Positions 1 through 64,000 of a stretch of 64,000 nt of DNA are shown here, piece by piece. The notes below the pieces were generated by a model. The model was not told the origin of the DNA. It did no database searches and saw only the letters and a list, made by a program, of their open reading frames with translations. Where the stretch lies: positions 64,001-128,000 of the IMG/VR virus record IMGVR_UViG_3300012039_000002; one strand, given 5' to 3'. Both the position numbers and the translations under genes were made by a program. The stretch is from a virus. Numbering within the stretch: the stretch's first letter is position 1; every line of letters begins with the position of its first letter.

Positions 1-1457
1 GCTTGAGCATAGACAGGGTTGAGGATAATATCGCCCTGAGGAAGTTCTTTATAGCCGTACTGGGCTCTAAGTTCATTAACTGTCTTGAGGTATTCGACTT
101 CCTGTCTTTCAAGAGCAATCTTCTGAGATTCAATAAGGTCAGTGTAGCCGTAGAACGAAAATTCAAATTGATCATCTGTAAGCGGACCAACGACGTATTT
201 ATTTATAGTGGCTTCAATGAATCTAAGCAACGGCACTAGGCCCTTGTCTTTCGAGAACTTAATTCTTTCAAGTGCTGAGCTATCATTAAGAGATCTTGAC
301 TGGCCAGAGACGCCACCCTTATTAGGGAAGTTGATTTCAACAGGGTCGATCTGATAAACACCGCAAATGACGTTTACAAGATATTCTAACCATCTACCGA
401 ATTCCATGTCCCTATTTGACTGGCCCAAGTTGATCCAATCAATTCCGCCTTCGGAAGCAATAATAGGAGTCTTCCAAGCATTGGCAACTCCGGTTATCTG
501 GGCATGCCAAGCTCTACGGAAAGCGTCGAGCTCTTCTCTTGGTACATTGGCTCCCTTAACGTTAAGAATGCCTTTTGGAGTAGATCCTTGAGTGAACCAC
601 CGCTTGTTATGCTCTTCACCATAGATCTGCGCAGAGATGTAGTTCAGAGCCATCTCTATTTCGGATATGCCATAACCATTGGCTTTTATGTCTGTTGTAG
701 CATTACGAATAGCAAACGCCATTTCATCATAAGCGTAGGCCGTATAGAGATTGCCGTCAATGAATTGGACATAATAGATGCCCTTTTCAATCTTAGTCTT
801 GGGATCGGCTAATCTTATGGTTCCCGCATCAACCGCGTAAATGGCCGAGGGCCTGCCGGTGTAAGGATCTTTTACAATTTCAAAACAAAGCTGGTCAAAC
901 GTCAGCGTGTCTCTTACTATCTTTCTGAGAAACGTTTGGAAGTTGTCTCTTTGAGGATCTCTTAATCTTGTAGTGGGCGTGCCGCAGTCGCCAATGAAAT
1001 TAGTTAAGTCCATGACTTTCTTGATTTCATCTGGCGTGAGAGAAGGCACTTTCAGATTGGGATTAGCCTGCTTTTGTAGATATTGAAACTTCTTGTTCTT
1101 AGGATAGACAGTATAGCCTATTCTATCGTTTGGCATTATGTATGGCGTAGCAAACATAGCGCACTGATTAATTCGAGTGTTGATGATGGAGGCTATGACG
1201 CCGTTTCTGTATGAGACTTTTCTTAGTAACTGATAGCTTAGAGCCCATGAAGCGTTCTTGGTTTTGAACTGTAGATAATCAAGAACAAATAGAGGGTCGT
1301 AAAACTTAGTTACTGGTGCCGGGTCTCTTGCATCTTGCTTGTCTAGAATCTTCCCACCTGAGAGCGCTACTTTTGTGGCTTTCTCTAGGGCTTCATCGAT
1401 CCCGCCGTTTACCATAGCGAGTTCTAGACTAACATCTGTTTTCTTTCTTCGTCCCAT
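1..1457 (-). CDS. Portal protein (SPO1/Twort-like), truncated at window start; missing from ORF track
   Basis: My translation from ATG at 1457 is open to the edge: MGRRKKTDVSLELAMVNGGIDEALEKA...IASIINTRINQ...FLRKIVRDTLTFDQLCFEI...NGYGISEIE...WFTQGSTPKGIL...DMEFGRWLEYLVNVICGVYQIDPVEINF...SKDKGLVPLL...TVNELRA. These are portal-type motifs, and the gene lies directly downstream of terL. Confidence 0.93.
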   Translation of the reverse strand, partial: MGRRKKTDVSLELAMVNGGIDEALEKATKVALSGGKILDKQDARDPAPVTKFYDPLFVLDYLQFKTKNASWALSYQLLRKVSYRNGVIASIINTRINQCAMFATPYIMPNDRIGYTVYPKNKKFQYLQKQANPNLKVPSLTPDEIKKVMDLTNFIGDCGTPTTRLRDPQRDNFQTFLRKIVRDTLTFDQLCFEIVKDPYTGRPSAIYAVDAGTIRLADPKTKIEKGIYYVQFIDGNLYTAYAYDEMAFAIRNATTDIKANGYGISEIEMALNYISAQIYGEEHNKRWFTQGSTPKGILNVKGANVPREELDAFRRAWHAQITGVANAWKTPIIASEGGIDWINLGQSNRDMEFGRWLEYLVNVICGVYQIDPVEINFPNKGGVSGQSRSLNDSSALERIKFSKDKGLVPLLRFIEATINKYVVGPLTDDQFEFSFYGYTDLIESQKIALERQEVEYLKTVNELRAQYGYKELPQGDIILNPVYAQ

Positions 1458-1461
1458 TTAA

Positions 1462-3246
1462 TTACTTCTCCGTTGTTATGTATTTCATCCAATCAATAGT
1501 CTCGGGATCACCCACCGTGATATTGTGATCTAGTGGGTGCAAATAGTTGTCATCGTATAACAATTTTTGTCTATCGTAAACTGAGGGCTTTTGCTGCGTA
1601 TCCGAAACACCAATCCCAAAGGCATCTTTATTAACAAATGAAAAGGACGAACTGTTTCTCTCATTCATTAAGACGAAACCGCCTACAGCAGCTGCAATTA
1701 TACTGTCATCGTGTTTTCCTTCGGAAGCCTGTGGTTTCCCGTTGGGACCGTAAACAAATGACAGCGCTTGATCGAGCCATGTCTTACTGTAAATTACTAG
1801 CATATTGTTGCGAAGTGCTTCTGCGGCGGTGTCTAAGATAAGAGGCCGAGTAACACTGCTTGATACAAAACCTGGCTTACCATCTTTAGCAAAGTAAACA
1901 CTCGGATATTTGTCAAGAATCTTAATTTGATCTTGTAAATAACCGTTTGTGGCCCAATAATTAAGCAGGTGCCCGTGGTTGTTTCTTTCTATAACTAGTT
2001 TTGGGAAGTTGTATTGAGCGCACATATGATACAACAACTTGTAGAATTTTGGCATAGTTAGCTTGTCGGCTATTTCAGCACAAAACTCCACAAATATTGG
2101 ATCTTTATTTAGTCGTAAGATGTATGCAGTTGAGTTGTCTGATTGCGGGTTGCCTTCTGCAGGGTCGGCACATGCTACGTACGTCTCTCCTTGTTTGAAT
2201 TCTTTGTAGATAGTAATCTTGTCGTCCATTTGTTTCTTAGACCAACCTGGCTCTATGATGACGCCTTGGTTGTTCTTCTTATCCCAAGTCTTGCCTTGTT
2301 CGTTCCATAAAATTATCGACTTGATGATTTTGGCATCAAAGAACGGTCTACCAGATGAGATAAAGCAAGTAGCATCATCTTCTGGATATTCTTGGACAAA
2401 CTTGTCTTTCAGCGAGGCTTGCTTAGATCTTCTCCAAGCTATTTGCTCGTGAGAAAGATGATGAACGTTGATCATTAATTTTTCATCATCGGTAAGAGTC
2501 TCAATGATATATTGTTCTTCCGATTTTTCGAGCGGGTAAAAATACTCTGGATGATCGAACCATCTATAGAAGTGAGGATACGGAATCTGATTTAGTTTTC
2601 TATCTAGAGCGCTAGTATTCTTAGCGTTAGTATAGTCTGTATGGAAGTGGTTGTAGCCATTAGCCGTCGTTTCATAGATGATGATACCACTCTTAGGCAC
2701 TGTTTCAAGCAACGAAGGCATTAATTCTTCAGGACGCTCCCAGAAAGCATATTCAGAAGCGTGCAACAAGTTAATAGTTGTGCCTCGGCCAAAGCCAACT
2801 GATCCAGCTGTACCAATGAAAATTTTGCTGCCGATGTCTTCAAACACAATTTCTCTCTTTGAAGAATATCTCTTAGCGGGTCTAATTTCATCGGGAAGCT
2901 TTTCATACATCAGCTTGGTGATTTCAAAGATTCTAGCAGTAGATTCGGCATCGTGAGCAATAATTGCAGCTGTAGTGTTCGGAACTAAAATACATTCCGT
3001 CAAGAACAAGGCGCATATTAATGTGGTGAAACCTAACTGGCGGGGCTTGAGGATGATATGCCTGTCTACACCTTCGTTGTTTAACTCGACGTACTTAGAA
3101 TAGAACATCTTCTGAATAGGGTTGAATACGAAAGGGACGATATAGCGGTCTTTGTCCTTAATACTTATAAATGTTTCTATAAAGTATTGATGGTCGGAGA
3201 GCGCTTTCTGAACTATCTCGTCGGGATTCAATGCGGCTTCGTTCAT
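1462..3246 (-). CDS. terL: Terminase large subunit
   Basis: ATPase motifs ILKPRQLGFTT, GRGTTINLLHASE and YETTANG; nuclease motifs ADPAEG...DNS, IERNNHG and KHDDSIIA. Confidence 0.97.
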   Translation of the reverse strand: MNEAALNPDEIVQKALSDHQYFIETFISIKDKDRYIVPFVFNPIQKMFYSKYVELNNEGVDRHIILKPRQLGFTTLICALFLTECILVPNTTAAIIAHDAESTARIFEITKLMYEKLPDEIRPAKRYSSKREIVFEDIGSKIFIGTAGSVGFGRGTTINLLHASEYAFWERPEELMPSLLETVPKSGIIIYETTANGYNHFHTDYTNAKNTSALDRKLNQIPYPHFYRWFDHPEYFYPLEKSEEQYIIETLTDDEKLMINVHHLSHEQIAWRRSKQASLKDKFVQEYPEDDATCFISSGRPFFDAKIIKSIILWNEQGKTWDKKNNQGVIIEPGWSKKQMDDKITIYKEFKQGETYVACADPAEGNPQSDNSTAYILRLNKDPIFVEFCAEIADKLTMPKFYKLLYHMCAQYNFPKLVIERNNHGHLLNYWATNGYLQDQIKILDKYPSVYFAKDGKPGFVSSSVTRPLILDTAAEALRNNMLVIYSKTWLDQALSFVYGPNGKPQASEGKHDDSIIAAAVGGFVLMNERNSSSFSFVNKDAFGIGVSDTQQKPSVYDRQKLLYDDNYLHPLDHNITVGDPETIDWMKYITTEK

Positions 3247-3620
3247 ATCAACATCAGCTTTCTACTTAATTTTACGGGATCATTAATCTCATGCTCCCAA
3301 ATTATGATGACTCTCCATCCACACCGCTCAAAACGACTAATTCGTTGCATCGTTTTGTACAGCGGCTCGTTTTTGTGCCAATAATCACCGTACACTTCAA
3401 CAACAAGTTTCCGAGTTTTATTAATGAAATCCGGTCTAAGGTTATCGATCTTGAAGGATCCGTCTCCGGTAAAAACAAAGGCTGAACCAAGAACTTGTTG
3501 TAGTTTCCGTTCCAAGCCGTTGGGCCCTGCTCTTCTAGGCCGTCTTTTGATTTGGCTGAGTTGACGTCTGGCTCGAAGAATCTTTTCAATGTCATACTCG
3601 TACCTATAATCTTTAACCAC
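3243..3620 (-). CDS. Vsr/DUF559-like (PD-(D/E)xK) endonuclease, probably a free-standing homing endonuclease
   Basis: RPDF...VVEVYGDYWH...GWRVIIIWEHEI pattern; overlaps both neighbouring genes. Confidence 0.8.
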   Translation of the reverse strand: MVKDYRYEYDIEKILRARRQLSQIKRRPRRAGPNGLERKLQQVLGSAFVFTGDGSFKIDNLRPDFINKTRKLVVEVYGDYWHKNEPLYKTMQRISRFERCGWRVIIIWEHEINDPVKLSRKLMLI

Positions 3621-4224
3621 TTAAGCCTCTTGAGGCCCTCTGGTTGATGATCATTTGCGACAAAGTTACGGTGCCTCCGCCTGCTACGACTCCCGCTGCA
3701 GCCTCACCCAACGCTTTACCGAAACTTGGAGATGAAACTTTCTGATCTTCAAGAAGTCTAGCTGCGTGCTCTAATACAAGCGCGGCTGCGTTTAGCCGAG
3801 TTTTGTCTTCATCAGCATGGACAGTCAGTTCTGCTAGAGCGTCCATTGCTGAATCCACTTGTTTGAGAACTTTTGAGAGGATGAGGGTTTTCTGATCTTC
3901 TGCTATGCGACGCTTGACATCAACGAACTCGTCTGATGTAACTATTTCTTTATATCTATTCTGAGAAATGTTCACAACTTTACATATAGTATCTTTTGTT
4001 TCACTGGAGAACTGGAGAGCGGCTACTTGCTCACAATGCGCGGCGAACTGATCATCTTCAAGTACTGCCACATCGCTTTGAGCGTCAAATTTGTCAACTA
4101 AAGCTAGCTCGGGTGTCTTTTCTACAACTTCTGTCTTCTGTTGCACTAACTGATTAAGAGTATCTAGTGTGCCTCTTATCTTGCGAATGCTATCATTCTG
4201 TTGCTTCCTAATATCATTGCCCAT
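3613..4224 (-). CDS. Probable terminase small subunit
   Basis: Helical 203-aa protein upstream of terL; the call is mostly positional. Confidence 0.55.
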   Translation of the reverse strand: MGNDIRKQQNDSIRKIRGTLDTLNQLVQQKTEVVEKTPELALVDKFDAQSDVAVLEDDQFAAHCEQVAALQFSSETKDTICKVVNISQNRYKEIVTSDEFVDVKRRIAEDQKTLILSKVLKQVDSAMDALAELTVHADEDKTRLNAAALVLEHAARLLEDQKVSSPSFGKALGEAAAGVVAGGGTVTLSQMIINQRASRGLSG

Positions 4225-4383
4225 TTTAAACCTCTTTAGTCGTAACCATTCAATTGATTCAGCTATTGGTTTTGGTTACCATCATCTCTATGAAGTCTTG
4301 AAACCATTATACACATTCGTACGTCTTCGAGTTAGTAGCTCGGAAAAATAGTTTTAGAGCTCTGTACGATTGATCGACAAATG

Positions 4384-4391
4384 ATAAATTA
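4384..4391 (-). promoter_or_regulatory. Candidate late-promoter motif TAATTTAT facing the packaging operon
   Basis: Reverse complement of ataaatta in the divergent intergenic region; same core as the motifs at 15758, 34878 and 58486. Confidence 0.35.
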
Positions 4392-4483
4392 GCTTGCAAT
4401 CACGGATAAATCGAGGAATTTCTCTTAATATAGTACCTGTCTACGTGTTTTATTTGTTACATTTTACCGAAAGAAGGTGGACG

Positions 4484-5437
4484 ATGTCGGAAGAACTCAA
4501 TGACCTATTTTCTTTTTATATCGAAAACATCGAATTTAAAGAAGAACAGCTCGACAAAGCTTTCATTGATCAATACAAGCGCATCGACTTAGATAAGTCG
4601 ACTGGTCGAATTGTTGCAGGTTACGCATCAACACCCGATTTAGATTCTGACGGAGAGACTATTGTTCAGAAGGGCTTAGACATATCATATTATCAGAAGT
4701 CTGGCTGGCTGAATTATATGCATAACAACAATCCGTCCCATGTAATCGGTATTCCTATTGAGTCTTATATTGATAGCAAGGGTTTCTACACAAAAGCGAT
4801 GCTGCTTAATAACGATATGGCGAATGATGTTTGGAAACTCGAACAACAGCTCAAGTCTTTAGGCTATCCCCGTCACTTAGGTTTCTCGATAGAAGGCAAA
4901 GTAGTTGGCCGATCTGCCGTAAATAAATCAAAAATCATCAAGGCTAAAGTCACGAATGTTGCTATTACGCACATTCCCGTGAATACATTTGCGACGTTTG
5001 AAACAGTCTCGAAGTCTTTTGTTCCTCCGACTTACGACGAAGTGGTCGGCTATATAATGAAAGACCTCCCGTTAAAGAAAGACTTGGCGGCATTGAGTGC
5101 CTCACCCGGTCTCAATGCTGGTAGTAGTTTTGGAAGCGACAACTATACTGGTGGCGAAGTTTTGAGAACAGAGTCACTAGAAGGCGCAAATGCAAACGCT
5201 TACAAAGGGAAAGCAGTCACAGGGAACGATAGAACGTCCGAACAAGAACTTGATGAACGTCTCAACTCAGCCTACCGTAGTGCTCACAAATCCCATTCAG
5301 AATTAATAACTTTACTAAAGGCTGTCCACCCTGCAGCCTCTGAAAACTTGTTAGAAGAGATCACTAATCTCGTCTATAAGGCAAAGGGTATCGACAATTT
5401 TATCAAAATAATTAGCGAATCAGAGGTATTAAAGTAA
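4484..5437 (+). CDS. Prohead (capsid maturation) protease
   Basis: GYASTPDLDSDGETIVQKGLD, LNYMHNN, GFSIEG and VAITHIPVN (HK97/herpes-fold serine protease). Start moved to ATG 4484, which follows GAAGGTGG. Confidence 0.92.
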   Translation: MSEELNDLFSFYIENIEFKEEQLDKAFIDQYKRIDLDKSTGRIVAGYASTPDLDSDGETIVQKGLDISYYQKSGWLNYMHNNNPSHVIGIPIESYIDSKGFYTKAMLLNNDMANDVWKLEQQLKSLGYPRHLGFSIEGKVVGRSAVNKSKIIKAKVTNVAITHIPVNTFATFETVSKSFVPPTYDEVVGYIMKDLPLKKDLAALSASPGLNAGSSFGSDNYTGGEVLRTESLEGANANAYKGKAVTGNDRTSEQELDERLNSAYRSAHKSHSELITLLKAVHPAASENLLEEITNLVYKAKGIDNFIKIISESEVLK

Positions 5438-5488
5438 AAACTCGTTGTTTTTTACTAATTTAATACTCGTTACACGGAGGAAAAGTGA

Positions 5489-6451
5489 ATGTCTCTTATT
5501 AAAGTGATGGAAGATCTTATCGCAAAAGCCCAGGGTTATGATACCAAGCACACGGGCTCTGGCGGTCCTGCTGAGGCGGTAGCACACTCAGTGCAGGGCG
5601 CTCCTTCGGGCGATGAAAGCAAGAAGGAAAAGAATGCGGCCAATTCTGGAACGCATATCAAGAGTGGCGGCACGCCTGGTTCAAGCAATCGACCTGAAGG
5701 CGGGGAAGATTTCAAGGACGGCGGAGCTGCTGAAGACGAAATTCAGACGCCTAAGGGTTCTGGTGGAAGGGCTCCTCAAGCTCGTCCCGGCACAATTAAG
5801 CACGAAGGTGGTCAGGGTGGTGCAACACTCTCTGCCAAGTCTGAAGGCGAAGCCGATCTCGAAAAGGGATTCCCTCCTGCTGAAAAGAAGGATGACGACA
5901 AGGGCTCCGACGAAAAGGGCGAATCAAAGGAAGATGAAAAGAAGGAACACGAAGGCGGAGATGACAAGGACGACAAGGATGAAAAGTCCGAGAAGTCAGT
6001 CGAGTCCGGTGAAGTTCTTCTTGATATCGATGAGTTCGCAACAGAAATTACAAAGTCAGTAACCGAAAAGGTTCTTGCTTTTATGGAAGAAAAGTTCGGC
6101 GAAACAGTTCAGAAATCAAAGGATTCAGAATACATCGAAGCAGGGTTGGCTAAGTCAATTGCCGCCACGCTTGATAGAGTTGAAGAACTCGAAAAGGCAG
6201 TTGTTAATGTAGCTAACGCTATGAATATTAGAAAGTCACTTCTCAAGTCATCTGACAACATCAAGGGAATTGACAACCCATCTCTTAACAAGACTTCTTT
6301 GACTAAGAGTGAGGTTTCTAGTAAGCTGCTCGACATGCAAATGTCCGGCCAGTTCGGTGTAGACACAAATATGGTTCTCAAATTTGACGGCACGGGCGAT
6401 TACTCAGTACTGCCCCCAGTAGTCAAAAGCAAACTTGGCATAGAAGAATAA
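5489..6451 (+). CDS. Scaffolding protein
   Basis: Acidic, low-complexity protein with a coiled coil and many KS/KA sites, lying between protease and capsid; GGAGG RBS. Confidence 0.75.
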   Translation: MSLIKVMEDLIAKAQGYDTKHTGSGGPAEAVAHSVQGAPSGDESKKEKNAANSGTHIKSGGTPGSSNRPEGGEDFKDGGAAEDEIQTPKGSGGRAPQARPGTIKHEGGQGGATLSAKSEGEADLEKGFPPAEKKDDDKGSDEKGESKEDEKKEHEGGDDKDDKDEKSEKSVESGEVLLDIDEFATEITKSVTEKVLAFMEEKFGETVQKSKDSEYIEAGLAKSIAATLDRVEELEKAVVNVANAMNIRKSLLKSSDNIKGIDNPSLNKTSLTKSEVSSKLLDMQMSGQFGVDTNMVLKFDGTGDYSVLPPVVKSKLGIEE

Positions 6452-6478
6452 TAGTTCACTCAGGAGGAACGCTAAACA

Positions 6479-7942
6479 ATGGATGAAGTACAGGGTTTTG
6501 GATTAGGATCCATGCAGGATGTCCAGGCCATTAACAAGGCCGTTGACTCGTTGTATAACGCGGGCACGGGAACCGGTTTGGCAGCTGGAGCTTCTTTTGG
6601 TTCCGACAATTATGGTAGCACTGGTGCGCAGTCCCTCAGAGTTGAATCTCTGGACTCGTCACTCAAGGTTATCACGTTCACTGATAAGCACATCAACTTC
6701 TGGAAAGACATTCCGAAGTCACCTGCTTATTCAACGGTTGAAGAATACAACCAGTTAACCTCTTACGGCTCGCAGACGGGCGGATTTGTTTCTGAAGGCG
6801 AATTGCCATATCAGACAAACTCCGACTACGCCAGACGAGCAGCTCTGGTCAAGTTCGTTGGAACGACCAGATCAGTAAGCCACCCATTAACCTTGGTCCG
6901 TACGATGGTTCCTGATGTTATTGCGCAGGAAAACTCAAATGGTATCATGTGGATGCTCCGCCAGATTGAAAATTCTCTCTTCTGGGGCAACGATGTGGGT
7001 CTTACGGGTGAATACGTGGAATGGGCGGGCCTTGATAAGCTTCTTGGCGTAGGTCCAAACACGACTTCCGGTACAGGCGCTGGTAACACCTTCGACCTCC
7101 GCGGAACAACTTTCTCCTCAACTCCTTTCACGACAATCGTCAATGACTTGGCACAGACAGTAGTTGATAACTTCGGTTTCCCAACTGACATTTATCTTCC
7201 ATTCCCTGTCCTTGCAAAGATCAACGAAGAGTTCGCTGGAACCGCTGCACAGAGAGTAATTCTCCCAACAGCCTCTGGTAATACTCAGGTCAACATTAAC
7301 ATTGACGGCCTTATGACTCAGGCTGGTCGAGTTAATCTCAAGCCAACCTTCTTCTTGCAGAAGACAAGAGTAGTTCCTGGTGCCGGTGACGGCGCTGCTA
7401 AGGTTCTTAAGTCTGGCGCTCTTGCGGTCGGAGGTACTTCTGTCACTATGTCAGCTGCAGGTACTCCTACAACTGGCTACTCAGTGGCTGCTGGTGACTA
7501 TGAAGGATCAGTCACTTTCAGAAACAAGTATGGTGAATCCGGCTCCGTCGCTCAGGGCGGTGGTACAATCACCACAAGCGGAACTAACACTCTTAGATTC
7601 GCTATCACAGCTCCTCCAACCGATGCAGAATTCGTAGACCTCTTCATCACTCAGGTCGACGACGCTGCTGGCGTGAAGTATTGGGTTCAGACAATGGCCC
7701 TTACTACAATAGCTGCAGGCCCAACTAACTACGATTACAATGGTATTCGTATGCCTAACACCTATACCTGCTTCATCGGCCAGATGACTCCTGACGTTCT
7801 TACCTTCCGTCAGTTGGCTCCGCTGGTAAAGATGGATCTAGCAACGATCGCTCCGGCTTACAAGTGGATGATCCTGCTCTACGGTGTTCCTGTTCTCTTC
7901 GCTCCTTTGAAGTGGACCAGAGTTATTAACGTAAAGTATTAA
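6479..7942 (+). CDS. Major capsid protein (SPO1/Twort-type)
   Basis: SLRVESLDSSLKVITF, FWKDIPKSPAYSTVEEYNQ, IENSLFWGN, FGFPTDIYLP and QLAPLVKMDLA; AGGAGG RBS; strong terminator follows. Confidence 0.93.
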   Translation: MDEVQGFGLGSMQDVQAINKAVDSLYNAGTGTGLAAGASFGSDNYGSTGAQSLRVESLDSSLKVITFTDKHINFWKDIPKSPAYSTVEEYNQLTSYGSQTGGFVSEGELPYQTNSDYARRAALVKFVGTTRSVSHPLTLVRTMVPDVIAQENSNGIMWMLRQIENSLFWGNDVGLTGEYVEWAGLDKLLGVGPNTTSGTGAGNTFDLRGTTFSSTPFTTIVNDLAQTVVDNFGFPTDIYLPFPVLAKINEEFAGTAAQRVILPTASGNTQVNINIDGLMTQAGRVNLKPTFFLQKTRVVPGAGDGAAKVLKSGALAVGGTSVTMSAAGTPTTGYSVAAGDYEGSVTFRNKYGESGSVAQGGGTITTSGTNTLRFAITAPPTDAEFVDLFITQVDDAAGVKYWVQTMALTTIAAGPTNYDYNGIRMPNTYTCFIGQMTPDVLTFRQLAPLVKMDLATIAPAYKWMILLYGVPVLFAPLKWTRVINVKY

Positions 7943-8000
7943 TCCTACTTTACATAACAAGAACTGACAGCATAGTTACAAACAGCAACTGAATCATTCG

Positions 8001-8038
8001 AGGGGTCTTAATGGCACTGCTGTTAAGACCCCTTTTTT
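8001..8038 (+). terminator. Rho-independent terminator after the capsid gene
   Basis: AGGGGTCTTAA...TTAAGACCCCT stem followed by a T-run. Confidence 0.88.
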
Positions 8039-8065
8039 CTAGACTCGTAAAAAGGAGTTTCATAA

Positions 8066-8299
8066 ATGACTCTATATCCACAACCAGGGGACACAGTCGG
8101 CGTAGGCTATGTTATGTCGTCCTTTGTTAGAGGACCCGTCGGCCTGCAAGGATATTCAGGAGACAATTCTGGCTATTCTGGCATGCAGACTTCGGGCACA
8201 TCAGGTTATGGCACCTCAGGTTACTCCGGATTTTCAGGTGCAACTGGTGCTTCTGGTTACTCTGGTGTTGACGGCTCTTCTGGCTACTCTGGCTTCTAA
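8066..8299 (+). CDS. Small SGYSG-repeat protein 1 (candidate head fibre/decoration protein)
   Basis: AAGGAG RBS; N-terminal YPQPGDTVG, then G-x-S triplets. Confidence 0.7.
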   Translation: MTLYPQPGDTVGVGYVMSSFVRGPVGLQGYSGDNSGYSGMQTSGTSGYGTSGYSGFSGATGASGYSGVDGSSGYSGF

Positions 8300-8327
8300 A
8301 CGTACGACTCAAATTTGGAGGATTTAA

Positions 8328-8564
8328 ATGGGACAATATCCAGCAGCGGGTGATTCGGTAGGGTACTCCTACACGTCCCCTCTTATAGGACCACGAGGCA
8401 CTTCGGGCTATAGTGGTACTCTTGGTACAAGCGGTTACTCTGGAGGCATAGGCACGTCCGGCTATTCTGGTTCTGGTAGATCTGGATATTCTGGCGTAAC
8501 TGGTGCAACCGGTACTTCCGGCTACTCCGGTACCGATGGTACTTCAGGTTACTCAGGCGTCTAA
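8328..8564 (+). CDS. Small SGYSG-repeat protein 2 (paralog of 8066)
   Basis: GGAGG RBS; N-terminal YPAAGDSVG, then GTSGYSG repeats. Confidence 0.7.
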   Translation: MGQYPAAGDSVGYSYTSPLIGPRGTSGYSGTLGTSGYSGGIGTSGYSGSGRSGYSGVTGATGTSGYSGTDGTSGYSGV

Positions 8565-8572
8565 TAATGTGA

Positions 8573-8603
8573 AGGGGCCCTCTTACGAGGGCCCCTCGCT
8601 TTA
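8573..8603 (+). terminator. Probable terminator hairpin
   Basis: GGGGCCCTC-TTAC-GAGGGCCCC perfect stem with a weak T tail. Confidence 0.65.
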
Positions 8604-8651
8604 ACCTGCGGCATTCTACTTGTCGCAATTTATTGCAAGGAGACAAGCAAT

Positions 8652-9011
8652 ATGGGAAACTATTTTAGAGTCGGGAATACAGTTGTAACACTAGAAGAAA
8701 AGATGCGTCTCACACCGGCGGACGTTAAGCGATACGAAGCGGATGCTGTAATTGCGGAAGCAAAGCGCCTCGAGAATATTCGCAGATCGCAAGGAATTGC
8801 TGCTCCGAAAAGCGTTACTCTTGATGTGACTCCGGCTGCTGTCGCTGCTCGTAAGACAGCAATTGCAGCTGAAGAAGCTAAGCTTGTAGCTGAAACAAAA
8901 GAAGTCGAAGTTGAGCTAGGGGAACCGGGTGCTAGTTTCTTGGCGGAAGGCGAAGAGACTTCAGACGTGCAGTCAAGAAGGGGCAGAAAACCTAAACAAG
9001 CAACTGTATAA
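8652..9011 (+). CDS. Hypothetical protein
   Basis: AAGGAG RBS; Ala/Glu-rich with a basic C-terminal tail (RRGRKPK). Confidence 0.6.
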   Translation: MGNYFRVGNTVVTLEEKMRLTPADVKRYEADAVIAEAKRLENIRRSQGIAAPKSVTLDVTPAAVAARKTAIAAEEAKLVAETKEVEVELGEPGASFLAEGEETSDVQSRRGRKPKQATV

Positions 9012-9051
9012 TTCAATTAAATAAACATAATGACATAGTTAGGAGCTAGTG

Positions 9052-9438
9052 ATGGCTGATGTGACTGGGGCTCATACTACGTTTCATCCCGTAGTGTCTC
9101 AAAATACTGAATCGGTTCTAAGACATAGGGCTAGATTTCAAACTAGTTCAGGCAGCAAGATCAATTTGCCTCTCATTACTGGAACTAGATACATTATATA
9201 TTCAGCGTATACTGCTGGAAAGCAGCTTACAATTGGTATCTCTACTGACGGCACTAATTATGTCAGCGGCAAGACTTACTTCGATTTCTCTCAGGCAGCA
9301 GGCCCTGTTGACTTGACAAAATTCTTTTCTTCAACTCCCTTTACTCAATACACACCGCCAACAGCTACTGACGTTTATTTGCTCATCAAAACTGATGCTG
9401 GCGAATTCACTGTTTCTATCGTTGAGTACAAAGTGTAA
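9052..9438 (+). CDS. Hypothetical beta-rich protein (possibly virion)
   Basis: AGGAG RBS before ATG 9052; TAATG coupling to the next gene. Confidence 0.55.
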   Translation: MADVTGAHTTFHPVVSQNTESVLRHRARFQTSSGSKINLPLITGTRYIIYSAYTAGKQLTIGISTDGTNYVSGKTYFDFSQAAGPVDLTKFFSSTPFTQYTPPTATDVYLLIKTDAGEFTVSIVEYKV

Positions 9439-10025
9439 TGGCTACCAAGGAAGAACTAAAAGAGGCGGTTTCTGAATCCCTCTTAGAGGCTCTTAAAGTT
9501 GCAGAAGAAAAACAAAAAGAAAGCGACGTTGTAACAAATTCAGGCCTTAATTGGGTTCTTAATCTATTAAATAAATTGATGCCTATGGCTCTCTTAGCGC
9601 TTATGGGATGGATAGCACTCACGATAGTTGACAATCAGAAAGATTTATTGGCAATGCGTCTTCAAGTTAATGCGATGGATAATACAATGAAAACCTTCAT
9701 GGATAAAGACATGAGGAAGTCGGCTACAAGTGCGCTTCTTCATCACTCAACAACAGTCAATCCTTGCAGCGGCTGTCACACGCGAAATGGAGTAGTTGTT
9801 CACACACTAGCGTCTTTGCCAAACAAGTCTCTGATGCCCGGGGATCTGTTTGAAATTAAGTGCGGGTCCTGTCACACTCTTGATAGAGTTTTGGCGACAA
9901 AGGGAACGCATGAGAAGTGGAAATCTGTTGTTAATGAAATGAGACAGAAGAACGCTAAATGGATTTCGCCTAGAGAGGCAATAATAATAGTTGATTATAT
10001 TGATCAATTAGAGAAGCATAAATAA
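9438..10025 (+). CDS. Membrane-anchored c-type cytochrome-like protein with two CxxCH motifs
   Basis: TM helix (LMPMALLALMGWIALTIV), coiled coil, CSGCH (9765-9779) and CGSCH (9861-9875). The C-terminus LFEIKCGSCHTLDRVL...W...V.EM...WIS..EA..IVDYI has the small class I cytochrome c pattern. Confidence 0.8.
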   Translation: MATKEELKEAVSESLLEALKVAEEKQKESDVVTNSGLNWVLNLLNKLMPMALLALMGWIALTIVDNQKDLLAMRLQVNAMDNTMKTFMDKDMRKSATSALLHHSTTVNPCSGCHTRNGVVVHTLASLPNKSLMPGDLFEIKCGSCHTLDRVLATKGTHEKWKSVVNEMRQKNAKWISPREAIIIVDYIDQLEKHK

Positions 10026-10774
10026 TGAAGATACAGAACCTGACTCCAGATTGGCTATTAGAAACATATCTTTATAGAATTCCCATTGAGTTCGATAATG
10101 ATAGACTTTCTAATTCAGCTATTCAGTTTTATATCGACTCTGCAATTAGCAGAGCTGAAATGTTACTCGATATCTCGATTAGAAAAAAGAGCATCGAAGC
10201 TGAAACGTATGACTATCGTTTGGAAGAATGGATGGCTGGTTTTGGATTTGTTGCGCTTAATACGCGTCCTGCTATTCGTGTGACTAAAATGTCATTGAAT
10301 GTTATCACTAGTGAAATAGAGATTCCAGCGGAATGGATTCAACTTAAGAAGAAATCAGCACAAGTCAATTTGATTCCTTATTACGGTATGCTGGCTTCGC
10401 AGAATATTGCAAATCAAATATTGATATTTATGCCGATGTTGTCTGCTACTAGTTATGTGCCACAGATTTTGCGAATTTCATATGAAGCTGGCTATAACGA
10501 TACTGATGACGTTCCGGATCTATTAGCTCAGCTCATTGGTATGAACGCATCAATCGGAGTAATGAATGTTCTTGGTGAAATTGCTCTTGGAGGCCAAGCT
10601 GCTTTGGCTGGTTACTCTATTGGAATTGATGGATTATCTCAATCTGTCTCTACGACGCTGTCAGCAGAAAATCATGCTTACTCGGCTAGAGTTAGAGGTT
10701 ATGAAAGAGAACAAGTTGAAATAGTTAAGGCTTTACGCCAGTACTACTACGGTCTACACCTAACGAGCTGCTAA
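10025..10774 (+). CDS. Head-tail adaptor/neck protein
   Basis: FYIDSAISRAEMLLDISI...YEAGY...GYSIGIDGLSQS...YSARV, typical of SPO1-like neck proteins. Confidence 0.8.
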   Translation: MKIQNLTPDWLLETYLYRIPIEFDNDRLSNSAIQFYIDSAISRAEMLLDISIRKKSIEAETYDYRLEEWMAGFGFVALNTRPAIRVTKMSLNVITSEIEIPAEWIQLKKKSAQVNLIPYYGMLASQNIANQILIFMPMLSATSYVPQILRISYEAGYNDTDDVPDLLAQLIGMNASIGVMNVLGEIALGGQAALAGYSIGIDGLSQSVSTTLSAENHAYSARVRGYEREQVEIVKALRQYYYGLHLTSC

Positions 10775-11580
10775 TGACGACACCAACATATCCATCTGCA
10801 GCACGAGGCGGAGCTAGAGTTCCCTTTACGCCGCTAAAAATTGACTATAATACAAAAGGCGCAATAGATCTTATCAAGAAGTACGGCAGTAGATTTGATT
10901 GGTATAGTGCTCTTGTATGCCCCTGCACGCTAAAAAGTCAGCAGGTAGAGCTAAAATTCAGACAGCTTTCTTGCGGTCTATGCAATGGAACTGGTTGGAC
11001 GTTTGTATTGAATAGCGAAATAAGAATCGTCCCTTCTTCGGCTAGAAGAGAAGAACAGACTCTTACATATAGAGTTGCTGGGCAAGGCTTGATGTCTAAC
11101 ATTTTTGTTAATTTAACATGTGAACCACAGTACAAGGTCAATATTAGAGACAGGGTAGTCTTTAAGGAGTCTGTAACTCATAGAAGTGAAGTCGTATTCA
11201 TGGATGTTGAGAAGACTTCGTATAAGCTCATTTCGCCTGCTATAGATCTTTTGCATGTAATAGATGAAACTGGGAAACACTACAATTCAACTAGCTATTA
11301 TACGGACGATCAAGGCGTCGTAATAGAAAGTCGAGACATAAGCGTTAATGCCGATGGAGAGATTTATTGGGTTGAAGGCAAGAGAAAGCCGCCTAATGGG
11401 ATGGCCTTCACTGTACTGTATAGCTTTTTCCCGGCTTACGACGTTATAACAGCCGCGCATGAAATTAGAGGGTTTGTGGCTGGCAAGCTTGCTGAAGAAG
11501 GCGGAGTGCAGGCTTGGGAAGACTTACCAAGATTTTTTACGGGAAAATTAGTAATTCCCGATGCGTATCTGTTTGGATAA
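10774..11580 (+). CDS. Neck/head-closure protein with CPC and CxxCxGxG motifs
   Basis: ALVCPC...CGLCNGTGW...RDRVV; located right after the adaptor. Confidence 0.7.
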   Translation: MTTPTYPSAARGGARVPFTPLKIDYNTKGAIDLIKKYGSRFDWYSALVCPCTLKSQQVELKFRQLSCGLCNGTGWTFVLNSEIRIVPSSARREEQTLTYRVAGQGLMSNIFVNLTCEPQYKVNIRDRVVFKESVTHRSEVVFMDVEKTSYKLISPAIDLLHVIDETGKHYNSTSYYTDDQGVVIESRDISVNADGEIYWVEGKRKPPNGMAFTVLYSFFPAYDVITAAHEIRGFVAGKLAEEGGVQAWEDLPRFFTGKLVIPDAYLFG

Positions 11581-11604
11581 CGCTAATAGAAATAGGAGCT
11601 GAAC

Positions 11605-13344
11605 ATGGAGAATAGACGAGTAATGCCGGGACTATATAAGGGCTATCCTGAAAGTCTTAAGAAAAAGGACAGCGAGGAAAGGGATCACACAGATCCTATG
11701 CACAAGCCTGAAGCGGCAGAAAAGGCTAGAGAAAAGGCCGAGGCTGCTTCTGACGAAAAGAAGGAAAAGTCCTATTCTCAAGATGATGTTACCGTTGCTT
11801 ATCTCCTTAAGGGCAGATCAAACGCTCAGGAGCTGTTCGACTTAGCAAAGGCGCCCGTTATCGGTGGGTCAATTTATGCTGGCAGAACGATGCCAAAGGA
11901 TCTTTCGCCTTCTGAGGGCAAAGTTATCGCAGCTCAGACAGCAAAAAAGCCGGGCGGTCTTACTGGTGGGGCTTCAGAGGAATTGAAGTCTCGTGCAGCT
12001 AAAGAAAAGCAGACGATGATGGACACAGCACAGGCTAGACTTAGAGCTCAAACAGCTGCAGTCAAGTCAGAAGAACCATATTCATTGGATTTCTCAAAGT
12101 CTATTCTTGATAAGATGGGCTTAACAAAAGCTAAGAAAGAAACTAACGAATCAGGCGAGGAATTTCAAGATGGATCAGAAGACACTATTGGCGCAGAAGG
12201 ACATGCGGCCACTGCTAGACCTATTGCGCATGAGGGCGGCGGTCAAGGGCCAGACCACCCTGGTACAAAAACTAAAAGAGCATCTCAAGAAGATGGAGAT
12301 CTCCAAAAATCCGACAACCTAACTGACAATCTTCCAGAAGAATTTGAGGAAGGCATTGAAGACGCTGACACGATTCCTAATGAGGATGAAAAAGCGGCAG
12401 TTGAAGGTAAGAAGTCTTTTACTTACGACGAAATGAATGCTGCTATTCTTCTCAAGTCTTCTCCATTTGCTCAAGAGATCGTTGACTTGATTAAGGCTGC
12501 TAGAGATGAAGAAGCAGCTAGGGATTACAAATATAACGCTTGGCGGAAGAGATCGGATGTTCGTGCAGCCAAATGGAAGTCAGGAATAGACGCCACCAAG
12601 AGAGCTGTCCAGCACTTCAAGAACAAGGCTGATCTGGCTGAGGAAGACGAAGCTGGAAAGTCTGAAGGCGAAGGCGATCTTGAAAAGTCTCACACAAGTA
12701 GAGTTGGAAACGCTTCTCCAACAAAGGGCGCGGCCGGAAGACATTTCGCCCGTGAGGCACGTGAAGACCAGAAGAAGGAGGATGCAAAGTATCGCATTCC
12801 TCGACATGCCTCTGTTTTAGGTTCTGGGGGAGAAGTGACTAACGTTAGTGACAAGGTGATTCGTGTTCGTCCAGCTCAAGGTGGCACAGTAGGATCAGAA
12901 GCTAAGATTAAATCGGTCTGTGAATTGAACAACATTCTTGAGAAGGCGGTAGAAAAAAAGCCCAAATCAAGAGGCCCAGGTATAGATTACATATCTGAAA
13001 GCAAAATGAACAAGCCTAACGTTAAAGTAACAGGCGAAAAGATGCATGGTCGAGAGATTCCTGCTAATGCTGCTCATGAAAAAGAGCTTAAGGAAGCGTC
13101 TTTACATACTGAACTAGATTCACTTCTTGAGAAGGCTAGACGCCCATCGTGGGACCCTAAGCCCAAGCATGTCGATGAAGACAAAGAAGCGTTCCATGCC
13201 GACTCCTTATCGGGAGATGCGGGATCAAGAGAGCATGAATACAAGCGTAAGCAAGAGTTAGCGGACAAATGGCAGGCTAAAAAGAATTCTCCAGAATTCA
13301 GAACAGCCTCTAAGATAAAGGATGCCGACGAAGGCGACGATTAA
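11605..13344 (+). CDS. Charged low-complexity protein; candidate internal head polyprotein A
   Basis: K/E-rich with repeated LxK[S/A/G] motifs; shares segments with the scaffold. Confidence 0.6.
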   Translation: MENRRVMPGLYKGYPESLKKKDSEERDHTDPMHKPEAAEKAREKAEAASDEKKEKSYSQDDVTVAYLLKGRSNAQELFDLAKAPVIGGSIYAGRTMPKDLSPSEGKVIAAQTAKKPGGLTGGASEELKSRAAKEKQTMMDTAQARLRAQTAAVKSEEPYSLDFSKSILDKMGLTKAKKETNESGEEFQDGSEDTIGAEGHAATARPIAHEGGGQGPDHPGTKTKRASQEDGDLQKSDNLTDNLPEEFEEGIEDADTIPNEDEKAAVEGKKSFTYDEMNAAILLKSSPFAQEIVDLIKAARDEEAARDYKYNAWRKRSDVRAAKWKSGIDATKRAVQHFKNKADLAEEDEAGKSEGEGDLEKSHTSRVGNASPTKGAAGRHFAREAREDQKKEDAKYRIPRHASVLGSGGEVTNVSDKVIRVRPAQGGTVGSEAKIKSVCELNNILEKAVEKKPKSRGPGIDYISESKMNKPNVKVTGEKMHGREIPANAAHEKELKEASLHTELDSLLEKARRPSWDPKPKHVDEDKEAFHADSLSGDAGSREHEYKRKQELADKWQAKKNSPEFRTASKIKDADEGDD

Positions 13345-13345
13345 T

Positions 13346-15040
13346 ATGGATCGACAGGAAATTGACGAACTAGTGGCCAAATCTACTCCCGAGTGGGCTG
13401 CTAAGAAAGTTGGCAGTGCTATTGGTAAGTTTGCTAAAGAAAACGTTCATAGAGTCCCTAAGGAGCGGAAAAACTTAGAACAGCCGCCACATAAGCCAAA
13501 GGATCCCGTTATACGACGCATGGCTGAGAGAGCACAGAAGGTCGGAGAGCACATGAGGAGCCATTATAAAATGAAGCCCGGTGAATTTGAAAAATATCAG
13601 GGAATTGCTGACGCTGAAGCGCGTCGAACTTCTAAGTCCATTGACGAACAAACTTCAGAATATTTTGCTAAGTGTCATTCGCATGTTCTTGACGGGATGA
13701 CTGAAGACGAACTAAAGAATAAGAAGAAAGAAGCGCCCAAGGCTGACGGCCACGTCTTTGGTAGCGATCCGAATGACAAGCGTGGCTCTGATATGGAAAT
13801 GGTGAAAAAGAAAGAGCCTGATGCTTACAAGTCTCTTGATGAAAGAACAGCTGATCTTCACAAGGCTGTTACGGGCAATAAGAAAGTCAAAACTGGCGAT
13901 GTTGATCAGCACGACGATCATGTTCGTTCTACGGAGTCGTCAAAGATTGAGGGTGGCAAAAGAGTAGGCCCAGGCACCGATAGATTTACTCATACGTCTC
14001 ACGATCCAGAAAAGGGCGAAGTAAAGATTACAACGTCTAATTGGAATAAGAAAACTCAAAAGTATGAACATGGAGAAACTACTCATCCGACACACGTACG
14101 CATGGGCCGCGCAACCGAAGCTAATCAAGATTTGCCTAAGAAGTCCTTGATTGCTACAGTGGATGAATTGCTCGAAAAGTCAGGCGTACGTCAGGTTCAT
14201 AGAGTTAAGGATCAAGGCGCAGCTAGTAAAGTAAAGAAGATTGATCCTAAGACTCTTTCACACGACCGCCAGCAACAGCTTCTTAGCGGTTCAGCTGCTA
14301 AAGTAAAGGCTTATCGTGAAGAGGGCTACGTTCCAGATAAGGACGACACGCCTGAGGTTAGAGAGCAGGACAGAGATCCTTCGAACAAGTCTCTAACATC
14401 TACGCTTGATGATTTGCTCAAGTCGATGTACGATATAGTGCATCACAAGCGATTCAGCAAGATGGATCCTGATGCTGGGATAAACAAAAAGAAGGAAGAA
14501 GCTATGGAAAGAGGCCCTTCAGACAAGGGCGACTACAAGCCCGGCTCTAAGACTTTCAACAACCCGCAGGATTCTCAGGATCCTAAGATTCGTTATAAGT
14601 CTCTTGATGATAGAACATGCGATTTAGTGAAGTCGATCGACACGCAGCGGGCTAAAGAAATCAGGGACGCTGCTTTGACCGTTAGACTTTCACGAGAAGG
14701 AATATCGAGTGCTGCTTCTAAGATGGATGTTAAGCCAGAGGATGTTCATCGTGTCGAAACAAAACTTACAGGACTTCACGCTGCTAGAGAATCTTCCCTC
14801 AAGTCAGTTTGCGATATGTGGATTGGCGAAACGTCGATGATAAAAGGCCATACGATTCTTCCGGGCAATGCTGTGGGAGATTTAGCAAAAGACGAACGCA
14901 AGCCGGGTGGTAGAACTCCAACTCTTCAGCAAACGGACGAGAAACAGAGAGAAGTAGAAACAGGCAGTATTTATCGCAGACAAAAAGCCGAAAAGAGAGT
15001 TAATGCTCTGAAAGAGGAACAGGCTTTCGGTAGCAAATAG
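13346..15040 (+). CDS. Charged protein with repeated KS..DLxK[S/A] spacers; candidate internal head polyprotein B
   Basis: Start probably ATG 13346, just after the previous stop; six spacer copies are visible. Confidence 0.6.
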   Translation: MDRQEIDELVAKSTPEWAAKKVGSAIGKFAKENVHRVPKERKNLEQPPHKPKDPVIRRMAERAQKVGEHMRSHYKMKPGEFEKYQGIADAEARRTSKSIDEQTSEYFAKCHSHVLDGMTEDELKNKKKEAPKADGHVFGSDPNDKRGSDMEMVKKKEPDAYKSLDERTADLHKAVTGNKKVKTGDVDQHDDHVRSTESSKIEGGKRVGPGTDRFTHTSHDPEKGEVKITTSNWNKKTQKYEHGETTHPTHVRMGRATEANQDLPKKSLIATVDELLEKSGVRQVHRVKDQGAASKVKKIDPKTLSHDRQQQLLSGSAAKVKAYREEGYVPDKDDTPEVREQDRDPSNKSLTSTLDDLLKSMYDIVHHKRFSKMDPDAGINKKKEEAMERGPSDKGDYKPGSKTFNNPQDSQDPKIRYKSLDDRTCDLVKSIDTQRAKEIRDAALTVRLSREGISSAASKMDVKPEDVHRVETKLTGLHAARESSLKSVCDMWIGETSMIKGHTILPGNAVGDLAKDERKPGGRTPTLQQTDEKQREVETGSIYRRQKAEKRVNALKEEQAFGSK

Positions 15041-15092
15041 CGTATCAGCTTCGCCACAGCATCGTTCAGTACGATCTAAATGAGGGCAATGA

Positions 15093-15740
15093 ATGTTCCC
15101 GTTTAACGAATATAAGTTACTTAAGATCATAAGATCTGCCTTTGATGCTCTAAAAGAATCAGGCAGCTCTTTCGATAAGACTTTCCAGTATCTTTTCGAT
15201 GAGATGGATTTGAGTCTTGAGGAACGACAAGCCTTTAAAGACACGATAATCAACAATAAAATTGCATATCATACGACGTATGCTAATTTGCCGGTGAATA
15301 CGCCAATTATTACATGCGTTATGGATCAAGAAGTCAACATTGAAAGTGAAAAGCCTATTGGTTACGAAATGGGTGAAAACTCTGTAACTGATGCGGCGGG
15401 CAATGTGATCGCAACCGATGAATTGGGCTATATAGAGATGGGAGCCTATTCAGTAAACGTCATTGCTAAGCAGATATTACTTGTAAGGCTTTTGGGAGCT
15501 TTCGTAAAGTTTATTTTTGAGAAATACGCATCAGCCAACGACGATATAATTGACTTGGACGTCAACGTGGACAGGTTTTCTCCCGATGCTGACTATTTCC
15601 CAACTGATTCGTTCCACATACACATAACTCTTCGTTTTAGGTATGTTGAGACTTGGGATGAACTTACGTCTCCAATTGCCCAGATCTTCATGATGTCCTG
15701 TGGCACAGATTTCTGGCAAAATATCATGGGCGAAAATTGA
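15093..15740 (+). CDS. Probable tail completion/terminator protein
   Basis: Acidic 215-aa protein immediately before the sheath; positional call. Confidence 0.55.
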   Translation: MFPFNEYKLLKIIRSAFDALKESGSSFDKTFQYLFDEMDLSLEERQAFKDTIINNKIAYHTTYANLPVNTPIITCVMDQEVNIESEKPIGYEMGENSVTDAAGNVIATDELGYIEMGAYSVNVIAKQILLVRLLGAFVKFIFEKYASANDDIIDLDVNVDRFSPDADYFPTDSFHIHITLRFRYVETWDELTSPIAQIFMMSCGTDFWQNIMGEN

Positions 15741-15757
15741 AAAACGCCATAGATTTG

Positions 15758-15767
15758 TTAATTTATA
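15758..15767 (+). promoter_or_regulatory. Candidate late promoter motif TTAATTTATA
   Basis: Identical 10-mer at the start of three modules (15758, 34878, 58486). Confidence 0.5.
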
Positions 15768-15813
15768 AAAATGACATAGGTTTTTCTCTACTCTATGTGA
15801 TAGGAGAATGTTA

Positions 15814-17694
15814 ATGGGCGTATATTTCAATGGTAGATACTACATCAAGCCTCAGGTGGCAACTTACGTAGATGATAGTGCGTTGACACCGATTGGACTT
15901 GTAGGCTCTAATGTAATAGGAATGATGGGTCCGGCTAAAGACGGTATCCCAAATCAGGCTTATCTCTTAACGTCCCTTAATGACGCCACTGACATTTTCG
16001 GTGAAGGACCTCTTGTCGACGGTGTTGCTATGGCGTTCAATGGCGGTGCTCAGTATATTTGGGCAACTCGTGTTGGTGGAACATACGATGGTGCTACTCG
16101 TCTATTCACGGGCGCTCCTTCGCAAGCATTCTTTGAAACAGCCGATGGTACAGGTATCCCATTCAAGCTCCTTTCGAACGCTTACGGCACACAGGCTAAT
16201 GGAATTTCAGTTACAACACACGCAACGGGATCTTCTGCTTCTGTTCGTGGTGTCACAGTCTCGGTTTCTGCCCAGGGAAACACAATTATGGGTGAAGGAA
16301 TCTTCTACGACACTCTTAAGATTGCTGCCGGTGCTGGTTCTCCTGCATCTACCTCTTTTACGGTTGCTTCAGGCATCTTGACTATTACTGATGGCACAAA
16401 TACTGGGCCAACCATTGCTTTAGCTGGTGTCGCTTCTACAACTGATTTGGTCGAAAGAATCAAGGCTGACATGCAGTTGGCTACTCCTGGTGCGATCGAC
16501 GATACAAAGTTCACATTTACTGTTCTCAAGGAAGTTCCAGGGACGCAACTTGATGACGGCGCTGTAAGCGTTGCTACAGGAAACACAGATACGCTACGTG
16601 CAGACGTCAAGGCTGTGTTCGATTGGATTAACGCCGGAGTTCAGCCATATGTGTACGCCGAAGATTCTGATGACATCTTTACAAGTACAGCTGTAAAAGA
16701 TCTAGACCTTTTACGAACAGCGAATACTCCAGGTACGATATTCACATTCAACATGGCAGATGGAACTCTAGCTACTATAGGATCGATTGACTCAACAACC
16801 TATACTGGTGTCCTTGCTGAAATCTACGAAGATCTTGATATCGATCTAGTAGTGCCAATTGTTGATGATTATCTTGGAGTCACAAACTCTGATGATGCCG
16901 CTGCAATCTTTTCTGCTACTCTAAGTCATTGCAAGGCAATGAGCACAATCAAGTCCGAAGAAAGAATCGGCCTTGTGGGTTATCAGTTTGAAGCAGGAGT
17001 TTTGCCAGCCGGCACGACTTCTATCTCTGACGGCGATGCTGACCTTCTTGTTACTGACTTGAAGGCCAATGCCGCTACATTCAATTCTCCATACATGGTT
17101 GTTTGCACTCCAAGACTAAAGGCTTTCGATACAAAGGGAATTCTTAAGCTCTTCAACGGTACGTATACTGCGGCTTATGTTGCAGGTCTTATTGCTTCAT
17201 TCCCAGTGGGTGAGCCAATTACTAACAAGGACATCACGGGCATTCAGGGGCTTTCAACTTACTTCAAGAACAGACAAATTCTCCAATTGATTGACAACGG
17301 AGTTTGCACAATAGAACGTGTAGGCGCAGCGCTTAAGGTTGTACAAGGCGTGACGTCTTGGATCTCGGACGACAACTTCAACAAGAAAGAAATCTCTGTC
17401 CGATTGGTGACCAACTACATCGCCAAGAATTGCAGAGAAAATTTGAAGCAATTTATCGGTAGAAAGAACTCTCTACAGATGCTTCAGATCATTAAGGGAT
17501 CATTGGTGCAGGTTCTTAGAGAACTTGAAAACAATGAGATCATCGTTGGTACGCCAACTTATCCCGCTTATAGAAATCTTTCTTTGTCAGCTGATGGTGA
17601 CGTTGTTCGTGTGTCTTTTGAATGTTCGCCAGTGCTTCCAATTAACTACATACTAATCACAATCCATGCGACCGTCTTCAAAGCAACGATCTAA
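15814..17694 (+). CDS. Tail sheath protein
   Basis: MGVYFNGRYYIKP N-terminus; GEPITNK, LIDNGV, VVQGVT, KEISV, FIGRKN and PVLPINYILIT. Start at 15814 fits the TAGGAG spacing. Confidence 0.95.
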   Translation: MGVYFNGRYYIKPQVATYVDDSALTPIGLVGSNVIGMMGPAKDGIPNQAYLLTSLNDATDIFGEGPLVDGVAMAFNGGAQYIWATRVGGTYDGATRLFTGAPSQAFFETADGTGIPFKLLSNAYGTQANGISVTTHATGSSASVRGVTVSVSAQGNTIMGEGIFYDTLKIAAGAGSPASTSFTVASGILTITDGTNTGPTIALAGVASTTDLVERIKADMQLATPGAIDDTKFTFTVLKEVPGTQLDDGAVSVATGNTDTLRADVKAVFDWINAGVQPYVYAEDSDDIFTSTAVKDLDLLRTANTPGTIFTFNMADGTLATIGSIDSTTYTGVLAEIYEDLDIDLVVPIVDDYLGVTNSDDAAAIFSATLSHCKAMSTIKSEERIGLVGYQFEAGVLPAGTTSISDGDADLLVTDLKANAATFNSPYMVVCTPRLKAFDTKGILKLFNGTYTAAYVAGLIASFPVGEPITNKDITGIQGLSTYFKNRQILQLIDNGVCTIERVGAALKVVQGVTSWISDDNFNKKEISVRLVTNYIAKNCRENLKQFIGRKNSLQMLQIIKGSLVQVLRELENNEIIVGTPTYPAYRNLSLSADGDVVRVSFECSPVLPINYILITIHATVFKATI

Positions 17695-17710
17695 CTAAGG
17701 AGTTATCATA

Positions 17711-18148
17711 ATGGCTAAAGTTTATTCAGGCAATACTATCATGGTGGTTATCAAGAACAAGCCTGTTGGCTTGCTCCAAGATATGACCGCCGATGAAGAT
17801 TTTGCTCCGGAAGCTGCCTCTGGAATCGGTGATCCTAGAGTAGTTGAATGGGTGCCTACAATGTATAGAGTTTCTCTGACTGTGGCATCGATGTCACTAA
17901 AGAAAGATTCTCTATTCAATGTCGGTGTCTTCCCAGAAGGCATAGACAAGTATTTGGCAACCGAACCTTTCACGGTCGTTGTCATCGACAAGGTCTCTAA
18001 GCAAACAATTCGTCAATATAACAACTGTATCTTTTCACGAGGAACAGTCTCAGTTAGAAAGCATACGATCGTATCTCACAACTGCACACTGCTCGCAACT
18101 GAAGCTGTGGCTGGAGATGCAGCTGGATTCACTGAAACTGTAGCATAA
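17711..18148 (+). CDS. Tail tube protein
   Basis: VYSGNTIMVVIKNKPVG...GIGDPRVVEWVP; follows the sheath. Confidence 0.88.
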   Translation: MAKVYSGNTIMVVIKNKPVGLLQDMTADEDFAPEAASGIGDPRVVEWVPTMYRVSLTVASMSLKKDSLFNVGVFPEGIDKYLATEPFTVVVIDKVSKQTIRQYNNCIFSRGTVSVRKHTIVSHNCTLLATEAVAGDAAGFTETVA

Positions 18149-18166
18149 TAAATAAAGAGGTGTAAA

Positions 18167-18496
18167 ATGGCTCAGAAAATTTCGCAGTATTTTACGTACA
18201 AAATTGGTGAAAAAGAATACAAGATAAGATATAAAACGCCCAAAGTGGGAGAGCAGATAGCGATAGGTCAGGCATATGCAGCATTGAAGGCTGGATTCCC
18301 GACACTGGATGAAGTTGCTGATGTTTTGGCCTACGCTACTGCTACTCTTAGTGTTGTTATTATAGATCGCCCCGCCGACCTCATTTTCGAAGACATAGAT
18401 GCGTCTGACTGGAAAACTCTCCGTCAAATGCTGACTGATTATCAATCATTTGCCTTTTTTCGTGACAAGGCTCCAGCAGAATCTACTCCGTCGTGA
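18167..18496 (+). CDS. Tail assembly chaperone
   Basis: Lies between tube and tape measure; ends near FFR, encoded by the slippery run TTT TTT CGT. Confidence 0.8.
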   Translation: MAQKISQYFTYKIGEKEYKIRYKTPKVGEQIAIGQAYAALKAGFPTLDEVADVLAYATATLSVVIIDRPADLIFEDIDASDWKTLRQMLTDYQSFAFFRDKAPAESTPS

Positions 18497-18881
18497 GCTG
18501 ACGGCAGAATCACGCAAAGATCCTGATGTTGGTGATGACGTAGAAGATTTTGCAATTAAGAAACTTCGAAAACAAGCAAAAAGAGAAATACGCGAAACGC
18601 TGTCTCGATTAATATATCGAGCGAAGTATAACCTCCCTCCTAATGACCCTCGTTTTCTCGATCTTACGGACGAAGATATCGTCTACGATTTGGTTCTTCA
18701 GTCCGAGTTCCGTAAATGGTCCGACGATACGCAGGAAGAAGAAACTGAAGACAATAAGACTATCTACAGAAACACTGAGGAATTTGAAAGCATCGCTAAG
18801 AGGCTTGAAAGAGGTGAGGATATAGACTTAGAATCAATGATGACTCCTGACGAAAACTGGGAAAAGGTAGATGGCTCCTAA
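18450..18881 (+). CDS. Tail assembly chaperone frameshift extension (gpGT-like)
   Basis: Overlapping frame with no good start of its own; YNLPPNDPRFLDLTDEDI motif typical of SPO1-like second chaperones. Confidence 0.75.
   Translation: MPFFVTRLQQNLLRRELTAESRKDPDVGDDVEDFAIKKLRKQAKREIRETLSRLIYRAKYNLPPNDPRFLDLTDEDIVYDLVLQSEFRKWSDDTQEEETEDNKTIYRNTEEFESIAKRLERGEDIDLESMMTPDENWEKVDGS
18452..18464 (+). other. Programmed ribosomal frameshift site (GCC TTT TTT CGT G), +1 or -2
   Basis: The downstream ORF is in the +1/-2 frame; the -1 frame stops at once (TCG TGA). Confidence 0.7.
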
Positions 18882-20598
18882 CGCTGACATTCAAGGATTA
18901 AGTAATCTTTTTAGGCAGTTCATGACGTCGCAAAGATCCGCGGGAACTACTGGAGGGATACATCCGTTTGGCCCTCCAGCTGGTGGCGACACTAAAGGCG
19001 ATCTTCCATCTGATTGGATGGATGAATTAAGAGACATTACAAAGGGTCACACTGACGGTTTCAAAAAAGTAACTGAAGATCACACCAAAGGCTTTAAGAG
19101 CGTCGCTGATGAATTTTGGTCTAGAGGCATTAAAGCTGAATCACTCACGGCTCTTCCACAAGCGCTCATCCGCGAAACTCTAAAATACTCATTCTTCCAA
19201 GGTTATCAGATTCAAGGTGGAACTGCTGGCGATTCTGCTAGAGGAAGCCTCGAAAGACTGAATTCTGCGGGCAACATAATGGCGATTGCTGCAGGCACGC
19301 TATTGACTGTTGCTACTGTGGCGTCTGGCGGTACATTGGGTGGCGCTGCTGCTTTGGGTGGCGCACTAACAGGCGGCATGATGGGAACTGGTATCGCTAC
19401 TAGAATTGCTGCTGCTAGTAGGACAGCAAAAGATGTCACTGTGGAAGCTGAAGTAATAAAACAATTTCAGCAGTCTAGAGAAAGCAAGGTCTTACAATAC
19501 GAACAGTCGTTGATGATGCATTTGATGGGTGCTAGAACAGGTTCATACGCGGCTAATCTTGGCGTCGGCGGTCCTGTTATGGACAAAGACATGATTAAGC
19601 GCACTCTATTGAGCGAACAAGAATTTACCGCAGCTTGGGTAGACGCAGCTCGTGCTGGTGGTGCCAAGGGCATGGACATGCTGTCGAAAGATATGAAAGG
19701 CAAAGGCACTATTGCAAGAATGTGGGAGCAGGGCTTGACGGGTCCCGATTTTGCTCAGACGATGGTGATGGCTGCTACTTCTGCTAGATATGGAATGGGT
19801 GCTGATCGCTTTGAGGGAATGACAAGAAGGACGGGATTGCAACCTTCAGAGTGGCTTGGCGCTGCCATGGGAGCTCAAACAAGGTATCATATGTTCGGTG
19901 CGAATGTAGGAGCCAATTTGGCGTATGGCGTTGGCGGCACTGAATTGGGTAGAATGAACATGGGTGCCGGTATGGGATTCTTAGCTCAAATGGGTCAGGG
20001 TTCTGCAGGCCAGCAAGACGAAGCTGTTTCTATGTTGCAATACCGAAACTTTTTAGAGGCTAATCCTGGGTCTTCTTACCTTGATTTCGTCGAGGCTAAG
20101 AGAAATGGAGAGGCTGATCCTAGATGGCGCAGAGCAATGGGTGCTATGGCAGGCTCTGGTGCGGGTGGCGGTTGGGCAGGTTTAGCGGCCGCTACTCAGA
20201 TGGGCATTGCACCTGGACAAGTGGGTAGGGCAGGGCAATTCTTGGCTCAAATGGAAAGAGGCGGAAACGCTGCTAGTGGTCAAACAGGCGTTCCACAGAA
20301 TCTGGCAGGAATGAGAGACACTGTAGGCGAATCATTATCGCAAGTGTACAACTTAAACGAAAAACAAATGCTACTTCTTTCTGATAATGTTAAAGTTCTT
20401 GATAGCGTAAACGAAAAAACCAATGAAGCAATCGATAAAATGAAGACGTATAATGACACTGTAATTTTGGGCACTGACAATATAAACAATCTAAACAAAA
20501 GCTTCTTCCAAATGATAGATAGCTGGGCTGAAAGAATGTACAAAGAATCGGGTAAAGGACCTGGCGGAGACACATTTACATCCGACATTAGTGGATAA
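18871..20598 (+). CDS. Tape measure protein
   Basis: Gly/Ala/Met-rich helical protein with a hydrophobic segment, directly after the chaperones. Confidence 0.8.
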   Translation: MAPNADIQGLSNLFRQFMTSQRSAGTTGGIHPFGPPAGGDTKGDLPSDWMDELRDITKGHTDGFKKVTEDHTKGFKSVADEFWSRGIKAESLTALPQALIRETLKYSFFQGYQIQGGTAGDSARGSLERLNSAGNIMAIAAGTLLTVATVASGGTLGGAAALGGALTGGMMGTGIATRIAAASRTAKDVTVEAEVIKQFQQSRESKVLQYEQSLMMHLMGARTGSYAANLGVGGPVMDKDMIKRTLLSEQEFTAAWVDAARAGGAKGMDMLSKDMKGKGTIARMWEQGLTGPDFAQTMVMAATSARYGMGADRFEGMTRRTGLQPSEWLGAAMGAQTRYHMFGANVGANLAYGVGGTELGRMNMGAGMGFLAQMGQGSAGQQDEAVSMLQYRNFLEANPGSSYLDFVEAKRNGEADPRWRRAMGAMAGSGAGGGWAGLAAATQMGIAPGQVGRAGQFLAQMERGGNAASGQTGVPQNLAGMRDTVGESLSQVYNLNEKQMLLLSDNVKVLDSVNEKTNEAIDKMKTYNDTVILGTDNINNLNKSFFQMIDSWAERMYKESGKGPGGDTFTSDISG

Positions 20599-22859
20599 TG
20601 CAACAGATACTTAAATTCAAAATAGAGCTATTCGACGTAAGAATGAAAACATCCATCACGGTAGTCGATGACACTAATCTTGTAAGCAACATCCAGATAA
20701 ATAAGGGCATCACACTAGACAACACTGCTACGATAACATTTGCTAAAAGCAAAACATACAACCTACTTGATATGGAGAAGAGCTTAAAGCTCTATAACTA
20801 TGTTAAAATAGAGCTTGATTTGCAAACGTATGATCCGCAAGGTGGCAATAAGTTTTGGTTCTCTGGTTTCATACAAAGCATAAACAAGTCTGCCAATTTT
20901 GGCATGAGTCCGAACGCTACAGTTTCTATCACTGTAACCGACTATGCTAATTTGATGAAGACGACTTTTTATACTAAAAACCTTACGTTCCTTGAAATAT
21001 TGAATCAGGCTGTTCCGGAGTTTAGATTAGTAAATCTGTCAAAAGAATTAGGCGCTGATAGTGAAAAGTTGCTGACCGATTTCTACTCGCCCACTCAGCT
21101 CGGGTTCATTTTCTTTCTGTTTTTGTATTTCAAGTTTATGTACAGAATTTTGTATGAAACTGACGGAAGCACTAAAAAGACTGCCGCGCCTGATAGTAGA
21201 GAAATCTTTAAGAAATTCAAAGTGTACATGCCCTTTGGATTCGAAATAGCGGGAAACAAGTCTATGCTAAATGGACAGGAGCAGACGCTAACGTTATACA
21301 AACAACTTCAAGGCGTCGCTCTTGATTTGTTCAAGTATATTTATCCCGAGCCTATTTTTGAGTTCAATACTTTTGAGACGTATGACACTGTGATTTTAAT
21401 GATTAGGTTGACGCCGTTTATGAAGTTTGACAGGCCCTACAATTCGCCAACTGAAATTAGTGTCGGAGAACAAGATGTAGGAATGTTAGATACGTGGGCT
21501 ACTACCAGCGCTTCATCCCGAGGGGCATCTTTTTACGCAGATTCATATAACGTCATAGAGCGCTATGATTTTGGCTTCAATAGAATAAAGTCGTGCCGTG
21601 AGGCTCAGGGCGTTTCTCCCGCTACTCTATTAAGAGAGCATTTAGAAGAAACAAAAGCTAAAAAGCCAAAGAGAATTATCACGACGATTCAAAAAGCTAT
21701 TGGAAAATCTAAAAACATAAACGTTGACGACTTGATTGCTAACAATGATGAAGCGGACGAAATCACAGATCTGTTTTACAATGAGCAACCAATTGACACT
21801 AGATTTTTAGAATCTATGGCTATGACTAGATCGGCAAGTTCAGTTGTTAATGTGATCTGGACTGTCCCGACGACAGATACAGCTATACTTAAAATGTCTG
21901 GTAGAGAAATGGTCTACGCATTTCTAGAAGAAAAGCTCACTAAGCTAGGCGGAGAAGATAAATTCGGCAGCTATTTGCTACAGCAATTCAACGAAGGATT
22001 TAATCCCAACCCTGTCTTTTTGATGGACTACAAAAGCAAGCTTAGCGCTGGCGAGAACTTTGTATCAGGCGACATGAACTACTTTGGGTTTAGAGAATTT
22101 GAAATAAAATGGAATTATCTATCGCTTCTTTATAATTCTATGAGCTATATTCTCAACAATATAGATAAAAAGGTTTTAGCAGAGGCAAGAAAACTAAGCG
22201 CAAACACAACGCAGCAGAGAATTTTAGATAATGCTATGAGGAGATTGGCGGATCCTACTACTAGGTCGACTGAGGTTAAGGCCAATGGTAAAGTTGTTGA
22301 TCTTAGAAGAAAATGGGCAGAGAATACGGAGATAACAACAACAGGATCTGTAAGAACATATCAACAAACATCTAGAACGTCTAAAAAGCCCTCTAATGAT
22401 AAACAAAAGCAGATAAACGACGCTGTAAACCAGCAACTCTTTAAAGATGCGCTTGAAAGATACAGCGAAGAAGCGGGCTTGGGCAAGCTAAATAAAACAA
22501 ATATTCAAAACGCTAAGACAGTCGTTGCATTGCTTGATTACGCTAGAAAAGCAGACGATCAATTAATGACAGGATTTGTGAGCAAACTAAATGGTGTCGT
22601 TGCTGAAGCATATAGAGAAAACGAACACCTATACGATTGCACAATCTCGAAGCCGATTGATTTGTCCGTTCTTCCGGGAATGATTGTCAAGTCTTCAAGC
22701 GAAAGTTTTAAAGCATCTTCTCCATTCTTTAAAGGATATGTTACTGCTATATCCCATGCAATTAATTTTGGGACTGCTACTATGAAGACGTCTATTAACA
22801 TATCTAGAACAGCGTCCGATGATTCGGGCATTGTGGGCGCCCCTGTAGGTCCGGATTAA
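20598..22859 (+). CDS. Baseplate hub-like protein
   Basis: Position after TMP; N-terminal beta strands (WFSGFIQSI) and C-terminal VLPGM...GYVTAISHAINF...TSINISR hub pattern. Confidence 0.65.
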   Translation: MQQILKFKIELFDVRMKTSITVVDDTNLVSNIQINKGITLDNTATITFAKSKTYNLLDMEKSLKLYNYVKIELDLQTYDPQGGNKFWFSGFIQSINKSANFGMSPNATVSITVTDYANLMKTTFYTKNLTFLEILNQAVPEFRLVNLSKELGADSEKLLTDFYSPTQLGFIFFLFLYFKFMYRILYETDGSTKKTAAPDSREIFKKFKVYMPFGFEIAGNKSMLNGQEQTLTLYKQLQGVALDLFKYIYPEPIFEFNTFETYDTVILMIRLTPFMKFDRPYNSPTEISVGEQDVGMLDTWATTSASSRGASFYADSYNVIERYDFGFNRIKSCREAQGVSPATLLREHLEETKAKKPKRIITTIQKAIGKSKNINVDDLIANNDEADEITDLFYNEQPIDTRFLESMAMTRSASSVVNVIWTVPTTDTAILKMSGREMVYAFLEEKLTKLGGEDKFGSYLLQQFNEGFNPNPVFLMDYKSKLSAGENFVSGDMNYFGFREFEIKWNYLSLLYNSMSYILNNIDKKVLAEARKLSANTTQQRILDNAMRRLADPTTRSTEVKANGKVVDLRRKWAENTEITTTGSVRTYQQTSRTSKKPSNDKQKQINDAVNQQLFKDALERYSEEAGLGKLNKTNIQNAKTVVALLDYARKADDQLMTGFVSKLNGVVAEAYRENEHLYDCTISKPIDLSVLPGMIVKSSSESFKASSPFFKGYVTAISHAINFGTATMKTSINISRTASDDSGIVGAPVGPD

Positions 22860-23926
22860 TGAATAACTATCTATTAAACAAGAAGTCGACAGGTCCTAAC
22901 CGCGGCGCTGTATATTTCGCCAAAGTGCTGAGATTTTATCCTACGACTAATACGGCTGATGCTGTAGAAGCTGTAGATGGCGGCCGGACATTTCCTAACT
23001 GTCCTATATTGTGTTCTGTCCCTGCAGGTTTTGCTTACGGAACGAGATATTATCCAACGCATGACGATCAAAATACAGAAGCTGAATACGTAAATTCTCC
23101 GGGAGACATTTATTGCGTTGCGATGTACGTTGAGAATGATTATAATAGTTGCGTTATTATCGGCTTCATGTTCCCAACGCAAACAACATTGTCAATAGCG
23201 GAATACGGTTTGCATATATTTAGACACGAATCTGATGTTATATGGATGGTTCGTGGAGATGGAACAGTGCAGATCTACCATCCAAGCGGAAGCTTCATAA
23301 AGATTGGCGATGACGATACTAATGAGGTAGATGCCTCAAGAGCTGATGGTGGGCTTTATCCTTCCAGCACAGACGATTTATACCTCAGGCCACCAGATGA
23401 CTATAATAAGGCTAAAACTTCTAATTTATTCATTAATTGGTATAAGGGCCAGAAAGTCAAGCTTGATTCTGATGGCAATATCGTAGCCAGCACAGAGGAC
23501 GCTCAGGGAGCTGTAGTTTCTAGTCTGACAATGACCCCAGATGGCAAAGTCACCGTTTTCTCAACAGATCAGGTTAATGTGAATACGAAAGATATTAACG
23601 TTACAGCGTCAGGCAATGTTGTGGCCAATGTCATAGGCAATGCTGATATTACAGTCGAAGGTGACGTAACTGCTAATGTGACTGGCGACGCGACTGCTAA
23701 TGTGACGGGTGACGCTACGGTAACTGCCAATAAGTCCAATGTCAATGCTCTTACTTCAGTCAATGTTGTCGCTACAACTATTGCTAATATCACCGGAGGT
23801 ACAGGAGTCAATATTACTGCCGTCACAGGGCCTATTGTGATTTCCGCTCCAACGAACAAAGTGCTCGTGCAAGGAACGCATCCGTCAGGCTACACTGCAA
23901 CCAATTTTGGCGTGTACTACAACTAG
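22859..23926 (+). CDS. Baseplate central spike (gpV/gp5-like)
   Basis: OB-fold-like N-terminus, HESD and HPSGSFIKI motifs, and VTGDATAN beta-helix repeats. Confidence 0.8.
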   Translation: MNNYLLNKKSTGPNRGAVYFAKVLRFYPTTNTADAVEAVDGGRTFPNCPILCSVPAGFAYGTRYYPTHDDQNTEAEYVNSPGDIYCVAMYVENDYNSCVIIGFMFPTQTTLSIAEYGLHIFRHESDVIWMVRGDGTVQIYHPSGSFIKIGDDDTNEVDASRADGGLYPSSTDDLYLRPPDDYNKAKTSNLFINWYKGQKVKLDSDGNIVASTEDAQGAVVSSLTMTPDGKVTVFSTDQVNVNTKDINVTASGNVVANVIGNADITVEGDVTANVTGDATANVTGDATVTANKSNVNALTSVNVVATTIANITGGTGVNITAVTGPIVISAPTNKVLVQGTHPSGYTATNFGVYYN

Positions 23927-23937
23927 AAAGAATTTAA

Positions 23938-26688
23938 ATGGCTATATTCAATCCAAATACTAGAAATCTCATAGTGCTTTCTGTGAAGCTGCGATCTGCT
24001 GCAGAGGAAATAGACTATTTGTTTCCTTTGAATCCCAACTCTCTTACTACGAATCAAGCAAGTAGGGTGAGCGCCACATTTACGTACGGGGCTAAAGTAT
24101 TCCAGAATCTTGGAGCTGGGTTGAAGACTATTTCGATTGAAGGTCATACTGGATATCGAATGGATTACGCTAAATATGGAACTCGAGGATTCACAAGTGA
24201 TCTAGCTTCTGGGGCAGAAGACTTAAGTGATAAGGCCAGCCCTCAGGCTGGTAAGAAGCACTGGCTAGATTTGTACGCATTGATTCAGTTGATAAAAGGC
24301 GAAAACAAGTTTATCCGAAAATTCGCGTCTATTTCTGACACTTTCTCCGTTGATAACATCGATAATATTGAGTCAGTAAAGCTAACAGTTCCCGATCAAG
24401 GCATTACGTATGATGTCTTACTTCAAAATGACAGTTTCTTAAGAAATAGGGAGCAACCACACCTCTACAAGTACAAGCTTGATTTCATCGTAGTGCAGGA
24501 ATTTATTGGCGCTCCACGTAAGCGTGAGGAAGTATCTATTGCTCGCCCTGATTTAGGCACGACTGTTAATTTCTGCAAGAAAATGGTAAACGATCTTAAG
24601 AGCATAAAGGATGGGATCAAAAAAGCTGTCTATGCTATTCCCTTTGCCAAAGAGGCTTTTGATCTAGTAGAAGATGGCTTCGTTTTAGCTGAGCAGTCGA
24701 CAACGTATGCAAACTTTTTCATTACACAAGCGAACTCTGCTATTTCAGATCTTCGTCGTCTCGAAAGAATGACTGACGCGGTCAATAAGGTTTCGGCTAA
24801 TGTTGGGCTAATTAAGGGCGTGGTTCTGCAGCTCAAGACTTTCTCTAGTCTCCAGGCGGCATTTTACGAACCATATGTTTCTTTAAAGCATCTTAAGTCA
24901 CAATTGAATTTGCTAAAAACAGCTATGCGTGGCGAGCAAGAGCAGCTAGCTTTTAACGTTAATCTTACAAGACTTGCTTCTATATCTGCGCCGGTTACTG
25001 TTGCTGCGAATAAAGCAACGGTGGCTCAGTTTCAGAAAGATATACGTCAATTAAGCAGAATCACATTCCCTCTTCCAGTAGATCGTGTTGAGGAAATAAC
25101 AACTGACGGTGTGACTAAAATAAACGTTTTCTTTAAGACAGCTCCGTCTTCTCTGGGCGTATCTGGCATGAAGATTTTTGTTGCTAATGATTTCGGAAGC
25201 GAAAACGATCTTGTCGAATCATTTAGCGATAGCAATTTAGTAATGTCGACGAACTATAATACTTCTGGCTTCTTGTACAATTTTGTAATCGAATACAACT
25301 ATACAACTTTTGAATCAATTGTTCAGCCAAGATACAAGAGCATTAAGAGAATATTGATTCAGAAGGGCGAAACGATTGAGACTATAGTAAAGAAATACGC
25401 CGCATCAGAAGCCAATTATTCTCAATCATATCTTTCAGAGGTGGCTTATCTTAATAGAATAGAATATCCATATGTAGTGACTTCAGACAACCCTAATTTT
25501 GAGGCCTATTTTGGTTCATATGGATACAAGATATTCACTACAAGAGGAGAGTTCCTTAGATACATAAACAACATTGACACTACGATATACAACAGCGTAG
25601 ATCTTCCTGTCTACGATGTGACGGACTCTCTTGCGTCAAACTATATTGATCTTGATGATCCAGCAAAATTCTTATTGCAACAGCAAGAGTTGATCGACCA
25701 GATAAGAATAGAGCCAAACACGAAATTTTTTGTACTGCTGTTTAAAGAAACATATTCTAATAGATGCTACGCGCTATTTGGAATCTTTAACTCGACAAAT
25801 GCGCTCCCGTATAAATTGTTCAACGCTGATTCCTATGTGATTTGCGCTCTAGAAAAGGGCAGATCTTACGATGTTGATAACAATGCTTTATTTGAGATAT
25901 TGAGCCCGTATACTGCGACGGGTGACTTAGTTGAATATTATGGGCAAACTGCGTATTTTGAAACACTTACCGATACGCTGTTCAATAATTTAGTTTCTGT
26001 AATAGATCAAATCTATATCGCGAATGTAGGTTCTTTCGTGCAAGTGGGTTCGTTCCCATTCACTCAAGACGACAAGACGTTCCTATCTGGTGATTTAGAC
26101 AATGCTAATTACGCTATTTTAACAAACTTTACAGCAGCTGGGGCGTTAGCTTACAGTGAATATTCAATCGCCGCTTTTAGCGTTTACAAGATATTGACAG
26201 ATGGACAAGAAATTCTTCTTCCTTCTTTGGAGAATACATTCTTGCCGTTTACAGAAGCTTTTTCTAGAGAAGACACATACAAGGTTGATCTTGATGTAAG
26301 ATTCCATTATCTTGATGATGTACATGTGTCTATTCTGCCTCGCCCTGATCTTGGCCCGGGCCCTAATGGATACGAGCAAGGCTATCTAGATTTCAGATTG
26401 ATTAGCGGATTAGACAACATAAAGCAAGCTATTATGAATAGATTAGAATGCCCTCAGGGTGGACTAATTTTACATCGTGATTACGGTTTGCCTGTTTTAC
26501 TTGGCAAGAAAAACACTCTTGAGCACCTCATACTGTTGAGGTACAATTTGTTCAATCAGCTCATGTCAGACTTGCGCGTAAGATCTGTAGACGATATGCA
26601 ACTAAAGAGCGTAGCGGATTATATAAACGCTCAGGCATCTATTACGCTTGTTAATAACGATGAAACAATTGTTAAGACTACTCTATAA
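23938..26688 (+). CDS. Fused baseplate protein: tube-initiator-like + LysM-like + gp25-like domains
   Basis: N-terminal FPLNPNSL...TISIEGHTG; middle IQKGETIETIVKKY...LNRIEYPY; C-terminal SGLDNIKQAIMNRLECPQGGLILHRDYG. Confidence 0.7.
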   Translation: MAIFNPNTRNLIVLSVKLRSAAEEIDYLFPLNPNSLTTNQASRVSATFTYGAKVFQNLGAGLKTISIEGHTGYRMDYAKYGTRGFTSDLASGAEDLSDKASPQAGKKHWLDLYALIQLIKGENKFIRKFASISDTFSVDNIDNIESVKLTVPDQGITYDVLLQNDSFLRNREQPHLYKYKLDFIVVQEFIGAPRKREEVSIARPDLGTTVNFCKKMVNDLKSIKDGIKKAVYAIPFAKEAFDLVEDGFVLAEQSTTYANFFITQANSAISDLRRLERMTDAVNKVSANVGLIKGVVLQLKTFSSLQAAFYEPYVSLKHLKSQLNLLKTAMRGEQEQLAFNVNLTRLASISAPVTVAANKATVAQFQKDIRQLSRITFPLPVDRVEEITTDGVTKINVFFKTAPSSLGVSGMKIFVANDFGSENDLVESFSDSNLVMSTNYNTSGFLYNFVIEYNYTTFESIVQPRYKSIKRILIQKGETIETIVKKYAASEANYSQSYLSEVAYLNRIEYPYVVTSDNPNFEAYFGSYGYKIFTTRGEFLRYINNIDTTIYNSVDLPVYDVTDSLASNYIDLDDPAKFLLQQQELIDQIRIEPNTKFFVLLFKETYSNRCYALFGIFNSTNALPYKLFNADSYVICALEKGRSYDVDNNALFEILSPYTATGDLVEYYGQTAYFETLTDTLFNNLVSVIDQIYIANVGSFVQVGSFPFTQDDKTFLSGDLDNANYAILTNFTAAGALAYSEYSIAAFSVYKILTDGQEILLPSLENTFLPFTEAFSREDTYKVDLDVRFHYLDDVHVSILPRPDLGPGPNGYEQGYLDFRLISGLDNIKQAIMNRLECPQGGLILHRDYGLPVLLGKKNTLEHLILLRYNLFNQLMSDLRVRSVDDMQLKSVADYINAQASITLVNNDETIVKTTL

Positions 26689-26697
26689 GAGGATGAA

Positions 26698-28569
26698 ATG
26701 ACTGTACAAATCAAGAACGCTGATACGATAAAGACTGACTTCATTAATTTTCTGCGGTCAGCTATAGAAGAGAATGGCGGTCCTAACGTCACTGACTATA
26801 ACATAGGCAGCGTTTTGAACGTCTTAGTGGAGGCGTTTTCAGATGTCCTCGAGAACTATTACTATGATCTCTTTCAAGTTACAAGAGATTCGTTGGAGAA
26901 TATTTACAACGGTTTCAACTTCTTTAAGCAGCCGGGCAAGAAAGCCTTAGTTGAGCTGGCGGTTTATATCGATGCGGATCCGGGCAATTTGGACGTTAAT
27001 GTGTTTTCAATTCCTAGAGGCACTAAAATATCGACGGACGACGGTACGGTTGTCTTTGAAATTATTGACGACTATATTCAACCCACTCAAGTGTCCGGTT
27101 CGGGAGAATTCACAGGCAAGACAGAGTACTTTGCGCATGCGACATGCACTGAGACTGGTACAAGTGGCAACGTAGCTGCCAATGCATTGACAAAATTTGA
27201 TTCTACTATCGTCAACATAAACGGGGTAGCTTATTGGATTAGACACTCCTCAGCTTCTGGTGGCGCCGATTCGGAATCAGAAGAAAATATGAAGCTGAGA
27301 TTTCAGAAATATCTTATATCTCTTAGGAGAGGCACAAAAGAGTCTCTTGAATATGCTTTGGCAACAAACGCGGCTTTCTCAGGACTTATGTATTCTATAA
27401 GCGGTTTTAGATTCCTGTATTTAGTAAAGCAGCCGTATCAGTCTGTTGGTACAAATAATTATCCTGACGATTTGACTCTTTCTAATAAATTCTATCCGTC
27501 GTACACCTTATTTACAAACGACGACTCGTTTAGTAGAGAGCCTTTTTATCTATATGTAGGCGCTGACGAAAAATTCTTTAATCTTCTGTTCTCGACGCAG
27601 ACAGTGCCAGACGACCCTAATCCAGATGCTAACCCTGTTCAAGCGGCAGCCGATGGTCCTGCTGGCTATAAGATAATTGGAATCAATGCTCCTGATTACG
27701 CTGTGGGCAATCCGGGCGGCTATACTCCTGTGAACGGAGGCATAGAATATTACGACGTCATAACACAGACTTGGGAGCAATTGGACGTGTTAAACGTCAC
27801 TTTGTCCGGCGTTGATTGGTACGAATTGATTCCTGAGCAATATTTGTCTTGGACGCTAGATACAACCAGATGGGGCAAGTATCAAATTAGAGATTATAAC
27901 GCATATTTCATAAGAATAAATATGCGAAAAGCCCATGCGGGTCAATTAAATCTAGACGTCTACAAGATTATGACGTATCCATTTCCTGGCTATATTGATG
28001 TCTATTGCTTAAAGAACTATAGGGATTCAGTTACTACAGCGGATAAGACGCTGATTACAGAATCTATTGACAACTATAAAGCTGCGGGCGTAATAACTAC
28101 CGTTTCGCCAGCCACAGTTGTTCAGATGCATCCAATGATTATTATACACACTAGTGATCTCACTAATTCGCTAATACCATCTGATATAGTAGACAACATT
28201 AGGGCAGATGTTATAGCGTTTTCTAACACAAAAAATATTAGTGCAGATTTTGTTAGAAATGAACTTTACGCATATTTGTATCAAAGGTATAATCAATACG
28301 GCAATCTCTACATATATTACAGATATGATCCCTCTATATACGAGGACATAACCAACGAAGTGTTTAAAGAGGGGTTTAAAGATCAAGTTTTAGACGCGTC
28401 TATAAATGAAAAGATTGACTTATTGCTGTCTGACATTTACGTCGTTCGCAATTTGAATGCTTTAGTCAACACATTTACTGACTACCAATACTATGATAGC
28501 GCTCCAAATTATAGTAATTACTATAAAGATCCTGGTGCATCTGCACTGGATACATTCACTGCTTACTAA
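26698..28569 (+). CDS. Baseplate wedge J-like protein
   Basis: VTDYNIGSVLNVLVEA, IPRGT, CTETGTSGNV, GGADSESEE, RRGTKESLEY, PGYIDVY and YKAAGV. Confidence 0.9.
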   Translation: MTVQIKNADTIKTDFINFLRSAIEENGGPNVTDYNIGSVLNVLVEAFSDVLENYYYDLFQVTRDSLENIYNGFNFFKQPGKKALVELAVYIDADPGNLDVNVFSIPRGTKISTDDGTVVFEIIDDYIQPTQVSGSGEFTGKTEYFAHATCTETGTSGNVAANALTKFDSTIVNINGVAYWIRHSSASGGADSESEENMKLRFQKYLISLRRGTKESLEYALATNAAFSGLMYSISGFRFLYLVKQPYQSVGTNNYPDDLTLSNKFYPSYTLFTNDDSFSREPFYLYVGADEKFFNLLFSTQTVPDDPNPDANPVQAAADGPAGYKIIGINAPDYAVGNPGGYTPVNGGIEYYDVITQTWEQLDVLNVTLSGVDWYELIPEQYLSWTLDTTRWGKYQIRDYNAYFIRINMRKAHAGQLNLDVYKIMTYPFPGYIDVYCLKNYRDSVTTADKTLITESIDNYKAAGVITTVSPATVVQMHPMIIIHTSDLTNSLIPSDIVDNIRADVIAFSNTKNISADFVRNELYAYLYQRYNQYGNLYIYYRYDPSIYEDITNEVFKEGFKDQVLDASINEKIDLLLSDIYVVRNLNALVNTFTDYQYYDSAPNYSNYYKDPGASALDTFTAY

Positions 28570-28581
28570 GAGAGGAATAAG

Positions 28582-30051
28582 ATGTCAACAACGGGCACTA
28601 AAGTATTTAGAGAAATAGCAGCGGCTAAACGGCCTTATTTATTTTTTGCCGATCAAGTGCGGGCAGTTGCTGGCGGTCAAGGATACATAAACAATTCTCT
28701 AGAAGGCACAGAGTGCGATGCTGATGATACGGGCACGGGACAGCTTGTTAAGAGTTTCGGCACTTTTTTCCCTAATTGGCATTTTTATGATTTTTCAGGC
28801 GGCGCCTCGACGGGAATCTCTGCGGTATCTATAGCAAATGGTGTTTGTACAGTAATTGCGACGGGAACAATAGCGGCGTACTCAGGCACTTTATCTGCGG
28901 GCGATATCATTTCTATAAATGGTGTCACATGGGATACGACGCATCCATTCATAAACGGCGCGTGGGTTATAAAGTCTCTGACGACAACGAGTGTTTTGAA
29001 CGATACGATTACGTTTGAAATAGATTTCTTTGACACTATTGCTAATTATACTGGCTTGTTAGGCGGTTCTTTCATAATCGCGGGACCCACGTTTGAAATT
29101 AGGGATAACAGAGCTACTAGTGATGCTAAAGGAATGAGTTGCACGTCACTATTATTCACGCCTATGGAATGCTATAGAGTAAGTACACTTAGCCCGACGT
29201 ATAAGAGAGTGCTCCCTTCAGACTTATACACAAGATTTAAGTTTCAAACAGGTTCGGCTGCAGTGCCGCAAGGCGGGATAAACTCTAATTTGTTCAGTTC
29301 AGAGCTCGCGGACACTTCTGGCAATCCTGTTAAGCCAATTTTGTGGGCATACTTTTTTGGATATAACAGCGAAGTTGTCCCTGGCAACATATTCGAGATT
29401 GTGTTTAATTCGTATGCGGTAGTATTGCGGCCTTCTGGTAGTGGTTCTAACTTAGAATTCGCAATTGTAAAGTTTAGCTGGGGCACAGATCCCGGTACTG
29501 CTACAAATCTTACGTCTTTGACGCCTCAATTTGCTAAATACACTGTCCCGAATACCGCTCAAGGGACAGATCTGGGCTACTTGATCTCAACCAATCCTTC
29601 AATTGGTACAGACAAAGTAACAGAGCTCGCGGTGTCAGACTCGTTTACTTATGACTCAGAGTTTCCCGCTAAGTTTAACTTGAAAATAACGATCAGAAAG
29701 CACCTGTTGTCAGATTCAGTACTTGATGGCACTTATCTGGTTAATTTAATGATTAGTGATAATTATGAAGCTTTTGGTCCCGGCAAGCATTACGATACAG
29801 TATTACATGCGTATATTACGAAACCAACGCCGTTGTACAGCGTGGTTACTGGCTCTTATCCACACGATGCTATGTTAATGCCAATGGTATATTTCAAGTT
29901 CGTCAATATAGATGCTAACTATGTTAACGCCGAATCGCCTTTCGCTAATCCGCCATATCCCGGATCAAGCAAGATTATTCAGGACAACTTGTTTTACAGA
30001 CAAATCAACTCTGCCGCGCTAAATACTGCAGGAAAATCATATCTTTATTAA
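28582..30051 (+). CDS. Baseplate/tail-associated structural protein
   Basis: Beta-rich protein within the baseplate module. Confidence 0.5.
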   Translation: MSTTGTKVFREIAAAKRPYLFFADQVRAVAGGQGYINNSLEGTECDADDTGTGQLVKSFGTFFPNWHFYDFSGGASTGISAVSIANGVCTVIATGTIAAYSGTLSAGDIISINGVTWDTTHPFINGAWVIKSLTTTSVLNDTITFEIDFFDTIANYTGLLGGSFIIAGPTFEIRDNRATSDAKGMSCTSLLFTPMECYRVSTLSPTYKRVLPSDLYTRFKFQTGSAAVPQGGINSNLFSSELADTSGNPVKPILWAYFFGYNSEVVPGNIFEIVFNSYAVVLRPSGSGSNLEFAIVKFSWGTDPGTATNLTSLTPQFAKYTVPNTAQGTDLGYLISTNPSIGTDKVTELAVSDSFTYDSEFPAKFNLKITIRKHLLSDSVLDGTYLVNLMISDNYEAFGPGKHYDTVLHAYITKPTPLYSVVTGSYPHDAMLMPMVYFKFVNIDANYVNAESPFANPPYPGSSKIIQDNLFYRQINSAALNTAGKSYLY

Positions 30052-30062
30052 GAGGTTATAAT

Positions 30063-30779
30063 ATGTCACAGCTATTTAAAAACAACGCAAAATCCAGACT
30101 GGCTAGTTCTATTGCGGCTGATGGGTTGTCATTTACAGTGACTACAGGCGAGGGAGATTTGTTCCCTGTAATGACTGCAGATGATCACCTTCTTGTGACG
30201 TTTGAGAACTCTTCCGGCGGCAAAGAAATAGTTAGGGTCAGTGCCAGATCAGGTGACGATTTTACTATTGCAGGTGACCCAATAGCTGCTGAGCTGCCAA
30301 TAGCAGGCAGAGGCCGGGAAGGCACTGTTGCAAGAGGCTTTTCTGCCGAAGATTTAGTTGAGCTCAGATTAACTGCGGGCTTTATAGACGCTCTTAAAGA
30401 GGGCTCTATAGTGTTTGTTGTTGACGGTGGAGGGTCTGCTATCACGACTGGCTTGAAAGGTTGGATTGAGGCACCTTTTAGCGGGACCATAAAGAGTGCT
30501 AAATTATTTGCCGATGAGATATCGGGTTCAGTAAGCGTCGACATTTATAAGTCTACTTACGACAACTATCCGTTTTCCGCTCCGGCCGACGTAGCCGAAC
30601 TCATATCAACGGGCTTAGATATATCTTCCGGCTATAAAGCTAGATTTAACGACTTAACAGCTACCGGCGCTAATTGGGTGCAACGCAATTTTCTTAAAGG
30701 CGACATATTTATCTTTGATATCGCAGCTTGTTCTGGCTTTACAAAACTCACAGTGTCGTTGACGGTGGATAGATACTAA
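30063..30779 (+). CDS. Tail-associated protein with two modules reused elsewhere in the window
   Basis: N-terminus resembles the N-terminus of 38749; C-terminus (FVVDGGGSAITTGLKG) resembles 52239. Confidence 0.55.
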   Translation: MSQLFKNNAKSRLASSIAADGLSFTVTTGEGDLFPVMTADDHLLVTFENSSGGKEIVRVSARSGDDFTIAGDPIAAELPIAGRGREGTVARGFSAEDLVELRLTAGFIDALKEGSIVFVVDGGGSAITTGLKGWIEAPFSGTIKSAKLFADEISGSVSVDIYKSTYDNYPFSAPADVAELISTGLDISSGYKARFNDLTATGANWVQRNFLKGDIFIFDIAACSGFTKLTVSLTVDRY

Positions 30780-30782
30780 GTC

Positions 30783-31106
30783 ATGTTTAATTTTCACGCA
30801 GTAAATACAGCCGAGGTAAATGCTACTTCTCAAGCGCCTGCGCCTCCTGTGTTGACTATAAATACTGCGGAAGACTCAAACTTGCTTTCATGGACGTCGC
30901 CATATTTTACTGATTTCTTTGCTATTTACTGGTCTAAGAAACCCTTTGCTAGTTCAGACGAGCGAGGAGTCAGGACTATTATAGAAAGCATTCCTTCTCC
31001 CGCTGACAACGCAGTTGAAGAAGTCTCATATACTCATGTAATACCTGCTTCATATAGTCTTTCAGTTCTTTATTACAGAGTAGACGCTTACAATAGGAAC
31101 AGTTAA
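30783..31106 (+). CDS. Small FN3/Ig-like structural protein
   Basis: LLSW...FAIYWS...YYRVDAYN pattern. Confidence 0.5.
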   Translation: MFNFHAVNTAEVNATSQAPAPPVLTINTAEDSNLLSWTSPYFTDFFAIYWSKKPFASSDERGVRTIIESIPSPADNAVEEVSYTHVIPASYSLSVLYYRVDAYNRNS

Positions 31107-32956
31107 TGACTCTTTCAAATCAAGTCACAAACTATAACTTCAAGCTAGCTATCTATGAAGAGATTTATCAGAAGACTTTGGATGATCTTCTTCTTAGATT
31201 CACGCCTGAAATTAGACGTCAGTATGAAGAGTCAGAGCTCTGGAAATCATTCGTAGAATCTCTAGCATCTGAATTAGCTCAAGGCAGATTCGAAATAAAA
31301 GAGGCTCTAAAGCAACTAAATGTTCAAAAAGCTATAGATGTCTTTTTGAACTTGTGGGACAGCATTACAGGTATTTCTAGGGCTAATGTGTTTAATCCAG
31401 TTACGGGTGCGATGGAACTAGAAACAGATGAACAATATCGGCAGAGAATAGTAGACAATGTTTTCTGGGATAAAATTTCAAATCTAGCTTTGAAGAAGAC
31501 AATGCTTCTCAAGCTTGGCATCGACGCGGACGTATTGGACGCTGGAATGGACGCCACAAATTTCAAGACTATTCCTGAAAGATCTGTGTCTAAGCACTCT
31601 GCTAATCACGCACCAGTATTTTTGCCGGGCAAAACAGTAAACTTTTATAAGCTAGGCCCTAACGGTCAAGCGACAGTTGTTTCGGACGATGGTACTACGT
31701 TAACATTCACTGATTTTGTGTACGATCCCGGCGGTTTAAACATCCCGGGTACAGGGGCTGGGTATACGTGGGATGTGATGTACGTTGGAAATGATCCGGC
31801 TTTGGAAGACACATTTTGGGCTTCGCCAACAGCAGCTGCTATAGGTCCGCCGACTCCCCCAGCTGTAGAATTGATTACTAATGGGAATTTCTATTCCGGC
31901 GGTGCGGGCTGGTCTACTATAACTCCGGGTGCAGGCACGGTTACATTCGGAGCATACGACGATCCAGACTGGAGTCCGCCAACTATCTATAGTGCTATGG
32001 TTACCGGGGATGACGGTACGTTGAGACAAGCTATAGCTACAACGCCGGGAAATACATACACAATAATTTGGTCAACGTATTCAGTGAACGGCACTTTCTG
32101 GTTGAATGCTTCTTCGGGCGCAGCGTGGCCGCCCTCGCATGACCTTTTATACGTTGCCAGAACTACTCATGCTCCTCACTATCATGATAGTCCGTTTACT
32201 ACAGTCACTACGTCTCATCAATTTGTTGCTACATCAGCTACTACGTACATTGATTTTTATGTGGGATTAGTTGGAAATTATGGCTCTCTAGCGCATGTTT
32301 CGGTTATCGATTCTACGCTTATGGCCGGTATAGAATCAACTATAACTCATGGGCCAGTAGCTAATTTCGCGTACTTGTTTATTCCACCGCCCAATGAAGG
32401 AATGACACTTAAGTTTCTTAATTCTGGCGCTCAAGGAACTCTTGTAAGTGATATCGCTGGCGTTATAGAGTTTGAACTAATTGCGGGAATGCCGATAATA
32501 AATGATGTTGTCGCTCTCATATCGCCAACAGCTGGCACATGGTCTTATACTGTGCTTTCAGACGCACCGTCTCTAGTTACATCAGCTTCAGCGTTTATAC
32601 ACTCAAAGCTTTTATCTAATATATACAGCGTGAATCTTGGTGTTGGCACTCTTCAAGACGATAGGCTGAATGAGATTTATAATGCTATCTATCCGCTTGC
32701 AGCTATTGGGAATGTGCTTACAAAAATACTTCAAGATACGGCAGCTTCATTCAACGACTGGAATTTGGAATTTGGCAATATTACATACGGGCCGATTTTT
32801 ATGGGTACAGATCTTCCAGGAAGCAAAGACACTAATAGCAATTGGGCTGTTTTGGAAGAGCTGCAGGTTTCTAATCAATGGACTATGGGAGACGAAAAGC
32901 TATTCTCTGATAACGCTGGTCCAGATGACATCGTTACTTTAACAAGGACATCATAA
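31106..32956 (+). CDS. Baseplate wedge I-like protein with an inserted carbohydrate-binding-like domain
   Basis: FLNLWDSITGISR...ETDEQYRQRI; internal ELITNGNF...W...LRQAIATTPGNTYTI jelly-roll pattern. Confidence 0.6.
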   Translation: MTLSNQVTNYNFKLAIYEEIYQKTLDDLLLRFTPEIRRQYEESELWKSFVESLASELAQGRFEIKEALKQLNVQKAIDVFLNLWDSITGISRANVFNPVTGAMELETDEQYRQRIVDNVFWDKISNLALKKTMLLKLGIDADVLDAGMDATNFKTIPERSVSKHSANHAPVFLPGKTVNFYKLGPNGQATVVSDDGTTLTFTDFVYDPGGLNIPGTGAGYTWDVMYVGNDPALEDTFWASPTAAAIGPPTPPAVELITNGNFYSGGAGWSTITPGAGTVTFGAYDDPDWSPPTIYSAMVTGDDGTLRQAIATTPGNTYTIIWSTYSVNGTFWLNASSGAAWPPSHDLLYVARTTHAPHYHDSPFTTVTTSHQFVATSATTYIDFYVGLVGNYGSLAHVSVIDSTLMAGIESTITHGPVANFAYLFIPPPNEGMTLKFLNSGAQGTLVSDIAGVIEFELIAGMPIINDVVALISPTAGTWSYTVLSDAPSLVTSASAFIHSKLLSNIYSVNLGVGTLQDDRLNEIYNAIYPLAAIGNVLTKILQDTAASFNDWNLEFGNITYGPIFMGTDLPGSKDTNSNWAVLEELQVSNQWTMGDEKLFSDNAGPDDIVTLTRTS

Positions 32957-32957
32957 T

Positions 32958-33479
32958 ATGAATGAGCTTCTAAAATATACACGCGTAAACGTTCGAATTA
33001 AAGACAAAGAGACTCAAGAGCTTCTCTTTGATGGGCACAACCTCTTTGTTGAAACAGGCAGAGCATTTATCGCCGAAACATTTAAGGGACAAATTTCTGG
33101 AGGAGTAATTCAGCCCGGAGCATTCGTCTGTGACCTTGGTGACGACGGCACAACTCCAGTTGCTACTGACATCGATTTGTACAACTATAATAGTGCAGAC
33201 GAATTAAGCGTGGGCGTTTCGCCGACATATCCAGCTGACTTGGCCGGCTCGCCGACTGGAATATGGTTTAGATTTGACTTCGTAAACAATACGGGAATAG
33301 ACCAGACAATAAGAGAGCTAGGCTTGTTTTATCGCCCTGATTCAGACGATTTTCCAAAAAGAGGCACTTCTCCGTCAACGATGAAAGGCACAATGCTTGC
33401 AAGACTGAAAACTACTTCCTCTTCATTGGTGGTGGGCAACTCAAGAACGATAACTATAGATTGGAAAATAATTTTCTAA
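32958..33479 (+). CDS. Tail fibre/collar N-terminal-like baseplate protein
   Basis: HNLFVETGR...LGDDGTTP...IRELGLF...MLAR...ITIDWKIIF. Confidence 0.65.
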   Translation: MNELLKYTRVNVRIKDKETQELLFDGHNLFVETGRAFIAETFKGQISGGVIQPGAFVCDLGDDGTTPVATDIDLYNYNSADELSVGVSPTYPADLAGSPTGIWFRFDFVNNTGIDQTIRELGLFYRPDSDDFPKRGTSPSTMKGTMLARLKTTSSSLVVGNSRTITIDWKIIF

Positions 33480-33491
33480 GAGGTTGATGAA

Positions 33492-34091
33492 ATGGCTTTA
33501 ACATTACCGTATCCTACGTACACACCTTTCATTGCTACGACTGTGCATACATACGCAGAGCATAACACTCCGCACGCAGGGTTGTTGAGCAACGACGTTG
33601 CCATTAAGTCGTATCTCGACAATACAGTAGATCCTGCTCTATCTTCGCTTCAAAGTCAGGTAGCAGCGATTCCTCAAGGGCGCATTGTATCTACTGCATT
33701 GACCGGTGTCGGCTCCGGAGGAACATATCCAAATATTGGTGGCTTAGCTAAAGATTATACGTACAACTATACAGGGTCATATGTTCCACTTTTCATTACT
33801 GCAAGATTTGCCATCTATGGCGGTAGCAGCGCTGTATGTAGAATTCAATATCGATGGCTTAATTCGGCAAGTGCTGCTATGTCTAGCTACGTTGATGTTG
33901 TCGGTTTAAATCCTATGGGAGCAGGCGATGGTGGTGCTGGTTTAAACGATACATGGCAGGCAACGATTCCATTTATCGTCGGATCAAAATTTATTCAAAT
34001 GCAAGACTTGCATTATTCAACCAGAACGCAATTTGCTGTTCAGACTATCACCGAGCATCAAATTCCTCGCTGGGGAGATTGGGGCTATTAA
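33492..34091 (+). CDS. Short tail-fibre-like protein
   Basis: N-terminal LLSNDVAIKSYLD coiled segment followed by a beta domain. Confidence 0.45.
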   Translation: MALTLPYPTYTPFIATTVHTYAEHNTPHAGLLSNDVAIKSYLDNTVDPALSSLQSQVAAIPQGRIVSTALTGVGSGGTYPNIGGLAKDYTYNYTGSYVPLFITARFAIYGGSSAVCRIQYRWLNSASAAMSSYVDVVGLNPMGAGDGGAGLNDTWQATIPFIVGSKFIQMQDLHYSTRTQFAVQTITEHQIPRWGDWGY

Positions 34092-34100
34092 GGAGAAAGT

Positions 34101-34508
34101 ATGGATATAAATGAACAAAAAGACGCTGTTGTTAAAAAGTCTAGCGAGCTCTGGACTAAGTTTGGTAAGTACGTCTACATTGGTGTCGGTGTTCTTGCTT
34201 TTATTATAGGTGCCGTCTATGTAGGCCAGTGGTACGCAGCAGGAAAAGCGGATGAACTTGCCAAGTCAATCCATCAGAAATGGACAAGCGACAACAGAGA
34301 AGTGTTCGAACAAATCACAAGAAATAAGTTGAAGATAGAAGAATTAGATCAAAATTTTCAGTCACAGTCAGAAACACTAAGAAGAATGCGTTCTGGCGGC
34401 GGGAAGGTGATAGATGTTGCAATTCAAAAAGGCGATACGGCTATTATTGCTGGTATGTTTGACAATCTCGTTGACAGGTATACTCCACCTGCCTCTTGGG
34501 ACAAATAA
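34101..34508 (+). CDS. Single-TM coiled-coil protein, i-spanin (Rz)-like
   Basis: N-terminal TM helix, then coiled coil; overlapped by the next gene. Confidence 0.45.
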   Translation: MDINEQKDAVVKKSSELWTKFGKYVYIGVGVLAFIIGAVYVGQWYAAGKADELAKSIHQKWTSDNREVFEQITRNKLKIEELDQNFQSQSETLRRMRSGGGKVIDVAIQKGDTAIIAGMFDNLVDRYTPPASWDK

Positions 34509-34860
34509 AGCTTACGCAGCAGAACTTAACGCAACAAGATATTTGCTGAAAGGTCAGCCAGCGCCCTTTGCTGGCTACCTAGTAGAGCCTAAGCGTTTGG
34601 AGAAATCTCTTATAGCGCTCCACGATCTCGAATCGACTAAAGAGCTTTTAGTATTGAAAACAACGTATTATGAGGAAAAGCTAAAAGCTGAGAGGTTTGC
34701 TGCCGAGATGGAATACAAAGCAGCCAAAGCGGAATCAGACGCTGTTGAGAAAGAATTAAAAGCCAAGATTGCTGATTTAGATGTATGGTATAAGAAGCCC
34801 TGGTTCGTTGGCGGTGCGGTTGCTGTAATCTTTATCGCTACTGGGGTACTTCTTCCCTAG
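34414..34860 (+). CDS. Secreted coiled-coil protein with C-terminal hydrophobic anchor; possible spanin partner
   Basis: Signal peptide ending AYA-A, coiled coil, then WYKKPWF and a hydrophobic tail; 95-nt overlap with the previous gene. Confidence 0.45.
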   Translation: MLQFKKAIRLLLLVCLTISLTGILHLPLGTNKAYAAELNATRYLLKGQPAPFAGYLVEPKRLEKSLIALHDLESTKELLVLKTTYYEEKLKAERFAAEMEYKAAKAESDAVEKELKAKIADLDVWYKKPWFVGGAVAVIFIATGVLLP

Positions 34861-34877
34861 TAATCGATTGAATCTCT

Positions 34878-34887
34878 TTAATTTATA
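34878..34887 (+). promoter_or_regulatory. Candidate late promoter motif TTAATTTATA
   Basis: Same 10-mer, upstream of the fibre module. Confidence 0.5.
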
Positions 34888-34916
34888 CATAGATAGAAGT
34901 GTTTTAGGAGAATTTA

Positions 34917-35249
34917 ATGGCTTCAACAAGATTAATATTTACTAGAGATAGAACCTTCACACTTCAATTTACTCTACATCGTTCTGTTAGCGTCGACGAC
35001 AAGCTCTATTGGGCGATGAAAAACGATCATGCGTTCGAATATTACGATATTGATCCAATGGAATGCACTCTTTACAATCAAGCGCAAGGTGTCTACCGAC
35101 TTACAATCACAAACGATTTGACGATTAATCTCGATATTGGCAAATATTACGGCGAGTTAATGCGTGTGACAGCTAGCGGCGCTTATCAAACGCTACAAAA
35201 GTTCGACATAGATCTTGTTGATGAGATCATAAGTTCTCGAGATATCTAA
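34917..35249 (+). CDS. Small Ig-like (BppU N-terminal-like) adaptor protein
   Basis: QGVYRLTITNDLTINLDIGKYYGEL pattern. Confidence 0.5.
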   Translation: MASTRLIFTRDRTFTLQFTLHRSVSVDDKLYWAMKNDHAFEYYDIDPMECTLYNQAQGVYRLTITNDLTINLDIGKYYGELMRVTASGAYQTLQKFDIDLVDEIISSRDI

Positions 35250-35266
35250 TTTGGAGAAGCCTATAA

Positions 35267-37573
35267 ATGCGGCGAATATTCGATTTATTTAAAGACCTTC
35301 GAGATGTTCCATCTCCAGATGAGGGCAAGTTTTTAGTCTGGGATAATAATGAAACATTGAGAAACGCCTCTGGTACAGGCACTCCCGGTGAATCGGGTTA
35401 CTCTGGTTTTTCAGGCGCAAATCCCGGCCCTACAGGCTCTGCAGGCGCCTCTGGCTATTCTGGCGCCACAGGTTCTGGCTACAGTGGTTATTCAGGCCGA
35501 TCGGGCACTTCTGGTAAATCAGGCTTCTCTGGTTCCGGCACTTCTGGTTACTCTGGAATATCAGGCAGAGGTACAAGCGGGTATTCGGGTATAAGTGGTT
35601 CTGGTGTTTCTGGTTATTCTGGTCTTGCGGGATTATTTGCGGGCTCCGGCTATTCAGGTGAAACTGGCAGTTCAGGCTATAGTGGCTATTCAGGCTACTC
35701 CGGTTACAGTGGTTCTGGTGTAAGCGGCTATTCTGGCGATTCTGGCTATTCTGGCATAGGGACTTCTGGCTATTCTGGCATAGGGACTTCTGGCTATTCT
35801 GGCGATTCTGGCTATTCTGGCATAGGGACTTCTGGCTATTCTGGCGATTCTGGATATTCTGGTTCCGGTGTTTCCGGCTATTCGGGATTCAGTGGTTCAG
35901 GCACTTCGGGCTATTCCGGCGAACAAGGTAGCTCAGGCTACTCTGGAGATTCGGGCTATTCCGGCGAACAAGGTAGCTCAGGATATTCGGGTTCTGGAGT
36001 AAGTGGCTATTCGGGCGTCTCAGGTTATTCCGGCTACTCTGGCTCTGGCGTATCTGGCTACTCGGGTTTTTCTGGCTCTGGTGTATCTGGCTACTCGGGT
36101 TTTTCTGGTTCGGGTGTTTCCGGTTATTCTGGCTTCAGCGGTTATTCTGGCTTCAGCGGTTATTCTGGAATTGGTACTTCGGGTTATTCTGGAATATCAG
36201 GACATTCAGGCTCAGGTGTTTCAGGTTATAGCGGCTATTCTGGCGTAAGCGGTTACTCTGGGTTTTCTGGCCGCTCTGGTGTAAGCGGATATTCAGGTTA
36301 TTCAGGTAGGTCGGGCTATTCAGGCACTAATCCCGGTGTTCAGGGTGCTTCAGGTTATTCGGGTTATTCAGGCGGTTCTGGTATCGATGGTCTTCCTGGT
36401 GGAACATCTGGTTATTCTGGTTTTAGCGGATACTCAGGTGTTTCGGGTTATTCGGGTTCAGGTACTAGTGGTTATTCTGGCGAACAGGGCACTTCTGGTT
36501 ATTCTGGTTCGGACGCTTTAACGTCAGGCTATTCTGGTATTGATGGCACATCTGGTTATTCTGGCATCAATGGCGTTTCTGGCTATTCTGGCATCGATGG
36601 AGTGTCTGGCTATTCTGGTGTCGACGGTTCATCTGGTTATTCGGGTTTTGTGCCGGGTGGCTCAGGCTATTCTGGTATTTCCGGTTATTCAGGTGAATCT
36701 GGTGCTTCGGGCTACTCAGGTTTCGTTCCTGGCGGCTCAGGTTACTCTGGCATTTCTGGCTATTCAGGCATTGGAACTTCGGGTTATTCAGGTTCTGGCG
36801 TTTCTGGCTACTCTGGTTTTTCTGGATCCGGTGTATCAGGCTATTCAGGCTATTCAGGTAAGTCAGGTTACTCGGGTCATTCAGGTTTTGTGGGTGCGAC
36901 GGGAAATTCTGGCTATTCAGGCGCATCAGGTACTGATGCTCAATATTCTGGTTCATCTGGCTATTCTGGTTCATCTGGCTATTCTGGTTCCTCTGGAACG
37001 TCAGGTTATTCTGGTAAGTCGGGCTACTCAGGAAATTCTGGTTATTCTGGCTTTGGATATTCAGGCTATTCAGGAGCTACAGGCCTTCAAGGTTATTCAG
37101 GCGAAGCAACGTCAGGCTATTCTGGCGGCCAGGGTAATCAAGGTCTTTCTGGCTATTCTGGTTCTGGTGTGTCGGGTTACAGTGGTTCAGGTGTAAGCGG
37201 CTATTCGGGCTCAGGCGTTTCTGGCTATTCAGGCTTCTCAGGCTATTCAGGCTTGAGCACATCTGGTTACTCAGGTGAATCAGGCTATAGTGGCGCATCA
37301 GGCTACAGTGGTTATTCAGGAGTTTCAGGTTATTCTGGCACGCCGCCTGCAGGACTGGGCACTTATTCTGGATGGTCTGGCGCTGGTTCAACCTTTGTTC
37401 AGAACTCCGGTGTAGCAGTAGGGACGCCACTGGTATTTTTGACTCCAACAGATGCATCTGGAGCGACTTTATTTGGATACGTTTCTGGAATTGATGGAAC
37501 TTCAGGCTTTACAGCAGGCTACACTTCGCCAACAGGCGTTGTCACCTGGAACTACATAATCTTTACAAGCTAA
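35267..37573 (+). CDS. SGYSG-repeat fibre-like protein (768 aa)
   Basis: About 35-aa N-terminal anchor, about 650 aa of SGYSG/SGVSG repeats, and a small C-terminal domain. Confidence 0.8.
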   Translation: MRRIFDLFKDLRDVPSPDEGKFLVWDNNETLRNASGTGTPGESGYSGFSGANPGPTGSAGASGYSGATGSGYSGYSGRSGTSGKSGFSGSGTSGYSGISGRGTSGYSGISGSGVSGYSGLAGLFAGSGYSGETGSSGYSGYSGYSGYSGSGVSGYSGDSGYSGIGTSGYSGIGTSGYSGDSGYSGIGTSGYSGDSGYSGSGVSGYSGFSGSGTSGYSGEQGSSGYSGDSGYSGEQGSSGYSGSGVSGYSGVSGYSGYSGSGVSGYSGFSGSGVSGYSGFSGSGVSGYSGFSGYSGFSGYSGIGTSGYSGISGHSGSGVSGYSGYSGVSGYSGFSGRSGVSGYSGYSGRSGYSGTNPGVQGASGYSGYSGGSGIDGLPGGTSGYSGFSGYSGVSGYSGSGTSGYSGEQGTSGYSGSDALTSGYSGIDGTSGYSGINGVSGYSGIDGVSGYSGVDGSSGYSGFVPGGSGYSGISGYSGESGASGYSGFVPGGSGYSGISGYSGIGTSGYSGSGVSGYSGFSGSGVSGYSGYSGKSGYSGHSGFVGATGNSGYSGASGTDAQYSGSSGYSGSSGYSGSSGTSGYSGKSGYSGNSGYSGFGYSGYSGATGLQGYSGEATSGYSGGQGNQGLSGYSGSGVSGYSGSGVSGYSGSGVSGYSGFSGYSGLSTSGYSGESGYSGASGYSGYSGVSGYSGTPPAGLGTYSGWSGAGSTFVQNSGVAVGTPLVFLTPTDASGATLFGYVSGIDGTSGFTAGYTSPTGVVTWNYIIFTS

Positions 37574-37583
37574 CGGGAGATAA

Positions 37584-38396
37584 ATGATGGTTCTTTTTAT
37601 TAGATATACAAAAAGTTTGGGCGATTCAGCCATCTATACTCGCCTTAGAAATGCTACGGGTCAGTTCTGGGATTTCGTAGCAGCAGCTTGGGTGAATTCT
37701 CTCGTTGCGGATTGTAAAGTGTTTCTGCTTGAATCAGTTTTCCCAGATGATGATTCGCAGGACGCTCTTTACTCAGCTACAGCATCGATTCCCAATGGCG
37801 GCCCTTGGGTAGAAGAAACAGTCTTAGTGTCCTCAGGCAAAGTTATTGGATACGACAACACTGAGGGAGTAACCGATTCTGAAACTCTCAACTTAAAGCA
37901 ATCTTTATTGGCTTATGTTGGAGATGCTGATAACGTCTTCTCTATTGTGGCAGGTTCATTTACTGGTCTTATCAATTTCTACGCTTGTTCGCTTGCTGAT
38001 TTCTCCGCGAATATGGCTGATCCTGCTAACGCAACGCTTGTTTGCACATTGGGTCCTACTGGAGTGATGACTAATGTGGCTGACATAGCTACAAGTGGAG
38101 AAGTGCTATTCTTTAGACTCGAAACGTTCAATTGCCTTGCTGACTTGACTGTGAACATATACGCCGCAGCCATCTATGGAAACGTAAGAGTCTACGTCCC
38201 TCTTGGTGCACAGACGATTGCAACCGCTTACGTGTATTATCCTACGGCTGACGCTAGTCTTCTAGTCTACGAAGGCAGCAACCTTATTACGTTTAGTGAA
38301 AGCGCTTACGGAAAGTCTCTGGCTTTGATCCCAACGATTAATTGGGACATGATTTCACAGCCAGTAAATCTTACTACTACTCAGGTAATAGTGTAA
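37584..38396 (+). CDS. Structural protein, paralog of 57798
   Basis: N-terminal YTRLRNATGQFWDFVAAAWV...GGPWVEE is shared with 57798. Confidence 0.55.
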   Translation: MMVLFIRYTKSLGDSAIYTRLRNATGQFWDFVAAAWVNSLVADCKVFLLESVFPDDDSQDALYSATASIPNGGPWVEETVLVSSGKVIGYDNTEGVTDSETLNLKQSLLAYVGDADNVFSIVAGSFTGLINFYACSLADFSANMADPANATLVCTLGPTGVMTNVADIATSGEVLFFRLETFNCLADLTVNIYAAAIYGNVRVYVPLGAQTIATAYVYYPTADASLLVYEGSNLITFSESAYGKSLALIPTINWDMISQPVNLTTTQVIV

Positions 38397-38408
38397 CGGA
38401 GATAAACA

Positions 38409-38747
38409 ATGGCGTTTGAATACGAAAAGCAGCCCTGGGAAGAGGAAATAGTTGGCGTTGATTTTTCTCGGCGTGTGCCTGCTACAACTTCTATCACTGC
38501 ATACACAGTTGCAGTTGAAGAAACCATTTCTCCGCCGGGCTTTCAGGCTGGCAGCTATTCTCCCCACTTGAGTTGCGGCACACCAGCGCTGTCTGGTCCT
38601 GGCGTTGATCCTGCTAGACATAAAATACTCTCTTCGCTGCTTACGGGCGGCGTCAACAACTTCCAATACCGTGTAACATTTAGAGTGACCTTGTTAGATG
38701 GTCAGAAAAAGGAAGAGGATGTTCTCGTAACGGTTAAGGAGACTTAA
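38409..38747 (+). CDS. Fibre-tail adaptor-like small protein
   Basis: KQPWEEEIVGVDF...LTGG...YRVTFRVTLLDGQKKE pattern. Confidence 0.6.
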   Translation: MAFEYEKQPWEEEIVGVDFSRRVPATTSITAYTVAVEETISPPGFQAGSYSPHLSCGTPALSGPGVDPARHKILSSLLTGGVNNFQYRVTFRVTLLDGQKKEEDVLVTVKET

Positions 38748-38748
38748 T

Positions 38749-41700
38749 TTGGCCATAGTTTTTCAAAACAAGAACTTTGCTAAGTCTCTCGTTGCGACCC
38801 TTCTTGGTTCTGGCGGTCTAAGCATATCTGTCACTGCTGGCACGGGAGTAAGGTTCCCTCAAACTGGCTTGTTTAAGCTAGTTATTTGGGGCGCTGCGTA
38901 TTCGAATCCTTCCGACGATCCCAACAGAGAAATAGTTCACGCTACATTATCAGCAGCGGATACTTTCACTATCGTTAGAGCTCAAGAAGACACAGTTGCA
39001 GGCACTTGGGTCGTTGGCTCTAAAGTCGCACACACAATTACTGCTGGAAAAATAAAAGAAATAGAAGATGAAATCTCTGTCGGCGGATCTGGATACTCAG
39101 GCTTTTCTGGCTATTCTGGTGTTGCTGGAGGCACTGGAGTTGCGGGCGTTTCTGGCTATTCTGGCTCAGGTGTAAGTGGCTACTCTGGCTCAGGCGTAAG
39201 TGGCTATTCTGGCTCAGGAATAAGCGGATATTCTGGCGAAGGTACTTCAGGTTATTCAGGCGCGGTCGGTGATATTGGTTTTTCTGGTTATTCTGGTTTT
39301 AGCGGTGCTCTTGGATTTCCAGGCGGCCCTGGCTTATCAGGTATGTCAGGCTATTCCGGCTTTGGAATAAGTGGCTACTCTGGCTCTGGAGTGTCTGGTT
39401 ACAGCGGAGATGCTGGCGTATCGGGCTATTCTGGCAGTGACGCTCAAACGTCAGGCTATTCTGGTGCAAGTGGCTATTCTGGCAGCGATGCTCAAACGTC
39501 GGGTTATTCTGGTGCAAGTGGCTATTCTGGACCAATGGGTCCTGGCGGCGGAGATTCTGGTTATTCTGGTTATTCAGGTAGCGATGCTCAAACGTCTGGT
39601 TATTCAGGTTTTTCTGGTTATTCTGGTGTCGGTTTTTCTGGCTCTGACGGTTCGTCAGGCTATTCAGGCTACTCTGGCGTCGGAACGTCTGGCTATTCTG
39701 GCGTAGGTTTTTCTGGAGCAGATGGTACGTCTGGTTACTCTGGCTCTGGAATTTCTGGTTATTCCGGCTCTGGTGTCTCCGGTTACTCTGGTTCTGGCGT
39801 CTCCGGCTACTCTGGCTCTGGAACTTCAGGCTATAGTGGAATAAGCGGCTACTCTGGCTCTGGTGTTTCTGGCTACAGTGGAGCATCCGGCTACTCTGGC
39901 TCAGGCGTCAGTGGCTACTCTGGCTCAGGCGTCAGTGGCTACTCTGGTTCTGGCGTATCAGGTTACTCTGGCTATTCAGGAATTTCAGGTTACTCCGGCT
40001 ACTCTGGTTATTCTGGAGTTTCAGGATATTCTGGCATTTCTGGCTATTCAGGTTATTCAGGATATAGCGGAACGACGGGTACAGGATTCGACTACTATCT
40101 AAGAGATATAGCGTCTGATGTTAGCGGATATGGTGAATTAACTAGATCGACACCGTCAGAAGCTCAAAATGACGACTCTGTTACTACAACAAGTGGTGCT
40201 CTGATCGAGGCATATGCAACTGAATCAGGCGATCCAAATGTCACGTCTATTTCTCCAGGAAAGTGGGCTTTCCACTTCTGGGGCTGGGTTAACAACAACG
40301 CGGGTTTACAGACATTTGTTTACGATGTTTATAAGAGAGACGCGTCGGGTGTCGAAACACTTCTCTTCACAAAGAGCAGTGCATCAATTGAATCTACCGC
40401 TTCTGGCACACCGACCGAACTTCAAGACGATTATTTTGATGGCAGTGGATTCACGATTGCTAATACAGATCGACTAGTTCTAAAAGTAAATGGCTTTACT
40501 GATACGGGCACTAGAACAATCCATCTACTCCATTCAGGCCCGACATTTGCGTCTCACTTTTCAACGCCACTCACAGTGGGTATCTCTGGCAGTTCAGGTT
40601 TTAGTGGTTATAGTGGAATTGGAACATCTGGTTACTCTGGAGTTTCAGGCTACAGTGGCATAAGCGGCTATTCTGGAATATCTGGCTATAGCGGTTATTC
40701 AGGCTCGGGTGTTAGTGGCTATTCTGGCTCTGGCGTAAGCGGCTATTCGGGCTCGGGTGTTTCTGGCTATTCCGGATATTCAGGTTCTGGAGTAAGCGGT
40801 TATTCTGGTTCCGGAGTTTCTGGTTATTCTGGAACATCTGGCTATAGTGGCTATTCTGGCTCTGGCGTTAGTGGCTATTCTGGTGTCGATGGCGTTTCTG
40901 GCTACTCTGGTTCTGGAACCTCTGGTTACTCTGGTTTAGCGCCAGAAACAATTACTTATCTGCCAACATGGGTTTCAGGTATTTCAGGCAGTTATTCAGG
41001 CGGAAATCTTGCTTCAATACAGACTGCTTATGACGCCGATGACTACATTGTCTGGGAAGTATCAGGCGTCCCTGGATTCGTAGTCAATGTCGATTACTCA
41101 GGTGTAGCGGCTTTCAATAAGGTCCAGCTTAGAACTGGCTATACGAACCCTAATCACACTGTCTTAGTAGAAGCATACAACAGTGGTGATACCACATGGG
41201 ATTCACTGGGTTCTTTCAGAGGATTTGCTGGTGGTTATGCAACATTCTCTTATGACGTCATTACAGATGTTCCATACATCCAAGCTGGAGGCTACGTACA
41301 GACGAGGTTTTACCATCAGTCGACGGGTAATCCTGCTGATGAGTTCTTGCTTGACTACATGACATTACAACAGGCTACCGCCGGCCCTCAGGGTCCTGAA
41401 GGTCAGTCGGGAGTATCCGGATATAGTGGAGTTTCAGGTTATTCTGGAACGTCGGGATACTCTGGTTATTCAGGCGATAGTGGTTATTCAGGACATAGTG
41501 GAAGCGGTATTTCTGGCTATTCTGGTTCTGGAACATCTGGTTATTCTGGTGTCTCAGGCTATTCTGGCTATTCTGGTTATTCGGGAATTTCAGGCTACAG
41601 TGGTGCTTCGGGCTACTCTGGTTATTCGGGAATTTCAGGTTACTCTGGATCTTCTGGTTATTCAGGCGTAAGTGGTGAAAATTATCCATGGCAAGGTGCT

Positions 41701-43266
41701 TGGGCTTCTGGAACTGCTTATGTGCCGAATGATACAGTCGGCTATCTAGGCGCCGGTTATATCTCAATTCAAAGCGGTTCGGGCCAAACCCCAGTTCCTA
41801 CGAGCACGGCATACTGGGATTTGCTTACTGCTTCAGGCTATTCAGGAATGTCGGGCTATTCTGGTTACTCTGGCTCTGGAGTTTCTGGTTATTCTGGAAT
41901 TGGCACTTCTGGCTATTCGGGCATTTCAGGCGCCTCTGGCTATTCTGGAATTTCTGGCTACTCCGGTTATTCAGGTTCTGGTGTAAGCGGCTATTCTGGC
42001 GTCGGAACATCTGGTTATTCAGGAGATTCTGGTTATTCAGGAATTACATATCCTTGGGAAGGCGCATGGGTTTCAGGCACGCTTTATCAAGTAAATGACA
42101 CTGTAAGTTATCTTGGTGCAGGTTTCATTTCTATTCAAAGCGGAGTAGGACAGACGCCTGATCCTGCAGGCACTGCTTATTGGGATCTTGTTTCTAGCTC
42201 AGGCTATTCAGGAATTTCAGGATATTCTGGCGTTTCTGGTTATTCAGGAGCTTCAGGTTATAGTGGTTACTCTGGCTCTGGCGTAAGTGGCTATTCTGGC
42301 TCAGGTGTAAGCGGCTATTCTGGCGTCGGAACATCTGGCTACTCTGGCTATTCTGGAGTATCTGGTTACTCTGGTTATTCAGGAATAAGTGGCTATAGTG
42401 GCTCAGGCGTATCGGGTTACTCTGGATATAGTGGCTATTCAGGTTCTGGTGTATCTGGCTATTCTGGCTCAGGTGTCTCTGGTTACAGCGGCTATTCAGG
42501 TTCTGGAATATCAGGTTACTCTGGTTCTGGAACATCTGGCTACTCTGGAGCCGGAACGTCTGGCTATTCTGGAGTAAGTGGCTATTCGGGTGTCTCTGGC
42601 TACTCTGGTTCAGGTGTAAGCGGTTACTCTGGTTCTGGTGTGTCGGGTTATAGTGGCTATTCTGGCGCAGGAACTTCAGGCTACTCTGGAGCTGGAACTT
42701 CCGGTTATTCTGGCTCTGGTGTTTCAGGTTACTCTGGCTATTCTGGCTCTGGCGTAAGCGGCTATTCTGGTGTTTCTGGTGCCGGAACGTCTGGCTATTC
42801 TGGTGGAACTGGTACCGATGGTACTTCTGGCTATTCTGGTGGAACTGGTACTGATGGTACGTCAGGTTACTCTGGATGGTCAGGCGCCGGAACGTCTGGC
42901 TACTCAGGATATTCTGGTCGTGCAGGTGTTAGAACTTACACATGGGTTATTGATACGCCTGTGGCAAGTAGTGCTCTTGCATCTGGAGTTCCTGGTCCGC
43001 GCCTTCGTGAAGCTCAGACCGCCACAAGAGTAGACGCATACACTCTAAACAACTCTGGATGGACGATCAACATTCAAGAGAGAAGTGCTATCGGTACTTC
43101 AGGTTCTAACCTCATTGCAAGCACTTACTTCCCAGCTGCTGGCGGTTCTGTGGCAAGCTTCTCAGATGCTGCTCTTGCTGCCGACAACTGGCTCTGGCTA
43201 CAGATAGTCGCTGTCTCTGGAACTCCAGGTCTTGGCGTTGTCACTCTAAGCACAACGGTACCATAA
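38749..43266 (+). CDS. Long SGYSG-repeat fibre protein (1505 aa) with inserted globular domains
   Basis: TTG start after AGGAG; repeat tracts alternate with six globular modules. Confidence 0.8.
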   Translation: MAIVFQNKNFAKSLVATLLGSGGLSISVTAGTGVRFPQTGLFKLVIWGAAYSNPSDDPNREIVHATLSAADTFTIVRAQEDTVAGTWVVGSKVAHTITAGKIKEIEDEISVGGSGYSGFSGYSGVAGGTGVAGVSGYSGSGVSGYSGSGVSGYSGSGISGYSGEGTSGYSGAVGDIGFSGYSGFSGALGFPGGPGLSGMSGYSGFGISGYSGSGVSGYSGDAGVSGYSGSDAQTSGYSGASGYSGSDAQTSGYSGASGYSGPMGPGGGDSGYSGYSGSDAQTSGYSGFSGYSGVGFSGSDGSSGYSGYSGVGTSGYSGVGFSGADGTSGYSGSGISGYSGSGVSGYSGSGVSGYSGSGTSGYSGISGYSGSGVSGYSGASGYSGSGVSGYSGSGVSGYSGSGVSGYSGYSGISGYSGYSGYSGVSGYSGISGYSGYSGYSGTTGTGFDYYLRDIASDVSGYGELTRSTPSEAQNDDSVTTTSGALIEAYATESGDPNVTSISPGKWAFHFWGWVNNNAGLQTFVYDVYKRDASGVETLLFTKSSASIESTASGTPTELQDDYFDGSGFTIANTDRLVLKVNGFTDTGTRTIHLLHSGPTFASHFSTPLTVGISGSSGFSGYSGIGTSGYSGVSGYSGISGYSGISGYSGYSGSGVSGYSGSGVSGYSGSGVSGYSGYSGSGVSGYSGSGVSGYSGTSGYSGYSGSGVSGYSGVDGVSGYSGSGTSGYSGLAPETITYLPTWVSGISGSYSGGNLASIQTAYDADDYIVWEVSGVPGFVVNVDYSGVAAFNKVQLRTGYTNPNHTVLVEAYNSGDTTWDSLGSFRGFAGGYATFSYDVITDVPYIQAGGYVQTRFYHQSTGNPADEFLLDYMTLQQATAGPQGPEGQSGVSGYSGVSGYSGTSGYSGYSGDSGYSGHSGSGISGYSGSGTSGYSGVSGYSGYSGYSGISGYSGASGYSGYSGISGYSGSSGYSGVSGENYPWQGAWASGTAYVPNDTVGYLGAGYISIQSGSGQTPVPTSTAYWDLLTASGYSGMSGYSGYSGSGVSGYSGIGTSGYSGISGASGYSGISGYSGYSGSGVSGYSGVGTSGYSGDSGYSGITYPWEGAWVSGTLYQVNDTVSYLGAGFISIQSGVGQTPDPAGTAYWDLVSSSGYSGISGYSGVSGYSGASGYSGYSGSGVSGYSGSGVSGYSGVGTSGYSGYSGVSGYSGYSGISGYSGSGVSGYSGYSGYSGSGVSGYSGSGVSGYSGYSGSGISGYSGSGTSGYSGAGTSGYSGVSGYSGVSGYSGSGVSGYSGSGVSGYSGYSGAGTSGYSGAGTSGYSGSGVSGYSGYSGSGVSGYSGVSGAGTSGYSGGTGTDGTSGYSGGTGTDGTSGYSGWSGAGTSGYSGYSGRAGVRTYTWVIDTPVASSALASGVPGPRLREAQTATRVDAYTLNNSGWTINIQERSAIGTSGSNLIASTYFPAAGGSVASFSDAALAADNWLWLQIVAVSGTPGLGVVTLSTTVP

Positions 43267-43267
43267 G

Positions 43268-44008
43268 ATGGGAATAACGCTAGTAGGTGCAAACTTTTCA
43301 AGTGGTACATCGAGTGGCACATTTACAACATCACTGACGGCTCTTACTAGCGGCATTGACACAGCTGCTAGAGCTGGAGACTTAGTTCTTGCTATCACAG
43401 CAGCTTCGAACAACGCCACAAGCGGTGCTGGTGTTTCGGGAGTGGCAGGAGTTGAATATACAACTCTATTTACGGGTTACGCGAATGATAACTTAGACTG
43501 TTCTTGCTCTGTTCGGTACAAATATTTGACAGCAGAAGATGCTACTTGTTTGCATTTCAGTAACGGTTTGCTAACTAGAGGCATGGTCGGAATTGCCACT
43601 GTTTGGAGAGGTGTAGACCCAGCGACTCCAATAAGTAATAGCGGCGCAGCTGCCAGCACAAATACTGGACGTGGAAATCCGCCGTCTGGAACAACGTGGG
43701 ATAATCAGCGCCCGGGCGGAATGACTGTAATTATCGGAGCAGGAACTGCTTTTTCAGGAACAGCTTTTGGCGGCCATCTTGTATTTCCTGCTGGCTTCAC
43801 AGGTATTGCTAGAGCTCGTCATAGTGGCACAGTTGTTTCAGGCGGTGTGAACGCTGCTATCGGATATAGACCTTGGTCGGGATATGGAATAGAAGATCCT
43901 GCAGCATTTACTAGCGGTTCTGTTTCAACTGCGGATTCTGCTCTCGGAATAATTGTCAGTCTCAACCCCTCTGTAAACGGCTGCATAATGGTAGCTGGAG
44001 AGATTTAG
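43268..44008 (+). CDS. Fibre-associated beta-rich protein
   Basis: AGDLVLA...VRYKY...WRGVDPATPI pattern; unusually rich in SG dipeptides. Confidence 0.55.
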   Translation: MGITLVGANFSSGTSSGTFTTSLTALTSGIDTAARAGDLVLAITAASNNATSGAGVSGVAGVEYTTLFTGYANDNLDCSCSVRYKYLTAEDATCLHFSNGLLTRGMVGIATVWRGVDPATPISNSGAAASTNTGRGNPPSGTTWDNQRPGGMTVIIGAGTAFSGTAFGGHLVFPAGFTGIARARHSGTVVSGGVNAAIGYRPWSGYGIEDPAAFTSGSVSTADSALGIIVSLNPSVNGCIMVAGEI

Positions 44009-44017
44009 GATAATGGA

Positions 44018-44284
44018 ATGTACGGAAACTATGAATATGGCTCTGTGCCCTATGGCGATTCATATGTAATAACCGTAACTATCGTCAGAGTAGGCGATAT
44101 TGATGTCATATTTACTTCAAACAGGCGATCGCTGCTCTTTATATCAGAAAACAAAGCCTCGTTGTTTTCTTCAATTGACCCTCACATGACTATTTTTAAA
44201 GTCTTGGCTAAAGACTTTCCATTCGTTTCTCCAAAGAAGCGGAACATATTCATCACTCAAGAAAAAATGGGACGATCACACTAA
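44018..44284 (+). CDS. Small structural protein
   Basis: MYGNYEYGSVPYG N-terminus; periodic F-x-S motifs like 58259. Confidence 0.45.
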   Translation: MYGNYEYGSVPYGDSYVITVTIVRVGDIDVIFTSNRRSLLFISENKASLFSSIDPHMTIFKVLAKDFPFVSPKKRNIFITQEKMGRSH

Positions 44285-47200
44285 ATGCAGCGCATATATA
44301 AGAGATTCCGCGAATTATTAGACGCTTCTCAGCCAGACGCTGGGAAGTTTTTGCGTTGGAGCACTAGCGGAACAATAGAAAATGCTGTGGGCGTTTCTGG
44401 CTATAGCGGCGATTCGGGCTACAGTGGTACGTCAGGAAAATCGGGATATTCCGGCTCTAGTGTATCGGGTTATTCTGGTAAGTCGGGCTACAGTGGTCGA
44501 AGTGGCTATTCGGGAATTTCCGGCTCAGGTGTTTCTGGCTATTCAGGCACTTCTGGCTATTCTGGTGCTCATGGTGTAATCGGTTTGTCGGGCACATCAG
44601 GATACTCGGGAAGATCAGGATCAGGAGTGTCTGGCTATTCAGGTTCTGGTACTTCTGGCTATAGTGGCTATTCCGGAGTTACTGGATCACAAGGCGCCTC
44701 AGGCAAGTCAGGCTATTCTGGTGCCGATGGAGTTAACGGAGCTTCAGGTCACTCTGGCTACTCAGGCAAGTCGGGTTATAGCGGCGCAGACGGGTCTATC
44801 GGTTATTCAGGTGAATCAGGCTATTCTGGCTTTTCTGGCTCCGGTGTTTCTGGTTTTTCTGGCTCCGGTGTTTCAGGCTATTCAGGAATTGGTACATCAG
44901 GATATTCTGGCTTAGATGCTCAGATGTCCGGCTATTCGGGTTATAGTGGTCTCAGCGGGGTTGGACTTGTCGGCCCTCCAGGCACTTCTGGTTATTCTGG
45001 AATTGGCACTTCTGGTTATTCTGGAATTGGAACTTCTGGTTATTCTGGAGTCTCAGGCTTAGGTGTGTCGGGTTATTCTGGAGTCTCTGGCTCTGGTGTG
45101 TCAGGCTACTCCGGCGTTGCGCCGTCGACTACGACATATCTTCCATCTTCAGTTTCAACAAACGTTGGGTCGTATGTATCAGGAACTTTGACGTCTATAC
45201 AGATATTTGGTGACAATGATGTTTATGAGGTAGATGAAGTTTCTGGAGTTCCCGGATTTGATATTCGCATTGATTTTTCTGGAGTATCCGGCTTTAATAA
45301 AGCGCAAATGAATATTTGGTACACGGGTGTTGCCAATCACATACCTAAAGTGCAAATCTATAACAACAACACAACAAGCTGGGATAGCATAGGTTCTCTA
45401 AACGACGATACAGAACTTCAATCGCACGAATTTGCTGTAATAAATAGTGTTCCGTACATATCAGCCGGCGCAGTTTCGACTAGAATTTATCACGAAACAT
45501 CTGGCATAATAACGCACGACATTTTAGTAGATTATTTTGTACTTCAAAATGCTATTGGCGGCGCTCAAGGCATCCCCGGCTTTATTGGTCCTTCTGGCTA
45601 TAGCGGCTCTAGTACCTCGGGTTACAGTGGACTCTCAGGTTATTCAGGACTTTCTGGTACTTCCGGTTCTGGTACGTCAGGTTATAGCGGTTTTGTAGGA
45701 GTACCAGGAGGCCAAGGAATATCTGGCTATTCTGGCATAAGTGGTTATTCCGGCATAAGTGGGACTTCTGGTTATTCCGGTATTGGAACATCCGGTTATT
45801 CTGGAATAAGTGGTTATAGCGGTTCAGGCGTTTCAGGCTATAGCGGAATTTCAGGCTCAGGCGTAAGCGGTTATTCTGGTTCCGGAGCTTCGGGTTACAG
45901 CGGCTATTCTGGTTTTGGAGTGTCGGGTTACAGTGGTTCAGGTGTAAGTGGCTATTCTGGTTCTGGTATTTCCGGTTATTCGGGTGACATAGGAACTTCG
46001 GGCTACTCAGGATTAAACGCTGATTCAGGATCGCCCGGCGTATCCGGCTACTCTGGCTATTCTGGTATTGGCACGTCGGGCTATTCTGGTATCGGTACAT
46101 CCGGGTATTCAGGCGATAGCGGTATTTCTGGCTACTCTGGTTCTGGTGTAAGTGGATACTCTGGTTATAGCGGCGTTTCAGGAATTTCTGGCTACTCTGG
46201 TGTGTCTGGTTCTGGTGTGTCTGGTTATTCTGGTTACTCTGGTTCTGGTGTGTCCGGTTACTCTGGTGTCTCTGGCTTTTCTGGTTACTCTGGTTCTGGT
46301 TATTCTGGTTATTCTGGTTATTCTGGTTACTCTGGTTCTGGTGTATCTGGTTATTCTGGTTACTCTGGTTCTGGCGTGTCTGGTTATAGTGGCTATTCTG
46401 GCTCCGGTGTAAGTGGCTATTCTGGTTCTGGCGTATCAGGTTATAGTGGCTATTCTGGTTCTGGCGTATCGGGTTATTCAGGACAAGACGGTGCGACGGG
46501 AAATTCTGGCGACTCTGGCTACAGTGGCGCCTCGGGATACTCTGGCCAGGATGGTATCATCGGCTTTAATGGCGACTCTGGCTACAGTGGCCTCTCAGGA
46601 TACTCTGGCTACAGCGGCTACTCTGGCTCAGGTGTAAGTGGTTATAGTGGCTATTCTGGCTACAGTGGCGTTTCAGGATATTCTGGTTATAGTGGCATTT
46701 CGGGCTACAGCGGCTCTGGCATTTCGGGCTACAGTGGCTCTGGCGTAAGTGGCTACAGCGGGCTCTCACCAGAAAATGTCACTTACTATGCTAGTGGCTT
46801 TGATGTGCTGACAGGAACTCTCACATCTGGGACTACTCTTTCTCTATCTGGCTTCAATGACGGTGACTTTGCTCATGTAGACGAAGTTGGAGGTGCTCCG
46901 GGATTTGACATTCGTATTGGCTTCTCTGGTGTCGACACTTTCAACGAAGTAATACTAAATGCTTTTTATCTTGGTAGTGCTGGTCACATAGTAAAAGTTG
47001 ACTTCTTCAATAATGCAACCTCTGGCTGGGATTCGTTTGGAACACTGAATGATGACATAGCTTTTCAGGTCCACGAGTTCCCAATCCCAGATGATACTGA
47101 TTATATTGCTACAGGTGGAGTGGTTGCTTCAAGAATATATCATTATTCTAATGGTCAAACGTCGCATGATTTTGACTTAGACTATTTTGTCATCCGAGAT

Positions 47201-49360
47201 TCCATTGGCGGCTCTCAAGGAATAGAAGGCATATCTGGCTACTCTGGCTACTCTGGTTATTCGGGTTCGGGCGTCTCAGGCTATTCGGGTTCTGGTGTCT
47301 CAGGTTATTCTGGCTCAGGCGTAAGCGGCTATTCTGGTTCTGGAACATCAGGCTATTCTGGTGTCGGAACGTCTGGCTACTCGGGAGCTTCCGGCTATTC
47401 TGGCATCTCAGGTATTCAATATCCGTGGCAGGGCGCTTGGGTGTCGGGTACTGCTTATATACCGAACGATTGTATTGGTTATCTTGGTGCGTCATACATT
47501 TCGATTCAGAGTGGTTCGGGTCAAACCCCAGTCCCTACTGGAACAGCATATTGGGATCTACTGGCGTCGTCAGGTTACTCTGGCATTTCAGGTTACTCTG
47601 GCTCCGGTGTTTCGGGCTACTCAGGTTCAGGCACTTCTGGTTATTCTGGCTATAGCGGAAAATCTGGCTATAGCGGCTATTCAGGCTATTCAGGCTCTGG
47701 TGTTTCAGGTTACTCAGGTTCTGGAACATCAGGCTATTCAGGCTATAGTGGTTATTCAGGATATTCTGGACATTCTGGTTACTCTGGTGTCAGCGGTTAT
47801 TCAGGTGTCTCTGGCTATTCGGGTATTAGTGGTTCTGCGCCGTATATCGGAGTAAATACTCATACATCTTCAGATCTCATGGGTACATATCCTGCTGGTA
47901 TGTCTTTGATGACAGTGAACGTAGGACTCTCTACTGGTTGGCCTGAACCTGTAGGTTCTGCAAATTGTCAAGGAGAAGTAATTACTTATTATGACAATAC
48001 ATATGGTGCCGACGGCATAGGATTAGGTTATCAAGAATATCATGTTAGAGGAGGTCAACCAAATTCAAATACTTCAAGATATTATAGAAAACCAGATACA
48101 GCTGAAGCTGGTTCAGCATGGACAGCTTGGAGTGAAGGAATAGGCATTTCTGGATACAGTGGTTATAGCGGCTACTCTGGATATTCTGGCTACTCAGGAT
48201 TCAGTGGTTATTCTGGAAACTCAGGATACTCTGGCTACTCTGGCTCAGGTGTAAGTGGTTATAGTGGCTATTCTGGCTACTCTGGCTCTGGAACTTCTGG
48301 CTACAGTGGCTTTAGTGGAATTTCAGGTTACTCTGGCTTCTCTGGTATCAGTGGTTACTCTGGCTATTCCGGTTCTGGTGTTAGTGGCTATTCCGGATAT
48401 TCCGGTTCTGGTGTTAGTGGCTATTCCGGATCGCCTAACTCTAATGCAGACACAGTAGACGGACAGCATAATTACGATTTCTGGAGATATTGTGGTAATA
48501 GAACGACTGATGCTACACCGACTGACGTATCTAATTTGGTTGGGGGATTTACTTTTTATACACAATTTGTCTCAGACGTATCTGGTTATCCAGAAACAAC
48601 GTACGGCCCAGTGTGGGGTTTCGCCGATAATCTTAATGGTTCTGTATTTTACGGCTGGGAAATGTATAAGGGTTACAGCGCTAGTTTGTATCTTAGGACA
48701 CAGACTGGCTTAACTACATGGTCTAGTTGGTCTATACTTGGATCATCAGGAAACAGCGGTTATTCCGGTTTCTCTGGTATTAGTGGCTATTCAGGATCTG
48801 GCGTTTCTGGTTATTCAGGATTCAGCGGCTACTCAGGTGTTTCTGGCTACTCTGGCTCTGGTGTCTCTGGCTACTCCGGAACTGTAGCCGCGGGATCTAT
48901 TACAGGATCAGGAACAAGCGGGTATATCACTAAATGGGGGAGTGCTTCTGGTATAACTTCTTCTCTTCATCTTCGTGAAGACGCTGAAGGAGTGTTCATT
49001 GGTGGCAATCTTTCTAGCGGCGCTGCATACTTTCATATAGATTCTGACACAAAAGACGACGTACCGTTTAAGGTTACAGGAACTCAGGGAGAGCTGTTTT
49101 CAGTTACAGACAATCTAGATTCACTTCTTCAATCAGTCAACGACATCACAGGACTGCCAGTATTTGAAGTTTATGCTGATGACCGCGTAGTAGTACACGG
49201 GGCAACTGAGGTGGTGGCGAAGGACGCTCCGTCAACTCCGGCAGCTGATAATGCGAGACTTTACGTGACGGCTTCCGGCGCAACACCAAACAGGGAAATC
49301 GCTCTTAATGTAAAATTCGAAGATGGAACAGTAGTGATATTATCATCGGTATTGGTGTAA
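44285..49360 (+). CDS. Longest SGYSG-repeat fibre protein (1691 aa) with knob-like domains
   Basis: N-terminus paralogous to 35267; repeat tracts; NADTVDG fibre motif; two knob-like domains ending WTAW and WSSW. Confidence 0.8.
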   Translation: MQRIYKRFRELLDASQPDAGKFLRWSTSGTIENAVGVSGYSGDSGYSGTSGKSGYSGSSVSGYSGKSGYSGRSGYSGISGSGVSGYSGTSGYSGAHGVIGLSGTSGYSGRSGSGVSGYSGSGTSGYSGYSGVTGSQGASGKSGYSGADGVNGASGHSGYSGKSGYSGADGSIGYSGESGYSGFSGSGVSGFSGSGVSGYSGIGTSGYSGLDAQMSGYSGYSGLSGVGLVGPPGTSGYSGIGTSGYSGIGTSGYSGVSGLGVSGYSGVSGSGVSGYSGVAPSTTTYLPSSVSTNVGSYVSGTLTSIQIFGDNDVYEVDEVSGVPGFDIRIDFSGVSGFNKAQMNIWYTGVANHIPKVQIYNNNTTSWDSIGSLNDDTELQSHEFAVINSVPYISAGAVSTRIYHETSGIITHDILVDYFVLQNAIGGAQGIPGFIGPSGYSGSSTSGYSGLSGYSGLSGTSGSGTSGYSGFVGVPGGQGISGYSGISGYSGISGTSGYSGIGTSGYSGISGYSGSGVSGYSGISGSGVSGYSGSGASGYSGYSGFGVSGYSGSGVSGYSGSGISGYSGDIGTSGYSGLNADSGSPGVSGYSGYSGIGTSGYSGIGTSGYSGDSGISGYSGSGVSGYSGYSGVSGISGYSGVSGSGVSGYSGYSGSGVSGYSGVSGFSGYSGSGYSGYSGYSGYSGSGVSGYSGYSGSGVSGYSGYSGSGVSGYSGSGVSGYSGYSGSGVSGYSGQDGATGNSGDSGYSGASGYSGQDGIIGFNGDSGYSGLSGYSGYSGYSGSGVSGYSGYSGYSGVSGYSGYSGISGYSGSGISGYSGSGVSGYSGLSPENVTYYASGFDVLTGTLTSGTTLSLSGFNDGDFAHVDEVGGAPGFDIRIGFSGVDTFNEVILNAFYLGSAGHIVKVDFFNNATSGWDSFGTLNDDIAFQVHEFPIPDDTDYIATGGVVASRIYHYSNGQTSHDFDLDYFVIRDSIGGSQGIEGISGYSGYSGYSGSGVSGYSGSGVSGYSGSGVSGYSGSGTSGYSGVGTSGYSGASGYSGISGIQYPWQGAWVSGTAYIPNDCIGYLGASYISIQSGSGQTPVPTGTAYWDLLASSGYSGISGYSGSGVSGYSGSGTSGYSGYSGKSGYSGYSGYSGSGVSGYSGSGTSGYSGYSGYSGYSGHSGYSGVSGYSGVSGYSGISGSAPYIGVNTHTSSDLMGTYPAGMSLMTVNVGLSTGWPEPVGSANCQGEVITYYDNTYGADGIGLGYQEYHVRGGQPNSNTSRYYRKPDTAEAGSAWTAWSEGIGISGYSGYSGYSGYSGYSGFSGYSGNSGYSGYSGSGVSGYSGYSGYSGSGTSGYSGFSGISGYSGFSGISGYSGYSGSGVSGYSGYSGSGVSGYSGSPNSNADTVDGQHNYDFWRYCGNRTTDATPTDVSNLVGGFTFYTQFVSDVSGYPETTYGPVWGFADNLNGSVFYGWEMYKGYSASLYLRTQTGLTTWSSWSILGSSGNSGYSGFSGISGYSGSGVSGYSGFSGYSGVSGYSGSGVSGYSGTVAAGSITGSGTSGYITKWGSASGITSSLHLREDAEGVFIGGNLSSGAAYFHIDSDTKDDVPFKVTGTQGELFSVTDNLDSLLQSVNDITGLPVFEVYADDRVVVHGATEVVAKDAPSTPAADNARLYVTASGATPNREIALNVKFEDGTVVILSSVLV

Positions 49361-49361
49361 C

Positions 49362-50891
49362 ATGGGCACACGATCAGGGCAGAACATAGTCACTGACGGC
49401 TTGATTTTATGTCACGACGCTGGCAATTTCAAGAGCTTTAGAGGAGAACCGTCAACCAATCTTATTTCTGGAATCGCTTGCGGCTACCCAACAGCTTCAA
49501 ATACTTGGGGAACGTACGAGGTGTTTCAAAATCCGACAGACTTGTACAACGGAGGTTCGCCCTTTACTTTAACGATCGGAGGGGTGGCAGGAAATGAAGT
49601 TACAGTTACTGGCCATCCGTTTCTGACGTATGATGGCGTTCAGCCTCAGAGTACTGGAGGCGGTTTAACTTCAGGAGCGGTTTATTTTGTAAAAAAGACT
49701 GGAGCTAATACATTTACTCTTCATGTTTATGACGATACTGAAAATGGAAGCAAGGGTCTAGACGCTTATGGATATGCCGTTCACAACTCGGTCAACACAG
49801 ATACTAGAGTTTCGATAAACTCATCTGGCTTTCCTACGTCCTGGTGGGGCCCGCCTCACTTGCCGAACACCACGACAGTAAAGCAGATAATGAAGAGCGG
49901 TTTTAAGTATGAAGACAAGGTTCACGACTGCATGCGAATTCATTATTTTAGGGGCGATCGCAGTGAGGCGGGTGGAATGGCTTACGGGGGCGGCGTCGCG
50001 ATCCCGACTCTTGCCGCTAGTACAACGTACACTATTTCATTTTATTATAGAGGTGTAGACGAACAAGCTTCCGGAAAGTCCGTTCTGTTTCAGATTTACT
50101 GTTCAGATTCTACCAATGGCTACGCTAATCCAGGAAGTCCAGTAGTACAGTACTGGGATCCTGGCGATACTAATTGGAAACGATTTACTCATACATGGAC
50201 TCAGGCTGCCAACCAAGCAGGAGTTAGTTACTTTTACTGGATAGAAAATGTTGGCGGAGCAGGGACATTTGCCATTGACATCGCAGAGATACAGTTAGAA
50301 GTTATGGGTCACGTCACTGCGTATACATCGGGAACTCGTTCTGGTACTTTGGCTTCAGGTGGCGGAATGAAGGATCTTGCTAGCCTTCATCATCACGAGA
50401 TAGTTGGAAATCCAGTTTATAATTCTGATGTCGGCGGGAATTTAGTTTTAGATGGTTCTGACGACGGATGGACTCTGGAGTCTGCTCTTGCGGGATCTCC
50501 GTCTAGTGCTACGGTTGTTGCATTCTTCAAGTCTACTGATACTACTAATTTATGGGTTCAAGGAAATGACACAGGATTTTACGTCGGCGCTACAGATCCA
50601 AGTTCTAGCAACGTATTCTATCAGAATAATTGCGGCACTCCGACTTACTATATAGATACTGTGAGTAGAGCAAACCCTACAACTCCGGTAAATTATTTAG
50701 ACGGAAATTGGCACATGTGGGAGGCAAAGGGCGTCAATTTTTCAACTTGGACTAGGTTCCAGTGGTGGACTTATTACGCTGGTTATCAGCTTCTTGGTTC
50801 TGTTGCTCTTGTTATGGTTTACAATCGATCGCTTTCTGCATCTGAATCGGCGCAAAATTTTGCTGCTTTGAGAAATAGGTTTGGAATCTAA
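49362..50891 (+). CDS. LamG/concanavalin-like lectin-fold virion protein
   Basis: IVTDGLILCHDAGN N-terminus and VMVYNRSLSASESAQNFAALRNRFGI C-terminus. Confidence 0.75.
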   Translation: MGTRSGQNIVTDGLILCHDAGNFKSFRGEPSTNLISGIACGYPTASNTWGTYEVFQNPTDLYNGGSPFTLTIGGVAGNEVTVTGHPFLTYDGVQPQSTGGGLTSGAVYFVKKTGANTFTLHVYDDTENGSKGLDAYGYAVHNSVNTDTRVSINSSGFPTSWWGPPHLPNTTTVKQIMKSGFKYEDKVHDCMRIHYFRGDRSEAGGMAYGGGVAIPTLAASTTYTISFYYRGVDEQASGKSVLFQIYCSDSTNGYANPGSPVVQYWDPGDTNWKRFTHTWTQAANQAGVSYFYWIENVGGAGTFAIDIAEIQLEVMGHVTAYTSGTRSGTLASGGGMKDLASLHHHEIVGNPVYNSDVGGNLVLDGSDDGWTLESALAGSPSSATVVAFFKSTDTTNLWVQGNDTGFYVGATDPSSSNVFYQNNCGTPTYYIDTVSRANPTTPVNYLDGNWHMWEAKGVNFSTWTRFQWWTYYAGYQLLGSVALVMVYNRSLSASESAQNFAALRNRFGI

Positions 50892-50916
50892 TGGGAACAA
50901 GACACAGGTTTAAATA

Positions 50917-52239
50917 ATGACACTAATTTATTCACCCAAAATTGTTACAGACGGACTGATAATGTGCTTAGATCCGGCCAACGTTAAGTCTTCTTGTGGT
51001 CGCAGATCTTTGATAGATTGGGCTAGTTGGGTGGCGGGTACTGGAGATGCAACTTCTGGTGGCGGTACAGATTATTATAACGTAGCTGAAACCGCAGGAG
51101 AGAGCACTCGGGCACTTGGAACAGATCCATGGGGCAGATCGAGCATGCTCTGGAATTGTACAACTCAAGGAACGAACAATGCTGACGGCGGCTTTACGAC
51201 TAGCTATGTGCCTATAGCTATAGGTCAGACATATAGATTTTCTGTTTGGTTTAAGAGAACATCAGCAACGACGACTGGAACTGCTTATTTTGGTTTATCT
51301 TCTGATGACTCTGGCAACGTTGTGGATTTAGACGACGATGCAAACGAAGGAAATCCGTATTGGCATTACGGCAATTTAGCTACTTTTACACAAAACACAT
51401 GGTATTTATTTGTAGGTCATGCATATCTGTCAGATCATTCTAGTAGCATAAAACGGCACCCTGAAAGTGGTGTGTATACTATTGCCGGTGGAAGACTTTC
51501 CAACTGTTCAGGCAATATTGCCGATTGTAAGTGGACAGCGGGAGCAACTCAGGCGCTTCTTAGAAGCTTTATGTATTATTGCACTGATGCTGCTGACGCT
51601 GGGTCTTTATTTAATCCGAGAATCGATGTGTGTGACGGCTCGGAGCCCTCTATAGCAGAGCTCTTAAATGATGCAGGCTCTTCTTTGTTTGACATTACAG
51701 GAAATGGAAATCATGGCATTCTTGTTAAGAACCCTATATACGCTCCGACAAATAGCGGAATAATAACGCTAAACGGAACCGACCAAATTATAAGCGTCTC
51801 TAAAAATATGGCAGCTCTCAACTACACTGTTTTTGGAGCAGTAAGATATTCTGGCGCTACAAGAGGAAGAATATTGAGCGCTTTAGCTAATAACTGGTTG
51901 CTTGGAAATCATAGCACAACTTCAGAGAACTATTATGCAGAAGGATGGATTACTGACGGTTCTGGTCACGGCGCAAACGATACAAACTGGCGAACATTAG
52001 CAGGCACTGGTGACATTCTTGGAGATAATTATTCGCTTTATGTGAATGGTGTTGAGCAATCCGTCTTAACACCCACAGGCGGCACAGCAGGGCCTAATGG
52101 TTTGGCAATAGGTTCTTATGCTGGAGTGAGCGAATTTAGTACTGCTGACGTTGGGATAGTTTTGATGTACGATAGAACGCTAACTGCCAACGAGGTGTTG
52201 CAGAATCACATCGCCGTGAAAGGGAGGTATGGATTGTAA
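50917..52239 (+). CDS. LamG/concanavalin-like lectin-fold virion protein (paralog)
   Basis: IVTDGLIMCLDPAN...LYVNGV...MYDRTLTANEVLQN..KGRYGL. Confidence 0.75.
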   Translation: MTLIYSPKIVTDGLIMCLDPANVKSSCGRRSLIDWASWVAGTGDATSGGGTDYYNVAETAGESTRALGTDPWGRSSMLWNCTTQGTNNADGGFTTSYVPIAIGQTYRFSVWFKRTSATTTGTAYFGLSSDDSGNVVDLDDDANEGNPYWHYGNLATFTQNTWYLFVGHAYLSDHSSSIKRHPESGVYTIAGGRLSNCSGNIADCKWTAGATQALLRSFMYYCTDAADAGSLFNPRIDVCDGSEPSIAELLNDAGSSLFDITGNGNHGILVKNPIYAPTNSGIITLNGTDQIISVSKNMAALNYTVFGAVRYSGATRGRILSALANNWLLGNHSTTSENYYAEGWITDGSGHGANDTNWRTLAGTGDILGDNYSLYVNGVEQSVLTPTGGTAGPNGLAIGSYAGVSEFSTADVGIVLMYDRTLTANEVLQNHIAVKGRYGL

Positions 52240-52601
52240 TGACTACGTATAGATTATCTCCGAAAGGTTCATTTGCTTTTCTCATTGACGGTGGCGGTGC
52301 TACGATCACGACAGGTGTAAAGGGCGACATCGAAATACCTTTCGCTTGTACGATAATTGCTGCTAGAATGTTTGCGGACCAATCGGGCAGCATTACTGTG
52401 TCTATCTGGAAAGATACATACGCTAACTTCCCTCCAGTAGTGGGAGATTTGATAGATACATATGTCCTGACTACTACAACTAAATACGAAGAAACCGGCT
52501 TAGTTCTTTCTGTTGCTGCAGGCAGCATCATAAGATTCAATGTGGACTCTTGTACTACAATACAAAGATGCACAGTTTCGCTGACTGCGATGAAGGTGTA
52601 G
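52239..52601 (+). CDS. Small structural protein, paralog of the 30063 C-terminal domain
   Basis: FLIDGGGATITTGVKGDIEIPFACTI...ADQSGSITVSIWK. Confidence 0.6.
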   Translation: MTTYRLSPKGSFAFLIDGGGATITTGVKGDIEIPFACTIIAARMFADQSGSITVSIWKDTYANFPPVVGDLIDTYVLTTTTKYEETGLVLSVAAGSIIRFNVDSCTTIQRCTVSLTAMKV

Positions 52602-52602
52602 C

Positions 52603-53385
52603 ATGCCAAGTTCCGTAATACGACCTACAACACACGTCGACTCAACTCCTGCATGTAACAGTCCTACGCAAGCGTATGATGGCGGAACTGGTGCTGCTCC
52701 TGATACGTCGACGTATGCTTATCACCTCTCGCCGGGCGCTGGCGGGTATGCAACTTCGATTTTTAAAGTAAAAAACTGTGGAAGTCTTCCTGGCGGTTGC
52801 ATCGCTGCTTATATGAAAGCCAGAGTTTGGCCTGTACCGGCTACTAACGCATGGGTTTATTACTATTGGTATACTGATGGTGGAACTACTCCATTTAATA
52901 CTGATGATCTTTATGTTTCGGATCCAGGTGGTCCCGTTGTTCTTTCGCATGCCATATCGACTAGTGTCACGATGTCGAATCTTGTTTGGGAAAGCAGGCC
53001 AAACGACCCTTCTGGTGCTGGTCTTCAAGGATATTCTTTTGTTTGGGACTGTTGGGTTGAAGCATGGACTGCAATAAGTGCACCCGGAAGTCCAAGTTGC
53101 ACACCGGGATTAAGAAAGAATTCTCTTGGTTGGTCAGCTGTCTCTGGTGCAGATGATTACGTTATTCGTTGGACGAGTGATGGCTCTACGCCAACTAAAT
53201 CTAGCGCTGCTATTACTCCGGGAAATGTTACTTCGTACGAACACACTAGTTTGAGTCACATACTCTATAAGTATAAAATATCTGCAAGGGACGCCGGTGA
53301 CGCCGCTGGTGGAGATTTGTCGACAGAAGTTTCTGGAACGCCTGCTCTCCCTGGTAGCGCTATTAGTTCTATCATAGGGTTTTAA
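52603..53385 (+). CDS. FN3-domain-containing structural protein
   Basis: LGWSAVSGADDYVIRW...YEHTSL...YKYKISA. Confidence 0.6.
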   Translation: MPSSVIRPTTHVDSTPACNSPTQAYDGGTGAAPDTSTYAYHLSPGAGGYATSIFKVKNCGSLPGGCIAAYMKARVWPVPATNAWVYYYWYTDGGTTPFNTDDLYVSDPGGPVVLSHAISTSVTMSNLVWESRPNDPSGAGLQGYSFVWDCWVEAWTAISAPGSPSCTPGLRKNSLGWSAVSGADDYVIRWTSDGSTPTKSSAAITPGNVTSYEHTSLSHILYKYKISARDAGDAAGGDLSTEVSGTPALPGSAISSIIGF

Positions 53386-53394
53386 GGAGAAAAC

Positions 53395-53742
53395 ATGTTT
53401 ATAGTAAAGTTTGGAAGATACGCTGTTGTTTTTTATATCGGATGGAACAATTGGTCTTTTGGCGTGAAATCAGGCTTTCAGGGTCGGTCCTTTGGGCCTA
53501 TTATTTTTATTCGGCCCAGATGCATTGATGATAGAGGAATGTTGGAACACGAACTGGTTCACTCACGTCAGTTCTGGAATCCGAGAAAGTGGTTCATTGG
53601 AAAGCTCGCTAGAGAGGTTGAAGCATACCGAGAGCAGCTAAAATGGCATCCAGATAGAGCAGACATTTTTGCGACAATATTGTCGACGAGATATGGATTA
53701 AATATTACAAAAGAAGAAGCTTTAAAATTGCTTACAGCATAG
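53395..53742 (+). CDS. Small HExxH zinc metallopeptidase-like protein
   Basis: LEHELVHSRQ...REVEAY. Confidence 0.6.
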   Translation: MFIVKFGRYAVVFYIGWNNWSFGVKSGFQGRSFGPIIFIRPRCIDDRGMLEHELVHSRQFWNPRKWFIGKLAREVEAYREQLKWHPDRADIFATILSTRYGLNITKEEALKLLTA

Positions 53743-53743
53743 A

Positions 53744-53752
53744 TGATATAAT
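53744..53752 (+). promoter_or_regulatory. Extended -10 sigma70-type promoter (TGaTATAAT)
   Basis: Perfect TGnTATAAT 31 nt upstream of the radical SAM start; no -35 at canonical spacing. Confidence 0.5.
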
Positions 53753-53783
53753 AAAAGCATAAATAACGCAATAGGAGTCGCAT

Positions 53784-55001
53784 TTGAAAGTATTATTAAT
53801 TCATCCGCCGCACCCTAATTCTACTGATGACAGGCTTGATCCTCCAATGGGCCTTCTTTATATTGCATCTCATTTAGAGAAAAACTATGTAGACGTGGAT
53901 GTTTTAGATTTGTCGGGAAACAGCGATTGGGACGTTGCTATACCATTTGCTGACATTTATGGGATTACGTCTTATATCGCCACGCTGGGTATAACTGAAT
54001 CGATAGCAAAGCTGTGCAGATTAAAAAACGCAAAAGCTCAGGTAATTATCGGCGGAGCTCACGCATCTGTGCGTCCGCAAGACTTTCCGTATGCCGACAA
54101 GGTGGTTAGAGGCTATGGTGAAGCTCCCATGCTGGCTCTTTGTGGCAAACAAGCGACAGTGGACCTATTTGAGTTCCCTGCATTCAATAAAGTTAATTTA
54201 GGATCCTATTCAAGGCTAATAGACGGAAAGCCCTCGGTTCCCTTTTTAACATCTAGAGGCTGCCCATTCAAATGCAGCTTTTGTGGTCTGGCTTCTATGC
54301 ATAATATAAATGGTCGGTACCACATGATGAAGCCTGACGTGGCTGCAACGCAGCTATGCCGTATTAAGAATGAACTTGGCATTGATAGATTAAACTTCCA
54401 AGATGACATTTTTACGATGAATCGCCCTAGACTCTTTAAAATACTAGAGGCAGTAAAGGAGCTAGGATTTAGATTCTCTTGTATGGGTAGGGCAGGCTAC
54501 GACACTGAAGAGACTTACGAGAAACTAGCTGAGTCAGGATGTCAACAGATAGCATGGGGAATAGAAACAGGTTCGCAATACATGCTTGACCGTATGAGAA
54601 AAGAAATAAAAGTTCAAGACAACTATAACGTAATTAAATGGGCTAAGAAATATGGTATAGTATCTAGGGCTTTCTTTATGATAGGATTTCCCGGAGAGAC
54701 TAGAGAAACGATAGAGGAAACAAAACGTTTCATAGAAAAATCAGATCCTGACCAATACTTTGTTTCTAACTTTACGCCGTATCCTGGAACAGAAGTAGCT
54801 GAAAATCCAGAATGGTACGGAATTACTGGCATGTCTCATGATTATAGCAACTATTTTCAGGTTTCAAAAGACGGCCCTGGCGGATGTAACATAGATACAG
54901 AGTGGCTTTCTAGAGAGCAATTTAGAGAACTAGAACTAGAGTTTAGACAATGGATTAAGTCCCGAGGCATGAGAGGAGCTAAGCAAAAATATGAAGGTTA
55001 G
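53784..55001 (+). CDS. Cobalamin-binding radical SAM protein (class B methyltransferase-like)
   Basis: PPMGLLYIAS and IIGGAHAS in the B12 domain; SRGCPFKCSFC (CxxxCxxC); FQDDIF, GIETGS, FMIGFPGET and TPYPGT. Confidence 0.92.
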   Translation: MKVLLIHPPHPNSTDDRLDPPMGLLYIASHLEKNYVDVDVLDLSGNSDWDVAIPFADIYGITSYIATLGITESIAKLCRLKNAKAQVIIGGAHASVRPQDFPYADKVVRGYGEAPMLALCGKQATVDLFEFPAFNKVNLGSYSRLIDGKPSVPFLTSRGCPFKCSFCGLASMHNINGRYHMMKPDVAATQLCRIKNELGIDRLNFQDDIFTMNRPRLFKILEAVKELGFRFSCMGRAGYDTEETYEKLAESGCQQIAWGIETGSQYMLDRMRKEIKVQDNYNVIKWAKKYGIVSRAFFMIGFPGETRETIEETKRFIEKSDPDQYFVSNFTPYPGTEVAENPEWYGITGMSHDYSNYFQVSKDGPGGCNIDTEWLSREQFRELELEFRQWIKSRGMRGAKQKYEG

Positions 55002-57360
55002 TATAATAATTGCAACTTACAACCACTTGGAAGATTGTTTAAAGCCTTGCTGCGAGGCAATTAAGCAATACGTAAACTTAAACGAATGTGAAGTAATTAT
55101 TGCGGCTAATGGCTGTACAGATGGTACTCGTGAATACGTAGAAAGCTTGGGCGAATCCTTTAAGCTTGTTTGGTTTGAGAAGCCCGGTTTTGCCATTCCC
55201 GTTAATGCAGCGGCGCAAATAGCTCAGGGCGAGTACTTGTTGTTTCTAAACAACGATTGCTTCTTGCTTAAAGACAACGTCATCAATCTTATGTTGGCTG
55301 AGTTTGAGAAAGATTCTAAAGTCGGTGTTGTCGGCCCTGAATTTTGCTACAACGAATACGCTGATACAAATTATTTGAAGTTCTATTGCGCAATGATGCC
55401 CAAGACTCTCTTTGATGAGCTTGGACGATTCGACGTGCTCTTTGCTGATGGTACTTGTGAAGATGTTGATTTATGTATAAAGACAGAAAAGGCTGGCTAT
55501 AAGCTTGTTATGGTCACTTTGCCAATCTTTCACAAATTTGGAGTTACTGTAAGGGAGTTGAAAAACATAAGTCAGATTCTGACCAAAAATGCTCTCAGTC
55601 TTGGCAAAAGATATAATTCTAAATGGTATCAGAAATATTATAAGAAAATGTCGGAAAGACTTTGCGTATCTATTGTTATTGCGACGTATAATCACTTAGA
55701 GGACTGCTTAAAGCCTTGCATAGAATCAATACAGAAATACTGCAATCTTAATAACAAGGAAGTGATAGTCGTTGCTAACGGATGCACAGACGGAACTAGA
55801 GAATATGTTGAGAGTCTGGGAGCTCCGTTTAGACTTATTTGGTTTGACGAGGCAATCGGCGCTGCTAGGGCGTACAACGCAGGAATAAAAGAAGCTAAGT
55901 ACGAAAACATTCTGATTCTTAATAACGACGTCTTTTTCTTAGAACAAGAAAAAGACACTCTAATCAATATGCATCTAATACATTTCAACAATCCAAAGAT
56001 CGGTATTGTGGGTCCTATTAAGTCGGTTAGCGCTCCAATTAATCGAGAATTTATAATATTCTTTTGTGCAATGATTCGCAAAGAGGTCTTTGACAAGATT
56101 GGCTATCTTGATGAAATTTTCACAGTGGGTGCCGGCGAGGATACAGACTTCTGTTTGAGGGCTGAGGCTGCTGGTTATAAAATGGCAGTAGCAGGGGAGA
56201 TGACTGGTCACAATTCTGCTGAGGGTCAAATCACAGGCTCTGTCCCTATCTTTCATAAGGGCGAAGCGACTGTACATGATGAAAGTTTGGTCTCGGGCTG
56301 GAAGGAGATATTTCAGCGCAATGGTGAGATTCTTGCTGAAAGGTATCCCAAAGTTGAGGTTGTGGAGCGAAAAGAAATTCTCTGCGTTATTCCGACGAAA
56401 GGCAGATATTTTACAACTCTTCCTCTTGCAATTCAGTCTGTAATTTCGCAGACTGTAAAGCCCGACAGATTAATCGTGTACGATGATGGCGAACATAAAG
56501 ATTTGAGACAAAACTCTGTTTATCAGTATCTTTTTAGCACACTGGATTCTGCTGGTATAAAGTGGGAAGTTTCGTTCACAAGAGGCATAGGTCAGCATTT
56601 TGCGCATCAAGCTGCTAACACATCTGATTTTAAGTTCGTGTGGCGATTGGACGACGATACAGTTGCTCGCCCCGATGTTTTAGAGAAGCTGCTGTCTCAT
56701 ATGCAAGAAGGCATTGGCGCAGTTGCTGGTTCGGTGATTACGCCGGGACAGGAAGCTAAATCAGATTTTTATGCGACGCATCTTATTGATATAAATAGAA
56801 TGCCCAATTTGCAATGGGCTAGAGGTGCAGGCGTTTACGAAGTAGAACATCTCTATAGTTCGTTTCTGTATAGAACTAACATAGCTGATTATTGTTTGGA
56901 GCTTTCAAAGGTAGCTCATAGAGAAGAAACGATTTTTACTCATAGGCTGTTTCGTGCTGGCTATAAACTTTTAGTAGATAGATCAGCCGTAACTTATCAC
57001 TACCGCAATCCTGAAGGTGGTATTAGAACCGAAAAGGATCCCAAGCTTTGGGAACAGGACGAGGAAATATTTAGAACTGAATTGAGAAAATGGGGCTATA
57101 AGTTTATTGCTCTATCTCATGGCCTTGGCGATCATCTTATGTTTGTTAATATCGTCCCTGAACTTTTAAAGAGATGCAAGACGCTTGTTATGTTTTGCGT
57201 TTACGGCGACGTTTTTATGGGGCTGCCAAATGTTATTTGTTTGCCTTTGGGCGACGCAGCTGCTTTTGGTTGCAAAGAGACAAGCGTGTATGAATGGATG
57301 GTAAAGTACAATTGGAAAAGGAGCATGTTAGAGGCTTATGAAAAACTATATCTTAATTAG
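54991..57360 (+). CDS. Multidomain glycosyltransferase: three GT2 domains plus the N-terminal half of a GT9-like domain
   Basis: Two copies of SIxIATYN...NGCTDGT...LNND...ED.D.C; third domain VIPTKGR...YDDG...RLDDD...REET; C-terminal HGLGDHLMF. Confidence 0.9.
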   Translation: MKVSIIIATYNHLEDCLKPCCEAIKQYVNLNECEVIIAANGCTDGTREYVESLGESFKLVWFEKPGFAIPVNAAAQIAQGEYLLFLNNDCFLLKDNVINLMLAEFEKDSKVGVVGPEFCYNEYADTNYLKFYCAMMPKTLFDELGRFDVLFADGTCEDVDLCIKTEKAGYKLVMVTLPIFHKFGVTVRELKNISQILTKNALSLGKRYNSKWYQKYYKKMSERLCVSIVIATYNHLEDCLKPCIESIQKYCNLNNKEVIVVANGCTDGTREYVESLGAPFRLIWFDEAIGAARAYNAGIKEAKYENILILNNDVFFLEQEKDTLINMHLIHFNNPKIGIVGPIKSVSAPINREFIIFFCAMIRKEVFDKIGYLDEIFTVGAGEDTDFCLRAEAAGYKMAVAGEMTGHNSAEGQITGSVPIFHKGEATVHDESLVSGWKEIFQRNGEILAERYPKVEVVERKEILCVIPTKGRYFTTLPLAIQSVISQTVKPDRLIVYDDGEHKDLRQNSVYQYLFSTLDSAGIKWEVSFTRGIGQHFAHQAANTSDFKFVWRLDDDTVARPDVLEKLLSHMQEGIGAVAGSVITPGQEAKSDFYATHLIDINRMPNLQWARGAGVYEVEHLYSSFLYRTNIADYCLELSKVAHREETIFTHRLFRAGYKLLVDRSAVTYHYRNPEGGIRTEKDPKLWEQDEEIFRTELRKWGYKFIALSHGLGDHLMFVNIVPELLKRCKTLVMFCVYGDVFMGLPNVICLPLGDAAAFGCKETSVYEWMVKYNWKRSMLEAYEKLYLN

Positions 57361-57796
57361 CCCATGGTCAAAAGAGCTTAGGGACAAGTCATATAATCCT
57401 AAAAACTATCCATTTTGGGAAGACGTAATTGAGGTGCTTAAAGAAGAGTACGATATTGTTCAAATCGGGGTAGTTGGGGAAAAGCAGCTTGTAGATGATT
57501 TTAGGACTAATCTTCCGCTAAGAATAGTGGGTGAGCTTCTTTTGGATCCCGCTTGTTACATTTGGATCTCAGTTGACAATTTTCTTCCGCATTTAGCACA
57601 CGTGGTGGGAAAAGAGCCGGGCATTGTTCTTTGGGGACCTTCGGACCCCAACATCTTCGGATACAAACAAAACAAGAATTTGCTTAAAGCTAGAAAATAC
57701 TTGCGGCCAGATCAATTTGGCATATGGGATGGGCAGAAATACAATCCAGATGCTTTTGTGCCTGCTAGTAAAGTCATAGAAGCAGTAAGGGGTTAG
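57338..57796 (+). CDS. GT9 (heptosyltransferase-like) C-terminal domain protein
   Basis: NPKNYPFW, VQIG, ISVDNFLPHLA and IVLWGPSDPNIFGY. Confidence 0.8.
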   Translation: MKNYILISPWSKELRDKSYNPKNYPFWEDVIEVLKEEYDIVQIGVVGEKQLVDDFRTNLPLRIVGELLLDPACYIWISVDNFLPHLAHVVGKEPGIVLWGPSDPNIFGYKQNKNLLKARKYLRPDQFGIWDGQKYNPDAFVPASKVIEAVRG

Positions 57797-57797
57797 A

Positions 57798-58259
57798 ATG
57801 CTATTTTTTGTTAGAACTACAAAGAGTCTGAGTACGATGTACGCTCGTCTCAAGAATTCGTCAGGCGAGTTTTGGGACTTTGTCTCTTTGGCCTGGGTCG
57901 CTTTATTCGCTCCAACGTGCAAAGTTCTTTTGCTTGAGTATGATGATGGTGATCCATATGAAAGTCTTTATATGGGTGAAGGCGATGTTCCTCCAGGAGG
58001 CCCTTGGATAGAAGAGGCTGTAGATAGTGCAACGGGTGAAGTAATAGCATTTGATAACAATGTCATGGGAGAGCTTACTTCTATACCAAGTACAAATTCT
58101 ACGATACAAGAAAAGATTGAATTCATTTATCAATACTTGGCTCTGAAGAGAACAGCAACTAGTAATTTGGAGACTTTACACAAAGACGACGGCTCGTCTT
58201 TAGGTACGGCGATTCTTTCGGACGATGGCACTACTTTTACTAAGAACAAGGTTGTTTAA
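57798..58259 (+). CDS. Structural protein, paralog of 37584
   Basis: YARLKNSSGEFWDFVSLAWV...GGPWIEE; C-terminal LSDDGTTFTK. Confidence 0.55.
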   Translation: MLFFVRTTKSLSTMYARLKNSSGEFWDFVSLAWVALFAPTCKVLLLEYDDGDPYESLYMGEGDVPPGGPWIEEAVDSATGEVIAFDNNVMGELTSIPSTNSTIQEKIEFIYQYLALKRTATSNLETLHKDDGSSLGTAILSDDGTTFTKNKVV

Positions 58260-58489
58260 TGGACGCTAGACAGCGCAGAATGTGGGTTCTCCCTGCTCCC
58301 GATACTAATATCGAGAAACGAGATCGATATGAAATAGGCATATTCTATTCGTTCTTGAGGATGATAGGGACGATCACAAAGCCCATTAGAAGAATATTTG
58401 AGTCGCTTGAGAAGCCACCGCATGTTTTTATATCGAAAAAGGGTCCGAACACATTCATATCATTGCGAAAGACAAGCAAAGATGTTTAA
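58259..58489 (+). CDS. Small hypothetical protein
   Basis: TAATG-coupled to the previous gene; F-x-S motifs like 44018. Confidence 0.45.
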   Translation: MDARQRRMWVLPAPDTNIEKRDRYEIGIFYSFLRMIGTITKPIRRIFESLEKPPHVFISKKGPNTFISLRKTSKDV

Positions 58490-58495
58490 TTTATA
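58486..58495 (+). promoter_or_regulatory. Candidate late promoter motif TTAATTTATA
   Basis: Same 10-mer, upstream of the RNA ligase cluster. Confidence 0.5.
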
Positions 58496-58555
58496 ACTAA
58501 ATTGACGAGGTCTGCCGCGGGACTAAAATGCCCTACGCTGAAAGAAAGATAACGA

Positions 58556-60193
58556 TTGAAAACTAACTTGTTAAAGATGATCTTCGTAAAGAAGAAGAAT
58601 CTAGACTACTTTGATCTGCCTTGTGCAGACAAATTAGAAGACGTTAGAAGGGCAGTTGTCGATTTGCAGGCTATGGTTTTTTACCTGAATTCTGAACTGT
58701 CACAAGGCGTTGTGCTTTCAGAAGTTGTAAAGGTATCGAATAGAGAGTTTCTATCTAAATACTTAGGGTTAAAAGATAGCCATTTTGCGTCGGCTTCAGA
58801 GGACAAGATTAGCAATTACCTTAGAGTTACAGCTACTGACAGATATTTCGTGTTTAACTATTCTGATAACTTTTTCTTTAATTCTATAAACAAAGATCTC
58901 GAAGCAATGTATCGCCCTACTTGGACTGTTCAGTTGCGAATTTGTAGAGGGATTATTTTTGATCGTGAAAATGGAGAGCTTGTTTCTTTCCCACTAGAAA
59001 AGATATTCAACGTAGGCGAATATAGAGATGGAGAGATTTCACGATTTGCTAAGAAATTTGTTGATGTGCCGTCTCAGATGGCTGAAAAGCTTGATGGAAT
59101 ATTAATACAAGCGTTCTACGATAGGCAGAACGACGAAGTGCACTTTAGCACTCGATCGCAGATCGATTATGACGACAATGGCTATATAGATACGGCACGT
59201 CGGCTAGCGAAACGAACTGGGCGCATTTCAGCGCTAAAAGATTTGCTAAGGCATAACAAATCAGTGGCTTTTGAGCTTATTTCTCCCGATCACAGAGTTG
59301 TTATTGGATATGGCAAGAAATTTGGGCTGATACTTCATCATGTAAGAGATCTTAAAACATACAAGACTTTAGACTATATAGAGCTTCAGAAGGTGGCAAA
59401 GAGCTTGGGCTTTGCTTCTCCGACTACAGCTCATTTTAATAGCTTTGAGGAGCTCCTAGATTTTCAGAAGACGAACAAGCAGGCTGAAGGCTATATTGTT
59501 AAGTTTGAGGACGGATCCGCAGTTAAGGTTAAGACGAATTCTTATTTTGACAAGCTTAAGGGTTTGAGATCTCTATCATATGCTTCTATTGCTGAGTCCG
59601 TTCTTAATCGTGAAGATTGGAACATATTCAAATACGATAAGATTAAGTCTGAAGAGCTGTTTAGTGCTGCGAATCATTATCGCGCGAAAATAATTGACCA
59701 GTTCGGCGCGTTCGACAAATTCATCCAGCAATTCTGCGAAAAGCTGGTATGCTTTTCTGGATGGCAGGAATATGGCACTAGGGAAAAACTAGAGGCTATG
59801 ACTGAATTCAATTACGCTTACATAGAGGCTGTAAACCAGCGCTCCCTCGATCCTGACAAGGTCTCAAAAGAAGACTTTCGTATAGCAATCAACTATTGCA
59901 TCAAATATATGTTGCTACACGATGAGAACGTCATCGATGCTTACAACAAGAAAGTCATGGAAATCACTGTAAAGGCGCTTCGCACTTCAGCATGGATGGG
60001 CGCCAAATTGGAAGAGCTTAATAGATCATACACAGCTGCTTCACTTAGAAAAGATTTAGGCGGATCGGCCATGGGAGGCGGAAGCACTTCTATGGGCGGT
60101 CTTGGTTCTATAGTATCTGACATTGGGAAACCCATTGTCCCTATGAAGAAAGAAGAAAAGGACAAACGGAAGAAGGTGGAGGAATGGCACTAA
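58556..60193 (+). CDS. T4 Rnl1-like ATP-dependent RNA ligase with terminal extensions
   Basis: FNYS, CRGIIFD, FPLEKIFN, motif I EKLDG, STRS, FELISP.HRVV..Y, EGYIV and VKVK. The start may be ATG 58577. Confidence 0.88.
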   Translation: MKTNLLKMIFVKKKNLDYFDLPCADKLEDVRRAVVDLQAMVFYLNSELSQGVVLSEVVKVSNREFLSKYLGLKDSHFASASEDKISNYLRVTATDRYFVFNYSDNFFFNSINKDLEAMYRPTWTVQLRICRGIIFDRENGELVSFPLEKIFNVGEYRDGEISRFAKKFVDVPSQMAEKLDGILIQAFYDRQNDEVHFSTRSQIDYDDNGYIDTARRLAKRTGRISALKDLLRHNKSVAFELISPDHRVVIGYGKKFGLILHHVRDLKTYKTLDYIELQKVAKSLGFASPTTAHFNSFEELLDFQKTNKQAEGYIVKFEDGSAVKVKTNSYFDKLKGLRSLSYASIAESVLNREDWNIFKYDKIKSEELFSAANHYRAKIIDQFGAFDKFIQQFCEKLVCFSGWQEYGTREKLEAMTEFNYAYIEAVNQRSLDPDKVSKEDFRIAINYCIKYMLLHDENVIDAYNKKVMEITVKALRTSAWMGAKLEELNRSYTAASLRKDLGGSAMGGGSTSMGGLGSIVSDIGKPIVPMKKEEKDKRKKVEEWH

Positions 60194-60549
60194 TCGATCA
60201 CTTGCAATGCGGAAGGGTCATCGTTTTCAACTCAATGCTTTTCAAGTTGCGATGGGCTTTCTGCATTAACTACTCGGCGGATGTTCAAATTATATATAGA
60301 GGCTTTTTCGGACTGAGAGCGATAGACAAGAAAACTTTCCTTGGGTTTGCAAGGATAGTTGATGTGTTTGACTATATCGATAGGCCGCTTACCGACGCTG
60401 AAAAGTTTAAACTTAAGACGGCTCATAAAACTGGCATCATGAAGACTTGCGACAATGTAGAGCAATACGTAGACAAGCTCTTCAAGAAAGCTGAAATAAA
60501 ACTATTCGTAAACCCTGAAGGATGGATTCATGAAGATATCACTAAATAA
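60184..60549 (+). CDS. Hypothetical protein
   Basis: GGAGG RBS; overlaps both neighbours. Confidence 0.5.
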   Translation: MALIDHLQCGRVIVFNSMLFKLRWAFCINYSADVQIIYRGFFGLRAIDKKTFLGFARIVDVFDYIDRPLTDAEKFKLKTAHKTGIMKTCDNVEQYVDKLFKKAEIKLFVNPEGWIHEDITK

Positions 60550-61045
60550 CATCAAGTTCGTTAGAAAAGCCCAGATGGGAACAGCGTCTGCAAGTTCTCG
60601 GCTTGGTCTTGAGCGCCCCACTCACAAGTACATTAAGCGGGAGAACTTGGGCAATGGGGAATACAAGTATATCTACGAGGATGCCAAGGGGAAGTCTGCT
60701 CCCTCTTCTAAGGATACAGAAGCTATGGTTGCTGACTTCACGACTTCTCTCTCACGGGACAAGATGTTCAAGAAGTACGCTCAATACTTCGATGCAAAGG
60801 ACTACACAAATGTAGCTGGCGCTATCATGGCTCGTGGGAAAGATGCTACGCCACAGGCATTTCTCACGGAGATGCAATACGCCAACAAGCTGTTGGGCCA
60901 CAAGACAAGTCGTTTTCTACCTACAGGCGTTGCTGCAAAGGAATATAAGAAGCTCTTCTCACAGGCCGGCAATAGAGTGTCTGAATACAATGCTAAGATT
61001 TCTAAGATTGAGGCGGAACTAACTTCTCCAAGCCGAGGTGAATAA
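60530..61045 (+). CDS. Hypothetical protein with HKYIKRE...YKYIY motif
   Basis: The motif recurs in the next gene; N-terminal FVRKA. Confidence 0.55.
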   Translation: MKISLNNIKFVRKAQMGTASASSRLGLERPTHKYIKRENLGNGEYKYIYEDAKGKSAPSSKDTEAMVADFTTSLSRDKMFKKYAQYFDAKDYTNVAGAIMARGKDATPQAFLTEMQYANKLLGHKTSRFLPTGVAAKEYKKLFSQAGNRVSEYNAKISKIEAELTSPSRGE

Positions 61046-61866
61046 TGGACGGTTCACTTGAAAGGAAAAGATCTGGCTCCAAGTTTCTACGGAAGAAGCT
61101 GACAGATGATGGGAAAGTTCGCTATATCTACAAAGAGTCCGAGCCTAGAGGGAAGAAAGCCGAAGAAGTCCCTCAAGACAAGAAACAACGCTTTATTCAG
61201 ACTATTGACTCTACTGATAGAGGATTCAAAAACCTCTTCAGCGAAGCGTGCGATGAAATAGATGACATCCACTATGTTTGCATAAACTCAGGGTGCTCTT
61301 CGGTCCAGATGACTAATGACGTTGAGACGTTCTTTGATGTGTTGGATGTGCTGCCAGAATATCAGGAGAAAGATGTTTTCCGCTCTGCGTCGGGATGTTT
61401 TAATGTCAACAAGGGCAAGATTGCCTTTTGCTTAGACAACTTCCCTCAGGATATGTCGGAAACGATTAAGCAAGTCGTGATGCTACATGAGACTATGCAT
61501 AGCTTTTTCTATGGAGCGCTCCGGTTAAAACACAAACAGCCTCTGACTGCTGACTCTTCAGATGACAAAATGGATAAGGATTACATTAAGAAAGCTGTCA
61601 AATTCGTTGACAGCTTTGGCAAAATAGATCAAAATATGCGCAAGACAGCTGAAGGTTCTGTTAAGGAAGTAAAGGGACAAGACAAAGAAACTCTATTGCT
61701 GAATCAGATTAGCGCAGCAATGATAAGTGAGTATGCGGCGATTAGCCCTGAAGAGCACTTCGCCGAAGCTGGTGCTTTCTATTTCATTCTACCCAATGTT
61801 CTAAAAACGAAAGAGGCAGAAGTCTACAAGGCTTTCAATGAATTTTTCGAGAAGTATGAGGACTAG
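61045..61866 (+). CDS. Zincin metallopeptidase (lethal-factor/MPTase-like)
   Basis: LHETMH and SEYAAISPEEHFAEA. Confidence 0.75.
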   Translation: MDGSLERKRSGSKFLRKKLTDDGKVRYIYKESEPRGKKAEEVPQDKKQRFIQTIDSTDRGFKNLFSEACDEIDDIHYVCINSGCSSVQMTNDVETFFDVLDVLPEYQEKDVFRSASGCFNVNKGKIAFCLDNFPQDMSETIKQVVMLHETMHSFFYGALRLKHKQPLTADSSDDKMDKDYIKKAVKFVDSFGKIDQNMRKTAEGSVKEVKGQDKETLLLNQISAAMISEYAAISPEEHFAEAGAFYFILPNVLKTKEAEVYKAFNEFFEKYED

Positions 61867-61871
61867 TTTTT

Positions 61872-62018
61872 ATGAAGTATATAGTTACGGGCGGTAAAGA
61901 AAAAGACTTGCATTACACAATCATAATGGAAAACCAAGACGCAGAAAAGAAAGAAGCTCCGGCTGATCCTCCGCCTACTAAGTATAAAGAGGAGAAGAAG
62001 GAGAAGAAAAGTGGGTAA
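61872..62018 (+). CDS. Small 48-aa charged protein, not in ORF track
   Basis: MKYIVTGGKEKDLHYTIIMENQDAEKKEAPADPPPTKYKEEKKEKKSG fills the gap and overlaps the next start. Confidence 0.4.
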   Translation: MKYIVTGGKEKDLHYTIIMENQDAEKKEAPADPPPTKYKEEKKEKKSG

Positions 62019-62430
62019 GCAGCGTCTTCGTAAATGGATAATGAACAACCCGTTCTTTCAGTATCAAGGTCAGTTTAGCAAGTCTGCTTTCATTGCTATG
62101 AGTACATGGTTTCTTGTGCTTGTTAAATATCTCATGGCAGGCATGGCTTTTGGCGTAAGCACTGTTGAGCGTGTAATAGGCGGCCATGTAATTCCAGCGC
62201 TGTCATGGGCGTGGACCATTTCATTCAATGGAGAAGCCTCTATTGCTCTTCTAACTACATGCTTTGCGCTGTACTTTGGTGGGAAGTTCTCACCGAAGAC
62301 CAACGGTAAAGCGGAAGATGAACGTGATCAACGTCGTGACATTCGAGAAGATGCAGCGGCTGAGCGAAAAGACATAAGAGAAGATGCAGCTCAAGACAGA
62401 AAAGATATTAGAGAAGGTAAAGGAGCTTAA
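62011..62430 (+). CDS. Two-TM membrane protein with a charged repeat tail; holin candidate
   Basis: Two hydrophobic helices; C-terminal 11-aa repeat R[RK]DIREDAA.. occurring three times. Confidence 0.5.
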   Translation: MGKQRLRKWIMNNPFFQYQGQFSKSAFIAMSTWFLVLVKYLMAGMAFGVSTVERVIGGHVIPALSWAWTISFNGEASIALLTTCFALYFGGKFSPKTNGKAEDERDQRRDIREDAAAERKDIREDAAQDRKDIREGKGA

Positions 62431-62432
62431 TC

Positions 62433-64000
62433 ATGCCAGGGTTTGTAAGGACAAAGAAAGATGAAACGAAATGGTCCCGGGCTAAGGGAGCTGCTGGTGA
62501 AAAGGGCGGCGAGACTAAGTGGGCTCTGGCTAATTACATATTCCATAGAATGAAAAGTCTTGGGATAGATCTTGAAAAGTGCGTCGTTGAAAAGAGTAGC
62601 AACACAGGGATGCAGCAGTATTCTTCAGTTGTGTTCCAGACGCCTGGTAAGATAGGAGAACACGAACTAGAGAATGAGAAGCTTGACTTCCCATCTACTG
62701 GCAAGGCTCTCGATTTGACTAGGGTTATCCCTCCAGAATTTCCTTCAACGCCTGAGACAGGCAAGCCAATTGCTGCTGCATTTGGTTCTCCTGGTCGGCC
62801 AAACGAAAAGAGCTGGAACGGTCCTGACACTCAGCGCAAGGGCTCTGATTTTCCTAACGCTGATGTGCAAGAGTTTGCTAAGAAATCCTTCACAATGGCT
62901 GGTCGTAGAGTCAAAATAGTCAAGGGCGGAGATGAAGGCAGTCGTAACGGCAACTTGGGCGGCTATCCAATTGATGCTACGGAAGATGTCGAAAAGCGCC
63001 GGGCTTTCATAGCCAATGAGAAGATGAAAGAGAAGATGAAGGTGCATGAAGACAACAAGAAGTATTCTGGCAATAGCACCTTCCAGATCTCTACAGGTCC
63101 TGATGCTTATTTGGGTAGAAGCTCTAAGCTTATTCTCATGAAGGGCAAGGAACGAATAGGCGAATACACTGTTACATCTCCTGATAAGACCAAAGTGTAT
63201 AAGCGCGCACCAATTGATCCAAACAAGCCACATGGCATCAATCTGATTCATTATTCTGCCGAGGCTCTTCGTAAGAAAGAGGAAAGAGCAAAGCGTAAAG
63301 TGTCTAAGGGCTCAGCGCTTGGTCAGATTATTCAGCAATGGTATACGCAAAATCAGCCACTCGACGCCAGTCTAAAGCCTCTTCTTGGCTTTCTTATAAA
63401 GAAGGACGACAAGAAAAAGGAAGAGACTGAAAAGGGCATGTCTTCTGAAGAAGTGCATAAGAAGATTAGGGAAACCACAAAGAAAGAGGGCGGCCCAAGG
63501 ATCAAGCCTATTAAGAAGCCTGATCTGGGTCCTGACGGTCTTCCTGAAGACTATCAATCGCACGATCCTGATTTTTCTAAGTGGGCTACAGAATTCAACG
63601 CTAAGAAGTCACACGTCAACCCTATTGATGGTGGCATTGGTGACGAATTAGAATATAAAGACGTTGACCAGAAAGAACTTGAAGCAGGAATAGAAGTTGA
63701 GCAAGAACACGTTGGCAACGATCCTAATATCGACGATGATGAAAAGAAGGTTCGTGGAGCTGATATTGCTATGGATCACTTGAAAGAGGATCCTAACTAC
63801 TATACTCACTTGCAGGAAATGGAAAGAAGCGCCAAAGAAGAGAACAAATCAGAAACTCAAAAGAAGAAGCTTCTTGCAGTGGACGAAGCAACAAAGTCTA
63901 TTCCTAGACAAAGAAAGCTAGAAGACACTGTTGCTAGTGCCGAAAAAATGGTGGGTATTAGAGAGGAAACAGGCGCCAGTCCCGGAGAGCTAAAGACTAC
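62433..64000 (+). CDS. Large charged multidomain protein with a DUF5661-like domain, truncated at window end; missing from ORF track
   Basis: AGGAG RBS, ATG 62433, open to the edge: MPGFVRTKKDETKWSRAK...WALANYIFHRMKS...ELEAGIEVEQEH...DIAMDHLKEDPNYYTHL. Confidence 0.75.
   Translation, partial: MPGFVRTKKDETKWSRAKGAAGEKGGETKWALANYIFHRMKSLGIDLEKCVVEKSSNTGMQQYSSVVFQTPGKIGEHELENEKLDFPSTGKALDLTRVIPPEFPSTPETGKPIAAAFGSPGRPNEKSWNGPDTQRKGSDFPNADVQEFAKKSFTMAGRRVKIVKGGDEGSRNGNLGGYPIDATEDVEKRRAFIANEKMKEKMKVHEDNKKYSGNSTFQISTGPDAYLGRSSKLILMKGKERIGEYTVTSPDKTKVYKRAPIDPNKPHGINLIHYSAEALRKKEERAKRKVSKGSALGQIIQQWYTQNQPLDASLKPLLGFLIKKDDKKKEETEKGMSSEEVHKKIRETTKKEGGPRIKPIKKPDLGPDGLPEDYQSHDPDFSKWATEFNAKKSHVNPIDGGIGDELEYKDVDQKELEAGIEVEQEHVGNDPNIDDDEKKVRGADIAMDHLKEDPNYYTHLQEMERSAKEENKSETQKKKLLAVDEATKSIPRQRKLEDTVASAEKMVGIREETGASPGELKT

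Follow-up and report, generated by a model that had tools for sequence, protein, structure and literature searches.

c-type cytochromes are normally parts of cellular respiratory systems, and their haem is attached covalently outside the cytoplasmic membrane. In Bacillus subtilis CccA (cytochrome c-550) and in the NapC/NirT/NrfH proteins, an N-terminal transmembrane (TM) anchor is followed by one or more c-type haem domains outside the membrane. In the cytochromes c7 and c3 (PF14522, PF02085), a His a few positions upstream of CxxCH acts as the distal ligand. Among phage proteins, the class III holin T of T4 begins with a helix in the cytoplasm, crosses the membrane once and ends in a periplasmic domain; its gene is a late one outside a classical lysis cassette. 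Another T4 protein, gp40, aids the portal at the membrane. Haem can be held by a very short segment, as in the magnetochrome of MamP, which comprises 23 residues (PMC6472588). MamT of magnetotactic bacteria, a protein of 174 aa, has an N-terminal TM helix and a pair of CXXCH motifs that face away from the cytoplasm (PMC3905215).

Here we describe a gene on a 64,000-nucleotide stretch (the window) of the IMG/VR record IMGVR_UViG_3300012039_000002, which stems from an uncultured freshwater-sediment phage with a genome of 163 kb. The ORF begins with ATG and encodes a bitopic protein of 195 aa with two CxxCH motifs (Table 1). Between this gene and that of L001, dN is 0.17, with dS saturated and hence no dN/dS value. 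Judged by sequence comparison, the ORF is a real gene under purifying selection, and its GC and GC3 are in line with those of the neighbouring genes. The encoded protein is predicted, very probably correctly, to bind haem outside the cytoplasm. The best explanation overall, which we consider reasonably probable, is that of a late inner-membrane coiled-coil oligomer of N-in/C-out orientation, predicted to carry covalent haem outside the cytoplasm.

Table 1. Position of the 195-aa protein gene, its predicted parts and its neighbours (coordinates of the window).
Feature	Position	Strand	Basis or remark
Overlap (TAATG, stop/start) with the upstream 129-aa gene (9049-9438)	9436..9440	+	
Whole gene	9438..10025	+	195 aa; 100% identical protein on 12 contigs
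N-terminal acidic amphipathic helix, probably cytoplasmic (residues 1-36)	9438..9545	+	alignment A6, AF2
AVSESLLEAL (residues 10-19)	9465-9494	+	
TM helix core, signal anchor (residues 47-64)	9576..9629	+	Kyte-Doolittle
Invariant Q67-K68, then five-heptad coiled-coil stalk (residues 67-101)	9636..9740	+	a/d pattern, periodicity
HH-x6-CSGCH, invariant family motif, candidate minimal bis-His haem c site (residues 102-114)	9741..9779	+	alignment
HH (residues 102-103)	9741-9746	+	
CSGCH (residues 110-114)	9765-9779	+	
Class I mono-haem cytochrome c domain, predicted (residues 133-195)	9834..10022	+	BLASTP, HMM, AF2, structure match
CGSCH (residues 142-146)	9861-9875	+	
Candidate axial Met168 in NEMRQK	9939-9941	+	
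Overlap (TAATG, stop/start) with the downstream adaptor gene	10023..10027	+	
Head-to-tail adaptor (neck) protein gene, SPO1 gp6.3-like, phrog_772	10025..10774	+	profile matches

The initial annotation had placed the gene inside a head-neck operon and had noted TAATG coupling to both neighbours. Both points were confirmed: the overlaps are present at either end, and the downstream gene encodes a protein with matches to adaptor/neck proteins of known structure (PDB 8q01_b, 'Adaptor protein / Neck protein', E 9.7e-12) as well as to phrog_772 (E 4.8e-40). The family gene is located directly 5' of the adaptor gene in every locus that reaches the adaptor, i.e. in 10 of 11 loci; in the remaining one, L015, the contig ends within the gene. 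Given this position throughout the 11 loci, whose gene contexts were read from pattern scans, the gene is a core late gene of the head-neck operon in this SPO1-like lineage. Between subfamilies, the family protein shares 31-39% identity as opposed to 67-85% for its neighbours and thus diverges faster. The operon also includes, 1 kb upstream, genes for SGYSG mini-proteins, which are present in all longer loci. The operon was matched at 100% by RNA-library contigs from three sediment studies, one of which corresponds to positions 8788-9460 and stops 23 nt inside the 195-aa gene. Cover of this gene in the RNA libraries was low and a contig spanning it was absent among the pieces listed, which is uninformative either way; by themselves, these contigs cannot establish its transcription.

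As judged from sequence and predicted structure, residues 133-195 are a complete class I cytochrome c domain of the SorB/cytochrome cz/QHNDH type. Such a domain, with CGSCH and a candidate distal Met, had already been suggested in the initial annotation, and profile and structure searches recovered both the cytochrome c homology and the class I fold. BLASTP aligned the domain with the exported 92-aa protein P0125 (44% identity, E 3e-17), and a profile search yielded 1276 HMM matches. In an alignment of 36 domain homologues (A9), C142, C145 and H146 are invariant, and M168 (M44 of A9), which is located in the third helix and is predicted to act as ligand, is conserved in at least 90% of the sequences. 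A conserved Trp corresponds to W161. AF2 modelled the domain with four helices (pLDDT 86.9), and more than 40 of the best 50 matches in the structure search were c-type cytochromes. The whole 195-aa protein remained below every Pfam and NCBIfam cut-off (NCBIfam SorB, E 1.7e-4 and 21.6 bits against a cut-off of 93; PF13442, 13.5 bits versus 27; PF09098, 14.1 versus 25.2), and the homology therefore rests on the BLASTP match to P0125 and the profile search.

Structural comparison related the domain to SorB, the cytochrome subunit of the Starkeya novella sulfite dehydrogenase (2BLF chain B; VIA Z 7.6, rmsd 2.8 over 62; Foldseek probability 0.98), to the C-terminal domain of Chlorobaculum cytochrome cz (3A9F; 3a9f_B; Z 6.8, rmsd 4.1 over 65; Foldseek probability 0.92) and to the haem domains in the alpha subunit of quinohemoprotein amine dehydrogenase (QHNDH; 1JJU; PF09098; scored on the related 1PBY; Z 4.6, rmsd 2.8 over 64; Foldseek probability 0.80). 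All three share with residues 133-195 the signature LFExKCxxCH...W...V..M...WI...EA..I..YL. The cellular relatives of the domain match these families above the Pfam cut-offs, unlike the phage domain, which scores 13.5-14.5 bits and thus below all curated cut-offs. In addition, the phage domain is fused to a TM/coiled-coil module, whereas the SorB, cytochrome cz and QHNDH domains are soluble subunits or tandem repeats.

The nearest relatives of the domain are small lipoprotein cytochromes from metagenome-assembled genomes (MAGs) of Deltaproteobacteria, Deferrimicrobiaceae and Nitrospirota, with about 50% identity (44-52% over the whole domain for the 105-aa ORF L017:1860-2177, P0122 and P0125). 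These proteins are likewise membrane-tethered and periplasmic. However, they are held by a lipid anchor or set free once the signal peptide is cleaved, carry one haem, and possess neither a stalk nor a cytoplasmic part. The adaptor protein was not found in the five MAGs with the nearest cytochrome relatives or in 401 genomes of that phylum, which is uninformative with regard to the host. Within the phage family, the C-terminal domain was found only in the clade of the window (7 sequences), while most members are short and have one CxxCH. The designation as a di-haem protein is accordingly clade-specific; the second CxxCH and its domain occur in this clade only, and the rest of the family has one CxxCH.

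On sequence grounds, residues 1-115 define an undescribed phage-specific family of about 29 metagenomic clusters, for which Pfam, PHROG and NCBIfam contain no model. PHROGs held no family for the 195-aa protein, its short relatives or the upstream neighbours, and tblastn of the protein against 50,697 phage records gave no match. Pattern scans with two patterns confirmed no such N-terminal module in 185,579 species genomes, the ESM Atlas returned long-helix look-alikes only, and a whole-genome check revealed neither a shared N-terminal tag nor a paralogue. Full-text searching of the literature yielded no account of a comparable phage protein. PADLOC matches to DpdD (18.9 bits, weak) and, through the coiled coil, to LmuB were judged to be spurious.

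The family combines an N-terminal AVxESL helix, one TM helix, a QK pair, a heptad stalk, the HH-x6-8-CxxCH motif and the position before the adaptor gene. In 29 aligned sequences spanning 27-86% identity, A10, V11, E13, S14 and L15 are conserved at 90% or more within the nearly invariant AVSESLLEAL segment, and Q67, K68, H102, H103, C110, C113 and H114 are invariant. Conservation of the CxxCH motif in homologues, on which the initial proposal had been made to depend, is thus given, and the single TM helix, the coiled coil and the HH pair preceding CSGCH were likewise recovered. All 29 homologues possess the hydrophobic helix, with a mean Kyte-Doolittle value of 1.9-2.5 over 19 aa (1.9 in the 195-aa protein). 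Hydrophobic a/d positions occur at 70, 73, 77, 80, 84 and 87, period-7 power is strongest, and the distance from QK to HH is 28, 35 or 42 residues in different homologues, i.e. insertions and deletions comprise whole heptads. The stalk profile also matched a designed coiled coil (Alphabody). A search of PDB sequences with residues 95-135 produced additive weak matches to the designed repeat protein 'Pizza', in which the Cys residues are unaligned, and this match was dismissed as an artefact. AF2 placed a helix at residues 4-28 with low confidence; a full-length AF2 model from 7 sequences reached a pLDDT of 52 and was left out of the fold search. The short forms of the family, such as the 124-aa protein of L004, have basic C-terminal tails and an extra HxxxH, one His of which occupies a core d position of the coil. 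The protein of L006 carries an extension of 65 aa, presumably a further periplasmic domain.

As an analogy in the way of working, the 195-aa protein would share with MamT its small size, bitopic nature, two CXXCH motifs and haem c on a very short segment (PMC3905215, PMC6472588). Magnetochrome proteins (MamP, MamT, MamE and MamX), with their short haem domain of the CPxCH type, differ in having neither a coiled coil nor the HH pair and are restricted to magnetosome gene clusters. No sequence similarity to them was detected: neither MamP nor another Mam protein occurred among PDB sequence matches of the 195-aa protein, the family profile or residues 95-135. Cytochromes c7 and c3 are soluble, hold three to four haems and lack a TM helix and a coiled coil, and all matches to them were below cut-off. 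CccA and NapC/NirT/NrfH have no long cytoplasmic N-terminus or coiled coil and gave no significant match; the 195-aa protein has two CxxCH motifs as opposed to the four of NapC/NirT/NrfH and did not match NrfH or NapC.

Charges on either side of the TM helix are too weakly biased to decide the topology. We infer the C-out orientation because the fused cytochrome domain needs covalent haem attachment outside the cytoplasmic membrane. In the phage's ORFs of at least 100 aa, 0.22 CxxCH motifs are expected from composition and 4 are observed, in three proteins that all carry an N-terminal hydrophobic segment; these motifs are not due to chance. The two additional proteins are exported or anchored, which fits the earlier suggestion of a host that matures c-type cytochromes. 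One is an exported GEGP-like protein, the other a TM-CxxCH protein of 112 aa. In the explanation that we favour, the gene product would be a late-expressed inner-membrane protein, N-in/C-out, whose coiled coil assembles as a parallel oligomer. From the N-terminus onwards, its core would comprise the conserved helix on the cytoplasmic side, the TM anchor, a stalk of fixed length quantised in heptads and a minimal HH-x6-8-CxxCH haem c site, which is probably bis-His to judge by cytochromes c3 and c7 and by the magnetochrome of 23 residues. In the clade of the window, a class I His/Met cytochrome c domain resembling the small lipoprotein cytochromes of anaerobic sediment bacteria would have been fused onto the tip of the stalk, which would place a series of two haems at a distance of about 5 nm from the membrane. 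The haem would be attached by the cytochrome c maturation system of the host. The protein, whose gene is translationally coupled to that of the adaptor, may act late on the envelope as a redox or electron-transfer module, with its cytoplasmic helix touching a conserved partner from phage or host. It is presumably not a part of the virion, and no PHROG match links it to a known virion protein family.

Haem may instead be confined to the C-terminal domain, with HH-x6-8-CxxCH serving as a Zn, Cu or Fe site or as a redox-active Cys pair. In that case, the 195-aa protein would carry a single haem, and the short members of the family would fall outside the cytochromes. This would agree with the N-terminal module, which has no homology to any cytochrome above threshold: the Pfam matches are sub-threshold (cytochrome matches in 7 family members; Cytochrome_C7 at residues 103-151, E 0.032, below cut-off). 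His2Cys2-type ligand sets are, moreover, classic metal sites, and the HxxxH of the short forms, with its His at the core d position, would be in line with such a role. However, a strict CxxCH with His right after the second Cys occurs in 29/29 sequences, the motif and a genuine cytochrome c domain share one side of the membrane, and a His upstream of CxxCH is the pattern of c3/c7 and magnetochrome (PMC3905215, PMC6472588). We regard this alternative as unlikely, albeit with an appreciable chance of being correct.

Less probable is a holin-like or lysis-timing protein of the T4 T type, as suggested in the initial annotation, in which a periplasmic haem would sense the redox or energy state and gate permeabilisation of the membrane. 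The predicted overall layout is that of class III holins such as T4 T, with the orientation of the 195-aa protein being deduced from the fused cytochrome domain only. Late expression coupled to structural genes, the fast divergence between subfamilies and the basic tails of the short forms are also consistent with this role, and so is the TM-CxxCH protein of 112 aa, which is encoded directly after an SLT hydrolase in a candidate lysis cassette centred on SLT (G000, about 19.7-22 kb) and separate from the 195-aa gene. The 112-aa protein is unrelated: homology between its family and that of residues 1-115 was rejected (hhalign probability 10%, only CxxCH aligns), and its match to NrfH was not significant (E 0.03). 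Together with a 78-aa protein with three TM helices, it provides other holin candidates near the SLT gene. A hydrolase gene is never adjacent to the 195-aa gene in the 11 loci. No holin family was found at E ≤10 in Pfam or ≤0.01 in PHROGs, T4 T (Pfam Phage_holin_T) shows no sequence or profile similarity and lacks a haem motif and a coiled-coil stalk, and a single TM helix on a rigid coiled coil is no sign of hole formation.

Lower still in probability, we would place a trans-membrane redox checkpoint, in which haem on the tip of the stalk, connected through the inner membrane with the conserved cytoplasmic helix, would make the completion of virions or the moment of lysis depend on the redox or energy state of the host periplasm. 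In this version, a deep SPO1-like lineage of sediment phages would maintain a new kind of minimal haem c protein, to which one clade would have added a cytochrome c domain taken from a host. Next, and rather doubtful, is an auxiliary electron-transfer gene, whose anchored cytochrome would join a periplasmic chain of the host and sustain or redirect respiration during virion production. The similarity of about 50% identity to small periplasmic lipoprotein cytochromes, the exported GEGP-like CxxCH protein and the freshwater-sediment habitat would be compatible with this function. However, the class I domain is missing from most family members, and the cytoplasmic helix, the most conserved part beyond the haem motif, would be needless for an electron shuttle. 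In addition, the fixed place and translational coupling in the head-neck operon are unlike those of typical auxiliary metabolic genes.

A membrane tether or checkpoint for head-neck assembly, with the cytoplasmic helix binding portal or adaptor and the periplasmic part being accessory, appears more doubtful yet. It would account for the adaptor gene always following directly, with stop and start codons overlapping, and for an N-terminal helix that is nearly invariant while the remainder varies. On the other hand, homology to assembly factors is absent, a TM protein is lacking at the corresponding position of cultured SPO1-like phages (SPO1L5 has a 117-aa acidic protein there), and the invariant haem motif is left unexplained. 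A haem peroxidase-like catalyst cross-linking the Tyr-rich SGYSG fibres, as also suggested initially, is highly improbable in spite of the co-occurring SGYSG genes, as virions assemble in the cytoplasm while c-type haem domains mature outside, class I domains with six-coordinate His/Met haem carry electrons and are not peroxidases, and no peroxidase family was among the Pfam or NCBIfam matches.

The haem-attachment motif is thus invariant in a phage-only family whose gene is fixed in a head-neck operon, in contrast to metabolic genes that are only loosely attached. Should haem binding hold true, the known cytochrome architectures would gain a haem c module of very small size supported by a coiled coil, which would be of interest for protein design, and a phage would have captured a host cytochrome domain and fused it to a protein of its own. 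Why tailed phages of anaerobic sediments need late periplasmic redox chemistry would then become a question. The host would be narrowed to a bacterium that matures cytochromes c. With two more haem-motif proteins in the genome, one of them adjoining a candidate endolysin, this phage is suited to testing a link between haem and lysis.

The gene directly upstream of the adaptor gene (phrog_772) probably encodes a membrane-anchored c-type cytochrome that bears a new N-terminal module (residues 1-115). Its open reading frame is as the initial annotation described it, with 195 aa, an ATG start and a TAATG stop/start overlap at each end, and GC and GC3 are in line with those of the adjoining genes. 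Over all 230 ORFs of at least 100 aa in the genome, 0.22 CxxCH motifs are expected from amino-acid composition; four were found within three proteins, all of which have an N-terminal hydrophobic segment. Conservation of the motifs was checked in seven close homologues (53-86% identity), and both CxxCH, HH102-103 and M168 were retained. Compared with the 75%-identical copy in the related metagenomic locus L001, dN was 0.17 with a saturated dS, which points to strong purifying selection on the 195-aa gene.

The 1276 matches of a profile search over 1.84 billion representatives fall into two classes, one aligning to residues ~130-193 and the other to residues 2-116. In the first class, the phage residues align to 2 to 15 tandem stretches of cellular proteins that bear signal peptides or lipoboxes. 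These proteins score above the Pfam thresholds of Cytochrome_CBB3 and Dehyd-heme_bind, and several also above that of P840 cytochrome c-551. Identity of the phage domain is 44% with an exported protein of 92 aa (E 3e-17), and 46-52% with small lipoprotein cytochromes from MAGs of "Deltaproteobacteria", Deferrimicrobiaceae and Thermodesulfovibrionales/Nitrospirota. All 36 aligned domains keep the C, C and H of CxxCH as well as W161, and conservation of M168 reaches at least 90%. The AF2 model of residues 125-195 was confident (pLDDT 86.9). Its top structural match was SorB (2blf_B; Z 7.6, rmsd 2.8 over 62 residues), with cytochrome cz (3a9f) and QHNDH (1jju/1pby) among the further best matches, and class I cytochromes c filled more than 40 of the best 50 rows. 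SorB was likewise the top-ranked NCBIfam family for the phage protein (E 1.7e-4). Since the phage domain alone lies under every curated family cut-off, it was assigned by pairwise and profile homology together with the fold.

The second class comprises short proteins of 109-187 aa that align to residues 2-116 and terminate just past their sole CxxCH. After a second search, this family held ~29 clusters, all metagenomic and matching no family in Pfam, PHROG or NCBIfam; a pattern scan of cellular genomes found no members. At 27-86% identity, Q67, K68, H102, H103, C110, C113 and H114 are invariant and conservation is at least 90% at A10, V11, E13, S14 and L15; a single strongly hydrophobic 19-mer is present in each member. 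The spacing from QK to HH is 35 residues in most members, 28 in one and 42 in four, the latter carrying a duplicated heptad. The a/d positions of the stalk are hydrophobic, period-7 power is the highest, and a designed coiled coil was among the family-profile matches. From the 19-mer, the whole-heptad spacings, the a/d pattern and the invariant residues, the predicted layout runs from an N-terminal helix through a TM anchor to a parallel coiled-coil stalk, quantised in length and tipped by HH-x6-8-CxxCH. The short forms have an extra HxxxH, one His of which occupies a core d position of the coil; the window's clade has aromatic residues in its place and gained the class I domain. The label "di-haem" is therefore clade-specific: it would apply to the window's clade, with two CxxCH, and not to the short forms, with one. 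Another extension of 40-65 aa after the CxxCH, ending in EPDGDE..KKK and free of a cytochrome domain, occurs in a member in L006 and in proteins P0064 and P0103. Given these differing extensions, the stalk tip seems to act as a platform to which varying C-terminal parts are added.

The hydrophobic segment begins 36-47 residues from the N-terminus, and therefore serves as a signal anchor, not as a signal that is cleaved off; the charge bias around it is too weak for orientation. Haem is attached covalently at the outer side of the cytoplasmic membrane. As the haem ligands of the fused domain are under selection, the C-terminus and the HH...CxxCH tip should be periplasmic. In cytochromes c3 and c7, His ligands typically lie upstream of CxxCH. 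The first motif (HH...CxxCH) is also a putative haem site, because its CxxCH is strictly kept, its upstream His are of this type and magnetochrome provides a precedent; the match to PF14522 is weak. In magnetochrome, 23 residues can suffice to hold a haem c (PMC6472588). Like the phage protein, MamT is small, has a TM segment and carries two CXXCH motifs (PMC3905215). That the first motif is a metal site instead of a haem site is unlikely.

The gene was located in the window and in ten related loci (L001, L004, L005, L006, L009-L012, L014, L015). In every locus reaching that far it lies immediately 5' of the adaptor gene, with stop and start usually overlapping or abutting. This adjacency is kept in L014, where an insertion parts the gene from the 129-aa gene, and in L011, despite a capsid fragment only 49% identical. 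Across clades, neighbour proteins are 67-85% identical, whereas the cytochrome-family protein is 31-39% identical; taken with the constant adjacency, this pattern indicates a gene that belongs to the core of the lineage yet diverges fast. At the corresponding position, cultured SPO1-like phages lack a TM protein. The phrog_772 product resembles solved "adaptor / neck protein" chains (8q01_b, E 9.7e-12) and also matches SPO1 gp6.3, so that the operon was rightly called a head-neck operon.

Features of the phage genome (G000) and of related loci; plain numbers are window positions, and L007 and L008 are pieces of G000
Feature	Coordinates	Remarks
Prohead protease	4394-5437	first of the genes 5' of the cytochrome gene, in order
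Scaffold-like
Major head protein	6479-7942
Two SGYSG mini-proteins
119-aa protein
129-aa protein
Cytochrome gene	9438-10025 (+)
phrog_772		first of the genes 3' of the cytochrome gene, in order
phrog_1004 virion protein
Two Lys/Glu-rich proteins
215-aa protein
Tail sheath
Tail tube
Candidate lysis region	G000:C1:19711-21811 = L008:62-2162	among tRNA genes; outside window
78-aa protein		lysis region; 3 TM
186-aa SLT-domain protein		lysis region; PF01464, E 1.4e-16; N-terminal hydrophobic (signal or SAR-like) helix
112-aa TM protein		lysis region; overlaps SLT gene stop codon; invariant H-x10-CNDCH
Exported 128-aa protein	within G000:C1:140927-142258 = L007:1428-2759	signal peptide, CLICH, DSDGD; outside window
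309-aa lipoprotein	within L007:1428-2759	follows the 128-aa gene
Insertion between 129-aa and cytochrome-family genes	L014:1340-2493	~1.1 kb; adaptor overlap kept
Family member with other extension	L006:5977-6549

The 112-aa protein belongs to a family of 33 clusters, all metagenomic, and its C-terminal 50 residues, which include the CNDCH motif, are extremely conserved; kinship with the cytochrome-family gene was considered and rejected, the two not being homologous. The third CxxCH protein of the phage, of 128 aa, resembles the NCBIfam 'GEGP motif-containing diheme protein' domain (E 4e-18, below cut-off). The 309-aa lipoprotein had no match in family searches.

Among the roles proposed initially, a redox-sensing, holin-like lysis regulator would agree with the T-like layout and late expression, but no holin family was matched, the gene never adjoins a hydrolase, and the genome has a candidate lysis region elsewhere, at 19.7-22 kb. 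Electron shuttling is hard to reconcile with a cytoplasmic helix that is nearly invariant and with the many members that are without the class I domain. Cross-linking of Tyr-rich fibres by haem is unlikely on topological grounds. Our working model would be an envelope-directed redox module whose cytoplasmic helix touches a conserved partner, although we consider it quite improbable that such a module, with its helix on that partner, forms a checkpoint.

The virus record comprises 163,355 bp (the window being bases 64001-128000) with direct terminal repeats, 43.6% G+C and 33 tRNA genes, and the major head protein is ~40% identical to its counterparts in SPO1-like Herelleviridae. The stretch is present in freshwater-sediment and sediment metagenome sequencing runs, and three metatranscriptome libraries, each from a different study, have contigs that match the operon at 100%. 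Long RNA-library pieces cover the scaffold-capsid-SGYSG genes (window 5484-8522) and the sheath-tube genes (window 15700-18200); cover elsewhere is much patchier, while that of a DNA run is even. One RNA-library contig spans 8788-9460 and stops 23 nt inside the cytochrome gene. These contigs fit a phage active in the sampled sediments and are no proof that the cytochrome gene is transcribed. The prohead protease, at its C-terminus, and the major head protein, at its N-terminus, have in common a stretch of ~27-29 residues (55-59% identity by BLASTP), also found in L004, L005 and L006, which may be a scaffold- or protease-docking or propeptide segment.

Follow-up and report, generated by a model that had tools for sequence, protein, structure and literature searches.

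Two adjacent genes of an uncultured SPO1-like phage encode repetitive proteins probably cut by the phage's own prohead protease

The window (the whole stretch of DNA analysed, 64,000 nucleotides) comes from an IMG/VR contig of an uncultured SPO1-like phage, which carries two adjacent genes encoding proteins of the same kind, here called ORF A and ORF B:

11605 to 13344, plus strand: ORF A, 579 aa, with 11 hydrophobic-x-K-[SAG] sites
13346 to 15040, plus strand: ORF B, 564 aa counted from the ATG at 13346, in an open frame that begins at 13322

The ATG at 13346, from which the original prediction had also read the gene, is most likely the real start of ORF B because the stop codon of ORF A occupies 13342-13344 and all homologues start at the equivalent methionine. 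A scan for promoters and terminators around the two genes gave no signal above chance. ORF B consists of an N-terminal leader and six KS-x(9-12)-K[S/A/C/G] units, found exactly where they had been predicted (nucleotides 13634, 13829, 14141, 14387, 14597 and 14801, or residues 105, 170, 274, 356, 426 and 494 when counted from the opening of the frame at 13322), with the motif IDELVAKS at residues 14-21:

13346 to 13381, plus strand: N-terminal leader MDRQEIDELVAK, then S; 12 aa, matrix (PWM) score 21.2
13634 to 13675, plus strand: unit KSIDEQTSEYFAK, then C; predicted helix 107-119
13829 to 13867, plus strand: unit KSLDERTADLHK, then A; predicted helix 172-184
14141 to 14182, plus strand: unit KSLIATVDELLEK, then S; predicted helix 270-287, K286 invariant in 16 homologues
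14387 to 14425, plus strand: unit KSLTSTLDDLLK, then S; predicted helix 358-373, K356 and S357 invariant
14597 to 14635, plus strand: unit KSLDDRTCDLVK, then S; predicted helix 428-439, with K426, S427, D429, C433, L435 and K437 invariant
14801 to 14848, plus strand: looser unit KSVCDMWIGETSMIK, then G; W500 invariant

The units end in D-hydrophobic-x-K, after which comes S, A or G, and four of the five predicted unit helices begin right after the serine. Neighbouring sites are separated by segments of 64-105 aa in which K, R, D, E and H are abundant, within a protein of 12.9% lysine, 3.8% histidine and pI 9.2. Shuffle statistics excluded chance or low complexity as the source of the units, since the counts in shuffles fell far below those observed: ORF B contains five copies of KS.{9,12}K[SAC], where 0.38 are expected from 20,000 shuffles (P = 1e-4), and six of a stricter form in which both P3 and the position following KS must be hydrophobic, where 0.02 are expected. 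Of all ORFs with 60 aa or more in the 163-kb genome, just ORF B (five) and ORF A (three) had more than one match to KS.{9,12}K[SAC]. Recent DNA duplication was likewise ruled out as the origin of the units, the YKSLD(D/E)RT pair being the only one alike at this level (92% over 25 nt). The two proteins were also rejected as full-length paralogues, their BLASTP matches being motif-sized only.

The endings of the units recur in the head genes of the same window (the arrow marks the predicted cut):

1370 to 1457, minus strand: portal N-terminus, with GGIDEALEK↓A at residue 26, the top matrix match outside ORF A and ORF B
4484 to 5437, plus strand: prohead serine protease (Pfam Peptidase_S78, E = 2.4e-5; PHROG 1028, E = 1e-56)
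5489 to 6451, plus strand: scaffold protein; its N-terminal leader ends in AK↓A, and it has 10 sites where 2.3 were expected
6479 to 7942, plus strand: major capsid protein, with a predicted maturation site K20↓A21 (nucleotides 6536-6541)

When the capsid proteins are aligned, K20↓A21 falls opposite the K24↓S25 site of phage K. The 439-aa PDB chain 9row_B is equal to the 463-aa chain 5lii_P without its 24 N-terminal residues, and the mature Kayvirus capsid protein therefore appears to begin at S25; N-terminal processing in A511 and K, which we take to occur, provides a second basis for the phage K site. The protease, for which no sequence match was obtained in the PDB, shares its catalytic residues His80 and Ser135 with the proteases of phages K and YungSlug, and contains eight hydrophobic-x-K-[SAG] sites against 1.7 expected; D-hydrophobic-x-K↓S sites in the propeptide and after the catalytic domain are invariant in all three enzymes. 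From the one structural inference offered by the PDB chain lengths, together with this conservation, we infer the cleavage rule D-hydrophobic-x-K↓S/A/G. Sites of this capsid type, with D or another residue at P4, number 7 in ORF B and 11 in ORF A, and the proposal that the units of ORF B carry a head-protease site is well supported in silico, the same signal standing in capsid, scaffold, portal and protease. The ORF B leader, kept in 15 of 16 aligned homologues, resembles that of the scaffold (MSLIKVMEDLIAK, then A) and is a candidate targeting and cleavage signal. The likeness of ORF B to the scaffold lies in this leader and in the sites, while in ORF A a single module, residues 170-235, matches residues 58-126 of the scaffold (E = 2e-4).

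The site regular expression was picked after inspection of the sequence and later validated on two reference phages; a looser expression proved too unspecific, and matrix and shuffle tests were used instead. When a matrix built solely from columns of the ORF B-family alignment was scanned over the 230 other ORFs, the N-termini of portal and scaffold ranked first, and five matches reached at least 11 bits against 1.0 in shuffled sequences. In a density test, in which hydrophobic-x-K-[SAG] counts were compared with 2000 within-protein shuffles for 232 ORFs, none of the shuffles reached the observed count in just four: the protease, the scaffold, ORF A and one ORF of 168 aa. ORF B itself was marginal (6 against 2.7 expected, p = 0.05), a result that counts against a role in the head core. 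Applied to the 49 ORFs of phage K and the 28 of YungSlug, the same test placed scaffold and protease at ranks 1 and 2. Across 62 proteins of the family (513 sites, median 8 per protein), P4, a position left unconstrained by the search, was Asp in 43% of sites, a 5.4-fold enrichment, and P2 was Glu in 35%.

Where within a unit the cut would fall can be read from the same positions. The original prediction had each unit dock, as it conceivably may, on the scaffold and then be excised as a spacer by cuts at both ends. The double cut we do not uphold, as neither the hydrophobic P3 nor the Asp P4 of all anchored sites is present at the leading K-S; this K-S is more readily read as capping the N-terminus of the helix, and the cut would then follow the C-terminal Lys. 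In several homologues Asp, not a small residue, follows the invariant Lys of the KSLDERTCDL.K unit, and some units may therefore escape cutting there. The invariance of the leading K-S is left unexplained by the cleavage rule and counts against the head-core reading, as does the location of both genes among neck and tail genes, away from protease and scaffold. Both observations would suit proteins that are not substrates at all but neck- or tail-associated assembly factors, which would use the repeated helix to bind or oligomerise and whose Lys-Ser/Ala endings would be incidental: the leading K-S stands outside the cleavage rule, and at all loci the genes are flanked by neck genes and by the tail sheath gene. 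Such an explanation would, however, have to account for a C-terminal Lys that is invariant and followed by a small residue, for an enrichment of Asp at P4 and Leu at P3 identical to that of the capsid and protease sites, for matrix matches that cross to the portal and scaffold N-termini, and for a pattern density that picks scaffold and protease, known substrates in other phages, out of two reference phages. We regard it as very improbable.

ORF B is predicted to be without a global fold. Its AlphaFold2 model has a mean pLDDT of 52 and a pTM of 0.19, with isolated helices at every unit, and the folding as a single domain that would have spoken against a chain of separate peptides did not appear. 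Neither ORF A nor ORF B matched a family in Pfam or PHROGs, and ten longer relatives yielded no Pfam family and no peptidase domain; for ORF B, nothing was found by megablast or tblastn in 50,697 phage records, by a PDB profile search based on its family alignment or in the ESM Atlas. Fused forms of the two proteins longer than 1000 aa were sought and none was found, which is weak evidence. About 60 metagenomic relatives retain the sites, with modules gained, lost, reordered and swapped between ORF A- and ORF B-type proteins, bearing out the expectation of conserved spacers with exchanged payloads. The payloads had been described as unrelated to one another: they are indeed variable and rich in K, H, R and D, but the notion of unrelated filler is not supported, as some match the sites in conservation, such as module B6, which is 77-88% identical in eight relatives and 34-70% in others. 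In eight viral loci the position of the genes is constant, with a neck gene on one side and a pre-sheath gene on the other; these flanking genes are 56-92% identical, whereas ORF A and ORF B can be aligned only patchwise, at 31-67%.

Taken together, we consider it probable, from sequence comparison, that ORF A and ORF B are accessory prohead-core proteins of an SPO1-type head that are cut by the phage's own S78-type protease. Each protein would be a chain of small, mostly disordered modules, every one of them closing with an amphipathic helix of 10-13 residues. The Ser of the leading KS would often cap this helix at its N-terminus, and the last turn of the helix, D-hydrophobic-x-K with S, A or G behind it, would serve as the cutting signal of the prohead protease. 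The scaffold-like leader might carry the proteins into the assembling prohead, or they might be drawn in by binding to scaffold or capsid protein, and the active protease would then cut after each motif Lys; both the incorporation and the cuts are steps that we infer. In ORF B the predicted cuts fall after K12, K109, K173, K278, K359, K429 and K500, counted from the Met at 13346. They would release the 12-aa leader together with seven peptides measuring 64-105 aa (some 7-12 kDa, with net charges between -2 and +8), and ORF A would be divided into about twelve pieces.

What would become of these products divides the head-core reading into two accounts. In one, which we hold to be doubtful, the proteins help to build or fill a large T=16-type prohead and are then degraded by the protease and expelled before packaging, like gp22, gp67 and gp68 of T4, which are broken into small escaping peptides (PMC9958956). 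[quoted passage not shown] However, a canonical scaffold is already encoded at 5489-6451, the two reference Herelleviridae examined make the same type of head without such genes, and the strong conservation of some modules would be unexpected in filler. The predicted pieces of 64-105 aa also exceed typical scaffold debris; those predicted for the C-terminal half of the window's own scaffold are mostly of 4-40 aa.

In the other account, which we offer tentatively, the same cuts are made and the peptides stay in the DNA-filled head, to be ejected as DNA-condensing, DNA-protecting or anti-defence effectors, so that each gene would resemble a prohormone precursor, with phages exchanging its cassettes. 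A cassette would comprise a payload and the N-capped helix bearing its cut site, and the conserved disordered modules would act as short linear anti-defence effectors or DNA-organising peptides. The fragments of ORF B are mostly basic (six of seven with net charges of +1 to +8 and pI 7.9-9.8), and injection with the DNA is plausible for these peptides; basic internal proteins of T4 are likewise kept once their leader is removed (PMC9958956). Disordered modules such as B6 are strongly conserved, and invariant Cys and Trp residues occur elsewhere, from which it can be argued that the modules have specific partners rather than serving as filler. The shuffling of cassettes, and an evolution far faster than that of the flanking structural genes, are as seen in conflict genes. 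In contrast, effector and DNA-binding domains were absent from the Pfam, PHROGs, PDB profile and Atlas searches, quick mosaic evolution is equally typical of disordered scaffold regions, and the predicted pieces of ORF A are mixed in charge, several being very acidic, down to a net charge of -11. That mosaic precursors supply peptides of 7-12 kDa to be packaged and injected, with cassettes traded between genes and phages under host pressure, is thus a possibility to which we give limited credence.

Among known systems, the Herelleviridae (SPO1-, K/812- and A511-type) have a prohead protease of the same family as the window phage, with the same D-hydrophobic-x-K↓S/A rule. Phages K and YungSlug, however, lack genes like ORF A and ORF B in the interval from the neck genes to the sheath gene; the two are additional, twice as large as the scaffold, and mosaic. 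Neither a protease cleavage-site map for Herelleviridae nor polyproteins of this kind were found in the published literature searched. More widely, an HK97-fold capsid is matured by an assemblin-like serine protease at hydrophobic-x-small/basic↓Ser (Lys↓Ser in HK97, V/L-x-A↓S in herpesviruses), but the HK97 gp5 delta domain and the herpesvirus assemblin substrates receive one or a few cuts, in contrast to the multi-module precursors proposed here. In phages of the phiKZ and SPN3US type the cleavage consensus is S/A/G-x-E. The motif of the window phage ends instead in Lys and its protease belongs to S78/PHROG 1028, whereas the phiKZ/SPN3US type is defined by S/A/G-x-E together with a T4 gp21-like protease. 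Many head-internal proteins of these giant phages are cut by the protease at a short consensus and their products packaged and ejected, as described in two reports (PMC10052503, PMC7411985); the substrates are mostly large folded proteins that lose a single propeptide, and are not homologous to ORF A or ORF B. Polyvalent proteins (Iyer et al. 2017) are multi-domain enzymatic or effector chains proposed to be delivered together with DNA and processed by their own MPTase peptidase (PMC5512222). These proteins share with ORF A and ORF B a multi-module build and a late or virion gene context, but ORF A and ORF B have no Pfam domain and no zincin-like MPTase, and their putative processing enzyme is the head protease.

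A further parallel is found in T4, in which the prohead-core proteins gp22, gp67 and gp68 and the internal proteins IPI-III and Alt, which bear a capsid-targeting sequence, are cut by the prohead protease at I/L-x-E, some products being lost and others kept and injected (PMC9958956, PMC12991175). The T4 core and internal proteins are, like ORF A and ORF B, not part of the shell, have a hydrophobic residue at P3 of the cut site and carry an N-terminal leader ending in a site. The two sets are nevertheless unrelated in sequence, belong with proteases of different clades and differ at P1 (Lys in place of Glu); the sites of ORF A and ORF B also lie, unlike those of T4, at the end of N-capped helices. 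T4 internal proteins lose just the leader and stay folded, whereas the 7-12 sites of ORF A and ORF B would release many modules of similar size from a disordered chain. ORF B, with at least seven sites and no global fold (pTM 0.19, mean pLDDT 52), does not conform to the T4 type, in which a single cut leaves one folded protein.

ORF A and ORF B are thus probably protease-processed head-core or internal proteins. Processing of this kind would be invisible to ordinary tryptic proteomics because the cuts follow Lys, and this blindness may explain why it stayed unnoticed. If the cuts are real, a simple cleavage rule, D-hydrophobic-x-K↓S/A/G, would apply to the large SPO1/K/A511 group, some members of which are used in therapy and biocontrol. 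Head-internal proteins would then be predictable from sequence, the density test having picked out scaffold and protease in two reference phages without prior knowledge of them, and the roughly 60 mosaic proteins would constitute a previously undescribed family whose members may be packaged and injected.

The window spans bases 64001-128000 of an IMG/VR virus record of 163,355 bp with direct terminal repeats. Its head and contractile-tail genes are of the SPO1/Herelleviridae type, and among them ORF B and its upstream neighbour ORF A lie between a neck gene and a 215-aa gene preceding the sheath gene.

Genes of the head and tail module (window coordinates)
Large terminase
Portal
4484-5437: prohead protease, S78-type (Pfam E = 2.4e-5; PHROG 1028 E = 1e-56)
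5489-6451: scaffold-like protein
6479-7942: major capsid protein (PHROG 752; ~41% identity to Bacillus phage counterparts; SPO1 Gp6.1, PDB 9vel, E = 5e-90)
10774-11580: neck gene flanking ORF A (PHROG 1004)
11605-13344, plus strand: ORF A, 579 aa
13346-15040, plus strand: ORF B, 564 aa
Neck proteins, tail sheath and tail tube

The order neck, ORF A-like, ORF B-like, 215-aa gene, sheath and tube recurs in eight of eight viral loci, as far as each locus extends. Across these loci identity was 70-76% for the sheath, 82-92% for the tube and 56-64% for the neck genes, and ORFs A and B gave only patchy alignments of 31-67%. Nothing comparable occupies this position in phage K or YungSlug. One related locus, L007, holds three multi-site genes (724, 342 and 436 aa) in place of two, and a GIY-YIG/NUMOD3 homing endonuclease gene (L007:8354-8941; Pfam E = 3e-10 and 4e-13) is inserted in the block immediately before the ORF B-like gene. 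The window also has, between the genes for the large terminase and for a 203-aa protein, a small DUF559/Vsr-like endonuclease gene (3243-3620, minus strand; Pfam DUF559 E = 3e-5).

The frame of ORF B is open from 13322 to 15040, and every homologue starts at the Met whose codon is at 13346, one base past the stop of the upstream gene, so the start originally proposed is correct; the six units (KS, 9-12 residues, then K followed by S, A, C or G) listed in the original prediction were likewise all recovered at the nucleotides assigned to them. The pattern KS.{9,12}K[SAC] occurred five times in ORF B against 0.38 in shuffles (n = 20,000; P = 1e-4), and a stricter pattern six times against 0.02; genome-wide, no ORF of 60 aa or longer apart from B and A matched the former more than once. 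Only one pair of units was alike at the DNA level, and selection therefore acts on the peptide.

An AlphaFold2 model of ORF B from a 16-sequence alignment was of low confidence, with no global fold (mean pLDDT 52, pTM 0.19), and placed isolated helices on every unit (residues 9-20, 107-119, 172-184, 270-287, 358-373 and 428-439). The predicted helix begins directly after the Ser of 'KS' in four units out of five, which fits N-capping by a Ser (S-x-x-E/D type), and the last turn of the unit reads D/E-hydrophobic-x-K, followed by S, A, G or C. The sole predicted beta structure, a three-strand meander (13982-14089, residues 221-256; pLDDT 61-68), falls in module B4, one of the stretches between predicted cut sites, whose C-terminal part bears a weak likeness, by eye only, to ORF A module A8 (…IPANAAHEKELK…). 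Among the Cys and Trp residues C118, C433, C497 and W500 (numbered in the 13322-15040 frame), C433 in the KSLDERTCDL unit and W500 in KSVCDxW are invariant across 16 homologues, and the Cys of …KCHSHV… and that of KSVCDxW are kept in most, not all. A role in cleavage does not explain these residues, which could serve in metal binding or disulfides within the head.

Several comparisons bear on the C-terminal Lys of the unit, which we read as a putative head-protease site under a rule resting on one structural inference and on conservation. A position matrix drawn solely from two columns of the ORF B-family alignment, scanned over ~230 other ORFs of the genome, gave five matches scoring 11 bits or more, where shuffles gave 1.0; top-ranked were the portal N-terminus (GGIDEALEK↓A, residue 26) and the scaffold N-terminus (MSLIKVMEDLIAK↓A), with further matches in the scaffold and the protease tail. 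The large terminase N-terminus (3204-3246, minus strand) begins MNEAALNPDEIVQK↓A, a weak match (8.8 bits) that is probably due to chance, because the terminase is not a head-internal protein. The window capsid protein reads ..DVQAINK20↓A21, with a Lys that is invariant relative to YungSlug and phage K and aligns to phage K K24↓S25 (...QFQEDVVK24 S25FQTGYG). The Kayvirus capsid chains in the PDB differ in length (9row_B, 439 residues; 5lii_P, 463), a single query residue aligning with positions 15 and 39, respectively; from this difference and the phage K sequence we infer that the mature chain begins at S25. The catalytic His and Ser are common to the proteases of all three phages (the window phage, YungSlug and K), as are two invariant K↓S sites marking domain borders: one close to the N-terminus (D-hydrophobic-x-K↓S), the other following the catalytic domain (K↓SF). 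At these anchored sites P3 was hydrophobic in 9/9 and P4 was Asp in 5/9, including all three protease N-terminal sites. Past K↓SF, the protease extension copies the capsid N-arm (…GS(S/D)NY…LR(T/V)ESL(E/D)…; 5060-5190 versus 6530-6660); the echo recurs in YungSlug, a Bacillus phage, and in the Staphylococcus phage K, making it a family trait, and is probably a means of building the protease into the shell.

Excision of each spacer by a cut at both ends, as originally proposed, would accord with the invariance of the leading K-S (K356/S357, K426/S427), but P3 and P4 of the leading K-S (P3 = T, A, P, S, R, S) break the rule true of every anchored site. We therefore think it more likely that each unit is cut once, at its C-terminal Lys, and that the Ser caps the helix, although K437 is followed by Asp in several homologues. 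The predicted cuts would release from ORF B a 12-aa leader and seven pieces (64-105 aa), of which six carry a net positive charge; from ORF A, twelve pieces of mixed charge; and from the scaffold, many short pieces across its C-terminal half.

Counts of hydrophobic-x-K-[SAG] per ORF (n = 232), each set against 2000 shuffled versions of that protein, were reached by no shuffle in the protease (8 vs 1.7), the scaffold (10 vs 2.3), ORF A (11 vs 3.1) and a 168-aa ORF (10 vs 1.2); ORF B had 6 vs 2.7 (p = 0.05). The 168-aa ORF (131123-131629 of the whole record, window-scale 67123-67629), 3.1 kb past the window end, may be another heavily processed head protein. Although the pattern was picked after the sequences had been viewed, we argue that it is real, given the control phages and the unconstrained positions: scaffold and protease took ranks 1 and 2 over 40 kb of phage K and again over 25 kb of YungSlug, and at 513 sites in 62 family proteins (median 8 per protein; 1.69 per 100 aa vs 0.47 genome-wide) P4 was Asp in 43% (5.4-fold enriched) and P2 Glu in 35%, giving a core of D-L-E-K↓S/G/A.

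No relative of the family was found in Pfam, PHROG, PDB or the Atlas, nor any match in 50,697 phage records; metagenome protein searches returned ~20 relatives of ORF B and ~30 of ORF A. In the alignment, invariant columns cluster at the units, alongside gain or loss of whole modules. When both window proteins were split at the predicted sites and every piece was searched against all relatives, A7 and A8 appeared inside ORF B-type proteins (P0004, P0005, P0010, P0012 and others), A3 followed A4 in most ORF A-type proteins and preceded it in the window, B8 was duplicated in P0016, and B3 turned up in proteins of 600-900 aa with quite different surroundings. The payloads are thus swapped as the original prediction held, but they are not arbitrary filler, since a number of modules show strong conservation, B6 for example being 77-88% identical in eight relatives. 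The longer relatives carried no Pfam domain, and the searches returned no fused forms above 1000 aa, a weak indication. Homology links residues 170-235 of ORF A with residues 58-126 of the scaffold, and the two stretches end at the same DL(E/Q)K site.

Retention of the peptides in the head and their injection, the fate first suggested, would suit basic pieces of 7-12 kDa, the conservation of some modules as sequence and fast evolution by cassettes. The kinship of ORF A with the scaffold, a site density equal to the scaffold's and the lack of a recognisable effector domain would suit sacrificial core material that exits the head, as do T4 gp22, gp67 and gp68 (PMC9958956); if both proteins are indeed cut in the prohead, the two fates are about equally probable.

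Polyvalent proteins sensu Iyer et al. were rejected as a description of ORFs A and B, as they require enzymatic domains and an MPTase peptidase (PMC5512222). The open-access literature held no description of a Lys-specific site rule or of such multi-site precursors in SPO1-like phages. The same logic is found in the core and internal proteins of T4, where it takes the form of a leader and an I/L-x-E site (PMC9958956, PMC12991175), and in the processed head proteins of giant phages (PMC10052503, PMC7411985). On this evidence, all of it in silico, the best-supported reading, and one we consider fairly probable, is that the prohead core takes up both proteins and the prohead protease cleaves them into many pieces.

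Follow-up and report, generated by a model that had tools for sequence, protein, structure and literature searches.

A glycosyltransferase cassette linked to Ser-Gly repeat genes suggests self-glycosylated, collagen-like fibres in an uncultured freshwater phage

The Ser-Gly repeat fibres of an uncultured myophage from freshwater sediment are probably sugar-coated by the phage itself, since the pairing of such repeat genes with particular transferase genes recurs in hundreds of unrelated phage contigs. An earlier note on the window analyzed here, a stretch of 64,000 nucleotides from the complete 163,355-bp genome, had described repeat ORFs together with an enzyme cassette and had interpreted the repeats as acceptor arrays for O-glycosylation combined with methylation. 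The observation itself was confirmed, with all three fibre ORFs open and repeat-filled, and the interpretation overall is partly supported; on the genomic evidence, glycosylation of the fibres by the phage's own enzymes appears well supported. Our analysis established which genes and domains are present and how they are linked across phages, starting from the following features (window positions; SGxSG motifs counted with overlaps).

8066-8299, + strand: mini collagen-like protein, 77 aa, 6 SGxSG and 4 SGYSG; just 3' of the major head protein gene (6479-7942); weak PHROG tail-fibre match
8328-8564, + strand: mini collagen-like protein, 78 aa, 7 SGxSG and 6 SGYSG, mainly regular G-X-S/T triplets; PHROG collagen-like and tail-fibre matches
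35267-37573, + strand: fibre 1, 768 aa, 86% repeat, 141 SGxSG and 70 SGYSG; N-terminal ~35 aa like those of fibre 3, C-terminus small and globular
37584-38396, + strand: 270-aa protein, N-terminal 90 aa paralogous to 57798-58259
38409-38747, + strand: fibre-tail adaptor-like protein, 112 aa (Pfam Gp77)
38749-43266, + strand: fibre 2, 1505 aa, 198 SGxSG in 7 repeat blocks, 100 SGYSG; globular insert domains between blocks, two weakly CBM5/12-like
43268-44008, + strand: fibre-module protein, 246 aa; 12 SG dipeptides vs 4.0 expected, p 9e-4, not significant after correction for 212 genes
44285-49360, + strand: fibre 3, 1691 aa, 225 SGxSG in 8 repeat blocks, 104 SGYSG; insert domains in common with fibre 2
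49362-53742, + strand: five genes between fibres and cassette; Laminin_G_3 in 50917-52239; weak matches to virion structural families for 49362, 50917 and 52239
53784-55001, + strand: radical SAM enzyme, 405 aa; B12-binding domain aa 20-119, radical SAM core aa 156-317, CX3CX2C; 11-nt overlap with the glycosyltransferase (GT) gene
54991-55650, + strand: GT2 domain 1 (aa 1-220 of the 789-aa transferase), type GT2a; 32% identity to the GT2 half of a widespread GT2-methyltransferase fusion
55651-56370, + strand: GT2 domain 2 (aa 221-460), type GT2a; 39% identity to the same GT2 half
56371-57090, + strand: GT2 domain 3, D3 (aa 461-700), conserved beside SG-repeat genes in other phages; invariant DD (aa 498-499) and DDD (aa 554-556)
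57091-57360, + strand: D3 tail, C-terminal (aa 701-789), predicted to be where X docks; G-x-G-D-H loop at aa 711-715 invariant
57338-57796, + strand: X, 152 aa, GT9-like fold reduced to a free-standing C-terminal half, the one that binds nucleotide sugars; 23-nt overlap with the GT gene; separate ORF in at least 50 other loci
57798-58259, + strand: 153-aa protein, paralogue of 37584-38396; kept 3' of X in close relatives L001-L005
58259-58489, + strand: 76-aa ORF, kept after the 153-aa gene in close relatives; 66 nt separate it from the RNA ligase gene
58556-60193: T4 Rnl1-like RNA ligase, downstream of the cassette and two small ORFs

Counted in six frames across all 163 kb of the genome, at least three SGxSG motifs occur in five ORFs only, the three fibres and the two mini-ORFs, which together contain 577 SGxSG and 284 SGYSG units, in agreement with the hundreds of units previously claimed for them. 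Since the Ser codons are mixed, the repeat DNA is not a plain microsatellite. The spacing between glycines in the repeats is 3 in about 80% of cases and 2 (G-S-G) in 14-18%, giving an 8-residue unit, and the repeats are proline-poor, with Ser at about 90% of the Y positions and Tyr at about 48% of the X positions. All three fibres are matched by the Pfam Collagen family (PF01391; E 2e-42, 2.5e-27 and 3e-42, respectively); the longest clean G-X-Y runs in them span 14-21 triplets, and the unbroken glycine at every third residue over long runs that characterizes collagen was not found in the fibre repeats. Outside the repeats SG and GS dipeptides number 268 and 235 genome-wide (expected 215), and among 212 genes only 43268-44008 stood out for SG, without reaching significance after correction. 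A literature search on SGYSG returned nothing relevant, and the papers searched contain no account of systems of this kind. That the two mini-proteins might decorate the head is a guess.

The cassette was described earlier as following the fibre block and as having structural genes on both sides. Its order was borne out, but the succession is not direct, because five genes (49362-53742) intervene and put 4.4 kb between the last fibre and the cassette, which thereby lies at the margin of the structural genes. Three of these five upstream genes have weak matches to virion structural families; on the other side, past the two small ORFs (57798-58489), the next gene encodes the RNA ligase, and there the asserted structural flank fails. 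The paralogy reported between 57798-58259 and 37584-38396 was recovered (first 90 aa 48% identical, E 2e-29), and neither the 153-aa nor the 270-aa protein matched Pfam, NCBIfam or PHROG, with Atlas scores under the useful range. A scan of 48000-61000 for promoters and terminators gave site numbers below or no higher than those of shuffled sequences, leaving a separate operon unsupported; one promoter-like site was seen in the gap 5' of the RNA ligase gene. No match to cultured phages was obtained by megablast of 49362-60193. Contigs from four metatranscriptomes agree at 99-100% with parts of the genes for the radical SAM enzyme, GT, X, the 153-aa protein and the ligase, and these were dropped as expression evidence because contigs from RNA libraries cannot show transcripts and DNA carry-over is possible.

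The evidence for a tie between repeats and transferases comes from gene neighborhoods in other phages. When viral contigs were scanned by repeat pattern alone, at least 120 contigs were retrieved (a redundant set, with 73-88 clusters at 90% identity), and among the 81 with at least 1.5 kb downstream of the first repeat gene a D3 homologue (38-45% identity) followed the repeat gene in 59 (~73%) and an X homologue (41-53% identity) in 50, the X homologue usually lying directly after that of D3. In all 64 loci with either gene, that gene is on the strand of the fibre; the gaps often measure only 9-20 nt, and the pair is often wedged between two repeat genes. Eight contigs without a flank match were checked over their whole length, and an X or X-like gene was found elsewhere in four, including the only one rated at least 90% complete, the other four being fragments of 11-65% completeness. 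In the reverse direction, X homologues were found in at least 589 viral contigs, and among the 80 X loci nearest to that of this phage an SG-repeat ORF lies on the same strand in 27 of the 31 with at least 6 kb upstream (18 of 21 clusters at 80% identity). In L154, L156, L164 and L166 no SG-repeat gene was found within 10 kb of X/D3, which there lie beside ribonucleotide reductase; X/D3 loci without SG repeats carry arrays of Laminin_G_3 paralogues instead. Within 50,697 records of cultured phages a close D3 homologue occurs in one only, Methylophilaceae phage P19250A, where a 1201-aa SG-repeat protein, a methyltransferase-like ORF, D3 and X follow each other in this order and which is the only cultured carrier found. 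The co-occurrence that the earlier note had proposed to look for was found in both directions and in many lineages for the GT2 and GT9-like parts, but not for the radical SAM gene, which is absent from all 120 repeat-selected loci and is confined to a sub-lineage. As far as neighborhoods can tell, this linkage shows a functional tie, one that does not in itself identify the acceptor.

All three GT2 domains of the genome reside in one protein (54991-57360) encoded between the radical SAM gene and X. They match PF00535 above the gathering score in three stretches (E 1e-51), were all recovered in the genome-wide search, and are the only GT2 domains that this search of the complete genome found; it likewise found no PF01370-type (NAD-dependent) sugar epimerase/dehydratase, and the cassette proteins show no membrane segments. 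Motifs DD (D44/D45) and DxD (D100-D102) of D3 are invariant in 21 homologues. The D3 profile found nothing among PDB sequences, and all top PDB matches of its structural model (pLDDT 79) are GT-A enzymes; because many of them, including pp-GalNAc-T3, WrtF and TarP, match at about equal E, the fold search cannot discriminate between acceptors. For X (model pLDDT 90) the best folds are the GT9 enzymes WaaF, TibC and WaaC (E 4e-4, TMq 0.69), its profile reaches the C-domain of WaaC among PDB sequences (residues 180-295, E 0.003), and PF01075 is touched by 24 of 30 family members (best E 1.4e-6), while this phage's own X has no Pfam match and in NCBIfam gave only a weak RfaC match (E 0.002). The earlier designation of X as GT9-like can thus be maintained at the level of fold and family only.

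Judging from profile and model, X corresponds to the C-terminal, sugar-nucleotide-binding Rossmann domain of GT9 enzymes, and the N-terminal, acceptor-binding Rossmann domain (~170 aa) is absent from its polypeptide, a separate ORF. The only candidate for the missing domain is the ~90-aa tail of D3 with its G-x-G-D-H loop. Searched alone against PDB sequences, this tail gave chance matches only, and since its sequence does not match the GT9 N-domain, the reading of the pair as a split GT-B enzyme rests on the motif and on a predicted interface. Docking of D3 and X was predicted at an ipSAE of 0.66, compared to 0.00 for the best of three controls, a mark that 58 of 80 solved complexes attained, as did 2 of 110 mismatched pairs; contacts agreed by at least 94% between runs, the partner pLDDT was at least 92, and the predicted interface is formed by the invariant loop of the tail. 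The outcome may in part reflect the model's memory of GT-B folds. A frameshift artefact behind the separation of X from the transferase was ruled out, as X is separate in at least 50 independent loci and the 23-nt overlap recurs in the relative L002.

The product of 53784-55001 has the class B architecture of radical SAM enzymes, consisting of a B12-binding domain (PF02310, E 4e-12) and a radical SAM core (PF04055, E 1e-24) with C-x3-C-x2-C visible in the translation. It shares the N-terminal domain of B12-binding type and the CX3CX2C core with AprD4, which acts on a sugar, but differs from the known class B enzymes in falling far below every curated NCBIfam cut-off (for PhpK 143 bits against a cut-off of 600), and its matches there include cyclases and dehydratases. 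AprD4 (PDB 6FD2, E 3e-16), its best solved relative, is a sugar dehydratase and not a methylase. The family comprises ~420-aa proteins met almost only in metagenomic and phage contigs, and homologues with 51-61% identity lie within other phage clusters of GT, methyltransferase and sugar enzymes (DegT, NeuB, epimerase), two of which have no SG repeats nearby; in L209 a related radical SAM/GT cluster is located directly 3' of the capsid gene. A B12 radical SAM gene of Streptomyces phage SF3 (30% identity), situated among nucleotide-metabolism genes, was uninformative. The commonest neighbor directly 5' of D3, found in 92 loci, is a fusion of GT2 and SAM methyltransferase whose GT2 half is homologous to GT2 domains 1 and 2 here, and the B12 radical SAM gene here occupies the slot that in most other phages belongs to the SAM methyltransferase. 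This position is the sole pointer to methylation by the radical SAM enzyme. The methylation step proposed earlier accordingly stands insofar as methylation is, through the fusion, a regular member of the module, but the closest solved relative of the radical SAM enzyme itself is a dehydratase.

On balance we consider it likely that the cassette is a phage-encoded, cytoplasmic protein-glycosylation module serving the phage's own proline-poor collagen-like fibres; what follows on the acceptor, on the sequence of reactions and on the chemistry of the radical SAM enzyme is inferred from the data above. The acceptors would be about 630 Ser residues at the exposed Y position of the fibre G-X-S triplets. 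The core enzyme would be D3, whose conserved tail would bind X, the nucleotide-sugar-binding half of a GT9-type fold, and the two together would act as a GT-A/GT-B hybrid placing the first sugar or sugars on the repeats with nucleotide sugars of the host as donors. Extension of the glycan would fall to the two upstream GT2a domains, and the occurrence of close relatives with one or two more GT2a domains implies glycans that differ in length. The radical SAM enzyme, replacing the SAM methyltransferase, would tailor a sugar by C-methylation or, like AprD4, by deoxygenation. More tentatively, and with less confidence than we place in the module itself, we propose that a widespread class of aquatic phages (at least 589 contigs) may build a 'glyco-collagen', in which proline-free G-X-Ser helices would be O-glycosylated over their full length by an unnamed two-protein enzyme (a GT2 domain whose stub completes a free GT9 half). 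GT2 domains in variable number would extend the glycan and SAM methyltransferases would tailor it, a task taken over in this lineage by a B12-type radical SAM enzyme yielding a C-methyl or deoxy sugar.

An unlikely alternative is that the glycans changed by the cassette are those of the host envelope (LPS core, O-antigen, capsule, teichoic acid or S-layer), for superinfection block or release, and that it lies near the fibres only because genes of this sort gather in host-recognition islands. Published work on GTs beside aquatic-phage fibre genes usually reads them in this way (PMC7029224, PMC10202952), and the alternative agrees with LPS heptosyltransferases as the nearest relatives of X and with the likeness of the D3 fold to TarP, a phage-encoded wall-teichoic-acid transferase. 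However, what the linkage singles out in both directions is a particular type of repeat rather than fibres generally, the cassettes contain no membrane protein, flippase or polyprenyl-phosphate transferase, and the genes belong to the run of late structural genes of a large phage, with no lysogeny genes seen in the window. Moreover, the genomes of 185,579 prokaryote species yielded only nine X loci, all on short MAG contigs, which argues against a borrowed host LPS gene. Hypermodification of phage DNA (base glycosylation or methylation) against restriction is highly improbable. Although phage GTs often act on DNA, D3 has a weak TET-associated GT match (E 0.006, under the cut-off), the RNA ligase gene lies shortly downstream past two small ORFs, and in a few loci the pair adjoins ribonucleotide reductase, no hydroxymethylase of the thymidylate-synthase type was found in the complete genome, the pair resides in fibre modules in most loci, and strings of several GT and methyltransferase domains suggest the assembly of oligosaccharides.

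It is also quite unlikely that the enzymes glycosylate other virion proteins (capsid, sheath, lectin-like fibre tips) and that the SG repeats are plain structural spacers. The mycobacteriophage glycans reported at the C-termini of capsid and tail-tube proteins (Freeman et al. 2023; PMC10527164), the cluster after the capsid gene in L209 and the Laminin_G_3 arrays of loci without SG repeats are in line with such targets, which would nevertheless leave unexplained both the recovery of D3/X in about 73% of adequate-flank loci by repeat motif alone and the frequent wedging of the pair between two repeat genes. For the radical SAM enzyme by itself, a role in modifying the peptide of the fibres, through C-methylation, cross-linking or epimerisation of Tyr/Ser, instead of a sugar is rather improbable. 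Its weak NCBIfam likeness to the ribosomal-peptide-maturing ApyD and rSAM_ocin_1 and the Tyr at about half of the X positions would fit a peptide substrate, but its homologues are embedded in clusters of sugar enzymes, in two cases without SG repeats nearby, AprD4 acts on an aminoglycoside sugar, and the slot of the gene is that of a methyltransferase fused elsewhere to GT2 domains.

The proposed glycosylation of the fibres has partial counterparts in known systems. Freeman et al. are said to have shown virion glycosylation of mycobacteriophages by mass spectrometry in 2023. There as here, soluble phage-encoded GTs lie in or beside the structural genes (within or adjoining the structural module in this phage, in P19250A and in most metagenomic loci), and in mycobacteriophages they modify the phage's own virion proteins before assembly. 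The acceptors there, however, are short C-terminal extensions of capsid and tail-tube proteins, in contrast to the hundreds of G-X-S triplets in fibres that are the candidate here, and the putative D3/X hybrid, the B12 radical SAM enzyme and, elsewhere, the GT2-methyltransferase fusions set apart the present system, which is known from its genes. The autotransporter heptosyltransferases of the TibC-TibA and Aah-AIDA-I systems (PDB 4RB4, 4RAP) likewise employ a GT9-fold enzyme, which modifies Ser at many positions of a repetitive surface protein from a neighboring gene, and TibC is among the best fold matches of the X model. Yet X corresponds to the C-terminal half only and is a separate gene, its profile reaches WaaC and not TibC, and NCBIfam gave RfaC only, with no match to the BAHT family (TIGR04414), so that the likeness to TibC is at the level of fold; in addition, the acceptor TibA/AIDA-I is a beta-helix, whereas the candidate here is collagen-like.

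BclA of the Bacillus anthracis exosporium is a collagen-like G-X-Y protein O-glycosylated along its helix with a methylated rare sugar. A hydroxy amino acid is found at Y in both (Thr in BclA, Ser here), but BclA is bacterial and proline-rich (GPT) with an unbroken register, whereas the viral fibres are proline-poor and Tyr-rich with a register shift about every 8 residues. In the serine-rich repeat adhesins of Gram-positive cocci a two-protein primary transferase, GtfA/GtfB, starts the glycan and GT-A enzymes extend it. These also have a dedicated cluster beside a hugely repetitive Ser-rich substrate, a likeness of logic and not of homology, since the GT4-type GtfA/B families are unrelated and their system is coupled to secretion via SecA2/Y2. 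The chlorovirus PBCV-1 protein A064R is a multidomain GT-GT-methyltransferase that builds the capsid glycan. Compared by description, it resembles the present system in combining GT domains and a methyltransferase in a single viral polypeptide, with a methylated glycan on a structural protein made from host precursors, and differs in belonging to a eukaryotic virus and in producing an N-linked glycan on a capsid protein.

To our knowledge a few mycobacteriophages are the only phages in which virion glycosylation has been demonstrated to date. Where aquatic phages carry GT genes next to fibre genes, these were previously read as modifiers of DNA or host O-antigen (PMC7029224, PMC10202952); the repeat-specific, two-way linkage in hundreds of contigs points rather to environmental phages commonly glycosylating their own fibres. 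The analysis also defines an unannotated enzyme pair, the D3 tail and X, and a phage-borne family of B12-domain radical SAM proteins that travels with sugar enzymes, and P19250A provides a cultured phage that allows a direct test of fibre glycosylation. If the fibres are self-glycosylated, this would have consequences for how the phages recognize hosts, adhere to particles or mucus, withstand proteases and grazers, and remain stable, and the radical SAM reaction, if true, would be the first such step in the glycosylation of a virus particle.

The complete genome contains open reading frames (ORFs) with at least three SGxSG motifs only in the three fibre genes (fibres 1, 2 and 3, at 35267-37573, 38749-43266 and 44285-49360) and in two mini-ORFs (8066-8299 and 8328-8564) that follow the head protein gene. 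Together these five ORFs carry 577 overlapping SGxSG motifs and 284 SGYSG motifs, in agreement with the earlier note, which had described hundreds of such units in them. The fibre repeat is collagen-like but irregular, with Gly residues spaced by three in approximately 80% of cases and by two in 14-18%, a mixture that gives rise to a common 8-residue unit. All three fibres match Pfam Collagen; Ser occupies approximately 90% of the collagen Y positions (about 630 sites over the three fibres) and Tyr approximately 48% of the X positions, while proline is scarce. A gene for a Gp77-type fibre-tail adaptor lies directly ahead of fibre 2, and globular inserts, some of them weakly CBM5/12-like, interrupt fibres 2 and 3. 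These two fibres have in common an insert domain of approximately 150 aa (aa 730-882 in fibre 2, aa 279-435 in fibre 3) as well as Trp-rich modules of approximately 50 aa that are weakly CBM5/12-like, and both elements are also found in SG-repeat contigs unrelated to the phage, L068 and L062 among them.

The virus is a contractile-tailed phage, whose parent record (163,355 bp, with direct terminal repeats) is rated 100% complete; the window spans bases 64001-128000 of it. Its head protease, major head protein, tail sheath and baseplate proteins are encoded upstream of the fibre region on the same strand, and the major head protein is of the SPO1 type, with approximately 40% identity to its Bacillus phage counterparts. 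DNA identical to that of the phage is present in freshwater-sediment metagenomes, and a search of cultured phages revealed no relative. Downstream of the last fibre, five genes, three of them with weak matches to virion structural families, precede the enzyme block, a tight string of overlapping genes that is listed here.

Genes of the enzyme block
53784-55001, radical SAM enzyme, 405 aa, a B12-binding domain joined to a radical SAM core
54991-57360, GT, 789 aa, with three GT2 domains
57338-57796, ORF X, 152 aa
after X, 153-aa protein, paralogue of the protein encoded just after fibre 1
after the 153-aa paralogue and before the RNA ligase gene, 76-aa ORF

The paralogy of the 153-aa gene was correctly recognized in the earlier note. 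Its claim that structural genes flank the block on both sides did not hold, since an RNA ligase gene comes next after the 76-aa ORF and the far side is thus not structural. Ahead of the RNA ligase gene, a gap of 66 nt (58490-58555) contains a promoter-like site (TTGACG, 16 nt, TAAAAT at 58502-58529), and the long transcription unit of structural genes may end there. No membrane segments were found in the enzyme-block proteins. Throughout the complete genome, GT2 domains were detected only in the 789-aa protein, and neither a PF01370-type (NAD-dependent) sugar epimerase/dehydratase nor a thymidylate-synthase-type enzyme was present. The same genome has two further radical SAM-type ORFs outside the window (G000:C1:26972-27331 and 8626-8991), of which one only just reaches the Pfam cut-off and the other falls short of it.

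The link between repeats and enzymes was followed in both directions. A scan of IMG/VR using a degenerate DNA pattern that covered a single 13-residue stretch of the repeat and nothing else recovered at least 120 contigs. Among the matches listed, a single-domain GT2 with 38-45% identity to D3, the third GT2 domain (aa 461-700) of the window GT, was encoded in 59 of the 81 loci with at least 1.5 kb downstream of the first repeat gene, and an X homologue, usually directly after D3, in 50 of these 81. Where almost no downstream flank was available, D3 was found in none of 27 listed loci and X in one, indicating that most misses are truncations. Among the listed loci carrying D3 and/or X, these genes were on the fibre strand in every case (64 of 64), often only 9-20 nt from the fibre gene, and the pair often lay between two repeat genes. 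Moreover, when eight flank-negative contigs were searched whole, X or an X-like gene was located elsewhere in four, including the only one rated complete; the other four are 11-65% complete. The co-occurrence of SGYSG repeats and enzymes proposed in the earlier note was therefore borne out for GT2 and the GT9-like X but not for the B12 radical SAM gene, which was absent from all 120 listed repeat-selected loci.

In the reverse direction, the X profile identified at least 589 viral contigs. Among the 80 loci nearest to the window X, 31 had at least 6 kb upstream, and in 27 of these an SG-repeat ORF was present on the same strand (18 of 21 clusters at 80% identity). The four exceptions (L154, L156, L164 and L166), which adjoin ribonucleotide reductase or arrays of Laminin_G_3 paralogues, indicate that the tie between X and SG repeats is strong, though not absolute. 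L166 (471-5600) has a cassette of GT2, multi-methyltransferase, D3 and X with no SG repeats nearby, and upstream of this cassette is a tandem array of seven paralogous ORFs (208-262 aa) with a high content of Gly, Ser and Thr; the single tandem ORF with a match has a Laminin_G_3 domain, and the array may represent an alternative acceptor family. Both genes are rare outside the repeat setting. Among cultured phages (50,697 records), only Methylophilaceae phage P19250A encodes a close D3 homologue, in the order 1201-aa protein with 179 SGxSG motifs, methyltransferase-like ORF, D3 and X. This 1201-aa protein (gene 0023, KX815270; L126:4753-8358) is annotated as 'tail length tape-measure protein', yet its gene comes after that of host-specificity protein J, and it is probably a misannotated fibre. 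In prokaryotes, genomes of 185,579 species yielded X at nine loci; each lies on a short MAG contig, and these contigs are taxonomically scattered and probably represent binned phage DNA.

Both partners resemble glycosyltransferases. The DD and DDD motifs of D3 are invariant and its model adopts a GT-A fold, while X is modeled (pLDDT 90) as a Rossmann domain that, among solved structures, best matches WaaF, TibC and WaaC, all GT9 heptosyltransferases. Since the X profile also aligns with the WaaC C-domain (E 0.003) and 24 of 30 X family members touch PF01075, the proposed GT9-like enzyme is upheld in its fold, with the modification that X corresponds to half of such an enzyme. The 90-residue D3 tail contains an invariant G-x-G-D-H loop, which by eye recalls the start of GT9 N-domains; sequence comparison of the tail detected no match to these domains. 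When D3 and X were modeled as a complex, the score was 0.66, whereas the best of three controls scored 0.00; this mark was attained by 58 of 80 solved complexes and by 2 of 110 mismatched pairs. Contacts agreed between runs to at least 94%, the partner had a pLDDT of 92 or more, and the predicted interface coincided exactly with the G-x-G-D-H tail loop, pairing GT aa 712-780 with X residues 60-62, 81-89 and 105-109. The modeling thus supports a predicted binding of the D3 tail to X, though the score may owe something to GT-B folds already known to the model.

Directly upstream of D3, 92 loci encode a fusion of approximately 406 aa between a GT2 and a class I SAM methyltransferase; elsewhere the methyltransferase is free-standing or fused to D3. 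The GT2 half of the fusion is 39% identical to domain 2 and 32% to domain 1 of the window GT. The window lineage has therefore joined its GT2 domains in a single chain, and the position usually taken by the methyltransferase is occupied by a radical SAM gene with a B12 domain. Five close relatives (L001-L005; radical SAM protein 79-92% identical) keep the order radical SAM, GT, X, 153 aa and 76 aa, and their GT has three, four or five GT2 domains in tandem (791 aa, about 1014 aa and 1255 aa). Modules of this assembly line seem to come and go quickly. More distant homologues of the radical SAM enzyme (51-61% identical) occur in other phage clusters together with multi-GT2/methyltransferase proteins and X, in one case also with NeuB and an epimerase. 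In another such cluster, on a contig binned as a Desulfobacterales MAG (L209:1614-14023), genes for an S78 protease and an HK97-type capsid protein are followed, after a few genes, by methyltransferases, GT2, a 51%-identical B12 radical SAM, GT17, DegT, a second radical SAM and a full-length GT9; this glycosylation cluster resembles a variant of the window system tied to the capsid. In another large phage (L207:2424-7399), the region upstream of a cassette with a 61%-identical B12 radical SAM encodes GT1, a 4HBT thioesterase and two additional radical SAM proteins, suggesting a richer tailoring pathway. The window radical SAM enzyme scored below every curated family cut-off, and among solved structures the sugar dehydratase AprD4 is closest to it; the enzyme therefore likely tailors a sugar, methylation being only one option.

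Judged from sequence, the most economical account, and the one we consider probable, is a module acting in the cytoplasm to glycosylate the G-X-Ser fibres of the phage itself. Its first step would fall to D3 together with X, the additional GT2 domains would lengthen the glycan, and tailoring of a sugar would be the task of the radical SAM enzyme. In the papers searched, such GTs have been interpreted as modifiers of DNA or O-antigen, and no tie to collagen-like proteins was found there. Modification of the host envelope by the cassette is unlikely, virion acceptors other than the fibre repeats are somewhat less likely still, and DNA modification appears very improbable. All three account less well for the repeat-specific linkage observed in both directions. 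Within fibre glycosylation as the preferred reading, the window system is distinguished by its Tyr-rich SGYSG form, a predicted split enzyme of D3 tail and X, a variable number of GT2 domains and a B12-type radical SAM enzyme in the methyltransferase slot.
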